64,000 nt of DNA from Longimicrobiales bacterium. GTDB lineage: Bacteria > Gemmatimonadota > Gemmatimonadetes > Longimicrobiales > Gaopeijiaceae. The notes below the pieces were generated by a model. It was not told where the DNA came from. It did no database searches and was given only the letters and a program-made list of their open reading frames with translations. Position numbers and translations under genes: made by a program. This document shows, one piece after another, positions 1 through 64,000 of this stretch (the first letter of the stretch is position 1; every line of letters starts with the position of its first letter). The stretch covers positions 2,272,001-2,336,000 of the forward strand of contig OZ242008.1 in assembly GCA_965204735.1 (NCBI GenBank). Direction: 5' to 3'.

Positions 1-3000
1 CTCGCCGCGCTCGAAGGTGTCGCCCACCGTCGGCGCACTGATCGACAGCCCCGTCACCCCCGGCGGCCCGCGGCTGCCGTCCACCTTGTGCGCAGCAGCG
101 TTCGCAATCGCGTTGCTCCCCAGTCCCAGGCTCGCCGCCGTCGCGCCGTCGCGTGCGTCGGCGATCGCACCGCTGTTCAGCGTCAGCGCGCTCGCGCCGA
201 TGCCGATGCCCGTCGAGTCTGCGTCCGCCGCTGCCACCGTGTAGCGGAACGCCAGCGTCGCCGTGCCCGTGCCGCGCGCGTACTCCGCCTGCCGCGTCTG
301 CGCCCCAATCGTCAACGCCAGATGCGGCGTACCCGTCACCGCCACCCTGCGGTTGAACGTCACCTCCACCTCGATCCGCTCCGTGCGACCGTACGTGCTG
401 TCGCTCGCCGGAGCGCTCGTGATCGCCACCCCGCTCACCGACGCCGCCGTGAACGTGCCGCCCGCGACTTTGTGGCCCGTGTTGTTCGACACCGCGCTCG
501 CGCCCAGCCCCAGCAGCGCGTCCGTCGTACCGCCCGCCACGTCGATCGTCCCGCCGTTCAGCGCCAGCGCGCTCGCGCCGATGCTCAACCCGTCCGCGTC
601 CGCATCGCCACTCGCCACCACGTAGCGGAAGACCAGTGACGCCGTGCCCGTGCCCGCAGCGTAACTCGCCTGCCGCGTCGCAGCGCCGATCGTCAGCGCC
701 AGCTGCGGCGTCCCCGTCACGTCCACCGCCTTGTTGAACGTCACCGTCACCGCAACCGTGTCGCCCCGCTCGAAGGTGTCGCCCACCACCGGCGAAGCGA
801 TCGACAGCGCGGTCACCCCCGGCGGCCCCTGCGCGCCGTCCACCTTGTGCGACGCCGCGTTGGCGATCGCGCTGGACCCCAGGCCCAGGCTCGCCGCCGT
901 CGAGCCGTCGCGCGCGTCGACGATCGTCCCGCCGTTGAGCGCCAGCGCGCTCGCGCCGATGCTCAACCCGTCGCTGTCGGCGTCGGACGCCGCCACCGTG
1001 TAGCTGAACGCCAGCGTCTTCGTGCCGGTGCCGGAGCCGTAGTCCGCCTGCACCGTGTCGGTCCCGACGCCCAGCGCCAGCTGCGGCGTGCCCGTCACGC
1101 TCACCGGCCGCACGAACGTCACCTCGACCTCGATCTCCTCGCCCAGACCGTAGGTGTCCCCGCTCGACGGAGCGCTCGATATCGTCACGCCGCTCACCGA
1201 CGCCGCCGTGAACGTCCCGCCCGCAACCTTGTGCCCCGTGCTGTTCGATATCGCGTGCGTGCCCAGCCCCAGGGTCGCGTCCAGCGTGCCGCCCGACAGA
1301 CGGATCGTCCCGCTGTTCAACGCCAGCGCGCTCGTCCCGATGCTCAGCCCGTCCGCGTCCGCGTCCGCCTGCACCACCGTGTACTGGAATACCAGCGACG
1401 TCGTGCCGCTCCCGCTCGCGTAGCTCGCCTGACGGGTCTGCGTACCGATCCCCAGCGCCAGCTGCGGCGTACCCGTCACGTCCACCGCACGGTTGAACGT
1501 CACTGTCGCCGCAATCACGTCGCCACGCTCGAACGTGTCGCCCGTCGGAGGCGACGCGACGACCAAGCCGCTCACGCCCGGCGGTCCCTGGTTGCCGTCC
1601 ACCTTGTGCGCCGCGGCGTTTGCGATCGCGTTCGACCCCAGGCCCAGCCCCGCCGCCTCGCTCGCGTCACGAGCGTCCGCAATCGTCCCGCCGTTCAGCC
1701 CCAACGCGCTCGCGCCGATGCTGATCCCGTTCGCATCCGCGTCCGCAGCCGCCACCGTGTAGCCGAACGTCAGCGTCGTCGTGCCCGTCCCGCTCGCGTA
1801 GTCCGCCTGCCGCGTCTGCGAACCAATCGTCAGCGCGACCTGCGGCGTGCCCGTCACCGCCACGCGCCGGTCGAACGTCACCTCGACCTCGATCCGCTCC
1901 GTCCGACCGTACGTGCTGTCGCTCGCCGGAGCGCTCGTGATCGCCACGCCGCTCGCCGACGCCGCCGTCAACGTCCCGCCCGCCACGCGGCGCGTGCCGT
2001 CGTTGCTGATCGCGTGATGCGCCAAGCTCAGCAAGGCGTCCGTCGTCCCGCCCGCCACGTCGATCGTCCCGCTGTTCAGCGCCAGCGCGCTCGCGCCGAT
2101 GCTCAACCCGTCGGCGTCCGCGTCCGCCTGCACCACCACGTACCGGAACACCAGCGCCGTCGTCCCCGTCCCCGACGCGTAGCTGGCTTGCCGCGTCTGC
2201 GAACCGATCGACAACGCCAGCTGCGGCGTGCCCGTCACGTCCACCGCCTTGTTGAACGTCACCGTCGCCGCCACCGTGTCGCCCCGCTCGAACGTGGCGC
2301 CCACCAGAGGCGCAGCCACCGACAGCCCCACGACGCCCGGCGGCCCCAAGCTGCCGTTCACCTTGTGCGCCGCCGCGTTCGTCACCGCGCTCGCGCCCAG
2401 ACCCAGCGCAGCTGCCGCAGCGCCCGGACGCACGTCCGCAATCGTCCCGCCGTTCAGCGCCAACGCGCTCGCGCCGATGCTGATCCCGTCCGCGTCCGCG
2501 TCCACCGGACGGACCGCGTAGGCGAACACCAGCGTGTCCGCCTTGCTGGAAGCGGCCATGTAGCTGGCCTGCCGGGTCTGCGTCCCGATCGTCAGCGCCA
2601 GCTGCGGCGAGCCCGTCACTGCCACCGGTCGGCCGAACGCCACCTTCACCTCGATCGACTCGCCCAGCTGGTACGTGCTCGCGCTCGCCGGCGTGCTCGA
2701 CACCGTCACCGCGCTCACTGCCGGCGTCGTGAACGTCCCGCCCGCAACCTTGTGGCCCGTGCTGTTCACCACCGCGCTCGCGCCCATGCCCAAGGTCGCG
2801 TCCAGCGTCCCGCCCGCAACCCGGATCGTGCCGCCGTTCAGCGCCAAAGCGCTCGCGCCGATGCTGATCCCGTCCGCGTCCGCGTCGCCGCTCGCCACCA
2901 CGTACCGGAACACAAGCGTGTCCGTCCCCGTCCCGATCGCGTAACTCGCCTGCCTAGTCGCGCTCCCGATTCCCAGAGCCAGCCGCGGCGTGCCCGTCAC

Positions 3001-6000
3001 GTCCACCGCGCGGTTGAACAGCAGCGACACCTCGATCGTCTCGCCCCGCTCGAAGGTGTCGCCCACCGTTGGCGCACTGATCGACAGCGCCGTCACGCCC
3101 GGCGGACCGCGGCTGCCGTCCACCTTGTGCGCAGCAGCGTTCGCGATCGCGTTCGTCCCCAGTCCCAGGCTCGCAGCCGTCGCGCCGTCGCGCGCGTCGG
3201 CGATCGCACCGCCGTTCAGCGTCAGCGCGCTCGCGCCGATGCCGATCCCCGTCGAGTCTGCGTCCGCCGCTGCCACCGTGTAGCGGAACGCCAGCGTCGT
3301 CGTGCCGCTCCCGCTCGCGTACGCCGCCTGCCGTGTTTGGCTCCCGATCGTCAGCGCCACCTGCGGCGTACCCGTCACCGCCACCCTACGGTTGAACGCC
3401 ACCTCCACCTCGATCCGCTCCGTGCGACCGTACGTGCTGTCGCTCGCCGGAGCGCTCGTGATCGCGACCCCGCTCACCGACGCCGCCGTGAAGGTGCCGC
3501 CCGCAACCTTGTGGCCCGTGCTGTTCGCCACCGCGCTCGCGCCCAGCCCCAGCAGCGCGTCCGTCGTCCCGCCCGCCACGTCGATCGTCCCGCCGTTCAG
3601 CGACAGCGCGCCCGCGCCGATGCTCAACCCGTCGGCGTCCGCGTCGCCGCTCGCCACCACGTAGCGGAAGACCAGCGACGCCGTCCCCGTGCCGCCCGCG
3701 TACGACGCCTGCCGCGTCGCAGAGCCGATCGTCAGCGCCAGCTGCGGCGTGCCCGTCACGTCCACCGCCTTGTTGAACGTGACCGTCGCCGCAACCGTGT
3801 CGCCCCGCTCGAAGGTGTCGCCCACCACGGGCGACGCGACCGACAGCGCGGTCACCCCCGGCGGCCCCTGCGCGCCGTCCACCTTGTGCGACGCCGCGTT
3901 CGCGATCGCGCTCGACCCCAGGCCCAGGCTCGCCGCCGTCGAGCCGTCGCGCGCATCCACGATCGTCCCGCCGTTCAGCGCCAAAGCGCTCGCGCCGATG
4001 CTGATCCCGTCGCTGTCGGCGTCGGACGCCGCGACCGTGTAGCTGAACGTCAGCGTCTTCGTGCCCGTGCCGGAGGCGTAGTCCGCCTGCACCGTGTCGG
4101 TCCCGACATCCAGCGCCAGCTGCGGCGTGCCCGTCACGCTCACCGGCCGCACGAACGACGCCTCGACCTCGATCTGCTCGCCCAGGCCGTAGGTGTCGCC
4201 GCTCGCCGGGCTGCTCGATATCGTCACGCCGCTCACCGACGACGCCGTGAACGTCCCGCCCGCAACCTTGTGGCCCGTGCTGTTGCTCACCGCGTGGCTG
4301 CCCAGCCCCAGCACCGCGTCCGTCGTCCCGCCCGCCACGTCGATCGTCCCGCCGTTCAGCGCCAACGCGCTCGCGCCGATGCTCAACCCGTCCGCGTCCG
4401 CGTCCGCCTGCACCACCACGTACTGGAACACCAGCGCCGCCGTCCCCGTGCCGCCCGCGTACGACGCCTGCCGCGTCTGCGTCCCGATCGTCAGCGCCAG
4501 CTGCGGCGTCCCCGTCACGTCCACCGCCTTGTTGAACGTCACCGTCGCCGCAACCGTGTCGCCACGCTCGAACGTGTCGCCGGTCGGCGGCGACGCAATC
4601 GACGCTCCGCTCACCCCCGGCGGCCCCCGACTGCCGTCCACGGCATGGCCCGCGGCGTCGACGATCGCGTTTCCGCCCAGCCCCAGGTTCGCCGCCGTCG
4701 ATCCGTCGCGGGGGTCCACGATCGTCCCGCCGTTCAGCGCCAGCGCGCTTGCCCCGACGCTGATCCCGTTCGCGTCCGCGTCGCCCGCCGCCACCACGTA
4801 GCGGAACTCCAGCTCGCGGCTGCCCGACGCCGCCGAGTCGTACGCCGCCTGCCGCGTCTGGCTCCCGATCGTCAGCGCCAGCTGCGGCGCGCCCGTCGCC
4901 GTCACGTTGCGGTTGAACGTCACCGTCACATCGATCTGCTCGCCCAGCTCGTACGTGCTCCCGTCCGACGGAGTGCTCGTGATCCCCGCCCAGCTCACCG
5001 CCGGCGCCGTGAACGTGCCGCCCGCCACGCGGAAGCCTGCGGCGTTGCTGATCGCGAGGCGCTCCAGGCTCAGCAGCGCGTCGGCCGTGCCGCCCGCCAC
5101 GTCGATCGTCCCGCCGTTGAGCGTCAGCGCGTTCGCGCCGATGCTGATCCCGTCGGCGTCCGCGTCCGACTGCACCACCACGTAGCGGAACTCCAGCTCC
5201 GTCGCGCCCGTCCCGCTCGCGTACGACGCCTGCCGCGTCGCGCTCCCGATCCCCAGCGCCAGCTGCGGCGTACCCGTCACGTCCACCGCCTTGTTGAACC
5301 GCACGCTTGCGATGATCGTGTCGCCCCGCTCGAAGGTCTGCGCCGACAGCGGCGCCGTGACCGCCAAGTGCGTCACCCCCGGCGGCCCCAGGCTGCCGTC
5401 CACCTTGTGCGCCGCCGCGTTGACGATCGCGTTCGACCCCAGGCCGAGGCTCGCCGCCGTCGCCCCCGCCCGCACATCGTTGATCGTCCCGCCGTTCAGC
5501 GCCAGCGCGCTCGACCCGATGCTGATCCCCGTCGTGTCCGCGTCCGCTGGACGGACCGCATACCCGAACACCAGCGTGTCCGCCTTGCTCGTCGCCGACT
5601 CCCAGCTCGCCTGCCGCGTCTGGCTCCCGATCGTCAGCGCCAGCTGCGGCGCGCCCGTCACCGTCACCGGGCGGCCGAACGCCACCTTCACCTCGATCCG
5701 CTCGCCCAGATGGTACGTGCTGTCGGCCGCCGGTGCGCTCGAGATCGTCACCGCGCTCACCGCCGGCGTCGTGAACGTCCCGCCCGCAACCTTGTGGCCC
5801 CCGCTGTTCGCGATCGCGTACGCGCCCAAGTCCAGCACCGCGTCCAACGCCTCGCCCGACGCCCTGATCGTCCCGCCGTTCAGCGTCAGCGCGCTCGCCG
5901 CGATGCTGATCCCGTCCGCGTCCGAGTCGCCGATCGCCACCACGTAGCGGAACACCAGCGTGTCCGTCCCCGTGCCGCTCGCGTACTCCGCCTGCCGCGT

Positions 6001-9000
6001 CGCTGCGCCGATCGCCAGCGCCAGCTGCGGCGCGCCCGTCACGTCGACCGCTCGGTGGAACACCAGCTCGACCTCGATCGTCTCGCCCCGCTCGAAGGTG
6101 TCGCCCACCGCAGGCGCCCCAATCGCCAAGCCCCTCGCCTCCGGCGCCCCCGTGGTGCGCGTCGGCGGTGGCGGCAGGCTGCCGTCCACCTTGTGCGCCG
6201 CGGCGTCCGACACGGCGTTCGACCCCAAGCCCAGGCTCGCCGCCGTCGTGCCGTCGCGAGCGTCCGCGATCGTCCCGCCGTTCAACCCCAGTGCGCTCGC
6301 GCCGATGCTGAGCCCCGTCGAGTCCGCGTCCGCCGCCACCACCTGGTACGCGAACGTCAGCGTCGCCGTGCCCGTGCCGTCGACGTACTCCGCCTGCCGC
6401 GTCAGCGTGTCGATCGCCAGCGCCAGCTGCGGCGTGCCCGTCACCGTCACACGGCGGTTGAACGAGACCTCGACCGCGATCTCCTCCGTCTCCGCATACG
6501 TGCTGTCGCTCGCCGGCGTGCTCGCAATCGTCACACCGCTCACCGACGCCGCCGTGAACGTCCCGCCCGCCACCTTGTGGCCCGTGCTGTTGCTCACCGC
6601 GTGACTGCCCAGCCCCAGCAAAGCGTCCGTCGTCCCGCCCGCCACGTCGATCATCCCGCCGTTCAGCGCCAAAGCGCTCGCGCCGATGCTCAACCCGTCC
6701 GCGTCCGCGTCGCCACTCGCCACCACGTACCGGAACACCAGCGACGCCGTGCCCGTCCCCGAAGCGTAGCTCGCCTGCTGCGTCGCCGAACCAATCCCCA
6801 GCGCCAGCCGCGGCGTGCCCGTCACGTCCACCGAGTCGGTGAACGTCACCGTCACCGCTATCGTGTCGCCGCGCTCGAACGTGTCGCCCACCACCGGCGA
6901 GGCAATCGACAACCCGCTCACGCCCGGCGGTCCCCGGGCCCCGTCCACCTTGTGCGCCGCCGCGTTTGCGATCGCATGGCTCCCCAACCCCAGCCCCGCC
7001 GCCGTCGCCCCGTCGCGTGCGTCGACGATCGTCCCGCCGTTCAGCCCGAGCGCGCTCGCGCCGATGCTGATCCCGTCCGAATCAGAGTCCGCAGCCTGCA
7101 CCGCGTAACGGAACGTCAGCGTCTTCGTCCCGCTCCCGCTCGCGTACGCCGCCTGCCGCGTCTGCGAACCGATCCCCAGCGCCACCTGCGGCGTCCCCGT
7201 CACCGTCACCGGCCGCGCGAACGACACCTCCACCTCGATCCGCTCCGTGCGGACGTACGTGCTGTCGCTCCCAGGCACGCTCGCAATCGACACGCCGCTG
7301 ACCGCCGCCGCCGTGAACGTCCCGCCCGCTACCTTGTGGCCCGCGCTGTTCGTCACCGCGTGCGCGCCCAGGTCCAGAACCGCGTCCGTCGTCGTGCCCG
7401 TCCGCCGGATCGTCCCGCCGTTCAGCGCCAAAGCGCTCGCCCCGACGCTCAACCCGTCCGCGTCCGCGTCCGCCGCCACCACCACGTACCGGAACACCAG
7501 CGACGCCGTGCCCGTCCCCGACGCGTAGCCCGCCTGCCGCGTCGCCGATCCAATCCCCAACGCCAGCTGCGGCGTGCCCGTCACCGCCACCGCCGCGTTG
7601 AACTCCACCGTCGCAACTATCGTGTCGCCGCGCTCGAACACGTCGCCCACCACCGGCGCGCCGATCGTCAACGCGCTTACGCTCGGCGCGCCCACGCCGC
7701 CGTTCACCTTGTGCGCCGCGTCGTTGCTGAACACGCTCGCCGACGTGCCCAGCCCCGCAGCCGACCCGCCGGCCCGCGCGTCGTTGATCGTCCCGCCGTT
7801 CAGCGTCAGCGCGCTCGCGCTCAAGCTGATCCCGTCCGCGTCCACGTCCGCAGCCGCCACCGCGTAGCGGAACCGCAACCGCTTCGTGCCGCTCCCGCTC
7901 GCGTACGACGCCTGCCGCGTCGCGCTCCCGATCCCCAGCGCCAGCTGCGGCGTGCCCGTCACCACCACTGCCCGCTGGAACAACACATCCAACTCGATCC
8001 GCTCGCCCAGCTTGTACGTGCTGTCGCTCGCCGGCACGCTCCGAACAACAACGTCTTCCACCGCCAGACCCGTGAACAGCGAGCCGTTCACCTGGTGACT
8101 CGAACTGTTCGTAATCGCGTGCGAACCCAGCCCCAGAACGGCGTCCATTGTCGTGCCCGCCGCCCGGATCGTACCGCCGTTCAGCGTCAAAGCGCTCGCC
8201 CCGATGCTGATCCCGTCGATGTCCCGGTCCGACTGCACCACTACGTACCGGAACACCAGCGTGTTCGTGCCCGTGCCCGACGCATACGCCGCCTGCCGCG
8301 TCTGCGAACCGATCCCCAGCGCCAGCCGCGGCGTGCCCGTCACGTCCACCGTCCTGCTGAACGACACACGGACATCGATCGCGTCGCCCCGCTCGTACTC
8401 CGCGTTGTACGGATCGTCGGCGAACGACACGCCGATCACCCCCGGCGTGCCCAGGCTCCCGTCCACCTTGTGCGCCGCCGCGTTGGACACCGCGTGAGCG
8501 CCCAGCCCCAGCGTCGCCGCCGTCGTGCCGTCGCGCGCGTCCGCGATCGTACCGCCGTTCAGCGCCAAAGCGCTCGCGCCGACGCTGAGCCCAGTCGAGT
8601 CGCGGTCCGTCCCCTGCACCGTGTACCGGAACGCCAACGTCGCCGTGCCCGTGCCGCTCGCGTACGACGCCTGCCGCGTCTGCGTCCCGATCGTCAGCGC
8701 CAGCTGCGGCGTGCCCGTCACCACCACCGGCCGCACGAACGTCACCTCCACTTCGATCCGCTCCGTCCGACCGTACGTGCTGTCGCTCGACGGCGTGCTC
8801 GCGATCGCCACCCCGCTCGGCGCCGGCCCCGTCAACGTCCCGCCCGCCACCTTGTGGCCCGTGCTGTTGCTCACCGCGTGACTGCCCAAGCCCAGCAAAG
8901 CGTCCGTCGTCTCGCCCGCCACGTCGATCGTCCCGCCGTTCAGCGACAGCGCGCTCGCGCCGATGCTGAGCCCGTCGGCGTCCGCGTCCGCCTGCACCAC

Positions 9001-12000
9001 CACGTACCGGAACACCAGCGACGCCGTGCCCGTGCCCGAAGCGTACGCCGCCTGCCGCGTGACCGCGCCGATCGTCAGCGCCAGCTGCGGCGCGCCCGTC
9101 ACGTCCACCGCCTTGTTGAACGTCACCGTCACGGCAATCGTGTCGGCGCGCTCGAAGGTGTCGCCCACCACCGGGTCGCCGATCGACACGCCTGTCACGC
9201 CCGCCGCGCCCTGGGCGCCGTCCACCTTGTGGGCAGCGGCGGCCGTGACGGCGTTCGCGCCCAGGCCCAGGCCGGCCGCCGTGCTCCCGTCGCGCGCGTC
9301 GGCGATCGCACCGCCGTTCAGCGTCAACGCGCTCGCGCCGATCCCGATCCCGTCGGAGTCCGCGTCCGCCACCGCCACGGCGTAGCGGAACGTCAAAACG
9401 GTCGTGCCCGTGCCCGACGCATACTCCGCCTGCCGCGTCTGCGCCCCGATCGTCAGCGCCAGCTGCGGCGTCCCCGTCACGCTCACGCGACGGCTGAACG
9501 TCGCTTGCACCTCGATCTGCTCGCCTAGACCGTACGTGCTGTCGGCGGCCGGGCTGCTGGTGATCGACATCCCGCTGACCGCCGCCGCCGTGAACGTCCC
9601 GCCCGCCACCTTGTGGCCCGAGCTGTTCGACAGCGTATGGGCGCCCAGGCTCAGGCTCGCGTTCGTGGTGTCGCCCGCCGCGTCGATCGTGCCACCGGCC
9701 AGGTGCAAAGCGCTCGCCGCGACGCTGAGCCCGTCGGCGTCCGCGTCGCCCGCCGCCACCACGTAGCGGAAGCGCAACGCCGTCGTGCCCGTGCCCGAGG
9801 CGTAGGACGCGGTGGGGGTCTGCGTTCCGATCGTCAGGAAGAGCCGCGGCGTTCCCGTCACGTCCACCGCCTTGTTGAACGTGACCGTCACCCAAATGGT
9901 GTCGCCCCGCTCGAAGGTGTCGCCCACCACCGGCGACGCAACGGCCACGCCGGCCACGCCCGGCGGACCCCTGGCGCTGTCCACCTTGTGAGCCGCCGCG
10001 GCGGCGATCGCGTTCGTGCCCAAGCCCAGGCCCGCCGCCGTGCTCCCGTCCCGGGCGTCGGCGATCGCACCCCCGTTCAGCGCCAGCGCGCTCGCGCCGA
10101 TCCCGATCCCGTCGGAGTCCGAGTCCGCCGTCCCCACCGCGTAGCGGAACGTCAGCGTCGTCGTGCCCGTGCCGGAGGCGTAGGCCGCCTGCCGGGTCTG
10201 CGCGCCGATCGTCAGCGCCAGCTGCGGCGTCCCCGTCACGCTCACGCGGCGGTTGAACGCCACCTGCACCTCGATCTGCTCGCCAAAGCCGTAGGTGCTG
10301 TCGCTGGACGGGCTGCTCGTGATCGACACGCCGCTGACCGACGCCGCCGTGAACGTCCCGCCCGCCACCTTGTGCCCCGAGCTGTTCGACACCGCTCGGC
10401 TGCCCAAACCCAGAAGCGCATCCGTCGTCTCGCCCGCCACGTCGATCGTCCCGCCGTTCAGCGCCAAAGCGCCCGCCCCGATGCTGAGCCCGTCGGCGTC
10501 CGCGTCCGCCTGCACCACCACGTAGCGGAAGACCAGCGCCGCCGTGCCCGTGCCAGAAGCGTAGGACGCCTGGCGCGTCGCCGCGCCGATCCCCAGCGCC
10601 AGCTGCGGCGTCCCCGTCACGTCCACCGCCTTGTTGAACGTCACCGTCACGACGATCGTGTCGCCCCGCTCGAAGGCGTCGCCCACCGGCGGCGAGCCGA
10701 TCGCCAGCGCCGTCACGCCCGCCGTGCCCTGGCTGCCGTCCACCTTGTGGGCCGCGGCGGCCGTGATCACGTGCGTGCCCAAGCCGTTGCTCGTCGCCGT
10801 CGTTCCGTCCCGCGCGTCGGAGATCGTCGCGCCCGACAGCGTGAGCGCGCGGGCAGGCAGGCCGATCCCGTCGGAATCCGAGTCCGATGCCTGCACCGTG
10901 TAGCGGAACGTGAGCGTCTTCGTGCCCGTGCCCGAGGCGTAGGACGCGTAGGGGGTCTGCGTCCCGATGTTCACCGCAAGCTTGAGGAGGTGCGTGCCCT
11001 GCACCACCACCGGGCGCGTGTACGTCACCTGCACCTCAATCACGTCGCCCAGCCCGTAGGTGCTGTCGGTGCCCGGAGGAGTGCTCGAGATCGTCACGCC
11101 GCTCACCGACGCCGCCGTGAAGGTGTTGCCCGCCACCTTGTGGCCCGAGCTGTTCGACACCGCGTGGGCGCCCAGGCCCAGCACCGCGTCCGTCGTCCCG
11201 CCCGCCTCGTCGATCGTCCCGCCGTTCAGCGCCAAAGCGCCCGCCCCGATGCTGAGCCCGTCCGCGTCCACGTCGCCACTCGCCACCACGTAGCGGAAGA
11301 CCAGCGCCGTCGTCCCGGTCCCGCCGGCGTAAGAGGCCTGCTTCGTCGCCGTCCCGATCGTCAGCGCCAGCTGCGGCGTCCCCGTCACGTCCACCGCCTG
11401 GTCGAACGTCACCGTCACGGCAATCGTGTCGTGCCGCTCGAAGGCGTCGCCCACCACCGGCGACCCGACCGTCACGCCCGTCACCCCCGGCGGACCCTGG
11501 GAGCCGTCCACCTTGTGGGCCGCCGCCGCGGCGATCGCGTTCGCGCCCAGGCCCAGCGTCGCGTCGGCACCCACGCTGCTCCGAATCGTGCCGCCGTTCA
11601 GCGCCAGCGCGCTCGCGCCGACGGCGATCCCGTCCGAGTCCGAGTCCGCCGCCGTCACCACGTAGCGGAACGTCAGCGCCGTCGTGCCGCTCCCGCTCGC
11701 ATACGACGCCTGCCGCGTCTGGGCGCCGATCGTCAGCACCAGCTGCGGCGCGCCCGTCACCGTCACGGGAACGCTGAACCCGACCTCCACCACGATCGCG
11801 TCGTGGGCGAAGTACGTGCTGTCGGCCCCGGCGTCGCTGCCGATCGTCGCGGCGCGCACCGTCGGCGTCGTTGCCGAGGAGCCGTCCACCTTGTGGTCCG
11901 GGGAGTTCGAGAACGCGTTCACGAAGAGGCTGAGGTTCGCGTTCGTCCCGGCGGCGCTGCGGACCGTGCCGCCGTTGAGCGTCAGGGCCGTGGGGCCGAC

Positions 12001-15000
12001 GCTGATCCCGTTCGAGTCCGAGTCCGCCGTCTGCACGACGTAGTCGAAGGCGAGGGCGGCGGTCCCGCTCCCGCTCGCGTAGTCGGCTTGGCGCGTCGCG
12101 TTGCCGACCGTCAGCGCGAGCTGCGGGGTCCCGGTCACCGTCACCGGTATCTGGAAGACGACGGAGACCGTGATCTTCTCGCCTCCGCCGTAGGTGTCGC
12201 CGCTGGCCGGCGCGCTCGAGATCGACATCGAGCTCACGAGCGGGGCCGTGGCGGCGCCGTTCACCTTGTGGCCCGAAGCGTTCGCGATGGCGTGGCTGCC
12301 CAGCGCCAGCGTGGCGTTGGTGCCCGACCCGCTCCTGATCGTGCCGCCGTTCAGCGTCAGGGCGCCGGCGCCCACGCTGATGCCGTCGTCGTCGCGGTCC
12401 GTCGCCAGCGTCACGTAGTCGAAGACCAGCGCCGTCGTCCCGCTCCCGCTGGCGTAGGCCACCTGCCGGGTCGCGCTCCCTACTGCCACCGCGAGCTGCG
12501 GGGCGCCGGTCACCGTCACCGGAATGCTGAACCCGACGCGCACCGAGATCGTCTCGCCCGCGCCGTAGGTGTCGCTCCCGGCCGGCGAGCTGGCGACCGC
12601 AACGCCGGTCACGACCGGGACCGTCGACGTTCCGTCCACCTTGTGGGCCGCCGCGTCGGCGATCGCGAACGTCCCCAGGCTCAGGGCAGCGTTGGTGCCG
12701 GCCCCGCTCTGAAGCGCGCCGCCGTTCAGCGTCAGCGCGTTCGCCGCGACGGCGATCCCGTTGCCGTCCACGTCCGTGGCCCGGACGGTGTAGCTGAACG
12801 TCAGGGTCTTGGTCCCGGTCCCGCCTGCGTACGCCGCTTGCCCGACGCCCGTCCCGATCGTCAGCGCCAGCTGCGGCGTGCCCGTCACCGTCACCGGTAT
12901 CTGGAACGCGACCTCGACCGACACCGCGTCGCCGGCGGCGTAGGTGCTGTCGTTCCCCGCGTCGCTGACGATCGTCGCGCCGGTCACGGCCGGCGCCGTG
13001 GCAGCCCCGTTCACCTTGTGGGCCGAGGCGTCGGCGATGGCGTAGGAGCCCAAGCCGAGCGCGGCGTCGGTGCCCACCGAACTCCGGACCGTGCCGCCGT
13101 TCAGCTCCAGCGCCCCCGCTGCCAGCGAGATGCCGTCGGCGTCGGCGTCGGTCGCGTCCACCACGTACTCGAACCGGAGGCTGGTGTTGCCGCTGCCGCT
13201 CGCGTAGTCGGCGTGCCGGGTCGCCGCGCCGATCGTCAGCGCCGCGCGAGGCGTGCCCGTCACCGTCACCGGGAAGTTGAACCCGATCTCGACGGCGATC
13301 GTCTCGCCCGCGCCGTAGCTGTCGCCGGTGGCCGGCGTGCTCGCTATCGACGCGGCGTTCACCGTCGGCGCCGTCGACGTTCCGTCCACCTTGTGGCCGG
13401 CCGCGTCCGCGATGGCGTGGGCGCCCAGCCCGAGCCCGGCGTTCGTTCCCACGCCGCTCCTGATCGTGCCGCCGTTCAGCCCGAGCGCGCTCGCCCCCAC
13501 GGCGATCCCGGTCGAGTCCGAATCGGCCAGGACCACCGTGTAGCGGAACGTCAGCGTCTTCGTGTTCGTGCCCGAGACGTACGCCGCCTGGCGCGTCTGC
13601 GCGCCGATCGTCAGCGCCAGCTGCGGCGCGCCCGTCACCGCCACGGGAACGTCGAAGCCGACGGCCACGGCAATCGCTTCTCCGGCGTAGTAGGTGTCGC
13701 CGCTGGCCGGCGCGCTCGTCACCGACGCCGACACCACCGCCGGCGTCGTGGCGCTGGCGCCGTTCACCTTGTGGGCCGAAGCGTTGGCTATGGCGTGGCC
13801 GCCCAGGCCGAGCGCCGCCGTCGCGCCCGCCGTGCTGGCGATCGTGCCGCCGTTCAGCCCGAGCGCGCTCGCCCCCACGCTGATCCCGTCCGCGTCCACG
13901 TCCGCCGACTGGACGACGTAGCCGAACGTCAGACCGGCGCCGTCGCCGCCCAGGAGCGCCGCCTGGCGGGTGGCCGCGCCCACGCCCAGCACCAGCTGCG
14001 GGCTTCCGGTCGTCCGCACCTCGAGGTTGAAGCCGACCTTCACTTCGATCCGCTCGCCGGCGCCGTAGGTGTCGCCGCTCACCGGCGCGCTCGTCACCGA
14101 GACGGAAGTCGCCTCGGGCGTCGTGGCCGTGCTGCCCGACACCTTGTGGCCCGACGCGTTGGCCACCGCGTGGGCGCCCAGCCCCAGCGCGGCCGCCGTC
14201 CCGATCGTGCTCAAGATCGTGCCGCCGTTCAGCGAGAGCGCGTTCGCCGCGATCGAGATGCCGTCGGCGTCGGCGTCGGACGACAGCACCGTGTAGTCGA
14301 AGTACATCGACTGGCCCGAGAGCCGCACGAACTCGGCCTGCCGCGTCTGCGATCCGACGGCCAGCGCCAGCCGGGGCGTCCCCGCGACCACGATCGGCAG
14401 CTGGAACGACACCCTGGCCGTGATCTTCTCGCCCGCGCCGTAGGTGTCGCCGCTCGCCGGCGCGCTCGTGATCGACACCGCGCTCACCGCCGGCGCCGTC
14501 GCCGTGCTGCCCGACACCTTGTGGCCCGAGGCGTCGGCCACCGCGTGCGCGCCCAGTCCGAGACCCGCGGCGGCCCCGGCCCCGCTCCGAATCGTCGCGC
14601 CGTTCAGCGTCAGCGCGCTCGCCCCGATGGATACCCCGTCGGCGTCCGCGTCCGCCGCCTGCACCACGTAGCCGAAGTGGAGCGACTGTCCCGACGCGCG
14701 GCTCAACGTCGCCTGGCGCGTCTGCGCTCCGACGGTCAGCGCCAGCCGGGGACTGCCGACGACCGTGATCGGAACCGCCGCGCCGAACCGAACGTGCACG
14801 TCGATCCGCTCCCCGCCGCCGTACGTGTCGCCGCTGGACGGACTGCTCGTGATCTGCACGAAGTCGACGAACGGGGCCGTCGCCGTCGCGCCGTTCACCT
14901 TGTGGGCCGCGTTCGCCGTGAAGGCGCGGGCGCCCAGGGAAAGCTGGGCCGACGCGCCGCCCGGACCCGATATCGTGCCGCCGCCGAGCGTCAGCGCCGC

Positions 15001-18000
15001 CGCCGCGACGCCGATCCCGTCGGCGTCCACGTCCCCGCTCCGCACCGTGTACGCGAACCGGACCGCGCGCTCCCGCACGCGCTCCATGGCCGCCTGCCGC
15101 GCGGCGGCGCCGATCGTCAGCGCCAGCCGGGGCGATCCCGTGACCGTCAGCACCGCGCTGAACTCCACGTCCACCCGCACCACCTCGCCCGCGCCGTAGG
15201 TGTCGCCGCTCACCGGCGTCCCCACGAACCGCACCGCCGTCACGACGGGCGCCGACGTCGGAGTCGCCCTCGCCTCCTCGCTCGCGTGTCCCGCCCCCAC
15301 CGAGTTCTGCGCCCGAACCTGGAACTTGTACTCGGTTCCGTTCGACAGCGACGGGACGATGTGGCTCGTCGTGCTGGCGTCGCTTCCCGATATGTCCGTC
15401 CAGCGGGAAAACGGCTCGGTGGCGATCGCCTGGCGGAACTGGTAGCCGGTGAGCGTCGTGTCCGACGGGTCGGTCCAGTTCAACGTGACCTGGGCGTTGC
15501 CCGGACTCGCCGAGAAGCCGGTGGGGGCCGCCGGCGTTCCCAGCAGTCCGTCCACCTTGTGGCTGGCGCTGTTGGCAATGGCGTACCGGCCAATCGTCGG
15601 AGAAGCGATGCTGAAGCGCGTGTTCACCCAGCCGGCGGTGAAGTCCAGCGCGTTGGGACCGATGCTGATCCCGTCGCTGTCCGCGTCGGCCGCCGTGACC
15701 GTGTACTGGAAGCGCGCGCTCGTGAGGCCGGTGCCCGAGTACGCCGCGTCCCGCGTGGCCGTCCCCACGCCGATCTTCAGCACCGGCGAGCCCGTGACGC
15801 GGGGGCGGAACGCCGAAAACGACACCGTGACTTCGATCGTCTGGCCGGGCCCGTACGTGTCGTCCGCGGTCGGCGAACTCGTGATCCGCACGCCGGTGAC
15901 CCAGATGTCGCTGGGCCGGGCCAGCGCGAAGCTCGCGCGTCCCGCCCTGGAGCCCGCCACGGCCCGGAGCTCGAAGCGGTAGTCCACCTGGTCGGTCAGC
16001 GACGAGACCGTGTGACTGGTCGTGCTCGCGCCGCTGCTCGCCACGTCCGCCCACGCCGTGAAGCTGCCCGAGCTCGACTCGTTGCGGTGTCGGACCTGGT
16101 ACTTGGTGATCGTCGTGTCGCTCGGATCGGTCCAGCGCAGCTGGATTGCGCCGCTGGCCGTCGGCGTCGCCGTGAGGCCGCTGGGCGCCGCCAGCGTCGC
16201 GAGGCTGCCGTTCACCTTGTGCGCCGCGCTGTTCGACACGGCGTTCGCGCCCAGACCCAGGCCGGCAGCCGTGGCTCCGTCCCGCGCGTCCGCGATTCCG
16301 CCGCCGTTCAGCGTCAGCGCGCTGGCCCCGATGCTGATCCCGTCGGAGTCGCTGTCCGTCGCCGCCACCGCGTAGCGGAACGCCAGCGTCTTCGTGCCCG
16401 TGCCGGCAACATAGTCGGCCTGGCGCGTCGCCGCGCCGATCGTCAGCGCCAGCTGCGGCGTCCCCGTCACCGCGACGGAGCGGGCGAACGTCACCTCCAC
16501 CTCGATCCGGTCGCCCGCGCCGTAGGTGCTGTCGCTGGCCGGGCGGCTCGTGATCGTCACGCCCGTCACCGCCGCCGCCGTGAACGTCGCGCCCGCCACC
16601 TTGTGGCCCGAGCTGTTCGACACCGCGTGAGAGCCCAGCCCGAGCGCGGCGTCCGTCGTCCCGCCCGCCTCGTCGATCGTCCCCCCGTTGAGCGTCAGCG
16701 CGCTCGCCCCGATGCTCAGCCCGTCCGCGTCCGCGTCGCCCGAAGCCACCACGTAGCGGAAGACCAGCGACGCCGTCCCCGTCCCGCTGGCGTAGCCCGC
16801 CTGCCGCGTCGCCGCGCCGATCGTCAGCGCCAGCTGCGGCGTCCCCGTCACGTCCACCGCCTTGTGGAACGTCACCGTGACGGCAATCGTGTCGCCCCGC
16901 TCGAACGTGTCGCCCACCACCGGCGACCCCACGGCCACGCCCGTCACCGTCGGCGGACCCCGCGTTCCGTCCACCTTGTGCGCCGCCGCGGCGGCGATTG
17001 CGTTCGTGCCCAGGCCCAGGCCGGCCGCCGTCGCCCCGTCCCGGGCGTCGGCGACCGCCCCGCCGTTCAAGGTCAGCGCGCTCGCGCCGATCCCGAGCCC
17101 GTCGCTGTCGGCGTCCGCGACCCCCACCGTGTAGGCGAACGACAGCGTGTCCGTACCCGTGCCCGAAGCGTACTCCGCCTGCCGCGTCGCCGCGCCGATC
17201 GTCAGCGCCAGCTGCGGCGTCCCCGTCACGCTCACGCGACGGCTGAACGCCACCTTCACCTCGATCCGCTCGTTCAGGCCGTAGGTGCTGTCGCTTGCCG
17301 GGCTGCTCGCGATCGCCACGCCGCTCACCGCCGCCGCCGTGAACGTGCCCCCCGCCACCTTGTGGCCGGAGCTGTTCGAGAGCACATGCGCGCCCAGGCC
17401 CAGGAGCGCGTCCGTCGTCCCGCCCGCCACGTCGATCGTCCCGCCGTTCAGCCCCAGCGCGCCAGCGCCGATGCTGAGCCCGTCCGCGTCCGCGTCGCCG
17501 CTCGCCACCACGTAGCGGAAGACCAGCGACGCCGTCCCCGTCCCGCTGGCGTAGCCCGCCTGCTGCGTCGCCGCGCCGATCGTCAGCACCAGCTGCGGCG
17601 TCCCCGTCACGTCCACCGCCTTGTTAAACGTCACCGTCGCGGCAATCGTGTCGCCCCGCTCGAAGGTGTCGCCCACCACCGGCGACCCGACCGCCAACCC
17701 CGTCACCCCCGGCGGCCCCCGCGCGCCGTTCACCTTGTGGGCCGCGCTGTTCGAGATCGCGTTCGCGCCCAACCCCAGGCTCGCCACCGTCGTGCTGTCC
17801 CGGGCGTCGGCAATCGCCCCGCCGTTCAGCCCCAGCGCGCTCGCGCCGATGCCGATCCCGTCCGCGTCGGTGTCAGCAGCCGCCACCGCGTAGGCGAACG
17901 ACAGCGTCTTGGTGCCCGTCCCAGAGGCGTAGTCGGCCTGCCGCGTCGCCGCGCCGATCGTCAGCGCCAGCTGCGGCGTCCCCGTCACCGCGACGGGCCG

Positions 18001-21000
18001 GGCAAAGGTCACCTCGACTTCGATCTGCTCGCCCAGGACGTAGGTGCTGTCGCTAGCCGGACTGCTCGTGATCGTCACGCCGCTCGCAGCCGCCGCCGTG
18101 AACGTGCCGCCCGCCACCTTGTGGCCCGAGCTGTTCGACACCGCAAGAGAGCCCAGCCCCAGCACGGCGTCCGTCGTCCCGCCCGCCATGTCGATCGTCC
18201 CGCCGTTCAGCCCCAGCGCGCCGGCGCCGATGCTGAGCCCGTCCGCGTCCGCGTCGGCCGCCACCACCGTGTAGCGGAAGACCAGCGACGTCGTCCCCGT
18301 GCCGGAAGCGTACGACGCCTGCCGCGTCGCCGCGCCGATCGTCAGCGCCAGCTGCGGCGTCCCCGTCACGTCCACCGCCTTGTCGAACGTCAGCGTGACC
18401 GAAATCGCCTCGCCCCGTTCGAAGGTGTCGCCCACCACCGGCGACCCGACAGCCACCCCGTCTACCCGAGGCGGACTCCCGGCGCCGTCCACCTTGTGGG
18501 CCGCGGCGTCCGCAATCGCGTGCGTGCCCAGCCCCAGCGCCGCGTTCGTCCCGGCGCCGCTCCGGATCGTCCCGCCGTTCAGCGCCAGCGCGCTCGCGCC
18601 CACGCTGATCCCGGTGCTGTCCGCGTCCGCCGCCTGCACCACGTAGTCGAACGTCAGCGTCTTCGTCCCGCTCCCGCCGGCGTACGACGCCTGCGCCGTG
18701 GCGGCCCCCACTCCCAGCGCCAGCTGCGGGCTCCCCGTCACCGTCACCGGAATCTGGAAGCCGACCTGCACCGAGATCGTGTCGCCCGCCGTGTACGTGC
18801 TGTCGGCGCCCGCGTCGCTGGCGATCACCACCGCAAGCACGGCAGGAACCGTCGTGGCGCCGTCCACCTTGTGGGCCGCGGCGCTCGCAATCGCATTCGC
18901 GCCCAGTCCCAGCGCGGCGTTCGTGCCCGTGCCGCTCCGGATCGTCCCGCCGTTCAGCGACAGCGCGCTCGCGCCCACGCTGATCCCAGCGCTGTCCACG
19001 TCCGTCGCCCGCACCGTGTAGCGGAACGTCAGCGTCTTCGTCCCGCTCCCGCCGGCGTACGACGCCTGCGCCGTGCCGGTCCCGATTCCCAGCGCCAGCT
19101 GCGGGCCCCCCGTCACCGTCACCGGGATCTGGAAGCCGATCCGCACCGCGATCCCGTCGCCGGCGCCGTACGTGCTGTCGCTTCCCGCGTCGCTGAAGAT
19201 CGCTGCCGAGACCACGGCCGGCACCGTCGCCGTCGCGCCGTTCACCTTCCCGGCGGCGACGCCGGCAAGCGCGTGGCTGCCCAAGCTCAGCGCCGCCGCG
19301 GCCCCGAAGGAACTCTGCAACGTGCCGCCGGCCAGCGACAGTGCGCTGTCCGCGACGGAGAATCCGTCGGCGTCCACGTCCGTCGCCCGAACGACGTAGC
19401 CGAACGTCAGGGTCTCCGTCCGGCTGCCGATCAGGTACGACGCCTGCCGCGTCGAGTCTCCGATCGTCAGCGCCAGCTCGGGCACGCCCGTCACGACCAC
19501 GGGAATGCTGAACTCGACCGCCACCTCGATCCGCTCGCCGCCCCCGTACGTGTCGCCGCTGGCCGGCGAACTCGCGACCCTCGCCCCCGTCACCGACGGC
19601 GGCGTCGCCGTGGAGCCGTCCACCTTGTGGCCGCTGGAGTTCGTGATCTGGTGGGTCCTTCCCAGCGCCAGCCTGGCGTTGGTTCCAGCCGCGCTCCGGA
19701 TCGTCCCGCCGTTCAGCGCCAACGCGGTGGGCCCCACGCTGACACCGTCCGCGTCCACGTCGGCGGACTGCACGACATAGCTGAACGCCAGCGACTTGCT
19801 CCCGCTCCCGCCCGCGTACGACGCCTGCACCGTGGCGGCCCCGATCCCCAGCGCCAGCTGCGGGCTCCCCGTCACCGTCACCGGAATCTGGAAGCCGATC
19901 CGCACCGCGATCAGCTCGCCGGCGCCGTACGTGTCTCCCGAAGCCGGGCTCGTGTCGAACCGCGCCGAGGCGACCTCGGGCGGCGTCACGCTCCCGTCGA
20001 TCTGGTCGCTCAGCAGCTCGACGTTCAGCCTCAGCGCCGCATCGGCCCCGCCGGCGCTCTGGATCGTCCCGCCGTTCAGGGTCAACGCCCCGCGCTCGAC
20101 GGTGAACCCGTCCGCGTCCCGGTCCGTCGCCCGCACCGTGTAGTCGAAGGTCAGCGTCTTCGTCCCGCTCCCGCCGGCGTAGGCCGCCTGCACCGTGTCG
20201 GCGTCCAGCGACAGCGCCAGCTGCGGCGTCCCCGTCACCGTCACGGCCAAGTCGAACCCGACCTGCACCGAGATCGTCTCGCCCGCCCCGTACGACCCGC
20301 CGATCGCCGGCTGGCTGGCGGCCGCCACGGACGAGACGGTGGGCGCGGTCGTCGTGCCGTTCACCTTGTGGCCGGCCGCGTTCGCAATGGCGTGGCCGGC
20401 CAAGCTCAGCGTCGCGTTCGCCGCCGTGGCACTCCGGATCGTCCCGCCGTTCAGGGTCAGGGCGCTCCCGCCGACGCCGATCCCGTCGGCGTCCACGTCG
20501 GTGGCGCCCACTTCGTAGTCGAACGTCAGCGTCTTCGTCTGGCTGCCGCTCGAGTAGGACGCCTGCCCGGTACCGCTTCCAATGGTCACCGCCAGCTGCG
20601 GCGTTCCCGTCACGGTCACCGGCACGTTGAACCCGACGGCCACGGAGATCGTATCGGTGGCTCCGTAGGTGTCGCCGTCGTCCGGAGAGCTGCTGATCTC
20701 CACCGAGGTCGCGGCCGGAGTGGCGTTGTTGGAGCCCAACACCTTCTGGCCGGCGGCGTCCTCGATCGCGTGGGCGCCCAAGCCCAGGACCGCGCCGGCG
20801 CCGGCGGCGCTCCGGATCGTCCCGCCGTTCAGCGCCAAGGCGCCCGCCAAGATGCTGATGCCGTTCGCGTCCAAGTCCGCCCGCTGCACGACGTAGCCGA
20901 AGCGCAGCACCTGACCCGTCGTCTCGAGCAACGCCGCTTGGCGCGTCTGGCTCCCGATGCCGATCGCCAGCTGCGGAGCGCCGGAGACCCGAATCGCGAT

Positions 21001-24000
21001 CGCCGCCGCAAACTCCACCTCCACCTCGATCCGCTCCCCGCCTCCGTAGCTGTCCGCGGACGCCACCGGCCGACTCGCGATCCGAACGGCGCTCACGAAC
21101 GGGTTCGGGGCGACGGCGCCGTTCACCTTGTGGCCGGACGCGTCGGAGAGCGCATGACTGCCCAGCCCCAGCGTGGCCGCCGCCCCCGCGTCGCTCCGTA
21201 TCGTGCCGCCGTTGAGCGTCAGTGCGCTCGCGCCGATCCCGATCCCGTTGGCGTCCCGGTCGGCCGCCTGCACGGCGTACTCGAAGTGGAGCGTCCGGCC
21301 CGCCGTCCGCAGGTACGTGGCCTGGCGCGTCTGCGTCCCGATCGTCAGCGCCAGCTGCGGGCTGCCGGTCACGGTGATCGGCAGCCTGAAGGTGACGCTC
21401 GCCCCGATCTTCTCGCCCGCTCCGTACGTGTCGCCGCTGACGGGCGTGCTGGTGACCGCGGCCCCCGTCACGGCGGGCGCGGTGGCGCTGCTGCCGGTCA
21501 CCTTGTGGGTCGCGGCGGCGGTGATCGCATGGCTGCCCAAGTTCAGGCTCGCATTGGTGCCGACCGTGCTCCGAATCGTCCCGCCGTTCAGCGTCAGGGC
21601 ACCCGCGGCGATCCCGATCCCGTCGGCGTCCGAGTCCGAGGAGCGCACCGTGTAGCGGAAGTGCAGCGACTGCCCCGCCGTTCGGGTCAGCGTCGCCTGC
21701 CGGGTCGAGTCCCCGATCGCCAGCGCCAACCGGGGCGCGCCCACGACTCGGATCGGCACCAGGGCGCCGAACCGCACCTCGGCCTCGATCTGCTCGCCCG
21801 CTCCGTAAACGTCGCCGATGACGGGCGTGCTGGTGATCCGAACCAGGTCCACGTTCGGGACGGTGCCCGTGCTCCCGTCCACCTTGTGGCTCGCGTTGGC
21901 CGCGTACGCGTAGGCCCCCAAGCCGAGCAGCGCCGCCCTGCTGTTGACGCCGATGATCGTCCCGCCGTTCAGCTTCAGGGCGCCCGCGGCGATCCCGATT
22001 CCGTCGGCGTCCACGTCGGCCGTCTCCACCGTGTAGCGGAAGTGGATCGTACTGGGCCGAGAGGGCAGGCGTACGCCAAATGCTTGCTTGACGCTGTCCC
22101 CGATCGTCAGCTCCAGCAGCGGTTCGCCGGTCACGGCGACCGAGTCGCTGAAGTCCACTTCGACCCGAACGACCTCTCCCGCCCCGTACGTGTCGCCGGT
22201 GCGCGGCCCGTTGGCGAAGCGCACGCCGCTGACGACCGTGACGGCGACCGGCGTCGCCCTGACTTCGGAGCTCTCCGAGCCGGTCCCGTTGGCGTTCGCC
22301 GCTCGCACCTGGAACTTGTACGCGGCGCCGTTCGTCAGCGACCCCACCGTGTAGCTGGTCGTGGTCGCGCTGCTTCCCGAGATGTCGGTCCAGCCCGAGT
22401 ACGAACCAGCCGCCGGCCCGTGCCGGACCTGGTAGCCGACGATCGTGGTGTCCTGCGGATCGGTCCAGTTCAAGGTCGCTTGCGCATTGCCCGGAGTCGC
22501 GGTCAACCCCGTGGGCGCCGCGGGAACCGATCCTGTTGGCGTGGCAGAAGCGTTGACCTTGTGGCCGGGGGCGTTGACGATCTGATTTGTGCCGATCGCC
22601 GGGGAGACTAGGCTGAAGCTTGGCCGGTAGACGTAGAGCTCTCTGGTGTACGTAAACGCTTGGGGGTCCCAGGTACCGAAGTCCAGTGCATTCGGTCCGA
22701 TGCTGATGCCGTCCGGGTCGTGGTCGTCGCTCACAACGGTGTAACGGTAGTCGAAATAGGTATAATGCATCGTAAGGCCTCCACTCTCGCCCTGGCTCGT
22801 GCGTGTACTGCTGCCGATTTGCAAACTGAGTATAGGTCCCCATGAGTCCGAATCGATGTCATGTCCGTCGATCACGTGGAACCTCACTCGTATTTCTTCT
22901 CCAGTGCGGTAGCTGGCCCCGGTCCGAGGGCTGCTTGTAATCTCGACCCGGTTGATCCGGGCCCTGAACAGGCCGATCGTTGTGAAGGCCGCGTCTCCCG
23001 CCGCGGTACCGACCGTGGCTCGCAGTTCGATCCGGTAGGGCCGGCCTCCGTTCGATACCGTGACTTCGCCGGAGGTCGTCGTCGCACTGCTGGAAGGAAT
23101 GTTCGTCCACCCGGTGAAAGCACCGCCGTCCGACGGTCGGTAGCGATACTGATACCCCGTGATCAAGCTGTTGCCGGGGTTGATCCAGTCGAGCCTGGCC
23201 TGGGTGGCGCCCAAAGGGGTGGCGGTCAGCCCGCTGGGCGCCGCCGCCACCTTGCGTCCGTCGACCGCGTGGTCCGAGGCGTCCGAGATCGCGTGGCCGC
23301 CCAGGCCCAGCCTGGCGTTGATTGCCGTGGCGCTCCGGATCGTGCCCCCGTTGAGCCCCAGCGCGGTCGCTCCGACGCTGATCCCGTTGCCGTCCCTGTC
23401 CGCCGCCACCACCGTGTAGCTGAAGGTGAGCGTCTTCGTCCCGCTCCCGCTTGCGTACGAGGCCTGTCGCGTGGCGCTCCCGATCGTCAGCGCCAACCGA
23501 GGCGTCCCGGTTACGGTCACGGCGATGCTGAAGCCGACCTGCACGGAGATCGTGGCGCCCAGCGTGTACGTGCCCCCTCTCGGCGTGCTGGAGATCGTCA
23601 CGGACGCCACCGTCGGCGCTGTCGTGCTCCCGTTCACCTTGTGCGCCGCCGAGTTCGAGATCGCGTGCGTGCCCAAGGCCAGCGCGGCGGTCGCGCCCCC
23701 CGCGCTCCGGATCGTGCCGCCGTTCAGCCCCAGGGCGCCGGCCGCGATGCTGATCCCGTCGTTGTCCCGGTCGCCGGCCACCGTTTCGTAGCTGAAGGTG
23801 AGGGTCTTGGAACCGCTCCCGCTCGCGTAGGCCGCGTAGCGCGTGGCGCTCCCCACCGTCACCGCCAGTCGGGGGGCGCCCGTCACCGTCACCGCCAGAT
23901 TGAACGCGACCTGCACCGAGATCGTCTCTCCCGCCCCGTAGGTGCTGTCGCTCGCCGGGCTGCTCGCGATCGCGACGGAGGCGACCGCCGGCACCGTCCT

Positions 24001-26982
24001 GGTCCCGTTCACCTTGTGGGCGGGCACGTTGGAGAACGCGTGGCTTCCCAGCCCCAGCGTCGCGGCGGCGCCCGTCCCGCTCCGGATGCTTCCGCCGTTC
24101 AGCTCCAGCGCGTTCGCGCCCACGCTGATCCCGTCCGCGTCCAAGTCCGTCGCGAGCGTCTCGTAGCTGAACGTCAACGCGCTCGTTCCGTTCCCGCTCG
24201 CGTAGGCCGCGTGACGGGTGGCGCTCCCGATCGTCAGGGCCAGCCGGGGCGTGCCCGTGACCGTCACGGCGAACCCGAACGACACCCGCACCGAGATCGT
24301 CTCGGCCGCTGCGTAGGTGTCCCCGCTGTCCGGCCTGCTCGTGACGAGAACGTTGGTCACCGCAGGCATCGTCCTGCTCCCGTCCACCTTGTGGCCCGAG
24401 GCACTGCTGATCGCGTGCGTGCCCAGGCCTAGCGTGGCGTTCTGGGCCGACTCGCTGACGATCGACCCGCCGTTGAGCGTCAGCGCGCCGGACCCGACGC
24501 TGATTCCGTCGCGGTCCCGGTCCGTCGCGCGCGCAACGTAGCTGAACGTCAGCGTGCCGGTCCCGGTTCCGCTGGCGTACTCGGCGTGCCGGGTCCTCTC
24601 GCCAATTCCCAGCGCCACGCGGGGCGTGCCCGTCACGCTCACCGGCGTGGTGAAGCCGATCTGCACCGAGATCGTGTCGCCCGCTCCGTAGGTGTCGCCG
24701 CTGGCCGGCGCGCTCGCAATCGACGCCGCGCGCACCGCGGGAACCGTCGCCGTGCTGCCGTTCACCTTGTGGCCCGAGGCGTTGGTGACCGCGTGAGCGC
24801 CCAGCGCCAAGGTGGCGTTCGCCCCGGCCGCGCTCCGGATCGTGCCGGAGTTGAGCGCCATGGCGAACACCGAGACGCCGTCCGCGTCCCTGTCCGCCGA
24901 CCGCACGACGTAGCGGAAGGCCAGCTTCTTGCTGCCGCTCCCGCTCTGATATGCGGCCGTCTTGGCCAGCGAACCGACCGTCAAGGAGACGGTGGGGCTC
25001 CCGGTGACCGTCACCGGCGCCGTGAACCCGACTTCCACGCGAACCGCCTCGCCGGCGCCGTAGGTGTCTCCGCTCGCCGGCGCGCCGACGACCGCCACCG
25101 AACTCACGGTGGGCGTGGTGGCGGTCGTCCCGACCACCCGGTGGCCCGACGCATTGGATATGGCGTGGCTTCCCAGATCCAGGTTCGCGGCGGCGCCGGC
25201 CGTGCTCCGAATCGTCCCGCCGTTCAGTTGCAGGGCGGTCGTCCTGATGCTGATCCCGTCGGGGTCGAGATCGCGGCTGGTCACCACGTACCCGAAGTGC
25301 AGCGACTGGCCCGACGTTCTGCGCAACGTCGCGAACGCAGGCCCGCCGCCGAAAGCGATCTGCAACCGGGGACTGCCGACGACCCGGATCGGAACCGCGG
25401 CAGCGAACTCGACCTCCACCTCGATCAGCTCGCCGCCCCCGTACACTTGGGCGCTCAACGAAGGAGTGCTGGTGATGCGCACGCCGCTCACGCTCGGCGC
25501 GGTTGCCGAGGCGCCGTTCACCTTGTGGCTCGCATTGGCCGAGAAGGCGGCGGCCCCCAGGCCGAGCCCGGCGTTCCGCGTTCCGCCGACCTCCTTGATC
25601 GTCCCGCCGTTGAGCGCGAGCGCGTTGGCGGCGACGCCGATCCCGTCCAAGTCCGAATCCCCCGCCTGCACGACGTACCGAAACCCGATGCTGTTCGACC
25701 CGACGCTCTCGTAGGCGGCGTGGCGCACGGCGCTGCCGACCGTCAGCGCCAGCCGAGGCGCGCCGGTCAACGCGATCGGCGCGCTGAACTGCACTTCCAG
25801 TTGGACAACCTCGCCGGCGCCGTAGGTGTCGCCCGCAAGAGGCGTGCCGACGAAGCGCACTGCCGACACCAGCGGAAGTGTGGTCGGCGTCGCCTTGGCT
25901 TCGCTCGTCGAGCCGGCCCCGGCGCCGTTCCTGGCCCGGAGCTGAAACTTGTACTTGCTTTCATTCGTCAGCGGACGGACCACGTGGCGGGTGGTGGTGG
26001 CGTCGCTGCCCGCGATCGTCGTCCAGCTCGACGGGTAGCTGGCCGTATCCAGGGCGTGGCGAACTTCGTAGCTGCCGATGGTGGAGTTCCCGGGGTCGGT
26101 CCACGTCAGCGTCGCTTGGCCCGGCGCCGCCGTCGCGGCTAGCCCGGCGGGGGCGGCCGGGGCGGCGAGCGCGCCGTTGACCTTGTGCCCGGCGGCGTCG
26201 ACGATGCGGTGCCGGCCGATCGTCATGGTGGGGTGGCCGCCCCAGGCGTAGAAGAGATCGGCGTCGCTCAGCGCGTTGGGACCGATGCTGATCCCGTCGC
26301 TGTCCACGTCCGCCGTTTGGACGGTGTAGCTGAACGTATGCGTGGCCTGACCACGAGCGGTGTAGTTCCATGTCGCCCGTCGGCTGGCGCCGCCGATCGT
26401 GATGTCCAGGTACGGATGGCTCAGACCAGCGTAGCGGACGCTGTTATTCCACCTGACCGCTACCACAATCGTCTCGCCGGCGGCGTACGTGTCGCCCGTC
26501 GGCGAACTCGTGATCGAAACGCCGCTGATCGGCACGTTGGCCGTACTGACTCTCGTCCTGCTCGCCCCGCCGCAGTCAGCGCCGGCGCAGGCCCTGATTT
26601 CGAATTGGTACCGCCTGGGGCTGCTCAGGCCTCCGACCGTGGCCGAAGTCGTGCTGCTGTCGCTGCTTGCGACGTCCGTCCATTGATTGGGGAGATTGGT
26701 TCTGTACAAGGCGTAGCGGTACTGGTACTTGGTGATCGCCGCGTTGCCCGGGTTGTCCCAGCCCAGATCGATCGACGAGGTGGTGGCTTGGTGGGCCCAG
26801 AACCCGGTCGGCGCCGCAGGCGCCTGAGCGGCGGCAGGGCCTGCCGGGGCGAACACCGACGCAACTCCGGCGAACGCGAGGGCCGCGACCACGCAAGACC
26901 GCTTGGCTTGATGCCAGGCTTGGCGCCAATCGGAACCCGGCAAGCCGAACAAGCGCGCGCCCGTTCCTCGAATCACTGGCAT
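1..26982 (-). CDS. Giant repetitive secreted surface protein / adhesin (at least 8994 aa, 3' end outside the window): signal peptide, six FN3 domains, about 65 Ig-like DxDxDG repeats
   Basis: I translated the minus frame with codons at plus positions 1-3, 4-6, etc. by hand at 1-60, 6121-6180, 22621-22920 and 26821-27420 and found no stop. The ORF track lists no minus ORF in this frame below 28255, and the long antisense shadow ORFs (847, 9613, 22861, 24586, 26185) all share this register. From ATG 26982 the N-terminus reads MPVIRGTGARLFGLPGSDWRQAWHQAKRSCVVAALAFAGVASVFAPAGPAAA|QAPAAPTG, which looks like a Sec signal. The start is uncertain because there are in-frame ATGs at 27147 and 27207. 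Confidence 0.9.
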   Translation of the reverse strand, partial: MPVIRGTGARLFGLPGSDWRQAWHQAKRSCVVAALAFAGVASVFAPAGPAAAQAPAAPTGFWAHQATTSSIDLGWDNPGNAAITKYQYRYALYRTNLPNQWTDVASSDSSTTSATVGGLSSPRRYQFEIRACAGADCGGASRTRVSTANVPISGVSITSSPTGDTYAAGETIVVAVRWNNSVRYAGLSHPYLDITIGGASRRATWNYTARGQATHTFSYTVQTADVDSDGISIGPNALSDADLFYAWGGHPTMTIGRHRIVDAAGHKVNGALAAPAAPAGLAATAAPGQATLTWTDPGNSTIGSYEVRHALDTASYPSSWTTIAGSDATTTRHVVRPLTNESKYKFQLRARNGAGAGSTSEAKATPTTLPLVSAVRFVGTPLAGDTYGAGEVVQLEVQFSAPIALTGAPRLALTVGSAVRHAAYESVGSNSIGFRYVVQAGDSDLDGIGVAANALALNGGTIKEVGGTRNAGLGLGAAAFSANASHKVNGASATAPSVSGVRITSTPSLSAQVYGGGELIEVEVEFAAAVPIRVVGSPRLQIAFGGGPAFATLRRTSGQSLHFGYVVTSRDLDPDGISIRTTALQLNGGTIRSTAGAAANLDLGSHAISNASGHRVVGTTATTPTVSSVAVVGAPASGDTYGAGEAVRVEVGFTAPVTVTGSPTVSLTVGSLAKTAAYQSGSGSKKLAFRYVVRSADRDADGVSVFAMALNSGTIRSAAGANATLALGAHAVTNASGHKVNGSTATVPAVRAASIASAPASGDTYGAGDTISVQIGFTTPVSVTGTPRVALGIGERTRHAEYASGTGTGTLTFSYVARATDRDRDGISVGSGALTLNGGSIVSESAQNATLGLGTHAISSASGHKVDGSRTMPAVTNVLVTSRPDSGDTYAAAETISVRVSFGFAVTVTGTPRLALTIGSATRHAAYASGNGTSALTFSYETLATDLDADGISVGANALELNGGSIRSGTGAAATLGLGSHAFSNVPAHKVNGTRTVPAVASVAIASSPASDSTYGAGETISVQVAFNLAVTVTGAPRLAVTVGSATRYAAYASGSGSKTLTFSYETVAGDRDNDGISIAAGALGLNGGTIRSAGGATAALALGTHAISNSAAHKVNGSTTAPTVASVTISSTPRGGTYTLGATISVQVGFSIAVTVTGTPRLALTIGSATRQASYASGSGTKTLTFSYTVVAADRDGNGISVGATALGLNGGTIRSATAINARLGLGGHAISDASDHAVDGRKVAAAPSGLTATPLGATQARLDWINPGNSLITGYQYRYRPSDGGAFTGWTNIPSSSATTTSGEVTVSNGGRPYRIELRATVGTAAGDAAFTTIGLFRARINRVEITSSPRTGASYRTGEEIRVRFHVIDGHDIDSDSWGPILSLQIGSSTRTSQGESGGLTMHYTYFDYRYTVVSDDHDPDGISIGPNALDFGTWDPQAFTYTRELYVYRPSFSLVSPAIGTNQIVNAPGHKVNASATPTGSVPAAPTGLTATPGNAQATLNWTDPQDTTIVGYQVRHGPAAGSYSGWTDISGSSATTTSYTVGSLTNGAAYKFQVRAANANGTGSESSEVRATPVAVTVVSGVRFANGPRTGDTYGAGEVVRVEVDFSDSVAVTGEPLLELTIGDSVKQAFGVRLPSRPSTIHFRYTVETADVDADGIGIAAGALKLNGGTIIGVNSRAALLGLGAYAYAANASHKVDGSTGTVPNVDLVRITSTPVIGDVYGAGEQIEAEVRFGALVPIRVVGAPRLALAIGDSTRQATLTRTAGQSLHFRYTVRSSDSDADGIGIAAGALTLNGGTIRSTVGTNASLNLGSHAITAAATHKVTGSSATAPAVTGAAVTSTPVSGDTYGAGEKIGASVTFRLPITVTGSPQLALTIGTQTRQATYLRTAGRTLHFEYAVQAADRDANGIGIGASALTLNGGTIRSDAGAAATLGLGSHALSDASGHKVNGAVAPNPFVSAVRIASRPVASADSYGGGERIEVEVEFAAAIAIRVSGAPQLAIGIGSQTRQAALLETTGQVLRFGYVVQRADLDANGISILAGALALNGGTIRSAAGAGAVLGLGAHAIEDAAGQKVLGSNNATPAATSVEISSSPDDGDTYGATDTISVAVGFNVPVTVTGTPQLAVTIGSGTGQASYSSGSQTKTLTFDYEVGATDVDADGIGVGGSALTLNGGTIRSATAANATLSLAGHAIANAAGHKVNGTTTAPTVSSVAAASQPAIGGSYGAGETISVQVGFDLAVTVTGTPQLALSLDADTVQAAYAGGSGTKTLTFDYTVRATDRDADGFTVERGALTLNGGTIQSAGGADAALRLNVELLSDQIDGSVTPPEVASARFDTSPASGDTYGAGELIAVRIGFQIPVTVTGSPQLALGIGAATVQASYAGGSGSKSLAFSYVVQSADVDADGVSVGPTALALNGGTIRSAAGTNARLALGRTHQITNSSGHKVDGSTATPPSVTGARVASSPASGDTYGGGERIEVAVEFSIPVVVTGVPELALTIGDSTRQASYLIGSRTETLTFGYVVRATDVDADGFSVADSALSLAGGTLQSSFGAAAALSLGSHALAGVAAGKVNGATATVPAVVSAAIFSDAGSDSTYGAGDGIAVRIGFQIPVTVTGGPQLALGIGTGTAQASYAGGSGTKTLTFRYTVRATDVDSAGISVGASALSLNGGTIRSGTGTNAALGLGANAIASAAAHKVDGATTVPAVLAVVIASDAGADSTYTAGDTISVQVGFQIPVTVTGSPQLALGVGAATAQASYAGGSGTKTLTFDYVVQAADADSTGISVGASALALNGGTIRSGAGTNAALGLGTHAIADAAAHKVDGAGSPPRVDGVAVGSPVVGDTFERGEAISVTLTFDKAVDVTGTPQLALTIGAATRQASYASGTGTTSLVFRYTVVAADADADGLSIGAGALGLNGGTIDMAGGTTDAVLGLGSLAVSNSSGHKVAGGTFTAAAASGVTITSSPASDSTYVLGEQIEVEVTFARPVAVTGTPQLALTIGAATRQADYASGTGTKTLSFAYAVAAADTDADGIGIGASALGLNGGAIADARDSTTVASLGLGANAISNSAAHKVNGARGPPGVTGLAVGSPVVGDTFERGDTIAATVTFNKAVDVTGTPQLVLTIGAATQQAGYASGTGTASLVFRYVVASGDADADGLSIGAGALGLNGGTIDVAGGTTDALLGLGAHVLSNSSGHKVAGGTFTAAAVSGVAIASSPASDSTYGLNERIEVKVAFSRRVSVTGTPQLALTIGAATRQAEYASGTGTDTLSFAYTVGVADADSDGLGIGASALTLNGGAVADARDGATAAGLGLGTNAIAAAAAHKVDGTRGPPTVTGVAVGSPVVGDTFERGDTIAVTVTFHKAVDVTGTPQLALTIGAATRQAGYASGTGTASLVFRYVVASGDADADGLSIGASALTLNGGTIDEAGGTTDAALGLGSHAVSNSSGHKVAGATFTAAAVTGVTITSRPASDSTYGAGDRIEVEVTFARSVAVTGTPQLALTIGAATRQADYVAGTGTKTLAFRYAVAATDSDSDGISIGASALTLNGGGIADARDGATAAGLGLGANAVSNSAAHKVNGSLATLAAPSGLTATPTASGAIQLRWTDPSDTTITKYQVRHRNESSSGSFTAWADVASSGASTTSHTVSSLTDQVDYRFELRAVAGSRAGRASFALARPSDIWVTGVRITSSPTADDTYGPGQTIEVTVSFSAFRPRVTGSPVLKIGVGTATRDAAYSGTGLTSARFQYTVTAADADSDGISIGPNALDFTAGWVNTRFSIASPTIGRYAIANSASHKVDGLLGTPAAPTGFSASPGNAQVTLNWTDPSDTTLTGYQFRQAIATEPFSRWTDISGSDASTTSHIVPSLSNGTEYKFQVRAQNSVGAGHASEEARATPTSAPVVTAVRFVGTPVSGDTYGAGEVVRVDVEFSAVLTVTGSPRLALTIGAAARQAAMERVRERAVRFAYTVRSGDVDADGIGVAAAALTLGGGTISGPGGASAQLSLGARAFTANAAHKVNGATATAPFVDFVQITSSPSSGDTYGGGERIDVHVRFGAAVPITVVGSPRLALTVGAQTRQATLSRASGQSLHFGYVVQAADADADGVSIGASALTLNGATIRSGAGAAAGLGLGAHAVADASGHKVSGSTATAPAVSAVSITSAPASGDTYGAGEKITARVSFQLPIVVAGTPRLALAVGSQTRQAEFVRLSGQSMYFDYTVLSSDADADGISIAANALSLNGGTILSTIGTAAALGLGAHAVANASGHKVSGSTATTPEATSVSVTSAPVSGDTYGAGERIEVKVGFNLEVRTTGSPQLVLGVGAATRQAALLGGDGAGLTFGYVVQSADVDADGISVGASALGLNGGTIASTAGATAALGLGGHAIANASAHKVNGASATTPAVVSASVTSAPASGDTYYAGEAIAVAVGFDVPVAVTGAPQLALTIGAQTRQAAYVSGTNTKTLTFRYTVVLADSDSTGIAVGASALGLNGGTIRSGVGTNAGLGLGAHAIADAAGHKVDGTSTAPTVNAASIASTPATGDSYGAGETIAVEIGFNFPVTVTGTPRAALTIGAATRHADYASGSGNTSLRFEYVVDATDADADGISLAAGALELNGGTVRSSVGTDAALGLGSYAIADASAHKVNGAATAPAVTGATIVSDAGNDSTYAAGDAVSVEVAFQIPVTVTGTPQLALTIGTGVGQAAYAGGTGTKTLTFSYTVRATDVDGNGIAVAANALTLNGGALQSGAGTNAALSLGTFAIADAAAHKVDGTSTVPVVTGVAVASSPAGSDTYGAGETISVRVGFSIPVTVTGAPQLAVAVGSATRQVAYASGSGTTALVFDYVTLATDRDDDGISVGAGALTLNGGTIRSGSGTNATLALGSHAIANASGHKVNGAATAPLVSSMSISSAPASGDTYGGGEKITVSVVFQIPVTVTGTPQLALTVGNATRQADYASGSGTAALAFDYVVQTADSDSNGISVGPTALTLNGGTVRSAAGTNANLSLFVNAFSNSPDHKVDGSSATTPTVRAATIGSDAGADSTYFAHDAIVVEVGFSVPVTVTGAPQLVLTIGAQTRQASYASGSGTTALTFRYVVTAADSDSDGIAVGASALALNGGTIRSSVGADATLGLGANAIAAAAAHKVDGSQGPPGVTGVTVGSPVVGDAFERHDTIAVTVTFDQAVDVTGTPQLALTIGTATKQASYAGGTGTTALVFRYVVASGDVDADGLSIGAGALALNGGTIDEAGGTTDAVLGLGAHAVSNSSGHKVAGNTFTAASVSGVTISSTPPGTDSTYGLGDVIEVQVTYTRPVVVQGTHLLKLAVNIGTQTPYASYASGTGTKTLTFRYTVQASDSDSDGIGLPARALTLSGATISDARDGTTATSNGLGTHVITAAAAHKVDGSQGTAGVTALAIGSPPVGDAFERGDTIVVTVTFNKAVDVTGTPQLALGIGAATRQASYASGTGTAALVFRYVVVQADADADGLSIGAGALALNGGTIDVAGETTDALLGLGSRAVSNSSGHKVAGGTFTAASVSGVSITSSPSSDSTYGFGEQIEVQVAFNRRVSVTGTPQLALTIGAQTRQAAYASGTGTTTLTFRYAVGTADSDSDGIGIGASALALNGGAIADARDGSTAAGLGLGTNAIAAAAAHKVDSARGPPGVAGVAVASPVVGDTFERGDTIWVTVTFNKAVDVTGTPRLFLTIGTQTPTASYASGTGTTALRFRYVVAAGDADADGLSVAASALHLAGGTIDAAGDTTNASLSLGAHTLSNSSGHKVAGGTFTAAAVSGMSITSSPAADSTYGLGEQIEVQATFSRRVSVTGTPQLALTIGAQTRQAEYASGTGTTVLTFRYAVAVADADSDGIGIGASALTLNGGAIADARDGSTAAGLGLGANAVTAAAAHKVDGAQGAAGVTGVSIGDPVVGDTFERADTIAVTVTFNKAVDVTGAPQLALTIGAVTRQAAYASGTGTASLVFRYVVVQADADADGLSIGASALSLNGGTIDVAGETTDALLGLGSHAVSNSTGHKVAGGTLTGPAPSGVAIASTPSSDSTYGRTERIEVEVTFVRPVVVTGTPQLALTIGTQTRQASYASGTGTATLAFRYTVQGTDRDSTGLSVGASALALNGGTIADARDGTTAATLGLGAHAVSNAAAHKVDGSLGTPGVIGVSFADDPYNAEYERGDAIDVRVSFSRTVDVTGTPRLALGIGSQTRQAAYASGTGTNTLVFRYVVVQSDRDIDGISIGASALTLNGGTIRAAGTTMDAVLGLGSHAITNSSSHQVNGSLFTGLAVEDVVVRSVPASDSTYKLGERIELDVLFQRAVVVTGTPQLALGIGSATRQASYASGSGTKRLRFRYAVAAADVDADGISLSASALTLNGGTINDARAGGSAAGLGTSASVFSNDAAHKVNGGVGAPSVSALTIGAPVVGDVFERGDTIVATVEFNAAVAVTGTPQLALGIGSATRQAGYASGTGTASLVFRYVVVAADADADGLSVGASALALNGGTIRRTGTTTDAVLDLGAHAVTNSAGHKVAGGTFTAAAVSGVSIASVPGSDSTYVRTERIEVEVSFARPVTVTGTPQVALGIGSQTRQAAYASGSGTKTLTFRYAVQAADSDSDGISIGASALGLNGGTIVDARDGATAAGLGLGSHAIANAAAHKVDGARGPPGVSGLSIASPVVGDTFERGDTIAVTVTFTDSVDVTGTPRLALGIGSATQQASYASGTGTASLVFRYVVASGDADADGLSIGASALALNGGMIDVAGGTTDALLGLGSHAVSNSTGHKVAGGTFTAASVSGVTIASTPASDSTYAETEEIAVEVSFNRRVTVTGTPQLALAIDTLTRQAEYVDGTGTATLTFAYQVVAADADSTGLSIGASALGLNGGTIADARDGTTAASLGLGSNAVSDAAAHKVDGSLPPPPTRTTGAPEARGLAIGAPAVGDTFERGETIEVELVFHRAVDVTGAPQLALAIGAATRQAEYASGTGTDTLVFRYVVAIGDSDADGISIAASALTLNGGTIRASGEALDAVLDLGAYAIANSGGHKVAGGTFTTPAVSAVTISSAPAADSTYHLGERIEVKVAFGRPVTVTGAPQLALTIGSQTRQASWESATSKADTLVFGYAVRPADADTTGISIGSSALALNGGTINDVRAGATAASLGLGSNAIVNAAAHKVDGSLGPPGVTHLAVTAPLSAQTFERGDTIIASVRFNKAVDVTGTPQLALGIGSATRQASYASGTGATELEFRYVVVQSDADADGISIGANALTLNGGTIDVAGGTADALLSLERLAISNAAGFRVAGGTFTAPAVSWAGITSTPSDGSTYELGEQIDVTVTFNRNVTATGAPQLALTIGSQTRQAAYDSAASGSRELEFRYVVAAGDADANGISVGASALALNGGTIVDPRDGSTAANLGLGGNAIVDAAGHAVDGSRGPPGVSGASIASPPTGDTFERGDTVAATVTFNKAVDVTGTPQLALTIGTQTRQASYAGGTGTAALVFQYVVVQADADADGLSIGASALALNGGTIDVAGGTTDAVLGLGSHAVSNSTGHKVAGGTFTASSVSGVTISSSPASGDTYGLGEQIEVEASFVRPVSVTGTPQLALDVGTDTVQADYASGTGTKTLTFSYTVAASDADSDGISIGASALALNGGTIVDARDGSTAASLGLGSSAIANAASHKVDGAQGPPGVTALSVASPVVGDTFERGDTVAATVTFNKAVDVTGTPQLALTIGSATRQASYAGGTGTASLVFRYVVASGDADADGLSIGAGALSLNGGTIDVAGGTTDALLGLGASAVANSTGHKVAGGTFTAASVSGVAITSAPASDSTYGRTERIEVEVAFNRRVAVTGTPQVALTIGSQTRQAAYASGSGTTTLAFRYTVAAADADSTGIGIGASALTLNGGAIADARDGATAASLGLGTNAIANAAAHKVDGSRGPPGVTALSISAPTVGDTFERGETIEVSLLFNRAVDVTGTPRLALGIGSATRQASYAIGTGTDTLVFRYVVASGDADADGISIGASALALNGGTIRVAGGTLDATLGMGASAVVNSTGHKVAGGTFTTPAVSAVTVSSTPASASTYQLGESIEVKVAFGRPVAVTGSPQLALTIGTQTRQASYMAASSKADTLVFAYAVRPVDADADGISIGASALALNGGTIADVRPGAAAAALGLGASAVTNAAAHKVNGSLGPPGVVGLSVAAPLVGATFERGDTVAATVTFNKAVDVTGTPQLALSIGSQTRQASYASGTGTTALVFRYVVVQADADADGLSIGASALALNSGTIDVAGGTTDALLSLAHHAISNDGTRRVAGGTLTAASASGVAITSAPASDSTYGRTERIEVEVTFDRRVAVTGTPQVALTIGSQTRQADYASGTGTTTLTFGYTVAAADADANGISIGASALGLNGGTIADARDASEAAGLGLGSNAIANAAAHKVDGNQGPPGVSGLVVASPPTGDTFERGDVIAATVTFNRAVDVTGTPQLALGIGTQTRQASYASGSGTTSLVFQYTVVQADADADGLSIGTSALALNSGTIRLSGGTLDATLGLGTHAISNSTGHKVAGGTFTAASVSGVTISSAPSSGDTYGLGEEIEVEVTFVRPVSVTGTPQLALGVGTDTVQADYGSGTGTKTLAFSYTVAASDADSDGLSIGASALALNGGTIVDARDGSTAASLGLGSSAIANAASHKVDGAQGPPGVTALSIASPVVGDTFERGDTVAVTVTFNKAVDVTGTPQLALTIGAATRQASYAAGTGTASLVFRYVVASGDADADGLSIGASALALNGGTIDVAGGTTDALLGLGASAVSNNTGHKVAGGTFTAASVSGVAITSAPASDSTYGRTERIEVEVTFNRRVAVTGTPHLALTIGAQTRQAEYARGTGTATLAFRYTVAAADADSTGIGIGASALTLNSGAIADARDGATAASLGLGSNAIANAAAHKVDGSRGPPGVTGLSISAPTVGDTFERGE
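15255..16195 (-). other. FN3 - variant repeat - FN3 cassette 3 (within the giant CDS)
   Basis: The motifs are AAPSGLTATP...IQLRWTDP...ITKYQVRH...LTDQVDYRFELRA and PAAPTGFSASPGNAQVTLNWTDP...LSNGTEYKFQVRAQNSVGAG. Boundaries are approximate. Confidence 0.8.
22245..23250 (-). other. FN3 - variant repeat - FN3 cassette 2 (within the giant CDS)
   Basis: The motifs are AAPSGLTATP...ARLDWINP...ITGYQYRY...YRIELRA and PAAPTGLTATPGNAQATLNWTDP...LTNGAAYKFQVRAANANGTG. Boundaries are approximate. Confidence 0.8.
25875..26820 (-). other. FN3 - variant repeat - FN3 cassette 1 (within the giant CDS)
   Basis: FN3 hallmarks are present: PAAPTGF...IDLGWDNP...ITKYQYRY...GLSSPRRYQFEIRA and PAAPAGL...ATLTWTDP...YEVRH...LTNESKYKFQLRARNGAGAG. 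Boundaries are approximate. Confidence 0.8.
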
Positions 26983-27009
26983 CGCGACGGTTGCGGGGGA
27001 CCAAACAAA

Positions 27010-27030
27010 GGGGGGGGGGGGGGGGGGGGG
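27010..27030. repeat. G21 (C21 on the minus strand) homopolymer tract, a candidate phase-variation simple sequence repeat
   Basis: The sequence reads ccaaacaaa-G21-cggagacac, 27 nt upstream of ATG 26982 of the giant gene. Confidence 0.9.
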
Positions 27031-27363
27031 CGGAGACACTGACGAATGATACACGCCGGGCCGCCTGGCTGCTACCGTTGCCCTCGTCCCCGGGCCGCGT
27101 GCGTTGACCGGATAGTGATCTCTGCGACCGGATCGTCCTCGCGGCATCGTCCACGGGCGCGTTGACCCCGGCCCGCATGCGGCGGTGACCAGCCGGCGCG
27201 CCCACATTGCTCCACCGCACGCGTTGGCCCGGCGTCGGCCGCCGGCTACCGGCGCGTTGGCCCGAGCGGCGGCGACGCCGTACACTTGGGCCGATCGCAC
27301 ACTTGAGCCGACTCGGCCGGGCGGATGCTCGGCTCCGGCTCCCGATGCCCACGGAGCGTCGAA

Positions 27364-27639
27364 ATGCCCTTCGCCACATGGGTCCGGATCGCCTGGGCCT
27401 ACCACCTCGCCTTCGCCGCGGCCGTCACGTGGCCGGGCCAGACGCTTGTGAACGTCCCGTCGCCCTTCGTGCTCGGGATGCCGCGCCAGATGGCGTGGGT
27501 GGCGGCTTGGCTGGTCGGCAGCCTCCTCGTGCTGTGGCGCATGGAGGCGGCGCGCAGGCGGAGCCGCGGCGAGGCGCCGGCGGGCTCGGCGCACACTCCG
27601 CCCGAGGAATCGGTCAGGCGCGAGCCCTCTGGTGAGTAG
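27364..27639 (+). CDS. Small membrane protein (DUF3311-like partner of a sodium:solute symporter)
   Basis: It has two hydrophobic segments with a WP...N...PFVLGMP...W...W pattern and overlaps the start of the symporter gene. Confidence 0.65.
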   Translation: MPFATWVRIAWAYHLAFAAAVTWPGQTLVNVPSPFVLGMPRQMAWVAAWLVGSLLVLWRMEAARRRSRGEAPAGSAHTPPEESVRREPSGE

Positions 27640-29092
27640 GGTCGCGCTCGTCGCCGTCGTCATCGTCGGCTACTTGGCGACGACGCTGGCGGTCGGTCTC
27701 TTGGCGGGCCGCCGGGCGTCCAAGAGCGTCCAGGGCTACGTGGCCGGCGACAGGAACTTCGGCCTGCTGGTCATGTACTTCGTCACCGGGGCGTCGGTCT
27801 TCTCCGCCTTCGCCTTCCTGGGCGGACCCGGCTGGGCGTACTCCCGGGGCGCGGCCGCCTTCTACATCCTTTCCTACGGCGTGCTGGGCATGGCCCCGTG
27901 GTACGCGATCGGACCCAAGGCCGCCGCCCTGGGCCGCCGCTTCGGCTTCGTGACCCAGGCCCAGCTGCTGGTAGGGCGCTTCCCGTCCCGAGGCCTGTCG
28001 ACGCTGATGGCGGCGCTGACGCTGGTTTCGTTCGTGCCCTACGTCGCCATCCAGATGAGGGGCGCTGGGATCGTCGTGGAGGCCGTGACCGACGGGGCCG
28101 TTCCCTTGGCCGCAGGGGCGGCGGTCGCCTACGGGATCGTGATGGTCTACGTCCTGGCGAGCGGCGTGTCGGCTGTGGGATGGACCAACACCTTCCAAGG
28201 CGTCTTCATGCTGACGATCGCATGGGTGCTGGGGATCTACTTGCCCTACCGGCTCTACGGTGGCGTCGGTCCGATGTTCGAGGAGATCCTCGCCGCCCGT
28301 CCCGAGCTGCTGACCGTGCCCGGGCTGGACGGGGACGGTAACGCATGGAGCTGGGGATCGTACTCTTCGGCAATCCTCGTCAGCGCCATCGGCTTCACAA
28401 TGCTTCCCCACCTCTTCATGAAGGCGTTCACCGCAAGGGACGACGACACGATCCGCCGCACGGTCGTGCTCTTCCCCACGTTCCAGCTCTTCCTGATCCC
28501 GGTCTTCCTGATCGGGTTCGCAGGCGTGCTCTTCCCCGAGTCGCCGGAGCGCTCCGACTTCATCCTCCCCTTCTTGATCCTGCGCACCGACCTGCCGGCG
28601 CTGGTGGTGGGACTCTTCTGCGCGGGCGCGCTCTCGGCCTCCATGTCCACCGGCGACGCCCTCCTCCACGCGGGAGCCTCCGTGGTGGTGGAGGACGGCG
28701 TACAGCCTTTCCGCCGGCTCTCGGACAAGGCCCAGCGAAACCTCATTCGCGCACTCGTGGTGGCCGTGGGGGCGGTTGCCTACTGGCTGGCGCTTTCGGA
28801 CTCGTCGTCTCTGGTCGACCTGCTGCTGGCGTCCTACGGGATCATCTGCCAGTTCATGCCAGCCGTGCTGGCGGCGCTGTACTGGCGCCGCGCGACGACC
28901 GCCGGCGTGGTCTCCGGGCTGGTGGCCGGCTCCGCGGTGGCCGCGCTCTTCTTGCTGATGCCCGAGTGGAAGCCGCTGGGCGTTCACGAAGGCATCCTGG
29001 GACTGCTCGTCCACGTCCCGGTGCTGGTGGGCGCGAGCTTGGCCGGGAAGCCCCAGGACCCGGAGCACGCGAGCAGCTACGTGGATGCGTGA
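27632..29092 (+). CDS. Sodium:solute symporter (SSS family)
   Basis: This 486-aa polytopic membrane protein carries the motifs YVAGDRNFG, FSAFAFLGGPGWAY, WTNTFQG and GALSASMSTGDALL. Confidence 0.9.
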   Translation: MSRVALVAVVIVGYLATTLAVGLLAGRRASKSVQGYVAGDRNFGLLVMYFVTGASVFSAFAFLGGPGWAYSRGAAAFYILSYGVLGMAPWYAIGPKAAALGRRFGFVTQAQLLVGRFPSRGLSTLMAALTLVSFVPYVAIQMRGAGIVVEAVTDGAVPLAAGAAVAYGIVMVYVLASGVSAVGWTNTFQGVFMLTIAWVLGIYLPYRLYGGVGPMFEEILAARPELLTVPGLDGDGNAWSWGSYSSAILVSAIGFTMLPHLFMKAFTARDDDTIRRTVVLFPTFQLFLIPVFLIGFAGVLFPESPERSDFILPFLILRTDLPALVVGLFCAGALSASMSTGDALLHAGASVVVEDGVQPFRRLSDKAQRNLIRALVVAVGAVAYWLALSDSSSLVDLLLASYGIICQFMPAVLAALYWRRATTAGVVSGLVAGSAVAALFLLMPEWKPLGVHEGILGLLVHVPVLVGASLAGKPQDPEHASSYVDA

Positions 29093-29490
29093 CTGCGAAG
29101 CCGATGCATGACCCGAAGAGTGCGCGGGACCCGAAGTCGGCGCCGGGCATCGACGCGACCGCCCGCCGGCCGCCGCCGGAGCTGGCGCGCCTTCGCCGGG
29201 AGATTCTGGAGTGCGACCGCGAGCTCGTCACGGTGATCGCCCGCCGGCGCGATCTGGTGCAGCGGGTCGGCAAGCTGAAGCGGCGGCTCGGGCTGCCGGT
29301 GACGGACCCGGCCCGAGAGGCCGCCGTCGCCCGTCACGCCGCCGAGGCGGCTCGCGCCGAGGGAATCGACGACGAAATGGTGCGCGAGCTCGTGTGGAAG
29401 GTCATGGCCTCGGCCCGAGACGAGCAGTCGAAGCCGAGTTCCCCGCCCAACGCCGACGGTTCCAACGCCGACGACCGGCCGCCCCCCTAA
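29089..29490 (+). CDS. Chorismate mutase (AroQ / CM_2 type, monofunctional)
   Basis: LARLRREILECDRELVTVIARRRDLVQRVGKLKRRLGLPVTDPAREAAV matches the AroQ signature. The GTG start overlaps the symporter stop (GTGA). An ATG at 29104 is an alternative start. Confidence 0.8.
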   Translation: MTAKPMHDPKSARDPKSAPGIDATARRPPPELARLRREILECDRELVTVIARRRDLVQRVGKLKRRLGLPVTDPAREAAVARHAAEAARAEGIDDEMVRELVWKVMASARDEQSKPSSPPNADGSNADDRPPP

Positions 29491-29813
29491 CGCTCGTCGA
29501 GCTTGGCGCCCAAGACCTTGACCGCCGCCTTCGTCTCCGCCAGCGCGGCGGACAGCTCTCGATGGTTCTCGTCGACCCGCCTCTCCAGACTATCGATCCG
29601 GGCACCGAGCCGCTTCTCGCCCTCTCCCTGCCGCCTCTCGGCGCGCTGGTCCACCTGGGCGATCTGTTCGGCGAGCCGCTTTTCGCCCTCCGCTCGTCGC
29701 CTTTCGGCCTGCTCGAAGTCTTTTCGACGATCGGCCTTGGCCGCAAAGTGCAACGCGAATGCGGACAGCACGACCGTCGCAATCGTCCAGAAATTGCCTG
29801 GGAGGGTCTCCAT
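29487..29813 (-). CDS. Hypothetical protein with an N-terminal TM helix and a coiled coil
   Basis: The 108-aa ORF has a hydrophobic stretch (FWTIATVVLSAFALHFAA) followed by a charged helical region with a duplicated AERRxxEGEKRL. A purine-rich AGGAAAGGAG lies just upstream of the ATG. Confidence 0.65.
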   Translation of the reverse strand: METLPGNFWTIATVVLSAFALHFAAKADRRKDFEQAERRRAEGEKRLAEQIAQVDQRAERRQGEGEKRLGARIDSLERRVDENHRELSAALAETKAAVKVLGAKLDER

Positions 29814-29873
29814 CTGGGCTCCTTTCCTGTCCTGCCGGATTACGACCTCGGATTCGGGACGGGCCGCCCTTCC

Positions 29874-30137
29874 CTACGCCGGACCAGGAGGGGCGTAGAC
29901 CGACACCACCCGCCGTCGGCGGAGGTTCTCGAACTTCACTACGCCGTCGGCCTTGGCGAAGAGCGTGTCGTCCCTGCCCCGGCCCACGTTGACGCCGGGA
30001 TGAAACTTGGTGCCCCGCTGGCGGATCAGGATGCTGCCCGCCCGCACGCGCTGTCCCGCGAAGCGCTTGACGCCCAGCCGCTTCGGATTGCTGTCCCGAC
30101 CGTTGCGGGACGACCCCACGCCTTTCTTGTGCGCCAC
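29874..30137 (-). CDS. rpmA: 50S ribosomal protein L27
   Basis: [26 protein letters not shown]...[11 protein letters not shown] matches the L27 signature. Confidence 0.98.
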
Positions 30138-30152
30138 CTTCAGCCTCCCTGG

Positions 30153-30464
30153 CTAGACGACGATCTCGCCGATGCGGACGACCGTGAACCCCTGCCGGTG
30201 CCCCTGCTTCCGCCGGTACTTCTTCCGCCGCTTCCGCTTGAAGACGACGATCTTCTTGGTGCGGTCGTGAGCCACCACCTCCGCCTTCACCTGCGCCCCC
30301 TCCACGGTGGGCGCGCCCACGGCGATGCGGTCGCCCTCGGACGCCAGCAGCACGTCGTCGAAAGTCACCGTGCTGCCCGGCTCGGCGGCCAACGTGGGCA
30401 CGAGGAGCGTGGCCCCCGGCTCCGCCCGAAACTGCTTCCCCCCGGTCCTGAATACCGCAAACAT
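30153..30464 (-). CDS. rplU: 50S ribosomal protein L21
   Basis: [13 protein letters not shown]...[16 protein letters not shown] matches L21, and the gene is adjacent to rpmA. Confidence 0.98.
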
Positions 30465-30568
30465 GAGCGTTCCCTGCGCGTCTGGAGTCGATCCTGCCGC
30501 CCGCCGAGGACGTCCGACGTTCCCGCGGGCTGCAATCCGCGAGAGCGTGAGATGGAACGCCCGCCTTC

Positions 30569-30596
30569 AAGCTACCAAAGGCGGGGCCGAGGTCAA
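30569..30596 (-). promoter_or_regulatory. Possible sigma70-type promoter for rplU-rpmA
   Basis: The minus strand reads TTGACC-16 nt-TAGCTT about 105 nt upstream of rplU. The -10 element sits inside a CCCGCCTT...AAGGCGGG inverted repeat. Confidence 0.35.
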
Positions 30597-30671
30597 CCTT
30601 GCGGGGCCCCAGACCGGATCTCAGCTTTCCGCGCACGACACTTCCCGCAACCACGACGAGGCAAGGCTTCG

Positions 30672-31907
30672 GTGAACGCATTCGACACGGCCCGGGCTCG
30701 CGTACGGGCAGCCACCATCGCCGTCCTCGCCGTCGCGCTCCTCGGCGGCTGCGAAAGTTCCTCTTCCGGCGACGGGGCGATCGTTCGCGACACCTTGCCG
30801 TCGGGCGTCGAGCGCGTCGTCAGCACGCCCCCTGCGACACCCGGATGGACCTTGGTCGAGGAGATGCGGATCGGCACGGCCGGCGGCGAAGGAGCCGAGT
30901 CGTTCGCCAGGCTCAAGGGCTTGGCGGTCCTGGACGACGGACGGGTCGCCGTGCTGGAGTCCCTGGCCGGGGAAGTCCGCGTGTTCGGCTCGGACGGCGC
31001 CTACTTGGCAACCCACGGTCGGGCCGGCGAGGGACCCGGCGAGTTCCAGGACGCCAACGGGCTGATGCTGGCGCCGGACGGCCGCCTATGGGTGGCCGAC
31101 GAACGCGCCGGGCGCATCTCCGTCTTCGACGCGGAGAACGGGTTCGTCGATTCGTTCCGCTTCGAAACTTCCGCGTTCCACTGGCTTTGGCGCGGCCGGA
31201 TGGCGTCCGACGGGCGCGTCTTCTACCCCGCCGAGGAAGGCGAGAGCTCTCGTTGGCGCAACGTCCTCCGCGTCTACGACCAGACGATGACCGAAGCGAC
31301 GTCGCTGCCGATGCCGGGCAGCGTCGACTTCAGCGATCCATTGGACCAGCCTTCGGCGTTCTGCTGGTCGTTCTCCGGCGGCATGGGGTGCAGGGGCGTG
31401 CCGTGGTATGCCGGCGAAGTCGTGCACATCGACCCGTCGGGCGACGTCTGGTCCACCACCGGCGGCAGCCCCGCCTATCGGATCGCCAAGTGGACCCCCG
31501 GCGGCGACACCGCGTTCGCGGCTGTGGTGGAGCGGGCGCCGGTCCCGGTCTCTCCGGCGGAGCGGGACTCGGCGGAGGCCGTGATCCGCGAAGGAGCGCC
31601 GGACGGCGTGGATTTCGATCTGTCCCGGATCCCCGACGTCAAGCCGCTGGTGCTGGACGTCTTCACCTCCGCCGAAGGGTACGCATGGGTCCGCACCCCC
31701 CTGCCCGACGTCGAGACGGCGTTCGACGTGCTCGCGCCGGACGGCGGCCTGACGCGCACGGTGACCTGGGGAACGCGCTTGTCGGCGGACGTCGAGCCGG
31801 TGGTGCGGGGCAGTTTCCTGTGGGCGGTGGTGGTGGACGAGCTGGGCGTGCAGTTCGTGGTCAGGGCTCGGGTCTCGCCGGCGACGGGAAGCGACGCCGC
31901 AGGATAA
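30672..31907 (+). CDS. Lipoprotein with a 6-bladed beta-propeller (NHL-like) fold
   Basis: A GTG start is followed by a signal peptide with a lipobox (IAVLAVALLGG|C). NHL-like motifs VRVFGSDGAYLATHGRAGEGPGEF and DGRLWVAD are present. This is the 3' part of track ORF 29211..31907. Confidence 0.75.
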   Translation: MNAFDTARARVRAATIAVLAVALLGGCESSSSGDGAIVRDTLPSGVERVVSTPPATPGWTLVEEMRIGTAGGEGAESFARLKGLAVLDDGRVAVLESLAGEVRVFGSDGAYLATHGRAGEGPGEFQDANGLMLAPDGRLWVADERAGRISVFDAENGFVDSFRFETSAFHWLWRGRMASDGRVFYPAEEGESSRWRNVLRVYDQTMTEATSLPMPGSVDFSDPLDQPSAFCWSFSGGMGCRGVPWYAGEVVHIDPSGDVWSTTGGSPAYRIAKWTPGGDTAFAAVVERAPVPVSPAERDSAEAVIREGAPDGVDFDLSRIPDVKPLVLDVFTSAEGYAWVRTPLPDVETAFDVLAPDGGLTRTVTWGTRLSADVEPVVRGSFLWAVVVDELGVQFVVRARVSPATGSDAAG

Positions 31908-31958
31908 GGAAGCCGGCGCAGCCGGAAGACGACGGCGCCCGCCGCAGGACGCCGGACC

Positions 31959-33509
31959 CTACGCCGTTCGGTACTTCTCCGTCACGTCCACTTGGGCCTT
32001 CCCCGACAGGATGCGGAACTCGTCGTGGCGCAGCAGGGGGTCGTCCCGGAGGTCCAGCCGCAGCCGGGTGCGGCGCGCCAAGTTGCGCACGAAGCGCGGC
32101 TCGAACTCCATGACCTGAAGGGCCACTTGAGGGTGGACCCGGACGAGCAGCTGCTTCTCGCCGCCCAGGGCCGCGGCGCGACGGACGCAGCGCTCGATCT
32201 CGCGGACCAGGGTGGGGGCGGTCCAGACCCGGCCCGTGCCGCCGCACGCCGCGCAGGGCTCGGTGAGGGAGTGGAGGAGGGACGGACGCACCCGCTGCCG
32301 CGTCATCTCGATCAGCCCCAGCTCGGAGACTTCCCACGTCCGGGTGCGGGCTCGGTCCCGCCCCAGGCGGCTGCGGAGCTCGTGGAGCACGCGGTGACGG
32401 CTCTCCGGCCGCTCCATGTCGATGAAGTCGATGACGACGATGCCCCCCACGTCCCGCAGCCGCAGCTGGTTCGCGATCTCCCGGGCCGCGTCCAGGTTGG
32501 TCTCGAGGATCGTGTCCTCCGGGTCCTTCCTCTTGCCGGTGAAGCGTCCCGTGTTCACGTCCACCGAGACCAGCGCCTCGGTCTGCTCGATGATCACGTG
32601 GCCTCCGGACGTCAGATCGACCCGGCGGCGGAAGGCGCGCTGAATCTCTTCTTCGATGCCGGCGTGGTCGAAGAGGGGCCGCTTGCCGTCGTAGAAGTGG
32701 ACGCGGTCCGCCAACTCCGGATCGAAGGTCTTGACGTACTCGAGGACCTGCTGGTGGAGCCGCCGGTTGTCCAGCGTCACGGCGTCGAACTTGTCGGTGA
32801 ACAAGTCCCGGACCACTCCCGACACCAGCTTCGCGTCCTCGTGCACCAAAGCGGGCGCCTGGGTCCTTTCGGCGCTCCGCTTCACGGCCTCCCAGAGGCG
32901 GCGAAGCTCCCTGTGCTCGCGCTCCAGCTTCTCCTGCGTGAGCTCCTCGCCGGCGGTGCGCACGATCACGCCGCCCGGACCCTCGCCGACCACCGCCCGG
33001 GCCATCTCCCGAAGGCGCGCCCGTTCGCCCCGGTCGCCGATCTTGCGGCTCACGCCCACGTTGCCGGCGTGGGGCAGGTACACGAGAAACCGTCCCGGAA
33101 GGGATATCTGGGTCGTGACCCGAGGGCCCTTGGTGGAGATCGACTCCTTGGTGACCTGCACCAGCAGGGACTGGTCCCTCTTCAGCACGTCCTGGATCGG
33201 CCGGCCCTTGCGGCCTCCGCGCTCGCGCCGGGGTTCGGGTCCGCCTTCCCGCCCCCGGGCGCTCCGCTCCCTGCCCTGGTCCCCGTCGTCCACGTCCGAG
33301 GCGTGGAGGAACGCCGCCTTCTCCTCGCCGATGTCCACGAAGGCGGCCTGGATGCCGGGCAGGACCGCGTCCACCCGGCCCAGGAAGACGTCGCCCACCA
33401 TGCGGCCCCGGCCGGGCCGGTCGAACATGAGCTCGGCGAGCCTGCCGTCTTCCTTCAGCGCGACCCAGGACTCCTGTTCGGAGGCGCTGACGAGGATCTC
33501 CCGCGTCAA
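31959..33509 (-). CDS. rng: Rne/Rng family ribonuclease (RNase G-like)
   Basis: It has an S1 region (VLPGIQAAFVDIG) and the motifs IEQTEALVSVDVNTG, LRLRDVGGIVVIDFIDM and LGLIEMTRQR. Confidence 0.93.
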   Translation of the reverse strand: MTREILVSASEQESWVALKEDGRLAELMFDRPGRGRMVGDVFLGRVDAVLPGIQAAFVDIGEEKAAFLHASDVDDGDQGRERSARGREGGPEPRRERGGRKGRPIQDVLKRDQSLLVQVTKESISTKGPRVTTQISLPGRFLVYLPHAGNVGVSRKIGDRGERARLREMARAVVGEGPGGVIVRTAGEELTQEKLEREHRELRRLWEAVKRSAERTQAPALVHEDAKLVSGVVRDLFTDKFDAVTLDNRRLHQQVLEYVKTFDPELADRVHFYDGKRPLFDHAGIEEEIQRAFRRRVDLTSGGHVIIEQTEALVSVDVNTGRFTGKRKDPEDTILETNLDAAREIANQLRLRDVGGIVVIDFIDMERPESRHRVLHELRSRLGRDRARTRTWEVSELGLIEMTRQRVRPSLLHSLTEPCAACGGTGRVWTAPTLVREIERCVRRAAALGGEKQLLVRVHPQVALQVMEFEPRFVRNLARRTRLRLDLRDDPLLRHDEFRILSGKAQVDVTEKYRTA

Positions 33510-33564
33510 CGAACCTCTTCCGCGGCGTCCCGCCGTGCCGGAGGCGCCGATCGCGCGCGGGCGC

Positions 33565-34776
33565 TCACGAGCCCAGCTCCTTCAGCAGGTGACGGCCGAT
33601 CACGATCTTCTGGATCTCGCTCGTTCCCTCCCCGATCTCGCAGGCCTTGGCGTCGCGAAGGATCCGTTCGACCGGATGCTCGCTCGTGTAGCCCGCGGCC
33701 CCCATGCACTGGACCGCGCTCCGCGCCGCCTTCGTGGCGAGCTCCGAAGCCAGGAGCTTGGACATTGCCGCCTCCTTGGCGAAGGGCCGTCCCGCGTCCT
33801 TCAGCCACGCCGCGTGGTAGGCCAGGCGCCGAGCGGCCTCGACCTCCGCCGCCAGCGCGGCCAGGGGGAAGCGCACGTCCTGGAACTCCCAGACGGGCCG
33901 ACCGAACTGGCGGCGACGGGCCGCGTACGCCACCGCGGCGTCCAGGGCGCCCTGGGCCAGCCCCAGCGACAGAGCGGCGATGGCGATCCGCCCCGCGTCG
34001 AGCGTCTTCATGAAGTTGGCGAACCCCTGCCCCTCCTCGCCGACGCGCTGGTCCTCGCTCACCCAGACGTCCTCCATGTGGAGCTCCCGGGTGTCGGAGG
34101 CGCGCCAGCCCAGCTTGTCTTCCTTCTCGCCCGCGCTCACGCCCTTGGCGTAGGGAAGATCGGGGCGGTGGCCCACGCCGGTTCGCCGGGCCTCCTCCAG
34201 GTCCACGGTGGGCTTGCACAGCACGAAGTTGGTGATTCCCTGGTGGCCCTTGGCCGGGTCCGTCACCGCCGTCACGGTGAAGACCTCGCCGACGCCGGCG
34301 TGGGTGATGAATATCTTGCTTCCGGTGATCGCGTAGCCGCCTTCGCGACGGACGGCGCGGGTGCGGGCGCCCGACGAGTCGGAGCCGGCGCCGGGCTCGG
34401 TGAGTCCGAAGCCGCCCAGCACTTGTCCGGTGGCCAGCAGGGGGACGAAGCGGGCCTTCTGCTCTTCGGTGCCGAAGGTCAGGATCGGCATGGTGCCCAG
34501 GGTGGTGTGGGCCGAGACGGTGATCGCGTGGCTGGCGTCGTGCCTGGCCAGCTCCTCGACCAGCAGGACGCAGCTGAGGTAGTCGCGGCCCATCCCGCCG
34601 AAGCGCTTCGGAACGGGAACGCCGAGCCAACCCCGTTCGCCCATCGCCTTGACGTTGTCCCAGGGGAAGCGGGCGGTCTCGTCCAGCTCCCGGGCCACGG
34701 GGGCGACCGACTCCCGCGCAAAGTCCCGAACCTGGGCTTGGAGGTCGCGGTGGTCCGGGTCCAGGTAGGGGTCCAT
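33565..34776 (-). CDS. Acyl-CoA dehydrogenase
   Basis: It starts MDPYLDPDH and contains [35 protein letters not shown] and [16 protein letters not shown]. This is the 3' part of track ORF 33565..36576. Confidence 0.93.
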
Positions 34777-34814
34777 GGGCGGGCGACGGGCGGTCTGCGA
34801 CAAGGGGGCTCGGG

Positions 34815-36539
34815 CTACGGGGGCGCCGGGACCAAGCCGCGGCGTTCGCACAGGTCGCACGATCCGCAACGGCGCCGGGCGGGCGTTTCTCCAAGATAAC
34901 GCAGAAGCGAGGCGCGTCGGCACCCCAGGCGCCCGCAGTACTTGCGCATGGCGCGGAGGCGTTCCAGCGACTGGGCGCGAGCCGCCGAGAGAGAGGTCAG
35001 GTCGGGGGAAGCGCCGGTGACGACGGCGGCGGGACCCGGTTCGGCGGGAGGTCCGGCGGCCTCCCCGTCCGGCCAGCTCTCGACCCACTCGGCAAGCGCC
35101 GGGGCCAGCCGGAGGGCGCCGGAGCGGGCAAGCCACTTGACGTGGGGCACGTTGGCGCCGCCGGGGCCGGCAAGGTCGCGGGGGCCGAGGTCGGGGACGC
35201 GGGCGGCGGGGCCGGAGACCGAGGCGGCGAAGGCGGGGACGCCTTCCCGCGCGGTCCTGCCGGCGCGCCGGGCGGCCGACTTGACCTTGCGCAGGAGGTC
35301 CAGGACTTCCCGCTCCGGCGGGAACGAGCGGTCCAGGAAGGACTCGGGCACCCGCCAGTCGCTCCTTGCGACGAACCCCACGGCGATCGAGGGAGCGCCG
35401 TCGCGTCCTGCCCGCCCCGCTTCCTGATAGTAGCTCTCGAGCGAGCCGGGGAAGGCGTAGTGGAACACGGCGCAGACGTCGCCTCGGTCGATGCCCATCC
35501 CGAAGGCGCAGGTGGCCACGACCACGTTGGACTCGCCGGACATGAAGCGACGCTGGACGGCCTGCCGCTCTTCCCCTGGAAGGGCTGCGTGGTAGGCGTC
35601 TCCGACGACCCCGAGCCCGGCCAGCGCCCGACGCACGGCGACCACCTGCCGGCGGGTGGGAGCGTAGACGATCACCGCTCTTCCCCTCGAGTCGGGAGGC
35701 AGCCCGCGAACCGCCCGGACGATTGCGCGGACCCTCTCGGCGCCGGGGGCGCGCCGATCGACCAGCCAGCGGATGTTGGGGCGGTCGAAGGAGGTGACGA
35801 CGCGGAGGGGCTCCTTCATTCCAGCCACGCGCACGATGTCGTCGCGGACGGCGGGGGTGGCGGTGGCGGTCACGGCGAGCACGGGGGCGGGCGCGACGGC
35901 ACGCAGGGCCCGGACTCGGCGGAACGCCGGACGAAACTCGTGACCCCACTCGGAGATGCAGTGGGCCTCGTCGATGGTGATCAGCGAGACGCGGGCCCGG
36001 CCCAGCAGGGCTCGGAGCCTGGCCGCCTCGAGTCGCTCCGGGGAGCAGAAGAGGAGGTCGAGGCGGTTCTCCAGGACCGCCTTCTCGGCGCGGCGCTGAT
36101 CGGGCTCGGGGTCCTGGGAGGTGAGGGACGCGGCTCGGAGGCCGAGGCGACGGGCGCGGTCGACTTGGTCCTGCATCAGGGAGATGAGGGGACTGATCAC
36201 CACGACCACGCCGTCCAGGACGAAGGCGGGCAGCTGGAAGCAGAGCGTCTTTCCGCCGCCGGTGGGAAGGACGCCGAGGGCGTCGCGGCCCGACAGCACG
36301 GCGCACACCAGGCGCTCCTGGCCGGGACGAAAGCCGTCGAAGCCGAAGCGTCTGCGCAGCACGGCGCGGGCCCGCGCCTGCACCGACCCGCTGCCCGCCC
36401 CCGGAGCTTCCTCGCCGGCCGGCACCGGCTCCCTGCCCGCCCCCAGAGCTTCCATGCCCGCCTGCACCGGCTCCCTGCCCGCCCGCCGAGCTTCCTCGCC
36501 CGCCTGCACCGACTCCCTGCCCGCCCCCAGCGTTTCCAT
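34815..36539 (-). CDS. RecQ family ATP-dependent DNA helicase (no HRDC domain evident)
   Basis: It contains FRPGQ, LPTGGGKTLCFQLPA, IDEAHCISEWGHEFRP, TATAT, AFGMGID, YYQEAGRAGRDG and a C-terminal Zn motif (CRR...CGSCDLC). The start codon is uncertain. Confidence 0.9.
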   Translation of the reverse strand: METLGAGRESVQAGEEARRAGREPVQAGMEALGAGREPVPAGEEAPGAGSGSVQARARAVLRRRFGFDGFRPGQERLVCAVLSGRDALGVLPTGGGKTLCFQLPAFVLDGVVVVISPLISLMQDQVDRARRLGLRAASLTSQDPEPDQRRAEKAVLENRLDLLFCSPERLEAARLRALLGRARVSLITIDEAHCISEWGHEFRPAFRRVRALRAVAPAPVLAVTATATPAVRDDIVRVAGMKEPLRVVTSFDRPNIRWLVDRRAPGAERVRAIVRAVRGLPPDSRGRAVIVYAPTRRQVVAVRRALAGLGVVGDAYHAALPGEERQAVQRRFMSGESNVVVATCAFGMGIDRGDVCAVFHYAFPGSLESYYQEAGRAGRDGAPSIAVGFVARSDWRVPESFLDRSFPPEREVLDLLRKVKSAARRAGRTAREGVPAFAASVSGPAARVPDLGPRDLAGPGGANVPHVKWLARSGALRLAPALAEWVESWPDGEAAGPPAEPGPAAVVTGASPDLTSLSAARAQSLERLRAMRKYCGRLGCRRASLLRYLGETPARRRCGSCDLCERRGLVPAPP

Positions 36540-36542
36540 GCC
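36375..36542. repeat. Four tandem 42-bp repeats at the 5' end of the RecQ gene
   Basis: The unit is approximately cgcctgcaccgRctccctgcccgcccccagagcttcc(tc/at)gcc, in four copies, encoding (M/E)ExxxAGRExVQAG. Confidence 0.9.
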
Positions 36543-36598
36543 CACCAATAAGGGGCATCGCGCGGGACTCGGACATGGCGGAATGGGCGGGGGCGCGT

Positions 36599-36793
36599 CT
36601 ACTCCCCGGTGCGACCAGGCAGGAAGCGGAGAACGAGTCCGATTCCGAGGACGGCGACCCCCGCCCAGACGAGCCATCCGATCCCGATTCCCATCCCGGC
36701 GAGGGCGAGGGCCGCGCCTGCGCCGAAGAGGCGCACCTTCCAGTGGACGTGCGGGTCGTCCTTGCCCGAGCGGCTTCGCGACGGCCGGAACAC
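36599..36793 (-). CDS. Small hypothetical membrane protein
   Basis: About 64 aa with two hydrophobic helices (WKVRLFGAGAALALAGMGIGIGWLVWAGVAVLGIGLVLRF). It fills the gap directly after the crotonase stop. Confidence 0.55.
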   Translation of the reverse strand: MFRPSRSRSGKDDPHVHWKVRLFGAGAALALAGMGIGIGWLVWAGVAVLGIGLVLRFLPGRTGE

Positions 36794-36798
36794 GGCGC

Positions 36799-37578
36799 TC
36801 AGCCGCCGTCGTTGCGCGAGAGGAAGCGGTCCACGCCTTCCCGGCACTCCCGGGTCAAGCGGGCAATCGCGTTGACCTCCGCCCCGCGCGCCACCGCGTC
36901 CTCGAACGAGGCGCCCTCCATGCCGTAGAGAAGCCGCTTGGCGAGAGCGACGGCCGTCGGGGGGCGGTCGGCCAGCTCCGCCAAGTACTCGTCGACGGCG
37001 CCATCGAAGGCGGCCCCTTGAAGGACCCGGTTGACCAAGCCGATGCGCCGGGCCTCCGCCGCGTCGATTGCGCGGCCGCCCACGGCCAGCTCGAAGGCGG
37101 CGGCCTCGCCCACCTTCCTGCGCAGCACGGCCGTCACCAGCGCCGGGACGAACCCGATCCGCACCTCCGGGTAGGCGAAGCGAGCGTCTTCGTGGGCAAG
37201 CACCAGGTCGCACGCCGAAGCGAGTCCGCACCCGCCGCCCAGCGCCCGGCCCTCGACGACGGCCACGACCGGCTTCGGCAGCCTTCGGATCGCGACGAAG
37301 AGGTCCCCCAGCCGCTGGGCCTGGGCCAGTCCCTCTTCCGGCCCCTGGTCGCGGGACTCGGCCAGCTCGGCCAAGTCGGCGCCGGCGCAGAAGTCGCCCC
37401 CGGCGCCCCGGAGGGCGATCACTCGCGCGCTCGGGTCGTCGCCCAGCCGCGCCAGCCGACCGGCGAGCTCCGCGACCATCGCCGCGTTCAGCGCGTTCCG
37501 CTTCCCCGGCCGGTTCAGCGTGACCCGGGCCACGCCGTCGGCCACTTCCGCCAGAACGAGCCGTTCAGCCCCGGTCAC
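36799..37578 (-). CDS. Enoyl-CoA hydratase/isomerase (crotonase; methylglutaconyl-CoA hydratase-like)
   Basis: It contains LNRPGKRNALN, FCAGADL, ALGGGCGL and YPEVRIGFVP. Confidence 0.9.
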   Translation of the reverse strand: MTGAERLVLAEVADGVARVTLNRPGKRNALNAAMVAELAGRLARLGDDPSARVIALRGAGGDFCAGADLAELAESRDQGPEEGLAQAQRLGDLFVAIRRLPKPVVAVVEGRALGGGCGLASACDLVLAHEDARFAYPEVRIGFVPALVTAVLRRKVGEAAAFELAVGGRAIDAAEARRIGLVNRVLQGAAFDGAVDEYLAELADRPPTAVALAKRLLYGMEGASFEDAVARGAEVNAIARLTRECREGVDRFLSRNDGG

Positions 37579-37988
37579 GGGCGTCCCCGGCCTCGCACCC
37601 GTTCCGCAACTTCGGCGGGCGCCTCGATCCGCATCCGGAGCAGCGCCGTGCTGAAGACCTTCCCCTGGGCGTCGGTCATGAGGGAGACGGTGCCGCCTCC
37701 GTCCAGGGCCTCGTGGAGCAGGAAGTTGAGGGCGTGGAGGTTGGGAAGCTCGAAGCGCTCCACCGGACCCTTCACCAGGTCGCCGAAGTGCTCCTTGACC
37801 CTCTCCGCCGTGAGCTGCTCCACGAGAAGCGGGTAGTCCTCCTCGTCGTAGGCGATGACGCCCACGTTCGCCGTGTCTCCCTTGTCGCCCGAGCGGGCGT
37901 GAGCCAGCTCCAGCAGCTGCACGGCGGCCACCGCCCCGTCGGGGCGAAGCCCGGTCGCACCGGCGGCGCCCGTTGCGACGGTCGTCAA
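37575..37988 (-). CDS. AtuA-related small protein (similar to the AtuA C-terminal domain)
   Basis: It contains LAHARSGDKGDTANVGVIA, VERFELPNLHALNF and LDGGGTVSL..DAQGK. Confidence 0.8.
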   Translation of the reverse strand: MTTVATGAAGATGLRPDGAVAAVQLLELAHARSGDKGDTANVGVIAYDEEDYPLLVEQLTAERVKEHFGDLVKGPVERFELPNLHALNFLLHEALDGGGTVSLMTDAQGKVFSTALLRMRIEAPAEVAERVRGRGRP

Positions 37989-37998
37989 GCGCAGGTCC

Positions 37999-39372
37999 TC
38001 ATGCGTCGATGAAGCGGACGGCCAGGGAGGGCTCCACGGCGGCGCGGTCGATCAGCGCCGGCCAGTACGCCACGACTTCCTGCACCGCCGGACGCCCGCC
38101 GGCGAAGCCGGTGACCGACGGCGGCCCGGTGAGCACCAGGGGCGCGACCTCCCGGGCGAAGCGCGCCACTGCAGCCCGCTCGCTCCCCCGCACGCCGACC
38201 CGAAGCTGGACTTCCGGCAGGTCCGGCGGCGGTTCGCCGGTCAAGTGGCCGTGGGTCGCGTCCCATCCCACAAGCTCCACCAGCACCTTGTCGAACGCCA
38301 GCCCCAGGCGGTCCAGCCGCTCCTTGAGGATGCGGGCCGCCGTCCGGGCCTTGGCCGCCGCGTCGGGCCAAGCGTAGACGAGGGAGCCCACCGCCTTGAA
38401 GCCGGCGGAGCAGGCGACGGACACCTTCAGAAAGGGGGTGGGAGGGCCGCCGCGGACCCCGTGAACGCGCACCCGGTCGCCGCCCTCGTCGGAGAGCCGA
38501 ACCGTGGTGAAGTCGGCGGTCGCGTCGGGGGTCACGTACTGCTTGGGGTCGCCCATCTCGTAGACGAGCTGCTCCTTGACCGTGCGCGCGGTGACCGCGC
38601 CCCCCGAACCCGGGTGCTTGGTGATCACGAAGGAGCCGTCGGGCTCGGCCTCGACGATGGGAAAGCCGACCCGGGCCATCTCCGGCAGCGTCCACCACTC
38701 CGCCGAGCAGTTGCCCCCCGTGGCCTGGGCGCCGCACTCGTTCACGTGTCCGGCCACCACGCCGGCGGCCAAGAGGTCGTGGGCGTCCCAAGGCCAGCCG
38801 AACTCGTGCACCATGGGACCGTAGGTGAGCGCCGTGTCGGTGGAGCGCCCGGTCACCACCACCTGGGCGCCGCCCGCCAGCGCCGCCACGATCGGCCGCG
38901 CGCCCATGTAGACGTTGGCGCTCCGGACCCGGTCCCGCACGGCGGCGAGCGGCTCGCCCGTCTCCATGTGCTCGAGGGCGTGGCCCGCGGCCAGCAGGTC
39001 GTCCAGCCTGTCCATGAGGTCGTCGCCGGCCACCACGCCGACCCTGGCGCGGCCCCCGACCCCCGCTCGCCGCGCAGCGTCGGCGACGGCCTGGGCGCAC
39101 GCCGCAGGGTTCACGCCGCCGGCGTTGGTGACGACCTTGACGTTCCTCGCCGCGCACGCCGGAAAGATGCGCTCCATCAGCGGCACGAAGTCCCGGGCGT
39201 AGCCGGCCGACGGGTCGCGAGCGCGCTGCTTCTGCATGATCGACATCGTCACTTCGGCCAAGTAGTCCAGCACCAGGTAGTCGATGGGCCCTCCCTCCAC
39301 CTGCCGGACCGGGGCGTCCAGGTCGTCGCCCCAGAAGCCCTGGCCGCTGGCGATGCGCACCGGCCCGGTCAC
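37999..39372 (-). CDS. Acyclic terpene utilization AtuA family protein (DUF1446)
   Basis: It contains VRIASGQGFWGD, DYLVLDYLAEVTMSI, TNAGGVNP, GHVNECGAQATGGN and EQLVYEMGDP. The GTG start overlaps the upstream stop. Confidence 0.88.
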   Translation of the reverse strand: MTGPVRIASGQGFWGDDLDAPVRQVEGGPIDYLVLDYLAEVTMSIMQKQRARDPSAGYARDFVPLMERIFPACAARNVKVVTNAGGVNPAACAQAVADAARRAGVGGRARVGVVAGDDLMDRLDDLLAAGHALEHMETGEPLAAVRDRVRSANVYMGARPIVAALAGGAQVVVTGRSTDTALTYGPMVHEFGWPWDAHDLLAAGVVAGHVNECGAQATGGNCSAEWWTLPEMARVGFPIVEAEPDGSFVITKHPGSGGAVTARTVKEQLVYEMGDPKQYVTPDATADFTTVRLSDEGGDRVRVHGVRGGPPTPFLKVSVACSAGFKAVGSLVYAWPDAAAKARTAARILKERLDRLGLAFDKVLVELVGWDATHGHLTGEPPPDLPEVQLRVGVRGSERAAVARFAREVAPLVLTGPPSVTGFAGGRPAVQEVVAYWPALIDRAAVEPSLAVRFIDA

Positions 39373-41177
39373 GCCCCGCCGTCTCCCGCCGACCCCGCCA
39401 ACGGCTCCGACCGCGCCCCCCGGGTCCCTCGCGGCGGCGGCGCGTGCCGCGCCCCCGCTTCCGCCAGCCCCGGCGGCAGCACGAAGGCGCCCAGGTGCGG
39501 CCCCGCGTTGTTCAGCGCCGCCCGCAGCAGCAGCGTCAGCACGTCCCGAAGCTCCTCGGGGAGCACCACCGCGTCCACGAACCCCCGCGCGCCGGCGTAG
39601 ATCGCGCTCAGCTGCTCGTCGTACTCGGCGCGCACCTCCTCCATCCGGGCCGCCGTCTCGGCGTCGGGCGCCTTCCCCTCCGCCGCCAGCCGCTCGACCT
39701 GCGCGCCGAAGAGGGCCGTGGCCGCGCTCTCGCCTTCCATGACCCCCATCCGCCCCGTCGGCAGCGAGAGGACGAAGTCGGGGTCGAAGCCCTGCCCCGC
39801 CATGGCGTAGTAGCCGGCCCCCGAGGCGTGGTTGACGGTGAGGACCAGCTTGGGGACGACCGCCGTCGCCATCGCCTCCACGAAGCGGGCGCCCGCCCGG
39901 ATGATCCCGCTGTGCTCGGCCTCCGTTCCCACCATGAAGCCGGACACGTCCTGGACGAAGAGGAGGGGAGTCCCCTGTCGGCTCGCCGTCTCGATGAAGT
40001 ACGCCGCCTTCTCCGCCGACTCGGTGTAGAAGATGCCGCCCAGGCGGGGCGGACCCGGGCGCGCGTCCTTCACGATCCCCCGTCGGTTCGCCAGCACTGC
40101 GACGTTGACGCCGGCGACGGCGCCCGTGCCGCAGATCAACTCGGCCGCGTACTCGGGCTGGAACTCGGCCAGCGCCCCGCCGTCCAGCACCGCTTCCAGC
40201 ACCGCCTCCATCTCGTAAGGCTGGCGGTGGTCGTCGGGAACGATCTCGTACAGCTCCTCGGCGGCACGCGAAGGGGGCCGAAACGCCGTCGCCGGCGCGC
40301 CCGCGCCTCCCCCTCGGCCCGCTCCGCCCGCCTCCCTCGGTCCGGCCGTGCCCGTCGCCCGCCGCGCTCCGGTCTCCGGCAGCCCCGCCACCAGTTCCCG
40401 CAGCTTGGCGACGCACGCCTCGTCGTCCTTGGCCCGGTAGTGGGCCACGCCGCTCACCTGGGTGTGGACCGCCGCGCCCCCCAGCTCCTCCCGCCCCACC
40501 GTCCGCCCCGTGGCGCCCTTCACCAAGTTGGGACCGCCCAGCCCCATGAAGCTGGTCCCCTCCACCATCACGATCGCGTCCGAGAGCGCGGGCAGGTACG
40601 CGCCCCCTGCAATGCACGGACCCATCACCGCCGCGAACTGGGGCACCTTCAGGTAGCGGCGCATCATCGAGCAGTAGTAGAAGATCCGCGCGGCCCCGTA
40701 CTGCCCGGGAAAGACGCCGCCCTGGTACGGCAGGTTCACGCCCGCCGAGTCCACCAAGTACGCGATGGGCACTCGGCAGCGCATGGCGATCTCCTGCGCC
40801 CGAAGGATCTTCTTGATCGTCTCCGGCCACCACGACCCGGCCTTCACCGTGGCGTCGTTGGCGACCACCACCACCTCCCGGCCCGCCACCACGCCGACCC
40901 CCGTCACGACCCCGGCCGCGGGCGCCTTCCCCTCGTAGCGGTCGTGAGCCACCAGCAGGCCGACCTCGGCCCACGTGGTCCCCGGGTCGAGGAGCCGCTC
41001 CAGCCGCTCCCGCACCGCCAGCTTTCCCTTTGCGTGCTGTCGGCGGATACCTTTGACGCCGCCTCCGAGCCGCAGCCTTTCGCGAAGCTCCGACAGCTCC
41101 CGGCCCAGCTCCCCCATCCGACCCGACGGCCGGGCGGGCCGGCCGGCCGAGCCTCGGGCGCCGTCGCGGCCGCTCAC
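39369..41177 (-). CDS. Acyl-CoA carboxylase carboxyltransferase (beta) subunit, MCC/GCC-like
   Basis: It contains ANDATVKAG, LVDSAGVNLP, CIAGGAYLPA, LGGPNLVKGATG, QDVSGFMVG and GAGYYAMAG. Confidence 0.92.
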   Translation of the reverse strand: MSGRDGARGSAGRPARPSGRMGELGRELSELRERLRLGGGVKGIRRQHAKGKLAVRERLERLLDPGTTWAEVGLLVAHDRYEGKAPAAGVVTGVGVVAGREVVVVANDATVKAGSWWPETIKKILRAQEIAMRCRVPIAYLVDSAGVNLPYQGGVFPGQYGAARIFYYCSMMRRYLKVPQFAAVMGPCIAGGAYLPALSDAIVMVEGTSFMGLGGPNLVKGATGRTVGREELGGAAVHTQVSGVAHYRAKDDEACVAKLRELVAGLPETGARRATGTAGPREAGGAGRGGGAGAPATAFRPPSRAAEELYEIVPDDHRQPYEMEAVLEAVLDGGALAEFQPEYAAELICGTGAVAGVNVAVLANRRGIVKDARPGPPRLGGIFYTESAEKAAYFIETASRQGTPLLFVQDVSGFMVGTEAEHSGIIRAGARFVEAMATAVVPKLVLTVNHASGAGYYAMAGQGFDPDFVLSLPTGRMGVMEGESAATALFGAQVERLAAEGKAPDAETAARMEEVRAEYDEQLSAIYAGARGFVDAVVLPEELRDVLTLLLRAALNNAGPHLGAFVLPPGLAEAGARHAPPPRGTRGARSEPLAGSAGDGGA

Positions 41178-41597
41178 CTAGTACGGGTCCTCCCGCTGGG
41201 CGAACCACTCCCGCACGTACGCCACCGCTTCGGCAGTGGTGGCGCCCGGGCCGAAGAGCCGTCCCACCCCCTTCGCCGCCAGCTGCTCGGCGTCCTGGGT
41301 CGGGATGATTCCGCCGCCCGTGAGAAGGACGTGCTCCAGCCCTTCCTCGACCAGCAGCTCGCGCACCTTGGGGAAGAGGGTCATGTGGGCGCCGGAGAGA
41401 ACCGACATCGCCACCACGTCCACGTCCTCCTGCACCGCCGCCGCGACGATCATCTCGGGCGTCTGGTGGAGCCCGGTGTAGATCACCTCGAAGCCGGCGT
41501 CCCGGAACGCCGCGGCGATCACCTTGGCGCCCCGGTCGTGGCCGTCCAGGCCCGGCTTCGCCACCAGCACCCGGATCGCCCGGTCGTGCTCCGACAT
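41178..41597 (-). CDS. Cobalamin-binding small subunit of an acyl-CoA (methylmalonyl-CoA-type) mutase
   Basis: It contains [17 protein letters not shown] (DxHxxG), SVLSGAH and GGIIP, as a stand-alone 139-aa protein. Confidence 0.93.
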
Positions 41598-41770
41598 GAC
41601 GCTCCCGTGAAGAGAGGAAGTGCGGGACGAGACCCAGACCCCCGCAACCGCGACAATTTAGTCCGACACCGGCTGCTCTCGGAAGCTTGATTGTCGCCTG
41701 CTTCGACGTTCGTCGAGCGAAACCGCCAAACCGTCTATTGAGCAACAGCCGTCTGGGGCAACGCCCTCGC

Positions 41771-41799
41771 TTGGACGCGGGTACGGGAAGATGTACGAT
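41771..41799 (+). promoter_or_regulatory. Candidate sigma70 promoter for murB
   Basis: The sequence TTGGAC-17 nt-TACGAT lies 40 nt upstream of the proposed GTG start. Confidence 0.5.
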
Positions 41800-41839
41800 T
41801 GAGCCTCGGTTCCCTCAACCCGCGTGCCCGCCAGCCGCC

Positions 41840-42790
41840 GTGCCCGTCCTCGACTCCTCCATCCTCGATCAGTACGTCTGCGCGGTCGGCCCGGAACGGG
41901 TCCGCCGAAACGTCCCCTTGGGACCCAGGACGACCTTCAAGATCGGCGGCCCGGCCGACCTCTACTGCAGCGCCCGCACCCCCGGCGAAGTGGCGTTGGC
42001 GGTGGCCGCGGCCCGGGAGCTCGGGGTCCCCTTCTTCGTGCTGGGGCGCGGCGCCAACATCCTGGTCGGCGACCGGGGGTTCCGGGGCGTCGTGATCCGC
42101 TGCGCCGTCGGCGGCGTCGATTTCCTTCCGGGCGGCCGCGTCGTGGCCGGGGCGGGAGTGGACACCTTCCCGGACCTGATCAACGCCGTGGTCGCTCGCG
42201 GCCTGGGCGGCATCCACCACTTCGTGGGGATCCCCAGCACCGTCGGCGGGGCGGTCTGGCAGAACCTCCACTTCCTCTCTCCCGCCCCGGAGCGCGAGCG
42301 GACGGTCTTCTGGGAAGAGGTCATGGAAGGCGCCACGATCCTGACGCCGGCAGGGACGGTTCGCCGGGTGGCCGCCGACTACTTCCGCTTCGGATACGAC
42401 TACAGCGCGATCCACGACACGGGCGACCTGGTGCTCGACGTGACCCTGAAGCTGGTCCCGACCCCCGTGGAGGAGCTGCGACGAGTGATCCGCGAGAACC
42501 TGGAGTGGCGCGACCGTCGCCACCCGGACCTTTGGCTCTACCCCTGCGCGGGGTCCATCTTCAAGAAGATCGAGGGGATCGGCGCCGGACGCCTCGTCGA
42601 CCAGTGCGGACTGAAGGGACGCGTCCACGGGGCGGCCCAGATCTTCCACAAGCACGCCAACATCATCGTCAACCTGGGCGGGGCCACCGCCGCGGAGGTG
42701 CGAAAGCTCATCGACCTTTCCCGCTCCACGGTGCTGAAGGAGACCGGCTACGACCTGGAGCCGGAGATCCGCTTCGTCGGCGAGTTCTGA
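41840..42790 (+). CDS. murB: UDP-N-acetylenolpyruvoylglucosamine reductase
   Basis: It contains TTFKIGGPAD, LGRGANILVGDRGFRG, GIPSTVGGAV, AGSIFK, KHANIIVNLG and LEPEIRFVG. The start (GTG) is estimated. Confidence 0.9.
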   Translation: MPVLDSSILDQYVCAVGPERVRRNVPLGPRTTFKIGGPADLYCSARTPGEVALAVAAARELGVPFFVLGRGANILVGDRGFRGVVIRCAVGGVDFLPGGRVVAGAGVDTFPDLINAVVARGLGGIHHFVGIPSTVGGAVWQNLHFLSPAPERERTVFWEEVMEGATILTPAGTVRRVAADYFRFGYDYSAIHDTGDLVLDVTLKLVPTPVEELRRVIRENLEWRDRRHPDLWLYPCAGSIFKKIEGIGAGRLVDQCGLKGRVHGAAQIFHKHANIIVNLGGATAAEVRKLIDLSRSTVLKETGYDLEPEIRFVGEF

Positions 42791-42883
42791 GCCGTCGGCG
42801 CACCGGGTTTCCAGGGCGCGGACCAGCCTCTGGGCGCAGGGAAGGCCCCGACGCCCGCCGTCCTCCAGGCGCCCCCGCCGGCT

Positions 42884-43531
42884 TCACTCCCCGAACGTCT
42901 CCGCCAGCGAACGGATCACCTCGCGGTCGACCCGGTGTCCGCCGGGGGCGGCGACCCGCCTGGGCTCGATCCCGGCCGCCGCCAGCCGCTCGTCCTGCTC
43001 GGACGCCAAGCCGGGATCGGCGGTGGGGTCCTCGTCCCCGAACACCAGGGTGAGCCGGGGCCTGCGCAGCCCCTCGCCCACCGCCAAGTCGCCCGGCAGG
43101 TAGGCGCCCCAGAGCACGAGCTCGTCGATCGCCGTGCTTCCCAGCGCCGCCCACCGGACCGCCGTGTGCACCCCCTGGGAGAACCCCAGCGCCACCGTCT
43201 TCGTCCGCGCGCCGGCGCCGACGAGAACCCGCGCCGCGAGCCCGTCCAGGTACCGCACGTAGTCCCCGATCTCGGCTTCCCGGTCCACGCGGGTCATCCA
43301 GCTCGCCCCCACTCGGTCCTCCGGCCCGTGGCGCCCCGGCGCCGGATCGATGTAGAAGCGGCTCAGGGCTTCGGGCGCCACCACGACCGCTCCCAGCTCG
43401 ACCAGCCCCGCGAAGGGGTGCACGAACCGGCTCGCCAGCTGCCGATAGCCGTGGCAGACGAACCACGCCTGGCGCGTGTCGCGCGACACCTCGCCCGCCT
43501 GGAAGTAGCGGGCCGTGCGAACGACCGGCAT
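42884..43531 (-). CDS. Alpha/beta hydrolase (phospholipase/carboxylesterase family)
   Basis: It contains CHGYRQ, APEALSRFY, GASWMT, the GFSQG nucleophile elbow, GDEDP and GGH. The start may lie somewhat further upstream. Confidence 0.85.
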   Translation of the reverse strand: MPVVRTARYFQAGEVSRDTRQAWFVCHGYRQLASRFVHPFAGLVELGAVVVAPEALSRFYIDPAPGRHGPEDRVGASWMTRVDREAEIGDYVRYLDGLAARVLVGAGARTKTVALGFSQGVHTAVRWAALGSTAIDELVLWGAYLPGDLAVGEGLRRPRLTLVFGDEDPTADPGLASEQDERLAAAGIEPRRVAAPGGHRVDREVIRSLAETFGE

Positions 43532-43647
43532 CCGCCGCTCCACTGGCTCCGACGGCCTCGCTCGCGCCCCCGCCGGCCGACCGGCCTCCGCCCCCGACCG
43601 GCTCTCCGCAGGCCTTGCCCCCGGCCCCACCCCCTCCGCGCCGCCCC

Positions 43648-45054
43648 TCACGTCCCAGTCGCGAAGCGGGCCAGGGGGCGGCGAAACCGCCGCCACGTCC
43701 GCCCCAGCAGCAGAAGCGCCACGATGCCCAGCCCGACGGCCAGTCCCCACCACAGCCCGACCGGCCCCGTCCCCGCCGAGAAGCCCAGCCACAAGCTCAC
43801 CGGCAGGCCCACCAGCCAGAACGCCAGCAGGTTGTAGACGAGGGGCCGCAACGTGTCCGCCACACCCCGAAGCGCCCCTGCGCACACGACCTGGATGCCG
43901 TCGAACAGCTGGAAGACGCCCGCCACGGGAATGAGCGCCGCCGCGACCGCCACCACCTCCGGCTGATCGGCGAAGAGCCCGGCCAGCGCGTTGGGCAGCG
44001 AGAGGAAGACCGCCGCCGTGATCGTCATCAGCAGGCAGCACACCAGCACCGAGGCGCCGGCGAAGCGGCGAGCCCGATCCGGGTCGCCGGCCCCCACCGA
44101 GGCGCCGACCATCACGGCGGCCGCCTGGGCCGCTCCCACGGCCAGCATGAAGGTGAGGGCCGCCAGGTTCAGGGCGATCTGATGGCCCGCCAAGGCCACC
44201 GGCCCGAGCCATCCCATGAAGATCCCGATCGCCCCGAAGGCGCCGAACTCCAGCACGAAGTGGAGCCCGATCGGCGCCCCCAGCCGAACCATCCGCCACA
44301 GCGGTCCCCGGGCCAGCGCCTCCCGCCGCGCCGTGCGCAGGTAGGGCCGCAGCGTCGGCCACGCCATCGCCAGGACGGCCGCGAGCATGAACCAGCGGCA
44401 GATCGCGGTGGCCCAGCCGGAGCCCACGGCCCCCATCGCCGGCGCGCCCCACTTGCCGAACACCAGGACCCAGTTGGCCAAGGCGTTGAGGCCGTTGGCC
44501 AGCACCACCACGACCACGATCGCGGCCACCTTCCCCAGCGCCTGCAACGTCTGACGCAGCAGCACGAAGCCGTAGAAGGGAAGCATCCCCGCGATCAGGG
44601 CTCGGCTGTACGCCGCCGCGATCGGCGCCACGTCGTCCGGCTGTCCCAGGACGCGCAGAACCGGCCCCGCCGTAGCCAGCATCAGCGACGAGACGGCGGT
44701 CAGGACCAGGCCGAGGACGGCGCCTCGCTGAATCGCCAGCTCGATCCCCTTCCGGTCTTCCGCGCCGAAGGCCTGGGAGACGAGGGGGTCGAGGACCATG
44801 AGGACCCCCATGCCGAAGACCGACACGCCGAAGAAGTAGAGGTTCCCCAGCGCCACCGCGGCCAGGTCGGGGGCGGAGACCCGGCCCACCATCGCCGTGT
44901 CCACCAACCCCTGCATGACCATTCCCACCTGCACCACGGCCACCGGCGCCGCGAGGGAGAGGAGCCCGCGAAGCTCCGTTGCCGTGGGGCGGAAGGCGGC
45001 AAGTCCCTTGACGGGCGGGGCGCCCGCGACGCCGGCGGGACTACTCCCCCGCAT
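43648..45054 (-). CDS. MATE family efflux transporter (NorM-like)
   Basis: It has about 12 TM segments and the motifs VDTAMVGR, LAAVALG, GSGWAT, LAGHQIALN and FQLFDGIQVVCAGALRG. Confidence 0.93.
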   Translation of the reverse strand: MRGSSPAGVAGAPPVKGLAAFRPTATELRGLLSLAAPVAVVQVGMVMQGLVDTAMVGRVSAPDLAAVALGNLYFFGVSVFGMGVLMVLDPLVSQAFGAEDRKGIELAIQRGAVLGLVLTAVSSLMLATAGPVLRVLGQPDDVAPIAAAYSRALIAGMLPFYGFVLLRQTLQALGKVAAIVVVVVLANGLNALANWVLVFGKWGAPAMGAVGSGWATAICRWFMLAAVLAMAWPTLRPYLRTARREALARGPLWRMVRLGAPIGLHFVLEFGAFGAIGIFMGWLGPVALAGHQIALNLAALTFMLAVGAAQAAAVMVGASVGAGDPDRARRFAGASVLVCCLLMTITAAVFLSLPNALAGLFADQPEVVAVAAALIPVAGVFQLFDGIQVVCAGALRGVADTLRPLVYNLLAFWLVGLPVSLWLGFSAGTGPVGLWWGLAVGLGIVALLLLGRTWRRFRRPLARFATGT

Positions 45055-47242
45055 ACCTCCTGGGCACCGTCACCGTGAACTCGGTGAACTCGCCTTCCTT
45101 GGTCTCGACCCGGAGGCTCCCGCCGTGCTCCTGGATGATCTCGTGGGAGATCGACAACCCCAGTCCCGTGCCCTTGGTGCCGGACTTGGTGGTGAAGAAG
45201 GGGTCGAAGATCTTCTTCACCACCTTCTCGGGAATGCCCGTGCCGTTGTCCCGGATCGACACCAGCACGCGGTCCTCCTCGCCCTTGGTGCGGAGCACGA
45301 CCGTGGGCGAGTAGCCCTCTTCGCCGCTCTTGCGCCGGATCTCCGTCGCCTGGCAGGCGTTGGTGATGACGTTGAGGAAGACGCGGCTCAGGTCCCTGGC
45401 GATCGCGTGGACCTTGCCGGCGTCCTCGTCGAACTCCCGTTCGATCGTCACGTTGAACATCGAGTCGGAGGCCCGGAGCCCGTGGTAGGCCAGCTTGGCG
45501 TACTCGTCCAGCACCTGGTTCACGTCTACTTCCTCGGGCTGTCCCGCCTCCTCCCGGGAGTGGGCCAGCATCCCCTCCACGATCCGGTTGGCGCGCCCCC
45601 CGTGCTCGCGCACCTTGGTGACGTTCAGCTTCAGGTCCCCCAGGATCTCTTCCAGGTACTCGCGGTCGATCTCGCCGTTCTCGTCGTCCTCCATCTCCTC
45701 TCGGAGCTCGTCGATCAGCTCCTTCGAGAGGGCCGCGAAGTTGTTCACGAAGTTGAGCGGGTTGCGGATCTCGTGGGCGATCCCCGCGGTGAGGGCGCCC
45801 AGCGAGGCCAGCTTCTCCTGCTGGGCCACCTGCTGCTGGGTGCGCCGCAGGTTCTCCAGCGTCTCCTCCAGCGCCTCGTTCTTGGCCTGCACCTCGCTGG
45901 CCAGCTTCTCGACCAAGTTGAGGCGCTGCACCTCCAGGGCGTGCTTGCGGAAGACCTCCAGGTCCGCCGCCATGTCGGCCACTTCGTCGTCGCCAGTGAT
46001 CTCGACCTTCACCCTCAGGTCGCCCTGGGTCATGCGCCGCATGGCGTCCGAGAGGTGCTGGACCCTCGCCAGCAGCCGCTCGCCGAAGAACTTCCAGCCC
46101 ACGACGACGGCGGCGGCCACCGCCAGCACGTTGACGGTCAGGATCAGCCACCAGCCCAACCGCAGCAGCGCGCCCGAATCGGACGCGGCGGTTCGGGCCG
46201 CGCCCTCGGCGTTCCCCACCGCCTCGTTGACCTGCTCGACCAGCTCCGAACTCGTCTGGCGGTTCTGGACCAGCAACTCCTGGGAGCGCGCGATCTCCTC
46301 CAGCCACATTCGGCGGGTCGTCAGCACGCCGTCCGAGGCGCCGTCGTACAGCGCCCGCAACGCGTTCACTCGGGGCCGCAGCCGCTCGGCCAGCGCCGGG
46401 GGAACTTCGCCGAGCCCCGCCTCGAGCTGGCTGAACGCGGTGTTGAAGCGCTCCTGGTTGGCCCCCAGCTGGGTGACCAGGTCCTCCGACATCGCCTGGA
46501 ACATGACGGTGACGACCGCGCGCTGGGCGACGCGCAGGTCCACGAGCGCTCGGTGCCGGTCCAGCTCGACCTGGGCGGTCCGCGCCCCCCGGGAGGCCGG
46601 CTGGTCGGTCAGCTCCCGCAAGCCCGTGTCGATGAAGAACTCCTGGTCGTCGAGTTCGCCTTCGAGGAAGTTGGAGATGCTCAGGTCCACCGCCTCGATC
46701 TCGTCGTCGAGGGCCGCCAGCCGGGCGCCGTGCTCCAGCCTCCGGTCCACCGACGTCCTGATCTCCTCGGTCCGGGTCAAGAGGAGCCGAAGCATGGGCG
46801 CCGCGCCCTCGGTCATCCCCTCTTCCTGGGTGATGGCGGCCACCTGCTGCCCCAGGTCCTCCTCCACGGCCAGCACGGTCTGCCAGACGGTCTCCAGCGC
46901 CTCGGGCGTGTCGGCGGCGACCAGCTGGGGCGAGGCCTGGACGAGATCCGACGTGCTTCGAGCCACGGCGAAGGCGGCGACCAGGGCCGGCATGTGGCCG
47001 TCGGTGACCTCCTCCTGGCGGTTGCCCAGGATCGTCATCAGGCCCAGAGCCAGGAAGCTGGCGCACAGGGTCAGCACGACGCCGCCCCCCAGCCCCACCA
47101 CGACTTGGCTGCCGATGCCGAAGCGCCCGCCCGTGACCTTGCGCACGCGTTCGCTCACGCCTTCGGGGAGGATCGACAGAACCCACTCGAACGCCGCCTG
47201 GACGTGCTGGTCCAGTCCCTTCGGGGGACCCGCGGCCTTCAT
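45041..47242 (-). CDS. Membrane sensor histidine kinase (large periplasmic helical domain, HAMP, HisKA, HATPase)
   Basis: Two TM segments flank about 290 aa. It has a HAMP domain (GDL...TGDDEVADMA), an H-box (AGIAHEIRNPLNF), an N-box (NVITNA), DNGTG and FDPFFTTK...GTGLGL. Confidence 0.93.
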   Translation of the reverse strand: MKAAGPPKGLDQHVQAAFEWVLSILPEGVSERVRKVTGGRFGIGSQVVVGLGGGVVLTLCASFLALGLMTILGNRQEEVTDGHMPALVAAFAVARSTSDLVQASPQLVAADTPEALETVWQTVLAVEEDLGQQVAAITQEEGMTEGAAPMLRLLLTRTEEIRTSVDRRLEHGARLAALDDEIEAVDLSISNFLEGELDDQEFFIDTGLRELTDQPASRGARTAQVELDRHRALVDLRVAQRAVVTVMFQAMSEDLVTQLGANQERFNTAFSQLEAGLGEVPPALAERLRPRVNALRALYDGASDGVLTTRRMWLEEIARSQELLVQNRQTSSELVEQVNEAVGNAEGAARTAASDSGALLRLGWWLILTVNVLAVAAAVVVGWKFFGERLLARVQHLSDAMRRMTQGDLRVKVEITGDDEVADMAADLEVFRKHALEVQRLNLVEKLASEVQAKNEALEETLENLRRTQQQVAQQEKLASLGALTAGIAHEIRNPLNFVNNFAALSKELIDELREEMEDDENGEIDREYLEEILGDLKLNVTKVREHGGRANRIVEGMLAHSREEAGQPEEVDVNQVLDEYAKLAYHGLRASDSMFNVTIEREFDEDAGKVHAIARDLSRVFLNVITNACQATEIRRKSGEEGYSPTVVLRTKGEEDRVLVSIRDNGTGIPEKVVKKIFDPFFTTKSGTKGTGLGLSISHEIIQEHGGSLRVETKEGEFTEFTVTVPRRYAGE

Positions 47243-48516
47243 CGGGAAAGACGCTCCACCGGCTGGAACCTGCCGCCTCGGATGACCGTCAGAAACACCT
47301 CGTCGGAGCCCTGGTTGTCGTTTTCCCCGTACTCCACGTGGAAGCCGTCCAGGTCGATGGGGCCGGCCTCGCGAAGCTCTTCGAGGAACCTAACCCGGGT
47401 GGGCTCCTCGTCGGGCTCCAGCCGCCGCAGGACTTCCGCCGCGAGGCGTCCGGCCAAGTACCCTTCCAGCGAGACGAAGCCGGGGACCGCGGCCGGCGCC
47501 ACGGCGCGGAGGGCGGCATGGTAGCTCGCCACCACGGGAACCGACAGGTCGGAGGGAAACGGCACCACCTGGGTCACCACCACCCCGTTGCCCGCGTCGC
47601 CCAGCTCGTTGAGCAAGGCGTTGCTGCCCACGAAGGAGATGTTGACGATCACCGCGTTCAACCCCAGGCGCCGCGCCCATCGGATGAAGACCGCCGTCGG
47701 TCGGTACGCCCCGATGACGATCACCGCCTGAGGGCGTCCCTCCCTGATGTCCAGAAGCGCTCGCTTCACGGCCGTGGTGTTCCGCATGTACGTGCCCTCG
47801 CTGACCAGGGACATGTTGCGCCGGCCCAGGGCGATCCGCACTCCGCTGAGGCCGGCGCGGCCGTAGCTGTCGTCCTGGTACAGGATCGCGATCCGATCGA
47901 AGCCCAGGTCGCCGTTCGCAGGGGAGCCGGTCAGGCGCGCCACCATCTCCTCGGTCTCCTGGTAGTAGGAAGCGCGCACGTTCACCACCGACGGGCGCTC
48001 GTCGGCGCGGAGGAACTCGGCCCCCGTGAACGGCGCGATGTAGGGCACCGACTGGGAGCTGGCCACCGGCTCGGCCGCCGTCGAGGTGGGGGTGCCCACC
48101 GCGCCGATCAGGCCGAAGACGCCCGATTCGATCAGCTCCGCCGTGTTGCGGGCGGCGGCCTCGGGCTCGTAGCCGTCGTCGCGGGCGATCAGCCGAAGCG
48201 CCCGGCCGTGCACGCCCCCGTCTCGGTTCGCCTCTTCGAACGCCGCCCGGATGCCCAGGTTCATGTTGGCGCCCAGCGCCATGGCGTCGCCCGACAGCGC
48301 CGCCGACTGGCCGAAGACGATCGAATCGGGGAACACTCCCTGCGACGGCTCCTGGGACGGCTCCTGGGCCGCGACGCCCCGCCCGAGCACGCCCGCCGCC
48401 GCCAGCCCGGCAACACCGCCCGCTTTGGCGAAGCCGCCCAGCCAGAGCGCGACGCCCCGCCCGAAGCCGCGTCCGCCCGGCCCCGGGCCCCTCGCCCTCC
48501 CGGCTCGCCGGCTCAC
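47239..48516 (-). CDS. Periplasmic substrate-binding protein (type 1, branched-chain amino acid-binding family-like)
   Basis: It contains FGQSAALSG, GIRAAFEEANRDGGVHGR, DDGYEP, VGTPT, NVRASYYQET, YQDDSYG and SLEGYLAG. Its start and stop overlap the neighbouring genes. The start is estimated. Confidence 0.88.
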   Translation of the reverse strand: MSRRAGRARGPGPGGRGFGRGVALWLGGFAKAGGVAGLAAAGVLGRGVAAQEPSQEPSQGVFPDSIVFGQSAALSGDAMALGANMNLGIRAAFEEANRDGGVHGRALRLIARDDGYEPEAAARNTAELIESGVFGLIGAVGTPTSTAAEPVASSQSVPYIAPFTGAEFLRADERPSVVNVRASYYQETEEMVARLTGSPANGDLGFDRIAILYQDDSYGRAGLSGVRIALGRRNMSLVSEGTYMRNTTAVKRALLDIREGRPQAVIVIGAYRPTAVFIRWARRLGLNAVIVNISFVGSNALLNELGDAGNGVVVTQVVPFPSDLSVPVVASYHAALRAVAPAAVPGFVSLEGYLAGRLAAEVLRRLEPDEEPTRVRFLEELREAGPIDLDGFHVEYGENDNQGSDEVFLTVIRGGRFQPVERLSR

Positions 48517-49667
48517 TCGGGCCCCACGTACTTGAGAGCCAAGCAGGTGATGTCGTCGGACTGGGGAGCGTCGCCGGCGTGAGCCTTCACGGCCTTCACC
48601 ACATGGCGCCTCACGTCTTCGGCGCTGGCGCCGGCGCACTCGCCCAGCGAGTTGGCCAGGGCGTCCTCGCCGAACTCCTCGCCGTCCTCGTTCATCGCCT
48701 CGGTGACGCCGTCGGTGTAGAGGAAGAAGGTGTCGCCCGGCTCCAGCTCGATGCTGCCGCCCGGAAACTCGAAGTCGGGGATCACACCCAGCACCAGCCC
48801 CGACTCGCTCTCCACCTGCCTCACCTCGCCCGACGCCTTCACCACGTACGGCAGGTTGTGGCCTCCGTTGGCGTACTCCAGCAGCCCGCTGGACGGGTTG
48901 AAGTTGGTGTAGAAGACGGTCACGAACATCGACTCCTCGTTGGACTCGGCCAGCAGGTCGTTCACCTCGGCCATGCACTTGGCCGGATCGGGGTTTCCGA
49001 TCGCCGTTCCCTTCACCAAGGTCCGGCTGACCATCATGAAGAGAGCCGCCGGCACGCCCTTCCCGGACACGTCGGCGACCACCATCGCCAGCCGGTCGTT
49101 CTCCAGCTTGAAGAAGTCGTAGAAGTCGCCCCCCACCTCCTGGGCCGGCGTCATCCACGCGTGCAGGTCGTAGCGGGGGTCGTCGGGGAAGTCGGTGGGC
49201 AGGATCGACTCCTGCATCTTGGCGGCCACCCCCAACTCCCGGCGCAGAGCCACCAGCTCGTCCCTGGACCGAAGCGCGTCGCGCATGACCTGAAGGTGGG
49301 CCAAGGTCTTGGAGATGGTGGTGTCCAAGTCGTCAAAGTCGATCGGCTTGGTCACGAAGTCGAAGGCGCCGCGGTTCATCGCGGTGCGGATGTTCTTCAT
49401 GTCCCCGTAGGCCGTGACGATCACCGCCCGAAGGTCCAGGTGGAGGCTGTTGAGCTGGTGGAGCAGGGTGAGGCCGTCCATCTCGGGCATGTTGATGTCC
49501 GACAGGACCATGTCCACGTCGCTGTGGGCCCGAAGCTTCTCCAGGGCTTGGACGCCGTTCTGGGCGAAGACCAGGTCGATCTCGCCCTTCCGTATTCTGC
49601 GGCGGAACTTCTGGGTCAGGAGTATCTCGAGATCGGGTTCGTCGTCGACGACCAGGATCTTCGCCAT
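48513..49667 (-). CDS. Response-regulator receiver fused to a SpoIIE/PP2C phosphatase (RsbU-like)
   Basis: The REC domain reads MAKILVVDDE, SDINMPEMDG, TAYG and DFVTKP. The PP2C domain reads VGGDFYD, ADVSGKG, NGGH, YTDGVTEA and QSDDIT. Confidence 0.93.
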   Translation of the reverse strand: MAKILVVDDEPDLEILLTQKFRRRIRKGEIDLVFAQNGVQALEKLRAHSDVDMVLSDINMPEMDGLTLLHQLNSLHLDLRAVIVTAYGDMKNIRTAMNRGAFDFVTKPIDFDDLDTTISKTLAHLQVMRDALRSRDELVALRRELGVAAKMQESILPTDFPDDPRYDLHAWMTPAQEVGGDFYDFFKLENDRLAMVVADVSGKGVPAALFMMVSRTLVKGTAIGNPDPAKCMAEVNDLLAESNEESMFVTVFYTNFNPSSGLLEYANGGHNLPYVVKASGEVRQVESESGLVLGVIPDFEFPGGSIELEPGDTFFLYTDGVTEAMNEDGEEFGEDALANSLGECAGASAEDVRRHVVKAVKAHAGDAPQSDDITCLALKYVGPE

Positions 49668-49825
49668 TCGGAATCGCTCCGCGTCCCCCCGACGGGCCTT
49701 CTTCGTCCGCCGGGGGCCGGCTTGGGGATGAAGGAGGGCGGCCGCCCCGGGTGGACGACCCCATGCAACAAATGTAGCGCCCCGTCCATCGAACCGCTTG
49801 CGGACTCCGGACGCCTCGCCGTGCC

Positions 49826-49914
49826 GCGGACGGCCCCTGCGCGAGGTGGACAGCTTGGAGCCTCCCGGCGTCTCCCGAGCCTCCCGGCGGACGACCCCTG
49901 CGCAAGGTGGACAG
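49826..49914. repeat. 28-bp direct repeat (two copies, 61 bp apart) in the divergent PP2C/glnA intergenic region
   Basis: GCGGACGGCCCCTGCGCGAGGTGGACAG (49826-49853) and GCGGACGACCCCTGCGCAAGGTGGACAG (49887-49914) differ at two positions. Confidence 0.85.
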
Positions 49915-49936
49915 TCCCCGTCGAATCTTGTACAAT
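49908..49936 (+). promoter_or_regulatory. Candidate sigma70 promoter for glnA
   Basis: The sequence is TGGACA-17 nt-TACAAT, with each hexamer one mismatch from consensus. A GAGGAG element follows upstream of the glnA ATG. Confidence 0.6.
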
Positions 49937-50010
49937 GTTGCCGCGCGGACGGGCGGACCCGACCGGCGCGACCTAATCCCTTCAGCCCCATGAGGAGACC
50001 ACTCCGCAAG

Positions 50011-51420
50011 ATGGCAGACATCGACGCAGTGCTCGGAACGATCCGAGACCGGGACGTGGAGTTCGTGGACCTGCGGTTCACGGATCCCCGCGGCCGCTGG
50101 CACCACGTGACCCTGACGACGGACGCCTTCGACGAGGACGCCTTCGAGGACGGAATCATGTTCGACGGTTCCTCCATCGCAGGCTGGAAGAGCATCGACA
50201 AGTCCGACATGGCTCTCTTTCCGGACCCCGGGACCGCCGCCATGGACCCCTTCATGGCCGACAGGACGCTCTATCTGATCTGCGACGTCCACGAGCCCAC
50301 GACCGGCGAGCGCTACTCCCGCTGTCCCCGCTCCACCGCCAAGGACGCCGAGGCGTACCTGGCCTTCTCGGGAGTCGGCGACACGGCCTACTTCGGCCCA
50401 GAGCCGGAGTTCTTCCTCTTCGACGACGTGCGCTTCGGCGTCGACCCGAACCACTCCTTCTTCCGGCTGAACGACGTGGAGGGCCCCTACAACACGGGCA
50501 GCGCGCTGGAAGGCGGGAACAAGGGCCACCGGCCGCGCACCAAGGGCGGCTACTTCCCCCTCCCGCCGGTGGACTCGGTGCAGGACGTCCGCAGCGACAT
50601 GCTCAAGGCGCTCAACCACGCCGGCGTCGCCGTGGAGAAGCACCACCACGAGGTCGCGGCCAGCCAGCACGAGCTGGGGATCGTCTTCGCCCCCATGACG
50701 ATGATGGGCGACAAGCTCCAGGTGTACCGCTACGTGGTGCTGAACGTGGCGGCGCGTCACGGCAAGACGGCGACCTTCATGCCGAAGCCGGTCGTCGGCG
50801 ACAACGGCTCCGGGATGCACTGCAACCAGTCCGTCTGGAAGGAAGGCGAGAACCAGTTCTCGGGAACGGGCTACTCCGACCTTTCGGAGACCGCCCTCCA
50901 CTACATCGGCGGGATCATGAAGCACGCCCGGGCGATCAACGCCTTCTCCAACCCCAGCACGAACAGCTACAAGCGCCTCGTGCCGGGCTTCGAGGCGCCG
51001 GTGCTCCTGGCCTACTCGGCCCGCAACCGCTCCGCCTCCTGCCGCATCCCCCACGTCACGTCGGCGAAGGCCCGACGGGTCGAAGTCCGCTTCCCGGACC
51101 CCACGGCCAACCCCTACCTGGCGTTCTCGGCCATGCTGATGGCCGGGCTGGACGGCATCGAGAACCGGATCGACCCCGGCCCGCCGATGGACAAGGATCT
51201 CTACGCTCTGCCGCCGGAGGAGCTGAAGGACATCCCCACCGTCTCCCACTCGCTGCGGGACGCCTTGGACGCCCTCGAGTCGGACCACGAGTTCCTGACC
51301 CGGGGCGATGTGTTCACCAAGGACCAGATCGACGCCTACGTCGAGCTCAAGATGGACGAGGTGGTGCGGTTCGAGCAGGCGCCCCACCCGGTCGAGTACG
51401 ACATGTACTTCTCGCCGTGA
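50011..51420 (+). CDS. glnA: Glutamine synthetase type I (adenylylatable)
   Basis: It contains [65 protein letters not shown] and the adenylylation loop [12 protein letters not shown]. Confidence 0.97.
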
Positions 51421-51475
51421 CCGCTGGGGAAGACGCGAACCGCAACGAACAGCGAGAACCACGGCCGAGCACGGC

Positions 51476-54433
51476 GTGACGACCGACGGCGTGCTTGCCG
51501 TTGCGGCAGGCGTTCCCGGGTTCGGAAGCCTTCGGGGACACAGGGAGGAAGCCGCGGCGGCAGGGCTGTCCCGGTTGCGCGACGCGGCCGAGCGAACGGG
51601 AAGGACGGCTCTCGGGGAGGCCTTGGGGTCCCCCGAGGGCCGGGTCTTCTTCTCGTTTCTGCTGGGCAACAGCCCCTACCTGACTCGACTGCTCCTCCGG
51701 GACCTGGAGTTCTCCCAGAGCCTGGTGGAGGATTCGCCGGACGCCGTGGTCGGCAGGATTCGGAACGAGCTGGCGGAGGCCGATCCGACGATGGGCCGGG
51801 ACGAGCTCATGAAGTTCCTGCGCTTCCAGCGGAGCCGGGTGGCCGTGGTCGCGGCGGCGTGGGACTGCTTCGGCGTCGCCGACGTCATGGAGTGCTGCGC
51901 GCTCCTCTCGGACATGGCCGACCACGCCGTCCGCCTGGCCGTCTCCCACCTGCTGCTGGACCGGGTGCGGCGCGGCGAGATGAAGCTGCCCGAGGAGGAG
52001 TCGCCCGGAGGCAGCAGGCGCTGGGGGTACTTCGCGCTGGCCATGGGCAAGCACGGCTCCCGCGAGCTCAACTACTCCTCCGACGTCGACTTGGTGGTGC
52101 TCTACGACCCCGATGCCGTGGAGTACACCGGCTCGCGGAGCCTGCGGGACTGCTTCGTCCGGGTCACCCGCGACCTGGCCCGCATCCTCCAGGCGCGCAC
52201 CGCCGACGGATACGTCTTCCGCACGGACCTGCGCCTCCGTCCCGACGCGTCGTCCACCCCTCCGGCGATCGAGGTGGAGTTCGCGCTGAACTACTACAAC
52301 ACCTTCGGGCGCACCTGGGAGCGGGCCGCCCTGATCAAGGCGCGCCCCGTGGGCGGGGACCTGGAGGCGGGCGCGGCGTTCCTGTCGCGGCTGTCGCCCT
52401 TCATCTGGGACGAGGGACTCGATTTCACTTCGGTGGAGGAGATCCGCTCGATGAGTCAGCAGATCCACGACTTCCACGGCCACGGCGCCGTCTCGGCGGC
52501 AGGTCACGACGTGAAGCTGGGACGCGGCGGCATACGCGAGATCGAGTTCTTCGTCCACATGCACCAGCTGGCCTACGGAGGGCGCAACCGCAGGCTGCGG
52601 GGGGCCGGGCTGCTGGCGATGCTGGAGACGCTGGAGGAGGAGAACCACGTCCTGCCCCGGGAGACGGCCACGCTGCGCAAGAGCTACCTGCTGCTGCGGC
52701 GGGTCGAGCACCGCCTCCAGATGATCAACGACGACCAGACCCAGAAGCTCCCCGAGACGGCGGACGGGCTGGAGCACGTGGCCGCGTTCATGGGGCTTTC
52801 GTCCGCCGAAGAGCTGTCGGGGATGGTCGAGCGCTCGGCCGATCAGGTCCACGACCTCTACCGCACCCGCTTCAACGTCCCCGAGAGCGAGCAGGACATC
52901 ACCGCCACGATCCTGGAGGGTCCCGAGGGCTCCTCCGACGCCGTGGCGAAGCTGGAGGCCGCCGGATTCGTCCGGGCCCTCACCGCCGTGGAGATATTCC
53001 GGGGCTGGGCCGAGGGCCGCTACGAGGCCACGAGCACGGAGCGCGCGCGGACGATCGTCCGGGAGATCCTCCACGAGATCATCGCCGCGCTGGGCAAGAC
53101 CCCCGACCCGGACCGGGCGCTCGCCCGGATGGACAAGTTCCTGGACGCCCTCCCCGAAGACGTCTCCTTCTTCTCCATGCTTCGGGCCAACACCTGGCTC
53201 CTCAACCTCATCGCCGTCGTGATGGGAAGCGCCCCCCGGATCGCGGACACGCTGGGCGCCCACCCTCGTCTGCTGAAGGCGGTGCTGGACCCGTCGTTCT
53301 TCCTGCCGCTTCCCGACCGGGCATCCCTCGTCGCGGAGCTGGAGGAGCAGCTGGAGGAAGTGGCGGGCGCCGAGGAGCGGAGCGCCCGAACGGCGGCGTG
53401 GGCGGACGACCGCCGCTTCCAGGTCGGCGTCCAGACGTTGCAGAACCTGGTCACCGTGGACGAGGCGTCCACGTCCCTCTCCCACATCGCCGAGGTGTCG
53501 ATAGAGGTTCTGCTGCGGGACGTGCTGGCCGAGCTTCGGGAGCGCCACGGCGAGGTGCCGGGAAGCTCGTGCGCCGTGGTGGCGATGGGCAAGCTGGGCG
53601 CCCTCGAGATGACCTTCGAGTCGGACCTGGACCTCCTCTTCGTCGCCGACGTGGAGGACGAGTCGCGGGAGAGCCTGGGACCCAAGCCCGTCGAGGCCCG
53701 GCGCTTCTACGCCCGGGCGGCGCAGCGGCTGATCGCCGCCCTCCAGACCCGGTCGGCGGCCGGCAAGCTCTACGAGGTGGACATGCGGCTGCGGCCTTCG
53801 GGCGAGAGCGGACCGCTGGTGACCACGCTTCGCGCCTTCCGCGAGTACCACGCAGGAGCTGCCTGGACGTGGGAGCACATGTCGCTCACCCGGGCCCGGG
53901 TCGTGGCGGGGGACCCTGCGGCGGTAGCGGCTGCGGAGGCCGAGATCCGGAGGGTCCTGACCCGCGACCGCGACCCGGACGAGCTGCTCCGGGACGTGGC
54001 GCAGATGCGTCGGCGGGTCGCCGCCGAGTACCCGTCCACCGAGCCCTTCGAGCTCAAGTACGTGCGGGGCGGACTTGTGGACTTGGAGTTCGTCGCCCAG
54101 TATCTTCAGTTGCTCCATGCGAAGCACGACCCCCAGGTGTTGGCCGGGGGAACCGTTGCATGCTTGCGGGCCCTTGCAGGCGCGGGATTCCTGGACGCCG
54201 AAGAAGCCGAGTTCTTGGCCGACGCGGTTGGAATGCAGCGTGCCATCCAAGCGATCTTGAGGCTCGCATGGAGCGGAAGCGACTCGGTGCGTTCGGCCCC
54301 GAAGGCACTTCGCAGCAAGCTGGCCAACGCCCTCGAATGCGACGACTTCGACGAGCTGGAGTCGAAGCTGCGGGGCACGCAGGAGAAGGTGCACGAAGCC
54401 TTCCGTCGCCACCTCGGCCGGGAGGTCGAATGA
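51476..54433 (+). CDS. glnE: Bifunctional glutamine synthetase adenylyltransferase / adenylyl-removing enzyme
   Basis: It has two nucleotidyltransferase halves: MGKHGSRELNYSSDVDL...DLRLRPD...KLGRGGIREIEF and MGKLGALEMTFESDLDL...DMRLRPSG...KYVRGGLVDLEF. The start (GTG) is estimated. Confidence 0.95.
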   Translation: MTTDGVLAVAAGVPGFGSLRGHREEAAAAGLSRLRDAAERTGRTALGEALGSPEGRVFFSFLLGNSPYLTRLLLRDLEFSQSLVEDSPDAVVGRIRNELAEADPTMGRDELMKFLRFQRSRVAVVAAAWDCFGVADVMECCALLSDMADHAVRLAVSHLLLDRVRRGEMKLPEEESPGGSRRWGYFALAMGKHGSRELNYSSDVDLVVLYDPDAVEYTGSRSLRDCFVRVTRDLARILQARTADGYVFRTDLRLRPDASSTPPAIEVEFALNYYNTFGRTWERAALIKARPVGGDLEAGAAFLSRLSPFIWDEGLDFTSVEEIRSMSQQIHDFHGHGAVSAAGHDVKLGRGGIREIEFFVHMHQLAYGGRNRRLRGAGLLAMLETLEEENHVLPRETATLRKSYLLLRRVEHRLQMINDDQTQKLPETADGLEHVAAFMGLSSAEELSGMVERSADQVHDLYRTRFNVPESEQDITATILEGPEGSSDAVAKLEAAGFVRALTAVEIFRGWAEGRYEATSTERARTIVREILHEIIAALGKTPDPDRALARMDKFLDALPEDVSFFSMLRANTWLLNLIAVVMGSAPRIADTLGAHPRLLKAVLDPSFFLPLPDRASLVAELEEQLEEVAGAEERSARTAAWADDRRFQVGVQTLQNLVTVDEASTSLSHIAEVSIEVLLRDVLAELRERHGEVPGSSCAVVAMGKLGALEMTFESDLDLLFVADVEDESRESLGPKPVEARRFYARAAQRLIAALQTRSAAGKLYEVDMRLRPSGESGPLVTTLRAFREYHAGAAWTWEHMSLTRARVVAGDPAAVAAAEAEIRRVLTRDRDPDELLRDVAQMRRRVAAEYPSTEPFELKYVRGGLVDLEFVAQYLQLLHAKHDPQVLAGGTVACLRALAGAGFLDAEEAEFLADAVGMQRAIQAILRLAWSGSDSVRSAPKALRSKLANALECDDFDELESKLRGTQEKVHEAFRRHLGREVE

Positions 54434-54909
54434 GGGAAGGCCGAGCCGGGAGAAGCAGCTGCGTGGGTCCCAAGGTGAAGACGGACGTCAAGCTGGACGA
54501 GGCCGAACCGAGGCGCGTGGTCAAGCTCTTCGAGCACTTCGCAGCCGAGCACGGATTGCCCGTCGAGATGGTGCAGCGCTTCGAGCTGGCTCTGGACGAG
54601 GTCTTGACCAACGTGGTGAGCTACGCCTTTCCCGACGGCGCCGAAGACCCCAGCGTCAGGGTGACGATGCAGATGGACGACGCGTGGCTGAAGGTTCGGG
54701 TCCAGGACAACGGACCCGAGTTCGACCCGCTCCACGATGCTCAGGAGCCCGATCTTTCCCTCGACGCCGAAGAGCGCCCCATTGGGGGCCTCGGCATCTT
54801 CCTCGCCAAGACGTTCGTCCATACGCTCACCTACGAGCGAGTGGACGGATGCAACCGCCTTACCCTCTCACAGCCCCTGGAGGCTCCCTCGGAGAACGCC
54901 AATCCATGA
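54430..54909 (+). CDS. Anti-sigma-factor-type Ser/Thr kinase (RsbW-like HATPase)
   Basis: It contains ELALDEVLTNVVSYA, DNGPEFDP and ERPIGGLGIFL. The ATG overlaps the glnE stop (ATGA), with GGAGG upstream. Confidence 0.88.
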   Translation: MREGRAGRSSCVGPKVKTDVKLDEAEPRRVVKLFEHFAAEHGLPVEMVQRFELALDEVLTNVVSYAFPDGAEDPSVRVTMQMDDAWLKVRVQDNGPEFDPLHDAQEPDLSLDAEERPIGGLGIFLAKTFVHTLTYERVDGCNRLTLSQPLEAPSENANP

Positions 54910-55238
54910 AAGTGACCACGACGCATTCCGGGAACACGGCGGTGGCCGCCGTGAACGGCCGGGTCGACTCCGCCAACGCGAAGGACCTGGACCAGGAACT
55001 CAGCACCATCATCGAAGGGGGCGTCAACCACCTGGTGGTCGACTGCTCCGAGCTGAGCTACATCAGCAGCGCCGGCCTCCGCGCGCTCCTCGTCGCCATC
55101 AAGAAGACCAACGCGGCCGGCGGAGGCGTGGCGATGTGCCAAGTCCCGCCGCACATCCGCGAGGTGCTGGAGGTCAGCGGCTTCACGCGCCTGACCAAGG
55201 TCTTCGACACCTCGGCGGAAGCCGAAGCCAGCTTCTAG
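54906..55238 (+). CDS. STAS domain anti-sigma factor antagonist (RsbV/SpoIIAA-like)
   Basis: The 110-aa protein contains GRVDS, VVDCSELSYISSAGLRALL (conserved phosphoacceptor Ser region) and EVLEVSGF. It has an ATGA overlap with the upstream gene. Confidence 0.92.
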   Translation: MKVTTTHSGNTAVAAVNGRVDSANAKDLDQELSTIIEGGVNHLVVDCSELSYISSAGLRALLVAIKKTNAAGGGVAMCQVPPHIREVLEVSGFTRLTKVFDTSAEAEASF

Positions 55239-55281
55239 CCTAGCCTGGCTCCGGCGCGCCAGCAGCTTTCTAGCTCCGGCG

Positions 55282-55413
55282 CCCCCCGGCTGGCGCCCCT
55301 TTGCGGCGGGCAGCTTGCGGGCGCCGGCCCCCCGGCTGGCCCCTTTGCGGCGGGCGGCTTTCTGGCTCCGGCCCCCCGGCTGGCACCCCTTTGCGGCGGG
55401 CAACTTGCGGGCG
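55282..55413. repeat. Three imperfect ~45-bp tandem repeats between convergent genes
   Basis: The core ccccccggctggc(gc/ac)ccctttgcggcgggc occurs three times. The tails alternate between agcttgcgggcg and ggctttctggctccgg. Confidence 0.85.
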
Positions 55414-55463
55414 ACCGCCCCTGGGAGATGGAGCCGGGGGACCCGGAAGAAGCCAGGGGACCC

Positions 55464-56531
55464 CTAGAAGAAGGTGAACGCCTGCACCTTGAAGGACCAC
55501 TCGGTCTGGTTCTCTATCGTCCGATAGAAGTCCAGGTTGGCCGAGATGCCGTTCCTGCCCGCGGCGTACAGCATGACCCCTGGCGTGACCACCAGACCGC
55601 TCACGTTCGCGCCTTCGTCGTTCTCGGTGCGGGCCCAGCTCAGCCGGAAGAGGGGCTCGACTCCCGCGAAGGCCCGGTCCTCCGCCAGGGGCACGTACCA
55701 CAGCCCCATGACCTGGAAGGCCGAGAAGCCCGCCTCGTCGTTCACCTTCCAGTTCCGGCCGGTTGTGCCGTTCACGAGGAGGTGGGGGCCGTCGCGCCAC
55801 GTGCCGACCTCCAGCTCCATGCCGTAGGCGGGAACCCGCAGCGTCTGGTCCTCGGAGCCCAGCGTCTCGTCCATGGCCGCGTACGCGGACAGCCGACCGC
55901 GGTCGCCGAAGAAGTAGGAAAGCCGGCCTGACGCGGACTTGGCGTTGTTCACGTCCTTCTTGCTGATGCCCTGGCCGTTGGTCAGGGTGAAGCGGTATCC
56001 CAAGCGGCGGTTCGCGAACCGCCCGGTGGCGAGGATGCCGGGTTCGTAGCCGTCCAGGCCCAGGCTGAAGGTCAGCTTGCCGAACGAGCACACGCCCCCC
56101 ACGCCGGGACACTCGTCGATGCCGGTGACCCGACCGTCCCGCTCGATCAGGGGCAGGTCGGAGTTGGCCGCGAGCCAGAAGTAGGAGACGGCCCGCTTGA
56201 ACTGGCCGATCTGCAGCTGGAAGGATTCGGAAGGCGTCAGGGCGAGATACGCCTCCAGCGTGGTGGACCCTTGGGCGTCGAACTGGAGGCGTCCCCCCAC
56301 CAGGTCGTTGAGGGAGCCGTCGATGGTGACCCAGGCTCGGCGGATGAAGAAGCTGGACGGCGCGGCGCTGGGGCCCGGCATCTCGTACTGGGCCTGGATT
56401 CGCGCGCCCAGTGTGACACTGGACCCGCTGCGGGCAGTGAAGGTCTGGGCGGCGGAGGGCGCCGCCGCGCCGGCGGCCAGGACCATCGCTGCCAGAACGC
56501 CGGCCGAGTGTCGAAGGGCACGGTGGGTCAT
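55464..56531 (-). CDS. Outer-membrane porin (OprO/OprP-like)
   Basis: It has a signal peptide ending SAA|Q, the motifs FFIRRAW, LEAY, QIGQFK and NGQG....D.NNAK...GR, amphipathic beta-strands and a C-terminal Phe. Confidence 0.75.
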   Translation of the reverse strand: MTHRALRHSAGVLAAMVLAAGAAAPSAAQTFTARSGSSVTLGARIQAQYEMPGPSAAPSSFFIRRAWVTIDGSLNDLVGGRLQFDAQGSTTLEAYLALTPSESFQLQIGQFKRAVSYFWLAANSDLPLIERDGRVTGIDECPGVGGVCSFGKLTFSLGLDGYEPGILATGRFANRRLGYRFTLTNGQGISKKDVNNAKSASGRLSYFFGDRGRLSAYAAMDETLGSEDQTLRVPAYGMELEVGTWRDGPHLLVNGTTGRNWKVNDEAGFSAFQVMGLWYVPLAEDRAFAGVEPLFRLSWARTENDEGANVSGLVVTPGVMLYAAGRNGISANLDFYRTIENQTEWSFKVQAFTFF

Positions 56532-56630
56532 GGGGGATTCGTCGTCCTTGGGTTGGTCGGGGCGAAGTTGGTGCAGTACCAATCTAGCCCCCGACCTCTC
56601 GCCGGGGCGAATCCGCGGTCAAGCGCGCGC

Positions 56631-59600
56631 CTACTTGAAGGTGATCGTGCCGACGACTCCGACGCGGCGTTCCGGGGGCTGGAAGCCGTCGGCCGCCTGC
56701 TCGCCGAAGAAGTCCATCACCAGGCGGAGGCCGGGGTCCTGCTCGGCGGTTTGGCCGCCCAGAGTGGCCCATTGCGTCCCCACATTCAGGCGGTAGCCGG
56801 CCGCGCCCTCGCGGCTCCAGCGGCCGAACGGCTTGATCCGACCGCCGCCGGGCAGCACCAACCCGTAGCCGACCTCCATCGCCAGGCGGGACGGGGCCCA
56901 GCCCCGGGCGTCCTGGGTCGCTCCGAAGCCGTGGGCGGACGGGAAGCCGTGGGCCGGCCCGACGCCGTGGCTCGGGGGACCGCCGTGGCCAGTGGGGCCG
57001 CCGTGGCCGGTGGGGTCGTGGCCGGTGGGGCTGCCGTGGCCGGTGGAACCTCCCTGACCGGTGGGGCTGCCGTGGCCGGCTTGGTCGCCGGCGGCGGGCA
57101 CGGTGCTGCCGGGCTGCACCGCCGGACCCGGCGCGCCCAGGCCCGGCACGCCCGCGCTGCGCCACACGTCGCCGCCGCCCTGCCACAGCGTCTGCGCGCC
57201 CCCCGAAGCATTGCCCCACGACGGCTCCAGCGAGAACGACAGCCCGCCGTCTTCGCGGCCGGGCTGGACCCGCAGCGCCACCGCCGCGCCCCACTCCTTG
57301 AAGTTCCGGTCCTGGTGGATCAGCAGCATCCGGCCTCGCGCGTCCAGGCTCAAACCGCTGCCCGCGTGCACCAACCCCAGCTCGGCGCCCGCTTCGGCCC
57401 CCATCCCCGTCTCCGCGTCGCCACCGTCGTAGCGACCGCCCACCTCGATGCGCGTGCGCATGGCGACGCTGCCGCTCGTCCACTGCCCGCCCAGCTCGGG
57501 CGCCAGCCGCACCCGCTGCGCGCCAGCCGTCACCGCCGCCACGTGCACGTCCGACGCGTCCGTCATCATGCGCACCGCGAAGGCGTCGGCCTTCAGCGCC
57601 AAGCCGCCCACCAGCCGCTGGCGCACGCCCAGCGCGCCCATCCGCATCCGCAGGTCGGCGTCGTAGGTGGGAGGACCCATCTCGCCCACGTTGGCGGCGC
57701 CCCGCCCCGCGCCGGCCAAGCCCCAGATGCCGAAGCCGCCCTGGGACGACCAGCTGGCGTAGGGGTAGAGGCTGTTCAGGTGGGCCTTCGTCTTGCCCAC
57801 GCCGTTGATCCCGCTCTCGTAGTTCGCCGCCATGTCGCTGCGCGAGCCGGCCAAGCCCATCAGGAAGCCCGAGCCGAAGCGGTAGTCCAGGCCCAGGTAG
57901 GCCGAGCGGGTGCGGCCGTCCATGGCGAAGTCGTCTTCGGGGCGGCCCTCGAACTCGCCCATGTTGGCCTGGCCCCACAGCGTCCAGCCCGTCTGGGAGG
58001 CCGTCTGCGCCGGGGACGCGCCGGGCGAGGCACTGGCGGAGCTGGCGGCATCGGCGTCGGCGCCGCCCTGGCCGTCGGGCGAGCCGCCGCCGAAGGAGAG
58101 CTGGAACGAGCTCCGGGAGCGGAGGTCGCGGCCTGTCAGCGGGCTGAAGGCGATGCCGCCGTGCGTGCGCTCGGCACGGCCCGCGTCCTCTTCCCGCTGG
58201 CCCTGGTACGAGCCGCCCTGGCCGAGGGCGCCGCTCGGGGCGCCGCCCAAGCCCGCTGCGCCGTCGCCGAAGAAGATGGCGGCCAAGTCCAGCGTTCCGC
58301 CCGGGGTGCCGCCGGGTCCCGACCCGGCGGTGCCCGGATGGGTGACCTGGAGGCCCAGCAGCCCGGTTGCGTCCCGCACCAGCGACTCGAGTCCGCAACG
58401 ACCGCCCGAAACGCCCCCACCCCAGCCCGCACCGGCGTGGGACGAGGCCGTGCCGTCGAACGCGACGCCCGCGCCACGGCCGCCACCGAACGCGACGCAG
58501 CTCAGCGAGCGCCCGCCCAGCTGCACGTGCGAACGGCCCCGCGAACCCGACGACTCCAGACCCAACCGACCGCCGATCGCGTCGACCGTCTCCGTTCCCA
58601 GCGATCGTCCGAACGCCGCCAGCGTCAGCTTCAACGCCCGCGCCCGATCCGCACGCGACGCCGACACCGTCACGCTCGCCTGTTGCGTCGCCGTCAGCCC
58701 GCCCGCATCCGTCGCCGTCACCGTCACCACCGTCGCGCCGATCTCCCGCGGCGCCACCGACAGCCGTCCCGCGCCCGACACCGACGCGGCCGCCACGCTC
58801 GGCGACGACGACACCACCACGTAGCTCAGCGCGTCGCCGTCCGGGTCCCGGAAGTACTCGCCCAGACCTACCTCCCACGGCGCACCGCCCACCTCCAGCA
58901 CCGGCGGCGACAGCGAGCCCACCGCCTCCGGCCCCTCGTTCACGTTCAGCAGCGTCACCACGACCGCAGCCTCGGCCGTTAGACCGCCGCCGTCCGTCAC
59001 CCGCACCACCAGCGCGAACTCCGGTGGACCGTCCTCGTAGTTCTCGCCGGCACCCACGTAGCGCACACGCCCGCTGGCCCCGTCCACCTGGAAGCGGCCC
59101 GCGTCGCCCTGCGCCAAGCTGTACGTCAGCACGTCGCCGCGGTCCGGGTCCGTCGCCTCGACCCGTCCCAGCTCCCGAGGCCCGCGCACGTTCTCCGCCA
59201 GATCGAAGGCGTACGCAGAGTCCACGAACGCGGGCGCCTCGTTCACGTCCAGCAGCAGCACCCTCACCTTCGCCACCGCCGCCAACCCCGCCCGGTCCGT
59301 CGCCACCACCTCGAACTCCCAGCCCTCAGGACCCGTCTCCGCGTCCTCGCCAGCGCCCACGTACCGCACCACCCCGCTCGACTCGCCCACGTCGAACAGC
59401 GCCGCGCTCGCGCCGCTCAAGCTGTAGCGCAGCGTGTCGCCCGCGTCCACGTCCGTTGCCTCGACCGCGCCGAGCTCCACCGGGCCCGCCACGTGCTCCG
59501 CCAGCTCCCACTCCCAGATCGACTCCACGAACACCGGGCCCTCGTTCCGGTCCTCGAGCGTCACCACCACTCGGGTCCGCGCTGTCAGGCCGCCTCGGTC

Positions 59601-62600
59601 CGTCGCCGTCACCTCCAGCTCCCAGCTGCCCGGGCCCGTCTCCGCATCCTCGCCTGCGCCCACGTACTGCACCGCACCGCTCGTCGCGTTCACCTTGAAC
59701 CGCTCGGCGTCGCCCGCCGTCAGCGCGTACGACAGCCAGTCGCCAGCGTCCGGGTCCGTCGCCCGAACCTCGCCCAGCAGCAGCGGACCGCGAGCGTTCT
59801 CCGCCAGATCGAAGGCGTACGCAGAGTCGGCGAACGCTGGCCCCTCGTTCACGTTCGTCAACTTCACCGCGACGACCGCCCGCGCGCTCGAACCCGCCAG
59901 GTCCGTCGCCGCCACCTCCAGCTCCCACGACTTCGGTCCCGCGCCCTCGTAGTCCTCGCCCGAGCCCACGTACCGCACCGCGCCCGTCGCGCCGTCCACC
60001 TCGAAGCGGTCCGCGTCGCCCGCCACCAGCCGGTACGTCAGCGTGTCGCCCTCGTCCAGGTCCACCGCCTCCGCCACGCCCAGCGCCAGCGGCCCCGCAA
60101 CGTTCTCCGCCATGGCGAAGGCGTACCGCTCCGCCGTGAACACCGGCGCGTCGTTCACGTTCACCAGCCGCACCGTCACCGTCGCATCGCCCGTCCGCTC
60201 CCCGTCGTCCGCCGTTGCGCGCACGATCATCACGAACTCCGAACGCGACTCCGCGTCCTCGCCCGTCCCCACGTACCGCACCTCGCCGGTGCGAGCGTCC
60301 ACCTCGAAGAGACCTTCGTCGCCCGCCGCCAGCGAGTACGCCACCTCGCCGCCGAAGGGGTCCGTCGCACTCACCGTCCCCACCACCACCGGCCCCGACT
60401 CGTCCTCCGTCAGCTCGAACTCGTACTCCGCACGACCGAACACCGGGTCCGTGCCCCCGGCCCCGTTCACTTGGTGCTCCTCCAGGTTCTCCACCGCGTA
60501 GCTGCCCAGGTCCAGCGCCGCCGCCGTCGTCCCGCCCGCGATCCGCAGTGCGCCGCCTGCCGCAGTCAGCGCGTCGGCCGGGATGCTGATCCCGTCCTCG
60601 TCCCGGTCCGCAGGCTGCACCACGTACTCGAACACCAGCACCGGCGTGCCCGAGCCCGACACGTAGCTCGCATGACGCACGGCCGTCCCGATCTCGATCG
60701 CCAGCCGCACCGGAGCCGTCGCAGCCGACATGTGGCCCGCCTGCTGCGGCGCCCCCGCCACCTCCACCGGCCTGCTGAACGTCACCGCCACCCGGATCAC
60801 GCTGCGCGGACCGTACAGTCCGCTCGCGCCCGGCGTGCTCGTCACCGCCAACCCCACCACCACGGGCACCGCCTCCACCGTGCCGTTCACCTTGTCGTTC
60901 GCCGCCGCCGCGATCGCGTGGCTGCCCAACGCCAGAACCGCCGGACGAACCCCGTCCGCCGTGTTCACGATCGTCGCGCCGTTCAGCGTCAGCGCGGCAG
61001 CCGCCACGCCCACGCCGTCCGCGTCAGCGTCCACGCCGCCCGTCCCGCTGCCGCCACTGCCCGCGCCCTGCACGCGGTACGCGAACGACAGCGTCGCCGT
61101 GCCGCTGCCGCCCACGTAGCTCGCCTGACGCGTCGCCGTGCCCACCGTCAGCGCCAGCTGCGGCGCGCCCGTCACCGTCACCGCACGGTCGAACGTCACC
61201 TGCACCTCGATCCGCTCGCCCAGGCCGTAGGTGTCGCCGCTCTCCGGCGTGCTCGACACCGCGACGCCCGTCACCGACGCGCCCGCCAGCGTGCCGTCCA
61301 CCTTGTGGCCCGCAGCCGCGCTCAACGCATGGCTGCCCAGTCCCAACGCCGCTGCCGTCGAGCCGTCCCGGGCGTCGTTGATCGCCCCGCTGTTCAGCGC
61401 CAGCGCGCTCGCGCCGACTTCGATCCCGTCCGTGTCCGCGTCCGCAGCCACCACCGTGTAGTGGAACGTCAGCGTGTACGTGCCCGTCCCGCTCGCGTAG
61501 TCCGCCTGCCGCGTCTGCGCGCCCACCGTCAGCGCCACCTGGGGCGTGCCCGTCACCGCCACCCGACGGTTGAACGTCACCTGAACCTCGATCTGCTCGC
61601 CCCGACCGTACGTCGTCGCCACCGCCGGCGAACTCGTCAGCGACACGCCCGACACCGACGCCGCCGTGAACGTCCCGCCCGCGACCTTGTGGCCCGCGCT
61701 GTTCGTCACCGCGTGCGCGCCCAGCCCCAGAACCGCGTCCACCGCCCCGCCCGCCACGTCGATCATTCCGCCGTTCAGCGCCAGCGCGCTCGCGCCGATG
61801 CTCAACCCGTCCGCGTCCACGTCCGCCGTCACCACCACGTACCGGAACACCAACGACGCCGTGCCCGTCCCCGATGCGTAACCCGCCTGCCGGGTCTGCG
61901 TCCCGACCGTCAGCGCCAGCTGCGGCGTGCCCGTCACGTCCACACCCTTGTTGAACGTCACCGTCGCAACCACCGTGTCGCCCCGCTCGAAGGTGTCGCC
62001 GATCGGCGGCGACGCGATCGACACACCGCTCACCCCCGGCGGGCCCTGGGCACCGTCCACACGGTGGCCCGTGCTGTTCGATATCGCGTGGCTGCCCAGC
62101 CCCAGGCTCGCAGCCGTCGAACCGTCGCGCGCGTCCGAGATCGTCCCGCCGTTCAGCGCCAGCGCGCTCGCGCCGATGCTGATGCCGTCGGTGTCCGCGT
62201 CCGCAGCCGCCACCGTGTAGCGGAACGTCAGCACGCCGCCGCCCGCCGCCACGCTCGTCGCCGAATCGTACGCCGCCTGCCGCGTCTGGCTCCCGATTGT
62301 CAGTGCCAGCTGGGGCGCGCCCGTCACCGTCACGTTGCGGTCGAACGTCACCTCCACCTCAATCTCCTCGCTCAACCCGTACGTGCTCGCGCCCGCCGGG
62401 CTGCTCGTGATCGTCACGCCGCTCACCGACGCCGCCGTGAACGTCCCGCCCGCAACTCGCAACGCGCCGTCGTTGCTGATCGCATGATGCGCCAAGCTCA
62501 GCAAGGCGTCCGTCGTACCGCCCGCCACGTCGATCGTACCCCCGTTCAGCGCCAGCGCGCTCGCGCCGATGCTCAACCCGTCGGTGTCCGTGTCCGCCGT

Positions 62601-64000
62601 CACCACTACGTACCGGAACACCAGCGCCGCCGTCCCCGTCCCCGATGCGTAGCCCGCCTGCCGCGTCTGCCCGCCGATCCCCAGCGCCAGCTGCGGCGTC
62701 CCCGTCACGTCCACCGCCTTGTTGAACGTCACCGTCGCAACCACCGTGTCGCCGCGCTCGAACGTGCCGCCCGGCGGCGCCGCCACCGACAAGCCCGCGA
62801 CCCCCGGCGGCCCTTGGCTGCCGTCCACCTTGTGCGCCGCAGCGTTCGTCACCGTATTCGACCCCAAGCTCAGCGCAGCAGCAACAGTGCCCGGACGCAC
62901 GTCCGCAATCGACCCGCCGTTCAGCGTCAACGCGCTCGCACCTATGCTGATCCCGACCGTGTCCATGTCCACAGGACGAACCGCGTACGCGAACACCAGC
63001 GTGTCCACCTTGCTCGAAGCCGAATCGTAGCTCGCCTGACGAGTCTGCGTCCCAATCGTCAGCGCCAGTCGCGGCGTGCCCGTCACCGCCACCGGACGGC
63101 TGAACGCCACCTTCACTTCGATCTGCTCGCTCAGCTTGTACGTGCTGTCCGCCGCAGGCGCGCTCGAGATCGTCACCGCGCTCACCGCCGGCGTCGTGAA
63201 CGTCCCGCCCGCAACCTTGTGCCCCGTGCTGTTCGTCACCGCGCTCGCGCCCAGCCCCAGCACAGCGTCCAACGTCCCACCCGCAACCTTGATCGTCCCG
63301 CCGTTCAGCGCCAAAGCGCTCGCCCCGATGCTCAACCCGTCCGCGTCCGCGTCGCCGCTCGCCACCACGTACCGGAACACCAACGTGTCCGTGCCCGTCC
63401 CGCTCGCGTAGCTCGCCTGCCTAGTCGCGCTCCCGATCGTCAGCGCCAGCTGCGGCGTCCCCGTCACGTCCACCGCCGGCGTGAACGCCAACGCCACCTC
63501 GATCGTCTCGCCCCGCTCGAAGGTGTCGCCCACCGTCGGAGAACTGATCGACAGCGCCGTCACCCCCGGCGGACCAATGCTCCCGTCCACCTTGTGCAAA
63601 GCAGCGTTCGCAACCGCACTCGAACCCAGACCCAAGCTCGCCGCCGCCGTGCCGCCCGCGAGCACGATCGCACCCCCGTTCAGCGCCAACGCGCTCGCGC
63701 CGATGCTGATCCCGTCCGAATCGCTGTTCGCCGTCACCACCACGTAGCGGAACGTCAGCGTCTGCGTCCCCGAACCGCTCGCGTAGCTCGCCTGCACAGT
63801 GTCGCTGCCGATCTCCAGCGCCAGCTGCGGCGTCCCCGTCACCGCCACCGAACGCTCGAACTCCACCTCCACCTCGATCGCCTCCGTCCGGCCGTACGTC
63901 GAGTCGGCGCCCGCGTCGCTCGATATCGTCACCCCGCTCACGCCCGGCGCCACCTCCTTCGTGCCGTCCACCTGGAACGCCGCCGCGTCCGCAAAGCTCC
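56631..64000 (-). CDS. Giant autotransporter-like adhesin, 3' part (more than 2450 aa in the window, 5' end outside): nine DxDxDG repeats, five cadherin-like domains, an Ig-like domain and a beta-barrel
   Basis: The frame stays open from the track ORF start to 64000. It has the same ~125-aa repeat as the left gene. Cadherin motifs (E.....ATDPD...NVNE.P.F) occur five times at about 58935-60450. A helix (ALKLTLAAFGRSLG) then precedes barrel strands WTLWGQ, AYLGLDY, SLYPY, RYDGGDAETG and LEPSWG, ending in ITFK. Confidence 0.92.
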   Translation of the reverse strand, partial: SFADAAAFQVDGTKEVAPGVSGVTISSDAGADSTYGRTEAIEVEVEFERSVAVTGTPQLALEIGSDTVQASYASGSGTQTLTFRYVVVTANSDSDGISIGASALALNGGAIVLAGGTAAASLGLGSSAVANAALHKVDGSIGPPGVTALSISSPTVGDTFERGETIEVALAFTPAVDVTGTPQLALTIGSATRQASYASGTGTDTLVFRYVVASGDADADGLSIGASALALNGGTIKVAGGTLDAVLGLGASAVTNSTGHKVAGGTFTTPAVSAVTISSAPAADSTYKLSEQIEVKVAFSRPVAVTGTPRLALTIGTQTRQASYDSASSKVDTLVFAYAVRPVDMDTVGISIGASALTLNGGSIADVRPGTVAAALSLGSNTVTNAAAHKVDGSQGPPGVAGLSVAAPPGGTFERGDTVVATVTFNKAVDVTGTPQLALGIGGQTRQAGYASGTGTAALVFRYVVVTADTDTDGLSIGASALALNGGTIDVAGGTTDALLSLAHHAISNDGALRVAGGTFTAASVSGVTITSSPAGASTYGLSEEIEVEVTFDRNVTVTGAPQLALTIGSQTRQAAYDSATSVAAGGGVLTFRYTVAAADADTDGISIGASALALNGGTISDARDGSTAASLGLGSHAISNSTGHRVDGAQGPPGVSGVSIASPPIGDTFERGDTVVATVTFNKGVDVTGTPQLALTVGTQTRQAGYASGTGTASLVFRYVVVTADVDADGLSIGASALALNGGMIDVAGGAVDAVLGLGAHAVTNSAGHKVAGGTFTAASVSGVSLTSSPAVATTYGRGEQIEVQVTFNRRVAVTGTPQVALTVGAQTRQADYASGTGTYTLTFHYTVVAADADTDGIEVGASALALNSGAINDARDGSTAAALGLGSHALSAAAGHKVDGTLAGASVTGVAVSSTPESGDTYGLGERIEVQVTFDRAVTVTGAPQLALTVGTATRQASYVGGSGTATLSFAYRVQGAGSGGSGTGGVDADADGVGVAAAALTLNGATIVNTADGVRPAVLALGSHAIAAAANDKVNGTVEAVPVVVGLAVTSTPGASGLYGPRSVIRVAVTFSRPVEVAGAPQQAGHMSAATAPVRLAIEIGTAVRHASYVSGSGTPVLVFEYVVQPADRDEDGISIPADALTAAGGALRIAGGTTAAALDLGSYAVENLEEHQVNGAGGTDPVFGRAEYEFELTEDESGPVVVGTVSATDPFGGEVAYSLAAGDEGLFEVDARTGEVRYVGTGEDAESRSEFVMIVRATADDGERTGDATVTVRLVNVNDAPVFTAERYAFAMAENVAGPLALGVAEAVDLDEGDTLTYRLVAGDADRFEVDGATGAVRYVGSGEDYEGAGPKSWELEVAATDLAGSSARAVVAVKLTNVNEGPAFADSAYAFDLAENARGPLLLGEVRATDPDAGDWLSYALTAGDAERFKVNATSGAVQYVGAGEDAETGPGSWELEVTATDRGGLTARTRVVVTLEDRNEGPVFVESIWEWELAEHVAGPVELGAVEATDVDAGDTLRYSLSGASAALFDVGESSGVVRYVGAGEDAETGPEGWEFEVVATDRAGLAAVAKVRVLLLDVNEAPAFVDSAYAFDLAENVRGPRELGRVEATDPDRGDVLTYSLAQGDAGRFQVDGASGRVRYVGAGENYEDGPPEFALVVRVTDGGGLTAEAAVVVTLLNVNEGPEAVGSLSPPVLEVGGAPWEVGLGEYFRDPDGDALSYVVVSSSPSVAAASVSGAGRLSVAPREIGATVVTVTATDAGGLTATQQASVTVSASRADRARALKLTLAAFGRSLGTETVDAIGGRLGLESSGSRGRSHVQLGGRSLSCVAFGGGRGAGVAFDGTASSHAGAGWGGGVSGGRCGLESLVRDATGLLGLQVTHPGTAGSGPGGTPGGTLDLAAIFFGDGAAGLGGAPSGALGQGGSYQGQREEDAGRAERTHGGIAFSPLTGRDLRSRSSFQLSFGGGSPDGQGGADADAASSASASPGASPAQTASQTGWTLWGQANMGEFEGRPEDDFAMDGRTRSAYLGLDYRFGSGFLMGLAGSRSDMAANYESGINGVGKTKAHLNSLYPYASWSSQGGFGIWGLAGAGRGAANVGEMGPPTYDADLRMRMGALGVRQRLVGGLALKADAFAVRMMTDASDVHVAAVTAGAQRVRLAPELGGQWTSGSVAMRTRIEVGGRYDGGDAETGMGAEAGAELGLVHAGSGLSLDARGRMLLIHQDRNFKEWGAAVALRVQPGREDGGLSFSLEPSWGNASGGAQTLWQGGGDVWRSAGVPGLGAPGPAVQPGSTVPAAGDQAGHGSPTGQGGSTGHGSPTGHDPTGHGGPTGHGGPPSHGVGPAHGFPSAHGFGATQDARGWAPSRLAMEVGYGLVLPGGGRIKPFGRWSREGAAGYRLNVGTQWATLGGQTAEQDPGLRLVMDFFGEQAADGFQPPERRVGVVGTITFK
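56925..57080 (-). repeat. His-Gly hexapeptide repeat (18-bp units, about 9 copies) within the barrel region
   Basis: The protein reads AGHGSP TGQGGS TGHGSP TGHDP TGHGGP TGHGGP PSHGVG PAHGFP SAHGFG, and gccgtgg recurs in the DNA. Confidence 0.85.

Follow-up and report, generated by a model that had tools for sequence, protein, structure and literature searches.

What product is encoded by the first 27 kb of this window (the whole stretch of 64,000 nucleotides that was analysed), and how might so large a protein be exported, displayed and controlled? The preliminary description had claimed a hidden minus-strand frame of at least 27 kb (about 9000 aa or more) that continues past position 1. One minus-strand frame is indeed free of stops from window position 27669 to base 1 (9,223 codons), and the proposed translation into the adjoining left sequence places the stop at C1:2258906-2258908 of the genome sequence, 13 kb beyond the window, behind a predicted C-terminal barrel. 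Segments that were previously unread hold no in-frame stop either, across 13,587 codons from stop to stop. From ATG 26982, the gene measures 40,077 bp and encodes 13,358 aa with a predicted mass of 1.31 MDa, within a host genome that is a single contig of 4.14 Mb.

Extent, parts and conservation of the giant gene

The codon-position GC of the window part of the gene (0.64/0.59/0.93) resembles that of real genes of the GC-rich host genome. The long plus-strand frames lying over it were rejected as antisense shadows (GC1 0.94-0.95, 26-31% Arg), and Rfam gave 0 matches over the window. The ORF tool reports the giant frame solely as an ORF leaving the window end, which would explain its absence from the ORF track. 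The giant gene is intact and conserved, and its parts are as follows.

1..26982, minus strand: giant gene, in-window part, residues 1-8994 of 13,358; the rest runs left to genome C1:2258906
26824..26982, minus strand: predicted Sec signal peptide, aa 1-53 (by inspection), with a long n-region, an h-region at ~30-48 and AAA-Q
25882..26823, minus strand: cassette 1, the N-terminal tip, FN3 - divergent repeat R1 - FN3
23254..25881, minus strand: repeats 2-8 (repeat HMM)
22246..23253, minus strand: cassette 2, FN3 - divergent repeat R9 - FN3
16204..22245, minus strand: repeats 10-25 (repeat HMM)
15256..16203, minus strand: cassette 3, FN3 - divergent repeat R26 - FN3
73..15255, minus strand: repeats 27-66, alternating A/B units that lead into an 8-unit (~1,013-aa) super-repeat continuing past the window
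Left of the window, minus strand: repeats 67-90, five cadherin-like domains (aa 12038-12540) and a Big_9-like domain
Left of the window, minus strand: C-terminal linker helix (aa 12635-12662), then a Gly-rich insert
Left of the window, minus strand: 12-strand autotransporter-like barrel (aa 12931-13170) and six more predicted strands (aa 13178-13354)

The domain order is signal, F-R-F-R7-F-R-F-R16-F-R-F-R64, five cadherin-like domains (C5), and barrel, where F is FN3 and R is a repeat. Pfam recognizes six FN3 stretches (E 2.4e-57), and the repeat HMM finds 90 units of ~125 aa, 66 of them wholly in the window; the six FN3 domains and about 65 beta-rich repeats described earlier are thus borne out. 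The signal peptide claimed at the same time is of the Sec type by inspection, the most hydrophobic 19-mer of the protein being residues 30-48, followed by AAA-Q at 53/54. A and B units take turns along the array, with identities of 15-96% between units (mean 55%), and the 8-unit super-repeat occupies the distal third. DxDxxG is present in 90/90 units and the stricter DxDx[DN]G in 81/90. Pfam detected no protease domain in the giant protein. The Pfam matches DUF6998 and RabGGT_insert on the repeats were set aside because no single stretch passes alone. The protein also contains 21 RGD tripeptides, 19 inside the repeat array and mostly as FERGD in alternate units (window 1-17700 and beyond), a recurrence that may merely mirror the repeat consensus. 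At the stop, the giant gene is adjoined by the gene of a secreted protein (L001:3912-4904, minus strand), which presumably has a metallo-beta-lactamase-fold motif; this gene is not conserved behind other barrel paralogs.

The longest exact DNA repeat inside the giant gene is 80 bp. Together with the divergence of the units and the homologues in four related genomes, this largely excludes an assembly artefact. All three congeners searched carry giants of 10,722-13,057 aa. Among 60 other genomes of the family, many of which are fragmented drafts where absence is not established, six match the repeat, and one from another genus (G068) has a 13,298-aa frame. All three cassettes recur in the 13,057-aa homologue of G002, and 40 of the 42 domains compared show 88-99% identity, the exceptions being the first FN3 (57%) and R9 (61%) of cassette 2; in this comparison, cassette 2 is a divergence hotspot. 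Repeat counts between cassettes are 7/22/56 in the G002 homologue versus 7/16/64 in the giant gene. Synteny is absent, as the G002 and G003 homologues occupy other chromosomal sites. Contigs from independent studies cover the 5' region of the giant gene. It is accordingly highly improbable that the array is an artefact or a silent relic, since the small internal repeat, the diverged units, the 13,587 codons without a stop, the close G002 homologue and the independent contigs all argue against it. Frame breaks in two related giants would fit such a reading, as would the 0 RNA runs listed among those holding the stretch, a count that says nothing on expression.

Predicted folds and the proposed surface tether

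The model of a repeat pair consists of two all-beta domains (pLDDT 96). Its closest counterparts by structure are Ig-like sandwiches, one at Z 8.3 (rmsd 2.7 over 93 aligned residues) and one at Z 7.1; these matches are weak, as are those to adhesin stalks (Z 5.7-6.4, with FdeC, InvD, MpIBP and invasin at 5.7-6.2). The pair has no match in the PDB by sequence, and in the Atlas the repeat reaches unnamed or partly Big_5/Big_12 clusters only, with a recognition score below threshold. The repeat is predicted to be an Ig-like sandwich without a close solved relative.

The model of the C-terminal 734 aa comprises a helix, a low-confidence Gly-rich insert and 18 long strands (mean pLDDT 62; 299/734 residues below 50). 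Against 48,161 chains, its seven best matches are classical autotransporters at Z 17.1-20.0, including Hbp (Z 20.0, rmsd 3.9, 249 aligned), NalP (19.7), AIDA-I (19.4) and EstA (18.3), with the next family at 14.4; BrkA holds the top rank in Foldseek. EspP aligns to model residues 9-546, through its own final residue. The autotransporter matches stop at residue 546-579, and extra strands lie at 554-564 and 646-730, an extension common to the aligned relatives that may either enlarge the barrel or form a separate sheet. Trp is the last residue in 53/65 aligned barrel relatives, and the Atlas neighbours of the region are named autotransporter beta-domains (0.95-0.97). Pfam finds 0 families on these 734 aa and PF03797 in 2/65 aligned members; PF03797 is present in some database homologues, such as P0078 (45% identity). 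PDB sequence matches of the barrel profile were discarded as chance Eph-receptor matches. Relatives of the barrel, at 30-44% identity, are spread over the genomes of numerous phyla (141 loci, of which 80 were kept), and the nearest named database homologues carry the Gemmatimonadota label. Genes for a BamA-family protein and TamB are present in the host genome. In P0090 and P0103, a barrel-region match over 92-96% of the length is accompanied by TonB-dependent receptor families, and these proteins are possible fusions.

The giant product is probably an autotransporter-like surface tether whose expression the C21 run at the gene start would likely switch by slippage. This reading joins the observed frame, domain order, repeat motif, paralog family, block sharing and tract position with folds that are predicted. 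The full sequence and the fold searches support the giant Ig-like surface filament with an autotransporter-type barrel that had been proposed, and both a predicted export signal (Sec) and a predicted anchor (the C-terminal barrel) are present. The signal peptide would take the chain through Sec, and the barrel would insert in the outer membrane and thread out ~100 predicted Ig-like domains, with export presumably beginning at the barrel-proximal cadherin-like domains. Outside the cell, Ca2+ at the DxDxxG motif would fold and stiffen each repeat. The available part of the MpIBP report gives ~190 A per four domains (PMC4083281), and scaling this to ~100 domains would yield a rod of roughly 0.45-0.5 um, which is an extrapolation and not a measurement. 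The three FN3-variant repeat-FN3 cassettes are likely binding heads, with sponge matrix, host cells and other symbionts as candidate targets. Slippage in C21 would turn expression on and off, recombination of unlinked paralogs would reshuffle the stalks, and tracts that vary independently would allow cells to differ in the subset of the repertoire that they display.

The same export could also serve a spacer or shield that keeps host phagocytes, phages or neighbours away, and not an adhesin, which is considered unlikely. Nine giants in five genomes (G000, G001, G002, G003 and G068) fall within 10,722-13,358 aa although their repeat order differs, whereas the non-giant barrel members of the host genome are below 6,300 aa. 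This narrow band possibly marks a length optimum, which selection on length would explain, or a ceiling on export or gene stability, which would not favour a spacer. Some giants lack any FN3 cassette, and no known ligand-binding domain was found in the giant protein by Pfam or by a PDB sequence search with the repeat pair. Conversely, FN3-flanked divergent repeats stand at the tip, one cassette diverges far faster than the stalk, and adhesion and spacing can coexist. A shade less likely again is cleavage of the passenger after export, which would be laid down as extracellular matrix or pieces and would leave no single cell-anchored filament. According to the available part of one review, many type Va passengers are cut at or near the linker (PMC9289746), and an intact chain of 13,000 residues would be hard to maintain. 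The missing protease domain speaks against cleavage, and so does the lack of a conserved partner gene downstream of the 17 paralogs described below. The tether is the preferred reading.

The poly-C run and the paralogous repertoire

The start of the giant gene carries the following features, including a poly-C run that the preliminary description had passed over.

27010..27030, minus strand: run of 21 C on the coding strand (C21), which ends 27 nt before ATG 26982 and is a putative site of slipped-strand switching
27037..27054, minus strand: candidate upstream starts GTG 27054 and GTG 27039, in frame with the gene across C21
27147 and 27207, minus strand: more in-frame candidate ATGs

The giant gene is not a one-off. 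The host genome has 17 genes with this barrel, which make up 7.3% of its length, and three of them encode ~13,000 aa; the barrel HMM first missed the two longest intact proteins and later recovered them in pieces. Twelve of the 27 C/G runs of at least 12 bases in the genome sit at the starts of these 17 genes, compared with 0.008 expected if the paralogs, which are related, are treated as independent. All 12 are C on the sense strand, and five of the 17 genes, including one of the three giants, have no long run. The other 15 runs measure 12-36 bases and are not associated with barrel genes; several of them closely follow an ATG. Tract lengths among paralogs are 13-33. In congeners, 21 of 40 fetched stretches have a C run at the barrel-gene start and two a G run, while ~12 located starts have none; these are biased rates, as the stretches were picked partly for having a run. 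The closest homologue, L097 (G002:C1:1804394), has a G12 on the sense strand in place of C21 and a different leader, and its tract may have been replaced or have arisen twice. The giant of G068 (L147; G068:C1 ~2196500-2196830) likewise combines a run (C26) with an ATG upstream of it and a signal peptide, but this peptide is out of frame with the 13,298 codons that follow, which amounts to a second frame break past the run. Loss of mismatch repair was rejected, as MutS and MutL are present in the host genome, a point that counts against the switching model.

Contigs bridging 26995-27043 are 10 bases shorter than the window in X10 (depth 39) and X12 (18) and 11 shorter in X9 (2.7); the three belong to one study, X9 and X10 to the same sample, and homopolymer lengths are error-prone. 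The length difference is known for the 49-base zone holding the run, and we infer that the 10-11 bases were lost from the run itself. In X1, X3 and X6 contigs break off at the run; this was not taken as switching, as sequencing error gives the same result, and the X6 contig implies at least 19 G only if its flank equals that of the window. Upstream of the run, window 27143-27171 is duplicated with 32 further letters in X9, X10, X12 and X6.

The C run is taken, with a slight preference, as a frame-dependent switch. In 15/33 tract genes, an ATG whose frame stays open into the run is located at most 15 nt upstream, versus 12% in controls; for a distance of up to 60 nt the figures are 27/33 versus 38%. 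This excess speaks for a frame switch of the kind described for NalP and MspA. The giant of G068, from another genus, repeats this upstream-ATG layout. By arithmetic, C21 fuses the upstream GTGs of the giant gene to its frame. With ten bases fewer, the leader would end 7 nt into the gene, where a +1-frame TGA follows the A of ATG 26982 by 7 nt; with eleven fewer, it would extend 404 nt beyond the ATG. A transcriptional or 5'-UTR dial, in which translation always starts from ATG 26982 and tract length sets the amount and not the frame, is less probable but deserves serious weight. Beyond the run, every tract gene retains an ATG that begins a signal peptide of its own; upstream and downstream starts do not differ in Shine-Dalgarno strength; and within 60 nt upstream the giant gene offers GTG but no ATG. 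Moreover, four tracts (genome C1:1448582, L103, L116 and L120) are of a promoter type. In three of these genes C19-C33 stands directly before TTGACA, which at C1:1448582 is separated from TATAGA by a 17-nt spacer; in the fourth, the spacer of TTGACT-18-TATAAT is occupied by G14. Against the dial stand the excess of open upstream ATGs over both controls and the G068 layout, and no sigma-70 promoter was found at 26700-27800 of the window.

The window contains part of a second family member and two blocks that the giant gene shares with a third.

56631..64000, minus strand: 3' part of a paralog, 3,550 codons from stop to stop, with 17 repeats, cadherin-like domains and barrel
11083..17682, minus strand: block A, aa 3101-5300, 91-99% DNA identity and collinear with an unlinked paralog at genome 2.79 Mb
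5383..8982, minus strand: block B, aa 6001-7200, 93-99% identical to the 2.79-Mb paralog

That the giant might end like the paralog at 56631 had been raised as a possibility, and their C-termini are 80% identical; that paralog has its own C28 run (67180-67207 on the window scale). When the giant gene is divided into 133 tiles of 300 bp, 47 reach 95% identity or more with another paralog, and 86 resemble a paralog more closely than the G002 homologue. The order of the blocks is swapped in the 2.79-Mb paralog, where block B lies directly before block A, and the G002 counterpart of that giant has no FN3 cassette; block transfer from the giant gene to the 2.79-Mb paralog would be the simplest reading. 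The cadherin region is 94-96% identical to paralogs versus 71-80% to G002, a pattern as in concerted evolution. Judged from these comparisons, unlinked paralogs would recombine and reshuffle their stalks, and the family appears both switched and shuffled. The third giant paralog (genome C1:2771492-2811507) has 12,966 codons, no long C run and a frame change inside the barrel, continued in a 433-codon frame, which is either a real break or an assembly error.

The RNase G encoded in the window shares 73% identity with its counterpart in a Longimicrobiales genome, compared with 37-43% for four other phyla. Five of the 17 sequencing runs holding the stretch are labelled sponge metagenome and most others are coded or marine, so that the host is likely a sponge-associated Gemmatimonadota. 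Cadherin and FN3 domains are enriched in sponge symbionts according to the available part of one study (PMC10947273). A bolder proposal, which is doubtful, is a distinct sponge-symbiont autotransporter subtype with a barrel of up to 18 strands, a periplasmic insert and a 12,600-residue Ig-like passenger, under a three-state leader switch, with block exchange amounting to pathogen-style antigenic variation in a mutualist. A short upstream frame would slip on the C run and fuse to the gene; or its leader would stop on the signal-peptide ATG and hand over the ribosome by translational coupling; or the leader would read past that ATG, which would be the off state. A +1-frame stop at -2 to +13 of the signal-peptide ATG is found in 29/30 tract genes (after dropping three promoter-type cases, and with five starts hand-picked) versus 401/911 first ATGs genome-wide (44%). 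The signal for translational coupling is weakened by 11/14 tract-less relatives with an ATG, which have the stop as well. Leader frames of the 30 tract genes are 16 (+1), 10 (fused) and 4 (+2), with p 0.027 on related rows. If true, antigenic variation would be at work in a mutualist whose animal host lacks adaptive immunity.

Should export proceed as predicted, the passenger would greatly exceed in length the autotransporter adhesins that the available parts of the cited papers name, and would bear on the chain-length limit of type V secretion. The extra strands and the insert, common to sponge-associated lineages of many phyla, are a concrete testable feature. A barrel family at 7.3% of the genome, apparently switched and shuffled, points to strong selection on the symbiont surface, and attachment of sponge symbionts and their avoidance of being eaten become testable with single domains. 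The giant gene also exemplifies a class that short-read assemblies and fixed windows cut up.

Comparison with known systems

RTX and Bap-type adhesins: The preliminary description had likened the protein to LapA, SiiE and Bap. The likeness holds for the build and fails for the export, as the protein has no RTX nonapeptide and no LPxTG but a cleavable N-terminal signal and a C-terminal barrel. LapA and SiiE, which we take to be RTX-type giant adhesins, are excluded as models by 0 nonapeptides (GGxGxDxUx) in the giant protein together with its signal peptide and barrel. The staphylococcal type of Bap has a C-terminal LPxTG anchor, and the giant was rejected as a member because LPxTG is absent from its last 80 aa. 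The RTX giant adhesins MpIBP/MpAFP, as far as the available text goes, share ~100 tandem Ig-like units, which are predicted in the giant, a similar mass (1.3 MDa for the giant vs 1.5 MDa) and an acidic motif that suggests Ca2+ stiffening (PMC4083281), and MpIBP chains are among the weak fold matches of the giant repeat. Unlike theirs, the units of the giant are diverged and not identical, and its N-terminal signal and C-terminal barrel would make the anchor C-terminal and the tip N-terminal.

Inverse autotransporters: Type Ve proteins (intimin, invasin, FdeC, InvD) likewise have a long Ig-like stalk and a 12-strand barrel, with weak fold matches (Z 5.7-6.2), and their export is described, in the available part of one review, as driven by sequential folding (PMC6555100). 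The order is opposite in the giant, whose N-terminus consists of FN3 and repeats and whose barrel is C-terminal; this assignment was therefore rejected.

Classical autotransporters: Type Va proteins (Hbp, NalP, AIDA-I, EstA, EspP, BrkA) share the order signal peptide, passenger, helical linker and C-terminal barrel, with structural matches of Z 17-20 including the helix, and BamA is present in the host genome. In contrast, the passenger of the giant is ~12,600 aa of predicted Ig-like sandwiches and not a beta-helix, as characterised type Va passengers mostly are in the available parts of two reviews (PMC6555100, PMC9289746). A ~270-aa Gly-rich insert also separates the helix from the barrel, strand 12 is followed by six more predicted strands that aligned relatives keep, and the giant protein has no Pfam PF03797 match. 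The giant is best filed as a type Va-like variant because the Pfam signature fails and extra strands follow the modelled barrel. Within the limited coverage of the open literature, no type Va barrel exporting a passenger of this length was found.

Contingency loci: A long 5' homopolymer on a surface-protein gene, present here as C21 and at 12/17 barrel genes, is also the trait of poly-C NalP and MspA, multi-start lic2A and promoter-type porA/fetA/opc in the available part of one review (PMC4235727). The present case differs from these loci in that tracts of 13-33 C stand at the head of a whole set of paralogs in an uncultured symbiont, in that the run is followed by a second ATG that begins its own signal peptide, and in that switching is a prediction. 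Open-literature searches, with most subscription journals outside their coverage, returned nothing published on this family, nor on a coupled-leader switch.

Omnitrophota giants: Proteins of more than 30,000 aa in Omnitrophota are described as repeat-rich, tied to attachment and hidden by assembly breaks (10.1101/2023.11.21.568195). Gemmatimonadota, sponge and cadherin go unmentioned in the available part of that work, and the 13,358-aa giant differs in being shorter and in its domains. Each part of the present system thus has a precedent, and what is new is the combination and the scale: a 12,600-aa Ig-like passenger on an extended barrel, within a repertoire that is shuffled and probably phase-variable.

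Follow-up and report, generated by a model that had tools for sequence, protein, structure and literature searches.

A C21 tract at the 5' end of a giant surface protein gene as a likely phase-variation switch

Slippage in a C21 homopolymer likely switches a giant surface protein on and off at random, as judged from sequence comparisons; phase variation as a general phenomenon is already known. The tract itself is real. It lies on the minus (coding) strand at 27010..27030, reads as G21 on the plus strand, and is the only homopolymer of at least seven bases in the 64-kb window (i.e., the whole stretch of DNA analysed), in line with the first-pass annotation, which had noticed no other long one. 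An origin by chance is excluded: when the decay of C/G runs in this genome at lengths 5 to 8 is extrapolated, about 2e-11 runs of 21 are expected genome-wide and 0.004 runs of at least 12, as compared to 27 of the latter observed.

The gene behind this presumed slippage tract is larger than the 27 kb previously assigned to it. Starting from ATG 26982 on the minus strand, it encodes 13,358 aa (about 40 kb), is truncated by the window edge and continues past the window start to G000:2258906, so that positions 1..26982 hold only its 5' two-thirds. The product is predicted to be a surface protein: fibronectin-III (fn3) repeats lie in the portion within the window, and cadherin domains as well as a predicted autotransporter barrel map beyond the window start, toward G000:2258906. 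Its N-terminus (26827..26982, minus strand) was called by eye as a long signal-peptide-like region, MPVIRG...VVAALAFAGVASVFAPAGPAAA, followed by Q. The bacterium carrying the gene is marine and uncultured, and likely sponge-dwelling.

Slipped-strand phase variation, as originally proposed, has strong, though indirect, support from the recurrence and the variability of such tracts, although the start codon proposed with it, ATG 27147, did not hold up (see below). A 5' tract is present in 12 of the 16 giant genes of the genome versus 0.14 expected. Among these is the paralogous giant gene, the 3' part of which occupies 56631..64000 (minus strand) and for which the first-pass annotation had suggested looking for a similar tract beyond position 64000. 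At the 5' end of this paralog there is a C28 tract (G000:2339180-2339207); an ATG precedes it by 18 bases, and an MPVAR start follows 37 bases downstream. Furthermore, three orthologs share a body of 96% identity but differ in their tracts (C21, G12, and G22), and in a related strain the site, spanned by one low-depth contig, looks 11 bases shorter. Since the leaders of the three orthologs are unrelated and the tracts that they gained differ, mutability rather than poly-Pro is the recurring feature.

The minus-strand frame from ATG 27147 (27145..27147) does translate as MPRGRSG...HSSVS-P8-FVWSPATVAMPVIRG, in agreement with the first-pass annotation. As a start, however, this ATG is poorly supported and unlikely, given its Shine-Dalgarno (SD) energy of -1.4 and a 14-base deletion just downstream of it, between the ATG and the tract, in one strain (run X5). 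Two in-frame GTGs on the same strand fit better. The best candidate is GTG 27054, which shares the frame of the adhesin at C21 and is preceded, at a 6-base spacer, by the SD-like AGGCGG (27066-27061; duplex energy -5.8; together 27052..27066). GTG 27039, in the same frame, follows a -10-like TATCAT (27051-27046) after 6 bases (together 27037..27051) and is a candidate for an alternative leaderless start or, otherwise, for the transcription start; a leaderless peak is present in the genome for ATG, and none for GTG.

Mechanistically, DNA slippage would change the tract length and thereby alter the frame between the upstream start and the adhesin. A one-base change had been expected to frameshift the whole gene if the upstream start is used. 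The outcome of a one-base loss is perhaps not plain OFF, however, because the upstream frame then stops at a TGA (26975-26973) located 7 bases beyond the start of the adhesin's coding sequence at its own ATG 26982. This ATG shows no pairing to the anti-SD motif (duplex energy +1.0), confirming the earlier impression that it lacks an obvious SD sequence. Across 40 tract loci of this kind, the earliest stop in the +1 frame coincides with the signal-peptide start or lies next to it in 36, and these starts mostly lack an SD site, which suggests three expression states. In the fused state, the upstream frame would be continuous with the adhesin at C21. In the re-initiated state (C20/C23), the short upstream reading frame would possibly pass ribosomes to the main gene, with 26973..26982 (minus strand) as the predicted termination-reinitiation junction. 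The predicted OFF state (C19/C22, also C10) would run into the first stop of the third frame at 26576..26578 (minus strand), 404 bases into the gene.

On the plus strand, positions 27010–27030 form a perfect run of 21 guanines (C21 on the coding minus strand), the sole run of at least 7 bases returned by a homopolymer scan of the window. The first-pass annotation had pointed out this tract as the only long homopolymer and had read a frame across it, and both observations were borne out: on the minus strand, the frame leads from ATG 27147 through eight prolines (P8) to MPVIRG, in frame across C21. The whole genome (G000) is one 4.14-Mb contig with 69 % GC, in which 8028 C/G runs have length 5 and only 15 have length 8. 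Extrapolation of this decay predicts 0.004 runs of 12–36 bases, 27 of which were found, and about 2e-11 runs of length 21, so that the repeat is far longer than expected by chance. Giant genes are strikingly affected, as 12 of the 16 that encode at least 3000 aa carry a 5' tract of at least 12 bases (0.14 expected), and GC skew indicates that all 12 are co-oriented with replication; the four giant genes at 396531, 597638, 2772607, and 2876696 lack a tract. The paralog at the far end of the window (3' part at 56631–64000, minus strand), for which a comparable tract beyond position 64000 had been raised as a point to check, carries C28 there. Remaining tracts of G000 lie within methyltransferase-like genes or ahead of membrane-protein genes, identities that are presumed from motifs. 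Three genomes of the same genus contain 6, 27, and 46 runs of at least 12 bases, and in a family sample of 201 genomes, runs of 14 or more bases occur in 102 and number at least 20 in 10; G022 lies outside the inspected tract genomes.

The gene behind the tract is considerably larger than the 27 kb initially assigned to it, since the window cuts the open reading frame, which extends beyond the window start to G000:2258906 and thus measures 40 kb (13,358 aa from ATG 26982). The protein begins with a putative signal peptide, judged by eye (basic, hydrophobic, AAA|Q pattern), and Pfam assigns cadherin domains close to the C-terminal end and fn3 domains to the first 4,994 aa; the term adhesin is drawn from this domain content and is used here as a presumptive label. 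For the last 500 aa, neither Pfam nor NCBIfam gave a match, and a comparison of the barrel sequence with the PDB yielded just two weak antibody matches, which were discarded. This region nevertheless resembles autotransporter beta domains in language-model features (0.96; 28 of 30 matches autotransporter), and its structure model, of low confidence (pLDDT 42), shows twelve long strands, with the BrkA barrel as best Foldseek match (E 1.5e-5). The architecture of putative N-terminal signal peptide, long passenger, and predicted C-terminal 12-strand barrel would be akin to that of type Va autotransporters (BrkA, EspP, and Hbp beta domains), from which it differs in a barrel lacking Pfam and NCBIfam matches and in a passenger of about 12,800 aa with fn3/cadherin-type repeats. 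The upstream region is shared with a divergent unit at 27325–29092 encoding a small membrane protein and a sodium:solute symporter (PF00474).

Where translation into the tract may begin is constrained by the Shine–Dalgarno (SD) energies, calculated as anti-SD duplexes: −1.4 for ATG 27147, −5.8 for GTG 27054 (AGGCGG), and −2.0 for GTG 27039, all of which share one frame. No anti-SD pairing was found for ATG 26982, the adhesin's own start, in line with the initial impression from the sequence. The start ATG 27147, by contrast, had been the original proposal and was rejected in view of its weak SD and of a 14-base deletion at 27132, between this ATG and the tract, in the metagenome assembly run X5. 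The frame from 27147 is unstable because of this deletion and because of a duplication in X5, X6, and X9, where 27143–27171 is present twice with 32 other bases in between (the window has one copy). Near the tract, only GTGs and no ATG occur upstream at this locus. The hexamer TATCAT ends 6 bases before GTG 27039, and leaderless initiation at this codon is possible, but the leaderless TANNNT peak of the genome is limited to ATG (56/1001 in frame vs 12/685 out of frame), no such signal being seen before GTG (11/1026 vs 17/1040), and this candidate was set aside.

Sister loci were examined as well. Among 40 secreted-protein loci from six genomes, chosen by motif and coding score out of 116 plus 69 tracts, 29 have an ATG at most 30 bases upstream of the tract; once similar flanks are merged, this holds for 20 of 30 distinct upstream flanks as compared to 10.5 in dinucleotide shuffles (p=0.001). 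In the related genome G003, a strong SD and an ATG 3–13 bases before the run are seen in 14 short precursor-like ORFs that contain a W-x-x-P-x-L motif, and tracts in this genus therefore do lie in translated sequence.

The consequences of tract length follow from frame arithmetic. From GTG 27054 or 27039, the upstream frame stays open into the adhesin at C21. At C20 or C23, it meets a TGA that lies 7 bases beyond ATG 26982, itself SD-less, and at C19, C22, or C10, it ends out of frame 404 bases into the gene. Downstream of the tract, the signal peptide of most adhesin genes still opens with a start codon (MPVAR, MTFGR, MWVVR; MPVIR in the window), and this methionine is retained in 29 of 34 loci of the first motif list even though its surroundings change. 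SD energies of −5 or stronger are found for only 4 of 32 of these starts vs 48 % of 1048 predicted ATG genes. The first +1-frame stop falls within −5 to +13 of the signal-peptide start in 28 of 32 loci, as compared to any +1 stop in the same window in 170 of 312 control genes; counted by start-context clusters, the figure is 11 of 13, where 266 control genes give a null of 0.47 (p=0.0065), with the stop window and clusters set after the data had been seen and with loci that share ancestry. Loci fetched later from G114 and G141 gave 8 of 8, these replicates sharing signal-peptide families with the first set.

The +1 stop is built in various ways, namely by ATGA, GTGA, TGATG, or rare GTA or CTA codons, and by TGA at the window locus. 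GTA accounts for 16 of 30 valine codons at codons 2–6, for 0 of 71 at codons 7–30, and for 1.5 % genome-wide, and family members without a GTA-derived TAG carry TGATG instead. Both orthologs of the window gene (L046 and L047) have a GTGA overlap, and 12 of the 14 precursor-like ORFs have GTGA or ATGA 6–8 bases past the run. An NTG codon precedes every +1 TGA, so that overlaps with an ATG or GTG readily come about, and two tract-less giant genes also have ATGA at their likely start. Assigned by the nearest ATG, the assembled states of 33 loci are 18 coupled (re-initiated), 10 fused, and 5 off; assigned by the strongest SD, those of 18 loci are 6, 8, and 4, respectively, by which the coupled class is not favoured, and 9 of the 14 precursor ORFs fall into the off class. 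Systematic under-calling by one base was considered as source of the coupled excess and discarded, as tracts internal to genes show the coupled class in just 2 of 15 cases. Termination–reinitiation at the same kind of ATGA/TGATG overlap as seen at many tract loci is described in PMC6728339, where 13 of the 14 gene pairs tested were strictly coupled and SD removal lowered reinitiation in 4 of 5 E. coli pairs. Those overlaps of 1 or 4 bases belong to fixed gene pairs, whereas the overlap in the window spans 10 bases and would be switched by slippage.

On balance, these features suggest with moderate confidence that C21 is a three-state slipped-strand translational switch on the adhesin that operates from inside a short upstream reading frame. 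Replication slippage would heritably alter tract length, and ribosomes would begin at GTG 27054 or 27039. The C21 class would then yield a poly-proline-extended signal peptide and be ON or partly ON, while the C20/C23 class would likely be ON through termination–reinitiation at ATG 26982 with the native signal peptide. The C19/C22 class would be OFF, and Rho-dependent polarity could then save the cell most of a 40-kb transcript; Rut sites prefer C-rich, unstructured RNA and are exposed by loss of translation (PMC12360218). The genome encodes rho, efp, mutS, and mutL. Given 12 giant genes of this kind, a population would display shifting subsets of surface proteins.

The strongest competitor is an ordinary ON/OFF frameshift, in which protein is made from the upstream start only when the tract is in frame (C21, C24), the +1 stop is fortuitous or merely cuts futile translation short, and the methionine behind the tract is a relic. 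This is the standard mechanism, as known for the poly-C tract of Gardnerella nanH3 (10.1101/2020.09.16.300947). The same genomes also have tracts within methyltransferase-like and other genes, 8 of 15 of them in frame, in some secreted genes (e. g., L215) the tract lies within the signal peptide and no methionine follows it, and third-frame stops occur in linkers as well (8/29 in the first set, 5/8 in the later loci). Nevertheless, we consider it unlikely, as the downstream methionine persists in 29 of 34 loci amid changing surroundings, as the first +1 stops coincide with the start codon instead of directly following the tract, and as one locus that has lost the family methionine (L197) has a TGATG overlap just past its tract.

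Alternatively, the tract may be an untranslated rheostat, with TATCAT as −10 element, transcription from near 27039, and ATG 26982 as sole start, so that length would grade initiation, mRNA stability, or Rho loading. The position of TATCAT 6 bases before 27039 and the lack of a leaderless GTG peak fit this picture, as do promoter-type tracts in the group (C33 against TTGACA at G000:1448582; tracts without upstream start in G206) and a leader that folds worse than 200 of 200 shuffles. Likewise, the mRNA carries C rather than G in 31 of 34 adhesin tracts, as Rut sites would favour (PMC12360218), but this bias is confounded with co-orientation to replication. Both orthologs have G tracts, the enrichment of upstream ATGs is unexpected for an untranslated element, and a scan for sigma-70 promoters found no consensus promoter at the window locus, where a single −10-like hexamer occurs, upstream of the tract, with none between tract and ATG. 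The tract thus lies neither between nor against −35 and −10 boxes as in promoter-spacer phase variation. We regard the untranslated rheostat as rather improbable. Attenuation at a leader hairpin or terminator of the Pil1 type was rejected: between leader and gene, 0 terminator-like sites were found, and folding is weak (z +3.8).

The runs with long near-identical pieces include sponge metagenomes (X4, X5) and a marine metagenome (X6). Eight runs were compared at the tract, X4 and X14 being without coverage there. With letters 26995–27043 masked, tract lengths of other strains were derived from gap counts and record lengths. Contigs of X1, X2, X3, X5, and X6, from four studies, stop on both sides of the tract, both X1 contigs doing so after about 20 tract bases, and the two contigs of X5 leave 41 and 37 letters unplaced, as expected for a tract of 20 with a 30-base graph overlap; contigs may also break through sequencing errors in long homopolymers. 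In X9, one contig (depth 2.7; 8 other letters in 385) spans 26776–27171 with 11 fewer bases, and its tract would be about C10 if the flanks are unchanged. Together with the tracts at 12 of 16 giant genes and in the orthologs, this apparent length difference speaks for the original proposal of slipped-strand phase variation of a surface protein; its corollary that a single lost base would simply switch the gene off may not hold, since the frame arithmetic places C20 in the coupled class.

These data also bear on the view that the tract is a sequencing or assembly artefact or a neutral runaway repeat. Three of the ten tract-rich genomes (G007, G053, and G190) are fragmented, and their C14+ matches gather at contig ends and resemble poly-G artefacts, for which reason they were set aside as likely artefacts and their loci left out; the window tract itself is a consensus homopolymer whose exact length of 21 is uncertain. 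G000, in contrast, is a single contig with internal tracts in unique flanks at the 5' ends of giant genes, the contigs of four studies break off at the very site of the window tract, and the orthologs carry tracts of their own. This view has largely been refuted already and is very improbable. Loss of mismatch repair as source of long tracts was dismissed, both mutS and mutL being present.

The window gene has two orthologs, one in the same genus (L046 in G002) and one in another genus (L047 in G141), with 96 % identity over 1.9 kb of the mature region. The window leader aligns with theirs no better than shuffles, the two ortholog leaders have only a 28-base stretch in common with each other, and the upstream genes differ. 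On the coding strand, the window gene has C21 and the two orthologs G12 and G22, for which the simplest reading would be three separate gains of a slippery run; poly-proline or a strand-specific structure is therefore an unlikely purpose. That the tract is retained for its product, a poly-proline spacer before the signal peptide, is scarcely tenable: C21 is in frame and efp is present, but the run lacks synonymous CCG/CCA interruptions, the G tracts of the orthologs would give poly-glycine, and the upstream ATG of most paralogs lies in a different frame. Artefactual, neutral, and poly-proline readings jointly deserve little credence, and we are highly confident that some form of slippage-based switching takes place.

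Inversion of a shared element was likewise considered, as the G002 leader shares a 10-base flank in reverse orientation, and was abandoned because the alignment is no better than shuffles. A scan of metagenome contigs for further orthologs confirmed 0 of 556 candidates. X2 and X4 also contain the G002-type signal peptide on the same adhesin body (window 26800–26862); strains with different leaders on one body thus co-occur in a sample. A broader and more tentative proposal is that these Gemmatimonadota might repeatedly re-invent this switch, in which a homopolymer in a tiny upstream ORF sets whether a stop meets an SD-less target start. It would confer three heritable states on adhesins of 10–40 kb and on peptide-precursor arrays, with a fresh leader arising whenever an adhesin body enters another genome.

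The tract is a real feature and a variation on known phase variation. As in Gardnerella nanH3 (10.1101/2020.09.16.300947), a long poly-C tract near the 5' end of a gene for a secreted surface protein sets the frame by its length modulo 3. The nanH3 tract, however, has 8–14 bases and follows the signal peptide, whereas here 21 bases precede an intact signal peptide with its own start in a 13,358-aa protein, and switching is a prediction from sequence. Streptococcus gallolyticus Pil1 (PMC3894217) is similar in that a variable repeat in a short upstream frame governs a downstream adhesive structure, but uses GCAGA repeats and attenuation at a stem-loop terminator, in place of which we propose stop–start coupling for the window locus. 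Treponema pallidum tprL (10.1101/2020.09.28.316414) likewise represents many G/C tracts per genome before outer-membrane protein genes; its tract is located within the promoter and upstream of the transcription start, while that of the window lies downstream of the only −10-like hexamer and a few sister loci are of the promoter type. A literature search that covered few subscription journals found no report of homopolymer phase variation in sponge symbionts or Gemmatimonadota, nor of slippage-controlled stop–start coupling, and the main text of PMC10469786 has 0 occurrences of "phase variation" or "homopolymer".

The host bacterium is uncultured and likely sponge-associated. Work on phase variation has mostly concerned pathogens, and the dense contingency tracts on a dozen giant surface proteins suggest pathogen-style surface switching in a probable symbiont, under selection by its host or by phages. 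Stop–start coupling, if true, would be a design that keeps the native signal peptide and yet randomizes expression. Short-read metagenome-assembled genomes break exactly at tract sites, which hides the tracts.

Several further loci deserve mention. A C run occupies the same internal position of one methyltransferase-like gene in five genomes (G000:3424558; L032, L057, L082, and L219), its flanks and frames differing between them; the gene is a candidate phasevarion. Promoter-type runs (G000:1448582; L019; L065; L105–L117) comprise C26–33 directly against TTGACA and a repeated leader cassette with C14–34 in G206, a genome in which several tracts have no upstream start. About 80 bases 5' of a mutS gene in G141 (L213, G141:C1:2516939; Pfam MutS I–IV) lies a C20 run, with a TGATG overlap further downstream, a possible switchable mutator; the mutS gene of G000 lacks such a run. 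The precursor-like ORFs (L024, L029, L078, L084–L087, L089–L091, and L099 in G003; L203–L208 in G141) encode 60–75 aa with the W-x-x-P-x-L motif and Cys-rich tails, stand in arrays, and each have the order SD, ATG, and C14–22. By this motif, they are candidate RiPP precursors, and the arrays, one of which adjoins a cytochrome P450, look like a phase-variable peptide library.

Follow-up and report, generated by a model that had tools for sequence, protein, structure and literature searches.

Analysis of a 64,000-nucleotide stretch of DNA (hereafter, the window) from an uncultured Longimicrobiales bacterium (genome G000; one contig, 98.15% complete) revealed a complete five-protein partner switch that comes without a cognate sigma factor, probably senses a solute, and is linked to nitrogen assimilation. 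A nitrogen role of this switch is very likely, and its output appears, on balance, to act after translation. In our best explanation, which has about even chances of being correct, the genes form an island for nitrogen uptake that includes its own sigma-less switch, whose STAS protein would act like PII on Amt and, optionally, on GlnE; direct contact of STAS with Amt is proposed tentatively, and direct contact with GlnE is doubtful. The original prediction had built the switch around glnA-glnE and suggested GS/GlnE as a possible output. The complete sigma-less switch and its tie to nitrogen assimilation, in a genome with no PII or GlnD match, were borne out, whereas glnA-glnE cedes the central place to the Amt encoded just beyond the window, the near-constant partner of the switch.

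All seven predicted genes were recovered at their expected positions, with profile matches and catalytic motifs in agreement. The minus strand carries the genes for a receiver-PP2C phosphatase (48513..49667; PF00072 and PF07228, with receiver Asp57 and metal-binding Asp motifs), an orphan periplasmic binding protein (47239..48516; Peripla_BP_6, PF13458) and a sensor histidine kinase (45041..47242; a predicted TorS-like periplasmic four-helix sensor, with HAMP, HisKA (His490) and HATPase_c matched by Pfam). The plus strand carries the type I glutamine synthetase gene glnA (50011..51420; TIGR00653, 645 bits against a cut-off of 429; adenylylation Tyr398), a glnE of the alphaproteobacterial type (51476..54433; PRK14108, 956 bits against a cut-off of 724), a gene for an RsbW/BtrW-type serine kinase (54463..54909; PF13581) and one for a stand-alone STAS protein (54906..55238; TIGR00377 above cut-off). 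The predicted coupling by overlapping codons holds at PP2C/binding protein (GTGA), binding protein/kinase (ATGA) and rsbW/STAS (ATGA), but probably not at glnE/rsbW: an ATGA exists there (54430-54433, giving an alternative start at ATG 54430), yet GTG 54463 is the likelier rsbW start because homologues begin about 11-16 codons downstream. The glnA-glnE spacing is 55 bp. A MATE transporter gene (43648..45054, minus strand; PF01554), which overlaps the end of the histidine kinase gene, is found in some lineages only (missing from L012, L031, g6, g91 and the other-phylum loci) and is probably a passenger. On the other side, a gene for a porin-like outer-membrane protein (55464..56531, minus strand; weak PF07396 match) adjoins STAS in most Gemmatimonadota loci and travels with the switch. 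It is followed in G000 by a cadherin-repeat adhesin-like gene (56631..64000, minus strand) inserted between porin and amt, an insertion absent from L006, L008 and L009, where the two are adjacent. The cluster resumes outside the window, on contig C1 of G000, with amt (2339585-2341006), encoding the sole Amt of the genome, and the CP-ATP-grasp (2341020-2342504), alpha-E (2342529-2343506), transglutaminase (2343503-2344411) and Gcw_chp (2344506-2345231) genes. An Rfam search of the window gave no match, and a 20-bp direct repeat at 49834/49895, present only in the intergenic region of G000, was treated as a local duplication.

By sequence, the cluster has every component of an RsbU/V/W-type switch: a STAS protein with a phosphorylatable serine, a GHKL kinase and a PP2C phosphatase. 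The predicted STAS phosphosite, Ser55, is invariant in 46 aligned STAS sequences and aligns with the SpoIIAA serine mutated to Ala in 1tid. The RsbW-like kinase (PF13581 score of 84 against a cut-off of 27) has N, G1 and G2 boxes that align with those of RsbW (PDB 6m36) and scores under the RsbW and SpoIIAB equivalog cut-offs, while the PP2C domain (PF07228, E 3e-56) has its metal-binding aspartates in the translation, and tested pairs of the receiver-PP2C gave dN/dS values of 0.04-0.22. G000 also has, at C1:570454-572863, another STAS/RsbW/PP2C set, which could cross-talk with the switch. On the sensory side, the TorS model TIGR02956 covers residues 56-479 of the histidine kinase, and its atlas feature matches include a TorS-sensor cluster at 0.96; PF21689 had no match in the window kinase and matched two distant homologues. 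No close orthologue of this kinase was found among 401 sampled Pseudomonadota (best 31%, over part of the sensor only), and therefore no donor or cultured carrier was identified. The binding protein (best PDB sequence match 4kv7, E 4.5e-63; model pLDDT 91.8) is predicted to be the co-receptor of the kinase: their genes adjoin in switch loci, and in L243 a 60% homologue adjoins a TorS-sensor chemoreceptor. TorT-TorS, as described in PMC8050422, likewise pairs a transporter-less binding protein with a neighbouring kinase, whose TorS-type sensor domain the window kinase probably shares, but with Peripla_BP_1 instead of Peripla_BP_6, a hybrid kinase, and a transcription factor, not a phosphatase, as regulator.

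A linked cognate sigma gene, the mark of canonical SigB/SigF-type switches, was not found. The window holds no sigma factor, as had been predicted, and the nearest of the 20 sigma-70 region-2 matches in G000 lies about 200 kb away; near the switch, no sigma gene is conserved, with only two in all scanned loci (one in L169, and the G073 gene seen in L135/L259). The existence of those 20 matches, together with the canonical chemistry of the family as outlined in PMC8256260, leaves a minor chance that the output is transcriptional, with the RsbW-like protein holding a sigma factor or other regulator from another locus (perhaps the primary sigma, a target proposed in Chlamydia) that dephosphorylated STAS would free for amt, glnA and the CP-ATP-grasp operon. 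Such an output would explain the placement of the switch among several nitrogen-scavenging genes and its survival after loss of any one client, including in genome G172, but it leaves unexplained the extra STAS genes behind amt and glnE and the selected, broken GlnE described below. Promoter-like sequences were of the primary-sigma type: a TGGACA-17-TACAAT site precedes glnA (49908..49936, plus strand), its -35 element being kept in 7 of 8 aligned regions, and such a motif lies before amt in 31 of 40 cases against 3.3 in shuffles, with a pattern written after the sequences had been seen. The leftward operon has a conserved -10-like hexamer (49771..49776, minus strand; 7 of 8 aligned intergenic regions). 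No sigma-54, SigB, NtrC, GlnR or TnrA-like motif showed enrichment upstream of amt or in the divergent region, which also speaks against transcriptional control. NtrBC-type control was rejected with the same sigma-54 and NtrC motif results, the three sigma-54 activators of G000 being encoded elsewhere.

The same seven-gene order was found in 7 of 76 fetched glnE loci, whereas 30 alphaproteobacterial-type outgroup glnE loci had no STAS or RsbW match in their flanks, so the arrangement is not due to chance. Linkage of these genes is conserved, and it extends to a second phylum, where STAS also lies behind glnE. Among 55 switch-bearing Gemmatimonadota, however, full-length glnE is present in 9 and lacking in 46, window-type glnA is present in 3 and lacking in 52, and an Amt of the same clade is present in 54. 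Island-type Amt, defined by at least 66% identity, also occurs in all 14 switch-bearing genomes from Latescibacterota, gammaproteobacteria and Spirochaetia, and in none of 11 same-family genomes without the switch; altogether 68 of 69 switch-bearing genomes keep it, even where the gene is far off, although these counts overstate independence because the genomes are related and their genes seem to have travelled as a single island. The exception is G172 (one contig, 99% complete), which retains the switch and gave no match to Amt, GlnE, type I GS or PII. GS type III was rejected as a constant client: it occurs in 35 of 80 genomes and in 7 of 11 switch-negative relatives, and none of the g6, g91 or 14 other-phylum genomes has it. 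Neighbourhoods of amt varied: rsbW-STAS-amt is the order in 5 of 5 Latescibacterota-type loci, a gene for a STAS-glyoxalase fusion comes after amt in 6 of 20 regions examined, and no STAS is adjacent in 9 of 15 amt regions from the same set. In one genome (G092), STAS genes occur at three places, namely with the phosphatase gene, after amt and after glnE, and glnE-linked STAS proteins group with that of the window, apart from phosphatase-linked ones, in a weak tree of 112 columns. Retention of the switch with the same Amt in relatives from four phyla makes direct regulation of that Amt likely.

It is unlikely that the switch and the nitrogen genes merely share a mobile island and that the switch governs another function, for instance a surface trait or formate metabolism. 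In favour, a single GlnE clade occurs across four phyla, consistent with block transfer; a formate-dehydrogenase-like operon follows the kinase gene in four gammaproteobacterial loci (same-sized genes occur in L277 and L278), a formate-tetrahydrofolate ligase gene follows the porin in g6, and G172 keeps the switch without Amt. Against this, fragments of the broken-up island still pair STAS with amt or glnE, or the phosphatase with CP-ATP-grasp genes, in at least five orders, and the island-type Amt persists even at a distance from the switch.

All 40 island Amts bear an acidic tail of at least 11 residues, while in 9 of 11 comparison Amts the chain stops within 3-6 residues of the corresponding motif. 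The nearest solved relatives of the island Amt are receptors (8qj3 and 6eu6), but assignment as an N1/N2 ammonium receptor like Ks-Amt5 and Sd-Amt1 was rejected, as the signature given in PMC11152129 fails (the first Gln is Cys and Asp is Leu). Both pore histidines are kept, and there is no fused transducer domain.

In the textbook view, PII governs both the gating of Amt and the adenylylation of GS. The predicted lack of PII in the window extends to the whole G000 genome (98.15% complete), which also gave no match to GlnD or the GOGAT large subunit; the PII search, as a control, gave matches in 13 of 14 genomes. None of the 12 Longimicrobiales genomes whose cluster includes glnE has PII, and it was found in 8 of 56 switch-bearing versus 172 of 345 other Gemmatimonadota, a phylum about half of which lacks PII in any case. 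The switch is not a strict replacement of PII, since all 34 non-Longimicrobiales genomes with this GlnE clade, and 8 of 11 g6 genomes, have PII. In PII control (GlnK-AmtB; GlnB-GlnD-GlnE), as described in bioRxiv 10.64898/2026.09.02.748916 and PMC11152129, the clients are the two proposed here, and the gene of a small regulator likewise lies beside amt or glnE; unlike PII, to which it is unrelated, STAS would respond to an outside signal by Ser phosphorylation.

In G000, GlnE has both aspartate triads intact (203/205/251 and 717/719/769), its N-terminal half matching PDB 1v4a and its C-terminal half 3k7d, and Tyr398 of GS occupies the position of the AMP loop as described in bioRxiv 10.64898/2026.09.02.748916. 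The sequences thus contain the bifunctional GlnE and the type I GS with an adenylylation tyrosine that belong to a PII-GlnD-GlnE cascade. The closest characterised GlnE type, that of Rhodospirillum rubrum, adenylylates GS only with unmodified PII, and therefore an intact GlnE may depend on a different trigger where PII is absent; PII is dispensable for GlnE function in Streptomyces coelicolor, and for GS AMPylation by GlnE in Herbaspirillum. The role of GlnE in the switch looks accessory, as a client or partner. Gammaproteobacteria have a second glnE in which an adenylyltransferase aspartate is missing, with STAS directly behind in 9 of 14 loci, while 3 of 14 genomes keep the extra glnE without a close STAS. 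Thirteen Spirochaetia glnE loci had no STAS nearby, and a dead C-terminal domain was rejected for these proteins, 12 of 13 keeping the aspartates and losing only neighbouring motifs. Six full-length GlnE proteins with both triads broken are encoded between PP2C and rsbW, in genomes with no type I GS match, and are under purifying selection (dN/dS 0.19-0.25, 15 pairs). In 18 of 24 g52 genomes glnE is lost or fragmented, and two more copies are decaying (dN/dS 0.33-0.52). STAS genes adjoin both classical PII clients, in differing gene orders, and GlnE still looks tied to the switch. Quite improbably, GlnE and/or Amt could be inputs that report internal glutamine/ATP or ammonium to a switch with another final output, a reading favoured by the conservation of doubly broken GlnE without its GS substrate, by glutamine sensing through the C-terminal half of GlnE in E. 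coli and Herbaspirillum, and by the receptor relatives of the island Amt, but opposed by the C-terminal half being the least conserved part of the broken GlnEs and by the failed receptor signature and retained pore histidines of that Amt.

In the preferred reading, that of a nitrogen-uptake island with its own switch, solute would enter by the linked porin and load the binding protein, which, by analogy with TorT-TorS, would dock on the TorS-like sensor of the kinase. From family knowledge, and with the motifs present, the kinase would phosphorylate receiver Asp57 and set PP2C activity, and PP2C and the RsbW-like kinase would together set Ser55 phosphorylation of STAS. Gene context suggests that one STAS form might then bind the cytoplasmic face of Amt, perhaps at the conserved acidic tail, and might bind GlnE, shifting GS adenylylation. 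In its fullest form, which is possible but doubtful, STAS would substitute for PII: the extracellular solute would set its Ser phosphorylation, and it would directly gate Amt and direct GlnE, with duplication to one copy per client in gammaproteobacteria and GlnE turned into a non-catalytic partner in one lineage lacking type I GS.

The Bacillus RsbU/V/W-SigB and SpoIIE/IIAA/IIAB-SigF systems share the protein families and the phosphosite of this switch, and in B. cereus RsbK-RsbY a histidine kinase feeds a receiver-PP2C; unlike the SigB and SigF switches, the present one has no linked sigma gene and a kinase under both equivalog cut-offs. In mycobacteria, the PknG substrate GarA acts on glutamate-metabolism enzymes. 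Mycobacterium GlnH-GlnX-PknG (listed in PMC8050422) works alike, an outside solute altering, via a binding protein, the phosphorylation of a small adaptor controlling nitrogen metabolism, but shares no cytoplasmic protein families with the switch. Similar in composition, from the account in PMC8256260, are Bordetella BtrU-BtrW-BtrV and Vibrio fischeri SypE-SypA, with a PP2C, an RsbW-type kinase, a stand-alone STAS with Ser 55/56, no cognate sigma factor, and an output given there as unknown or post-transcriptional; they differ in concerning secretion or biofilm instead of nitrogen uptake, and from the binding protein and TorS-like kinase acting here on a receiver-PP2C. Anabaena HenR-Alr3423-All4160, in the description of PMC13555669, is a partner-switch-like module acting directly on an enzyme, with STAS fused to a glycosyltransferase, whereas here Amt and GlnE are the candidate clients of a STAS that stands alone or is joined to a glyoxalase-like domain. 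Literature searches, mostly of papers outside subscription, found no described partner switch joined to Amt or GlnE.

The G000 genome, nearly complete, thus encodes an intact GlnE, an adenylylatable GS and an Amt with no PII or GlnD match, and its nitrogen cluster carries a partner switch as regulator; the conserved GlnE pseudo-enzyme and the GlnE copies lacking an adenylyltransferase aspartate are oddities by themselves. Should STAS bind Amt or GlnE, nitrogen control would have a second route, responsive to an outside, perhaps host-derived, solute, and a class of sigma-less switches, which often lack an assigned output, would gain a concrete target. In that case an external signal would govern nitrogen by way of proteins with no relation to PII.

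The source genome, Longimicrobiales bacterium GCA_965204735.1 (G000), consists of one contig of 4.14 Mb with a completeness of 98.15%. The window spans C1:2272001-2336000, and its nearest glnE relatives among the best matches listed belong to Longimicrobiales (Gemmatimonadota) assemblies. Domain and family profile searches recovered all seven genes of the predicted partner-switching cascade, in the families proposed: glnA, glnE and the five hereafter called the switch (REC-PP2C phosphatase, Peripla_BP_6 binding protein, TorS-like kinase, RsbW-like kinase and STAS protein). The key residues are present, namely kinase His490, receiver Asp57, the PP2C aspartates, STAS Ser55, GS Tyr398 and both GlnE aspartate triads. 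The ATGA overlap of glnE and rsbW, read originally as coupling, may go unused, the rsbW start being more likely GTG at 54463. Genome-wide searches, proposed as a check in the original prediction, found neither PII nor GlnD; they returned one GlnE, one Amt, a single type I GS and one GS III-like gene (C1:3484554-3486743), two glutamine synthetases in all, yet no match to the glutamate synthase (GOGAT) large subunit. The nearest of 20 sigma-70 region-2 matches lies ~200 kb from the locus. A second STAS-RsbW-GAF/PP2C set (L082, G000:C1:570454-572863), likewise without a neighbouring sigma gene, is flanked by genes named from their translations as phosphate-acetyltransferase-like and ksgA-like. 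The genome also has a very long open frame, of 8,951 codons or more (window 1-26856, minus strand, continuing past the left end), and two long arrays of a 16-base motif repeated every ~745 bases (C1:397087-407623 and 597981 onward), probably repeats within giant genes.

Downstream of STAS lie a short repeated GC-rich stretch (window 55239-55430), a gene for a porin-like protein and an adhesin-like gene of 3,503 codons with cadherin repeats (window 56631-64000 to G000:C1:2339142), the latter an insertion unique to G000 among the four genomes of its genus examined. The cluster resumes 3.6 kb past the window end with amt, CP-ATP-grasp, alpha-E, transglutaminase and Gcw_chp genes; porin adjoins amt in loci L006, L008 and L009. 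Operons of CP-ATP-grasp, alpha-E and transglutaminase genes are induced under nitrogen starvation, and Gcw_chp often adjoins glnK-amtB. In marine metagenomes, according to the accessible portion of PMC3597751, the first three families vary in step with urea-metabolism domains.

Neighbourhoods were compared for 76 glnE loci, drawn from the best 80 of 363 matches in one scan. In a tree omitting L052, L056 and L065 as partial, 46 loci form one clade across Gemmatimonadota, Latescibacterota, Spirochaetia and Pseudomonadales, and the remaining 30 are alphaproteobacterial-type outgroups, none with STAS or RsbW near glnE. The window gene order, whose recurrence the original prediction had proposed as a check, was found again in seven of the 76 loci, without glnA in four more and rearranged in L031; seven loci have glnA-glnE without the rest, and in Spirochaetia glnE stands on its own in 13. 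STAS lies immediately 3' of glnE in 9/14 gammaproteobacterial loci. A sponge-symbiont habitat is a possibility raised by taxon names and by the sup-like polyketide synthase of L128; in Latescibacterota-type genomes a ~3,400-aa polyketide synthase splits the island of switch and nitrogen genes (L128:2038-12279, L125:4436-14803).

The cascade had been described as built around glnA-glnE, and this part of the prediction did not hold. In an evenly drawn sample of 401 Gemmatimonadota, the switch phosphatase (at least 69% identity) occurred in 56 genomes including G000. Among the other 55 carriers, glnE was full length in nine and a remnant in three, and the window-type glnA was present in three; the type I GS of groups g6 and g91 is a different one, and group g52 has none (0/24 genomes). 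The island-type Amt, by contrast, accompanied the switch in 54 of these 55, as well as in 14/14 chosen switch-bearing genomes from three other phyla, and in 0/11 same-family genomes without the switch; this survey covered 80 of 97 intended genomes, with two matches split and two carrying a stop. Among 26 metagenome loci, 12 had the same STAS; seven of these 12 extend to amt, and glnA or glnE was found in none of them. The genomes are related and the sampled sets overlap across searches, so that these counts are not independent tests. Since Amt retention is near-constant and that of glnE and glnA low, the switch is not built around the latter pair, which once stood mid-island and was later mostly lost.

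The order rsbW-STAS-amt recurs in all five Latescibacterota-type loci; in the three of these genomes that were checked, the genes for phosphatase, binding protein and kinase lie at a distance of 22-25 kb. In six gammaproteobacterial genomes amt is directly followed by a 249-aa STAS-glyoxalase-like fusion (L261:6682-7431; L262, L270-L273); 3' of the fusion gene, L261 has a SulP transporter gene and four further loci have a gene of equal size. No adjacent STAS was found at nine other amt regions fetched, and no PII-sized neighbour other than STAS at any island amt examined. Genome G092 has three STAS genes, beside phosphatase, amt and glnE respectively. Island Amts retain both pore histidines, and an acidic tail is present in 40/40 of them and missing from 9/11 comparison Amts. 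The closest solved structures are ammonium receptors, but the island Amt lacks the receptor signature, which makes a transporter the more likely assignment. Two Spirochaetia loci encode a Cache-HAMP-PP2C-RsbW-like fusion near island-type amt (L195:14904-17489, L133:2933-5449).

The island glnE is supernumerary in the five gammaproteobacterial and five Spirochaetia genomes tested, each holding its own glnE besides. With domain order taken from structure matches and the accessible part of bioRxiv 10.64898/2026.09.02.748916, all 14 gammaproteobacterial island GlnE proteins keep the N-terminal (adenylyl-removing) triad, and in each the C-terminal (adenylyltransferase) triad is missing its first aspartate. 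The STAS behind these genes clusters, in a short alignment, with the window STAS and not with the phosphatase-linked STAS of the same genomes. In six g52 genomes, without a type I GS match, a full-length GlnE between the phosphatase and kinase genes has lost aspartates from both triads. Its dN/dS (Nei-Gojobori, on GC-rich genes) is 0.19-0.25 over 15 pairs, like the 0.15-0.31 of intact copies; two further g52 copies, one of them split, show decay (0.33-0.52). This retention under selection without GS points to a role in the operon, albeit a dispensable one, that is independent of GS and of catalysis. A distinct fusion of a fatty-acid-desaturase domain to a GlnE-like nucleotidyltransferase domain (697-809 aa; L182:6748-9108, L183:5716-8145, L184:4766-6859) adjoins polyprenyl synthetase and RND transporter genes in L182; similar weak matches occur in >20 of 55 g6, g52 and g91 genomes and none in G000.

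The periplasmic part of the kinase resembles the TorS sensor (profile match and atlas feature), for which the accessible text of PMC8050422 gives a binding protein as the stimulus. The binding protein has a 60% homologue in an unrelated genome, encoded next to a chemoreceptor with a TorS sensor, which gives the pairing the look of a portable sensing module. Adjacent amidohydrolases, purine-type permeases and formate-dehydrogenase-like genes are no more than leads to the ligand. In gammaproteobacterial loci the kinase gene is followed directly, in the same orientation, by an operon of three NAD-dependent formate-dehydrogenase-like genes (L131:13215-18142, L194:300-5199), with genes of matching size in L196, L277 and L278. 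Elsewhere in G000 the binding protein has a 37% paralogue (L084:3680-7070; G000:C1:2023679-2027069), which is followed by a stand-alone protein with a single Cache domain and by an MFS transporter.

In the best reading, to which we give about an even chance, a solute would signal through the binding protein to the kinase, the kinase through the receiver-PP2C to STAS Ser55, and STAS would bind Amt, optionally GlnE, in place of PII. What was observed is the gene content, the motifs, the co-occurrence and the selection; all the protein contacts are inferred. The finding that weighs most heavily against this reading is G172, which keeps the switch and has no match to any of Amt, GlnE, type I GS and PII. 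Output through a sigma or another transcription factor encoded far from the locus is less probable. Only two sigma genes, neither conserved, occur across all loci, and sigma-54, SigB, NtrC, GlnR and TnrA patterns showed no enrichment upstream of amt or in the divergent region, which weakens the case for an alternative sigma factor. These results do not bear against primary sigma control, a primary sigma having been proposed as a partner-switch target in Chlamydia (PMC8256260, accessible part). A primary-sigma-type motif, devised post hoc from viewed sequences, precedes amt in 31/40 regions against 3.3 expected, and a similar one precedes tRNA genes in 5/50. That the switch merely hitch-hikes with the nitrogen genes is improbable, and that GlnE or Amt are inputs to it is the least probable explanation.

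Sigma-less switches acting on proteins (Btr and Syp, PMC8256260; HenR-All4160, PMC13555669) and GlnE without PII control (Streptomyces, bioRxiv 10.64898/2026.09.02.748916) are known already from the accessible parts of these sources; in the accessible portions of the literature searched, no partner switch tied to Amt or GlnE was described. PII was found in none of the 12 Longimicrobiales genomes whose cluster includes glnE and in all 38 other genomes searched beside them; in the phylum sample it occurred in 8/56 switch-bearing genomes (all g6) versus 172/345 others. Switch and PII coexist in three phyla; the switch is therefore a layer parallel to PII, standing alone in some lineages.
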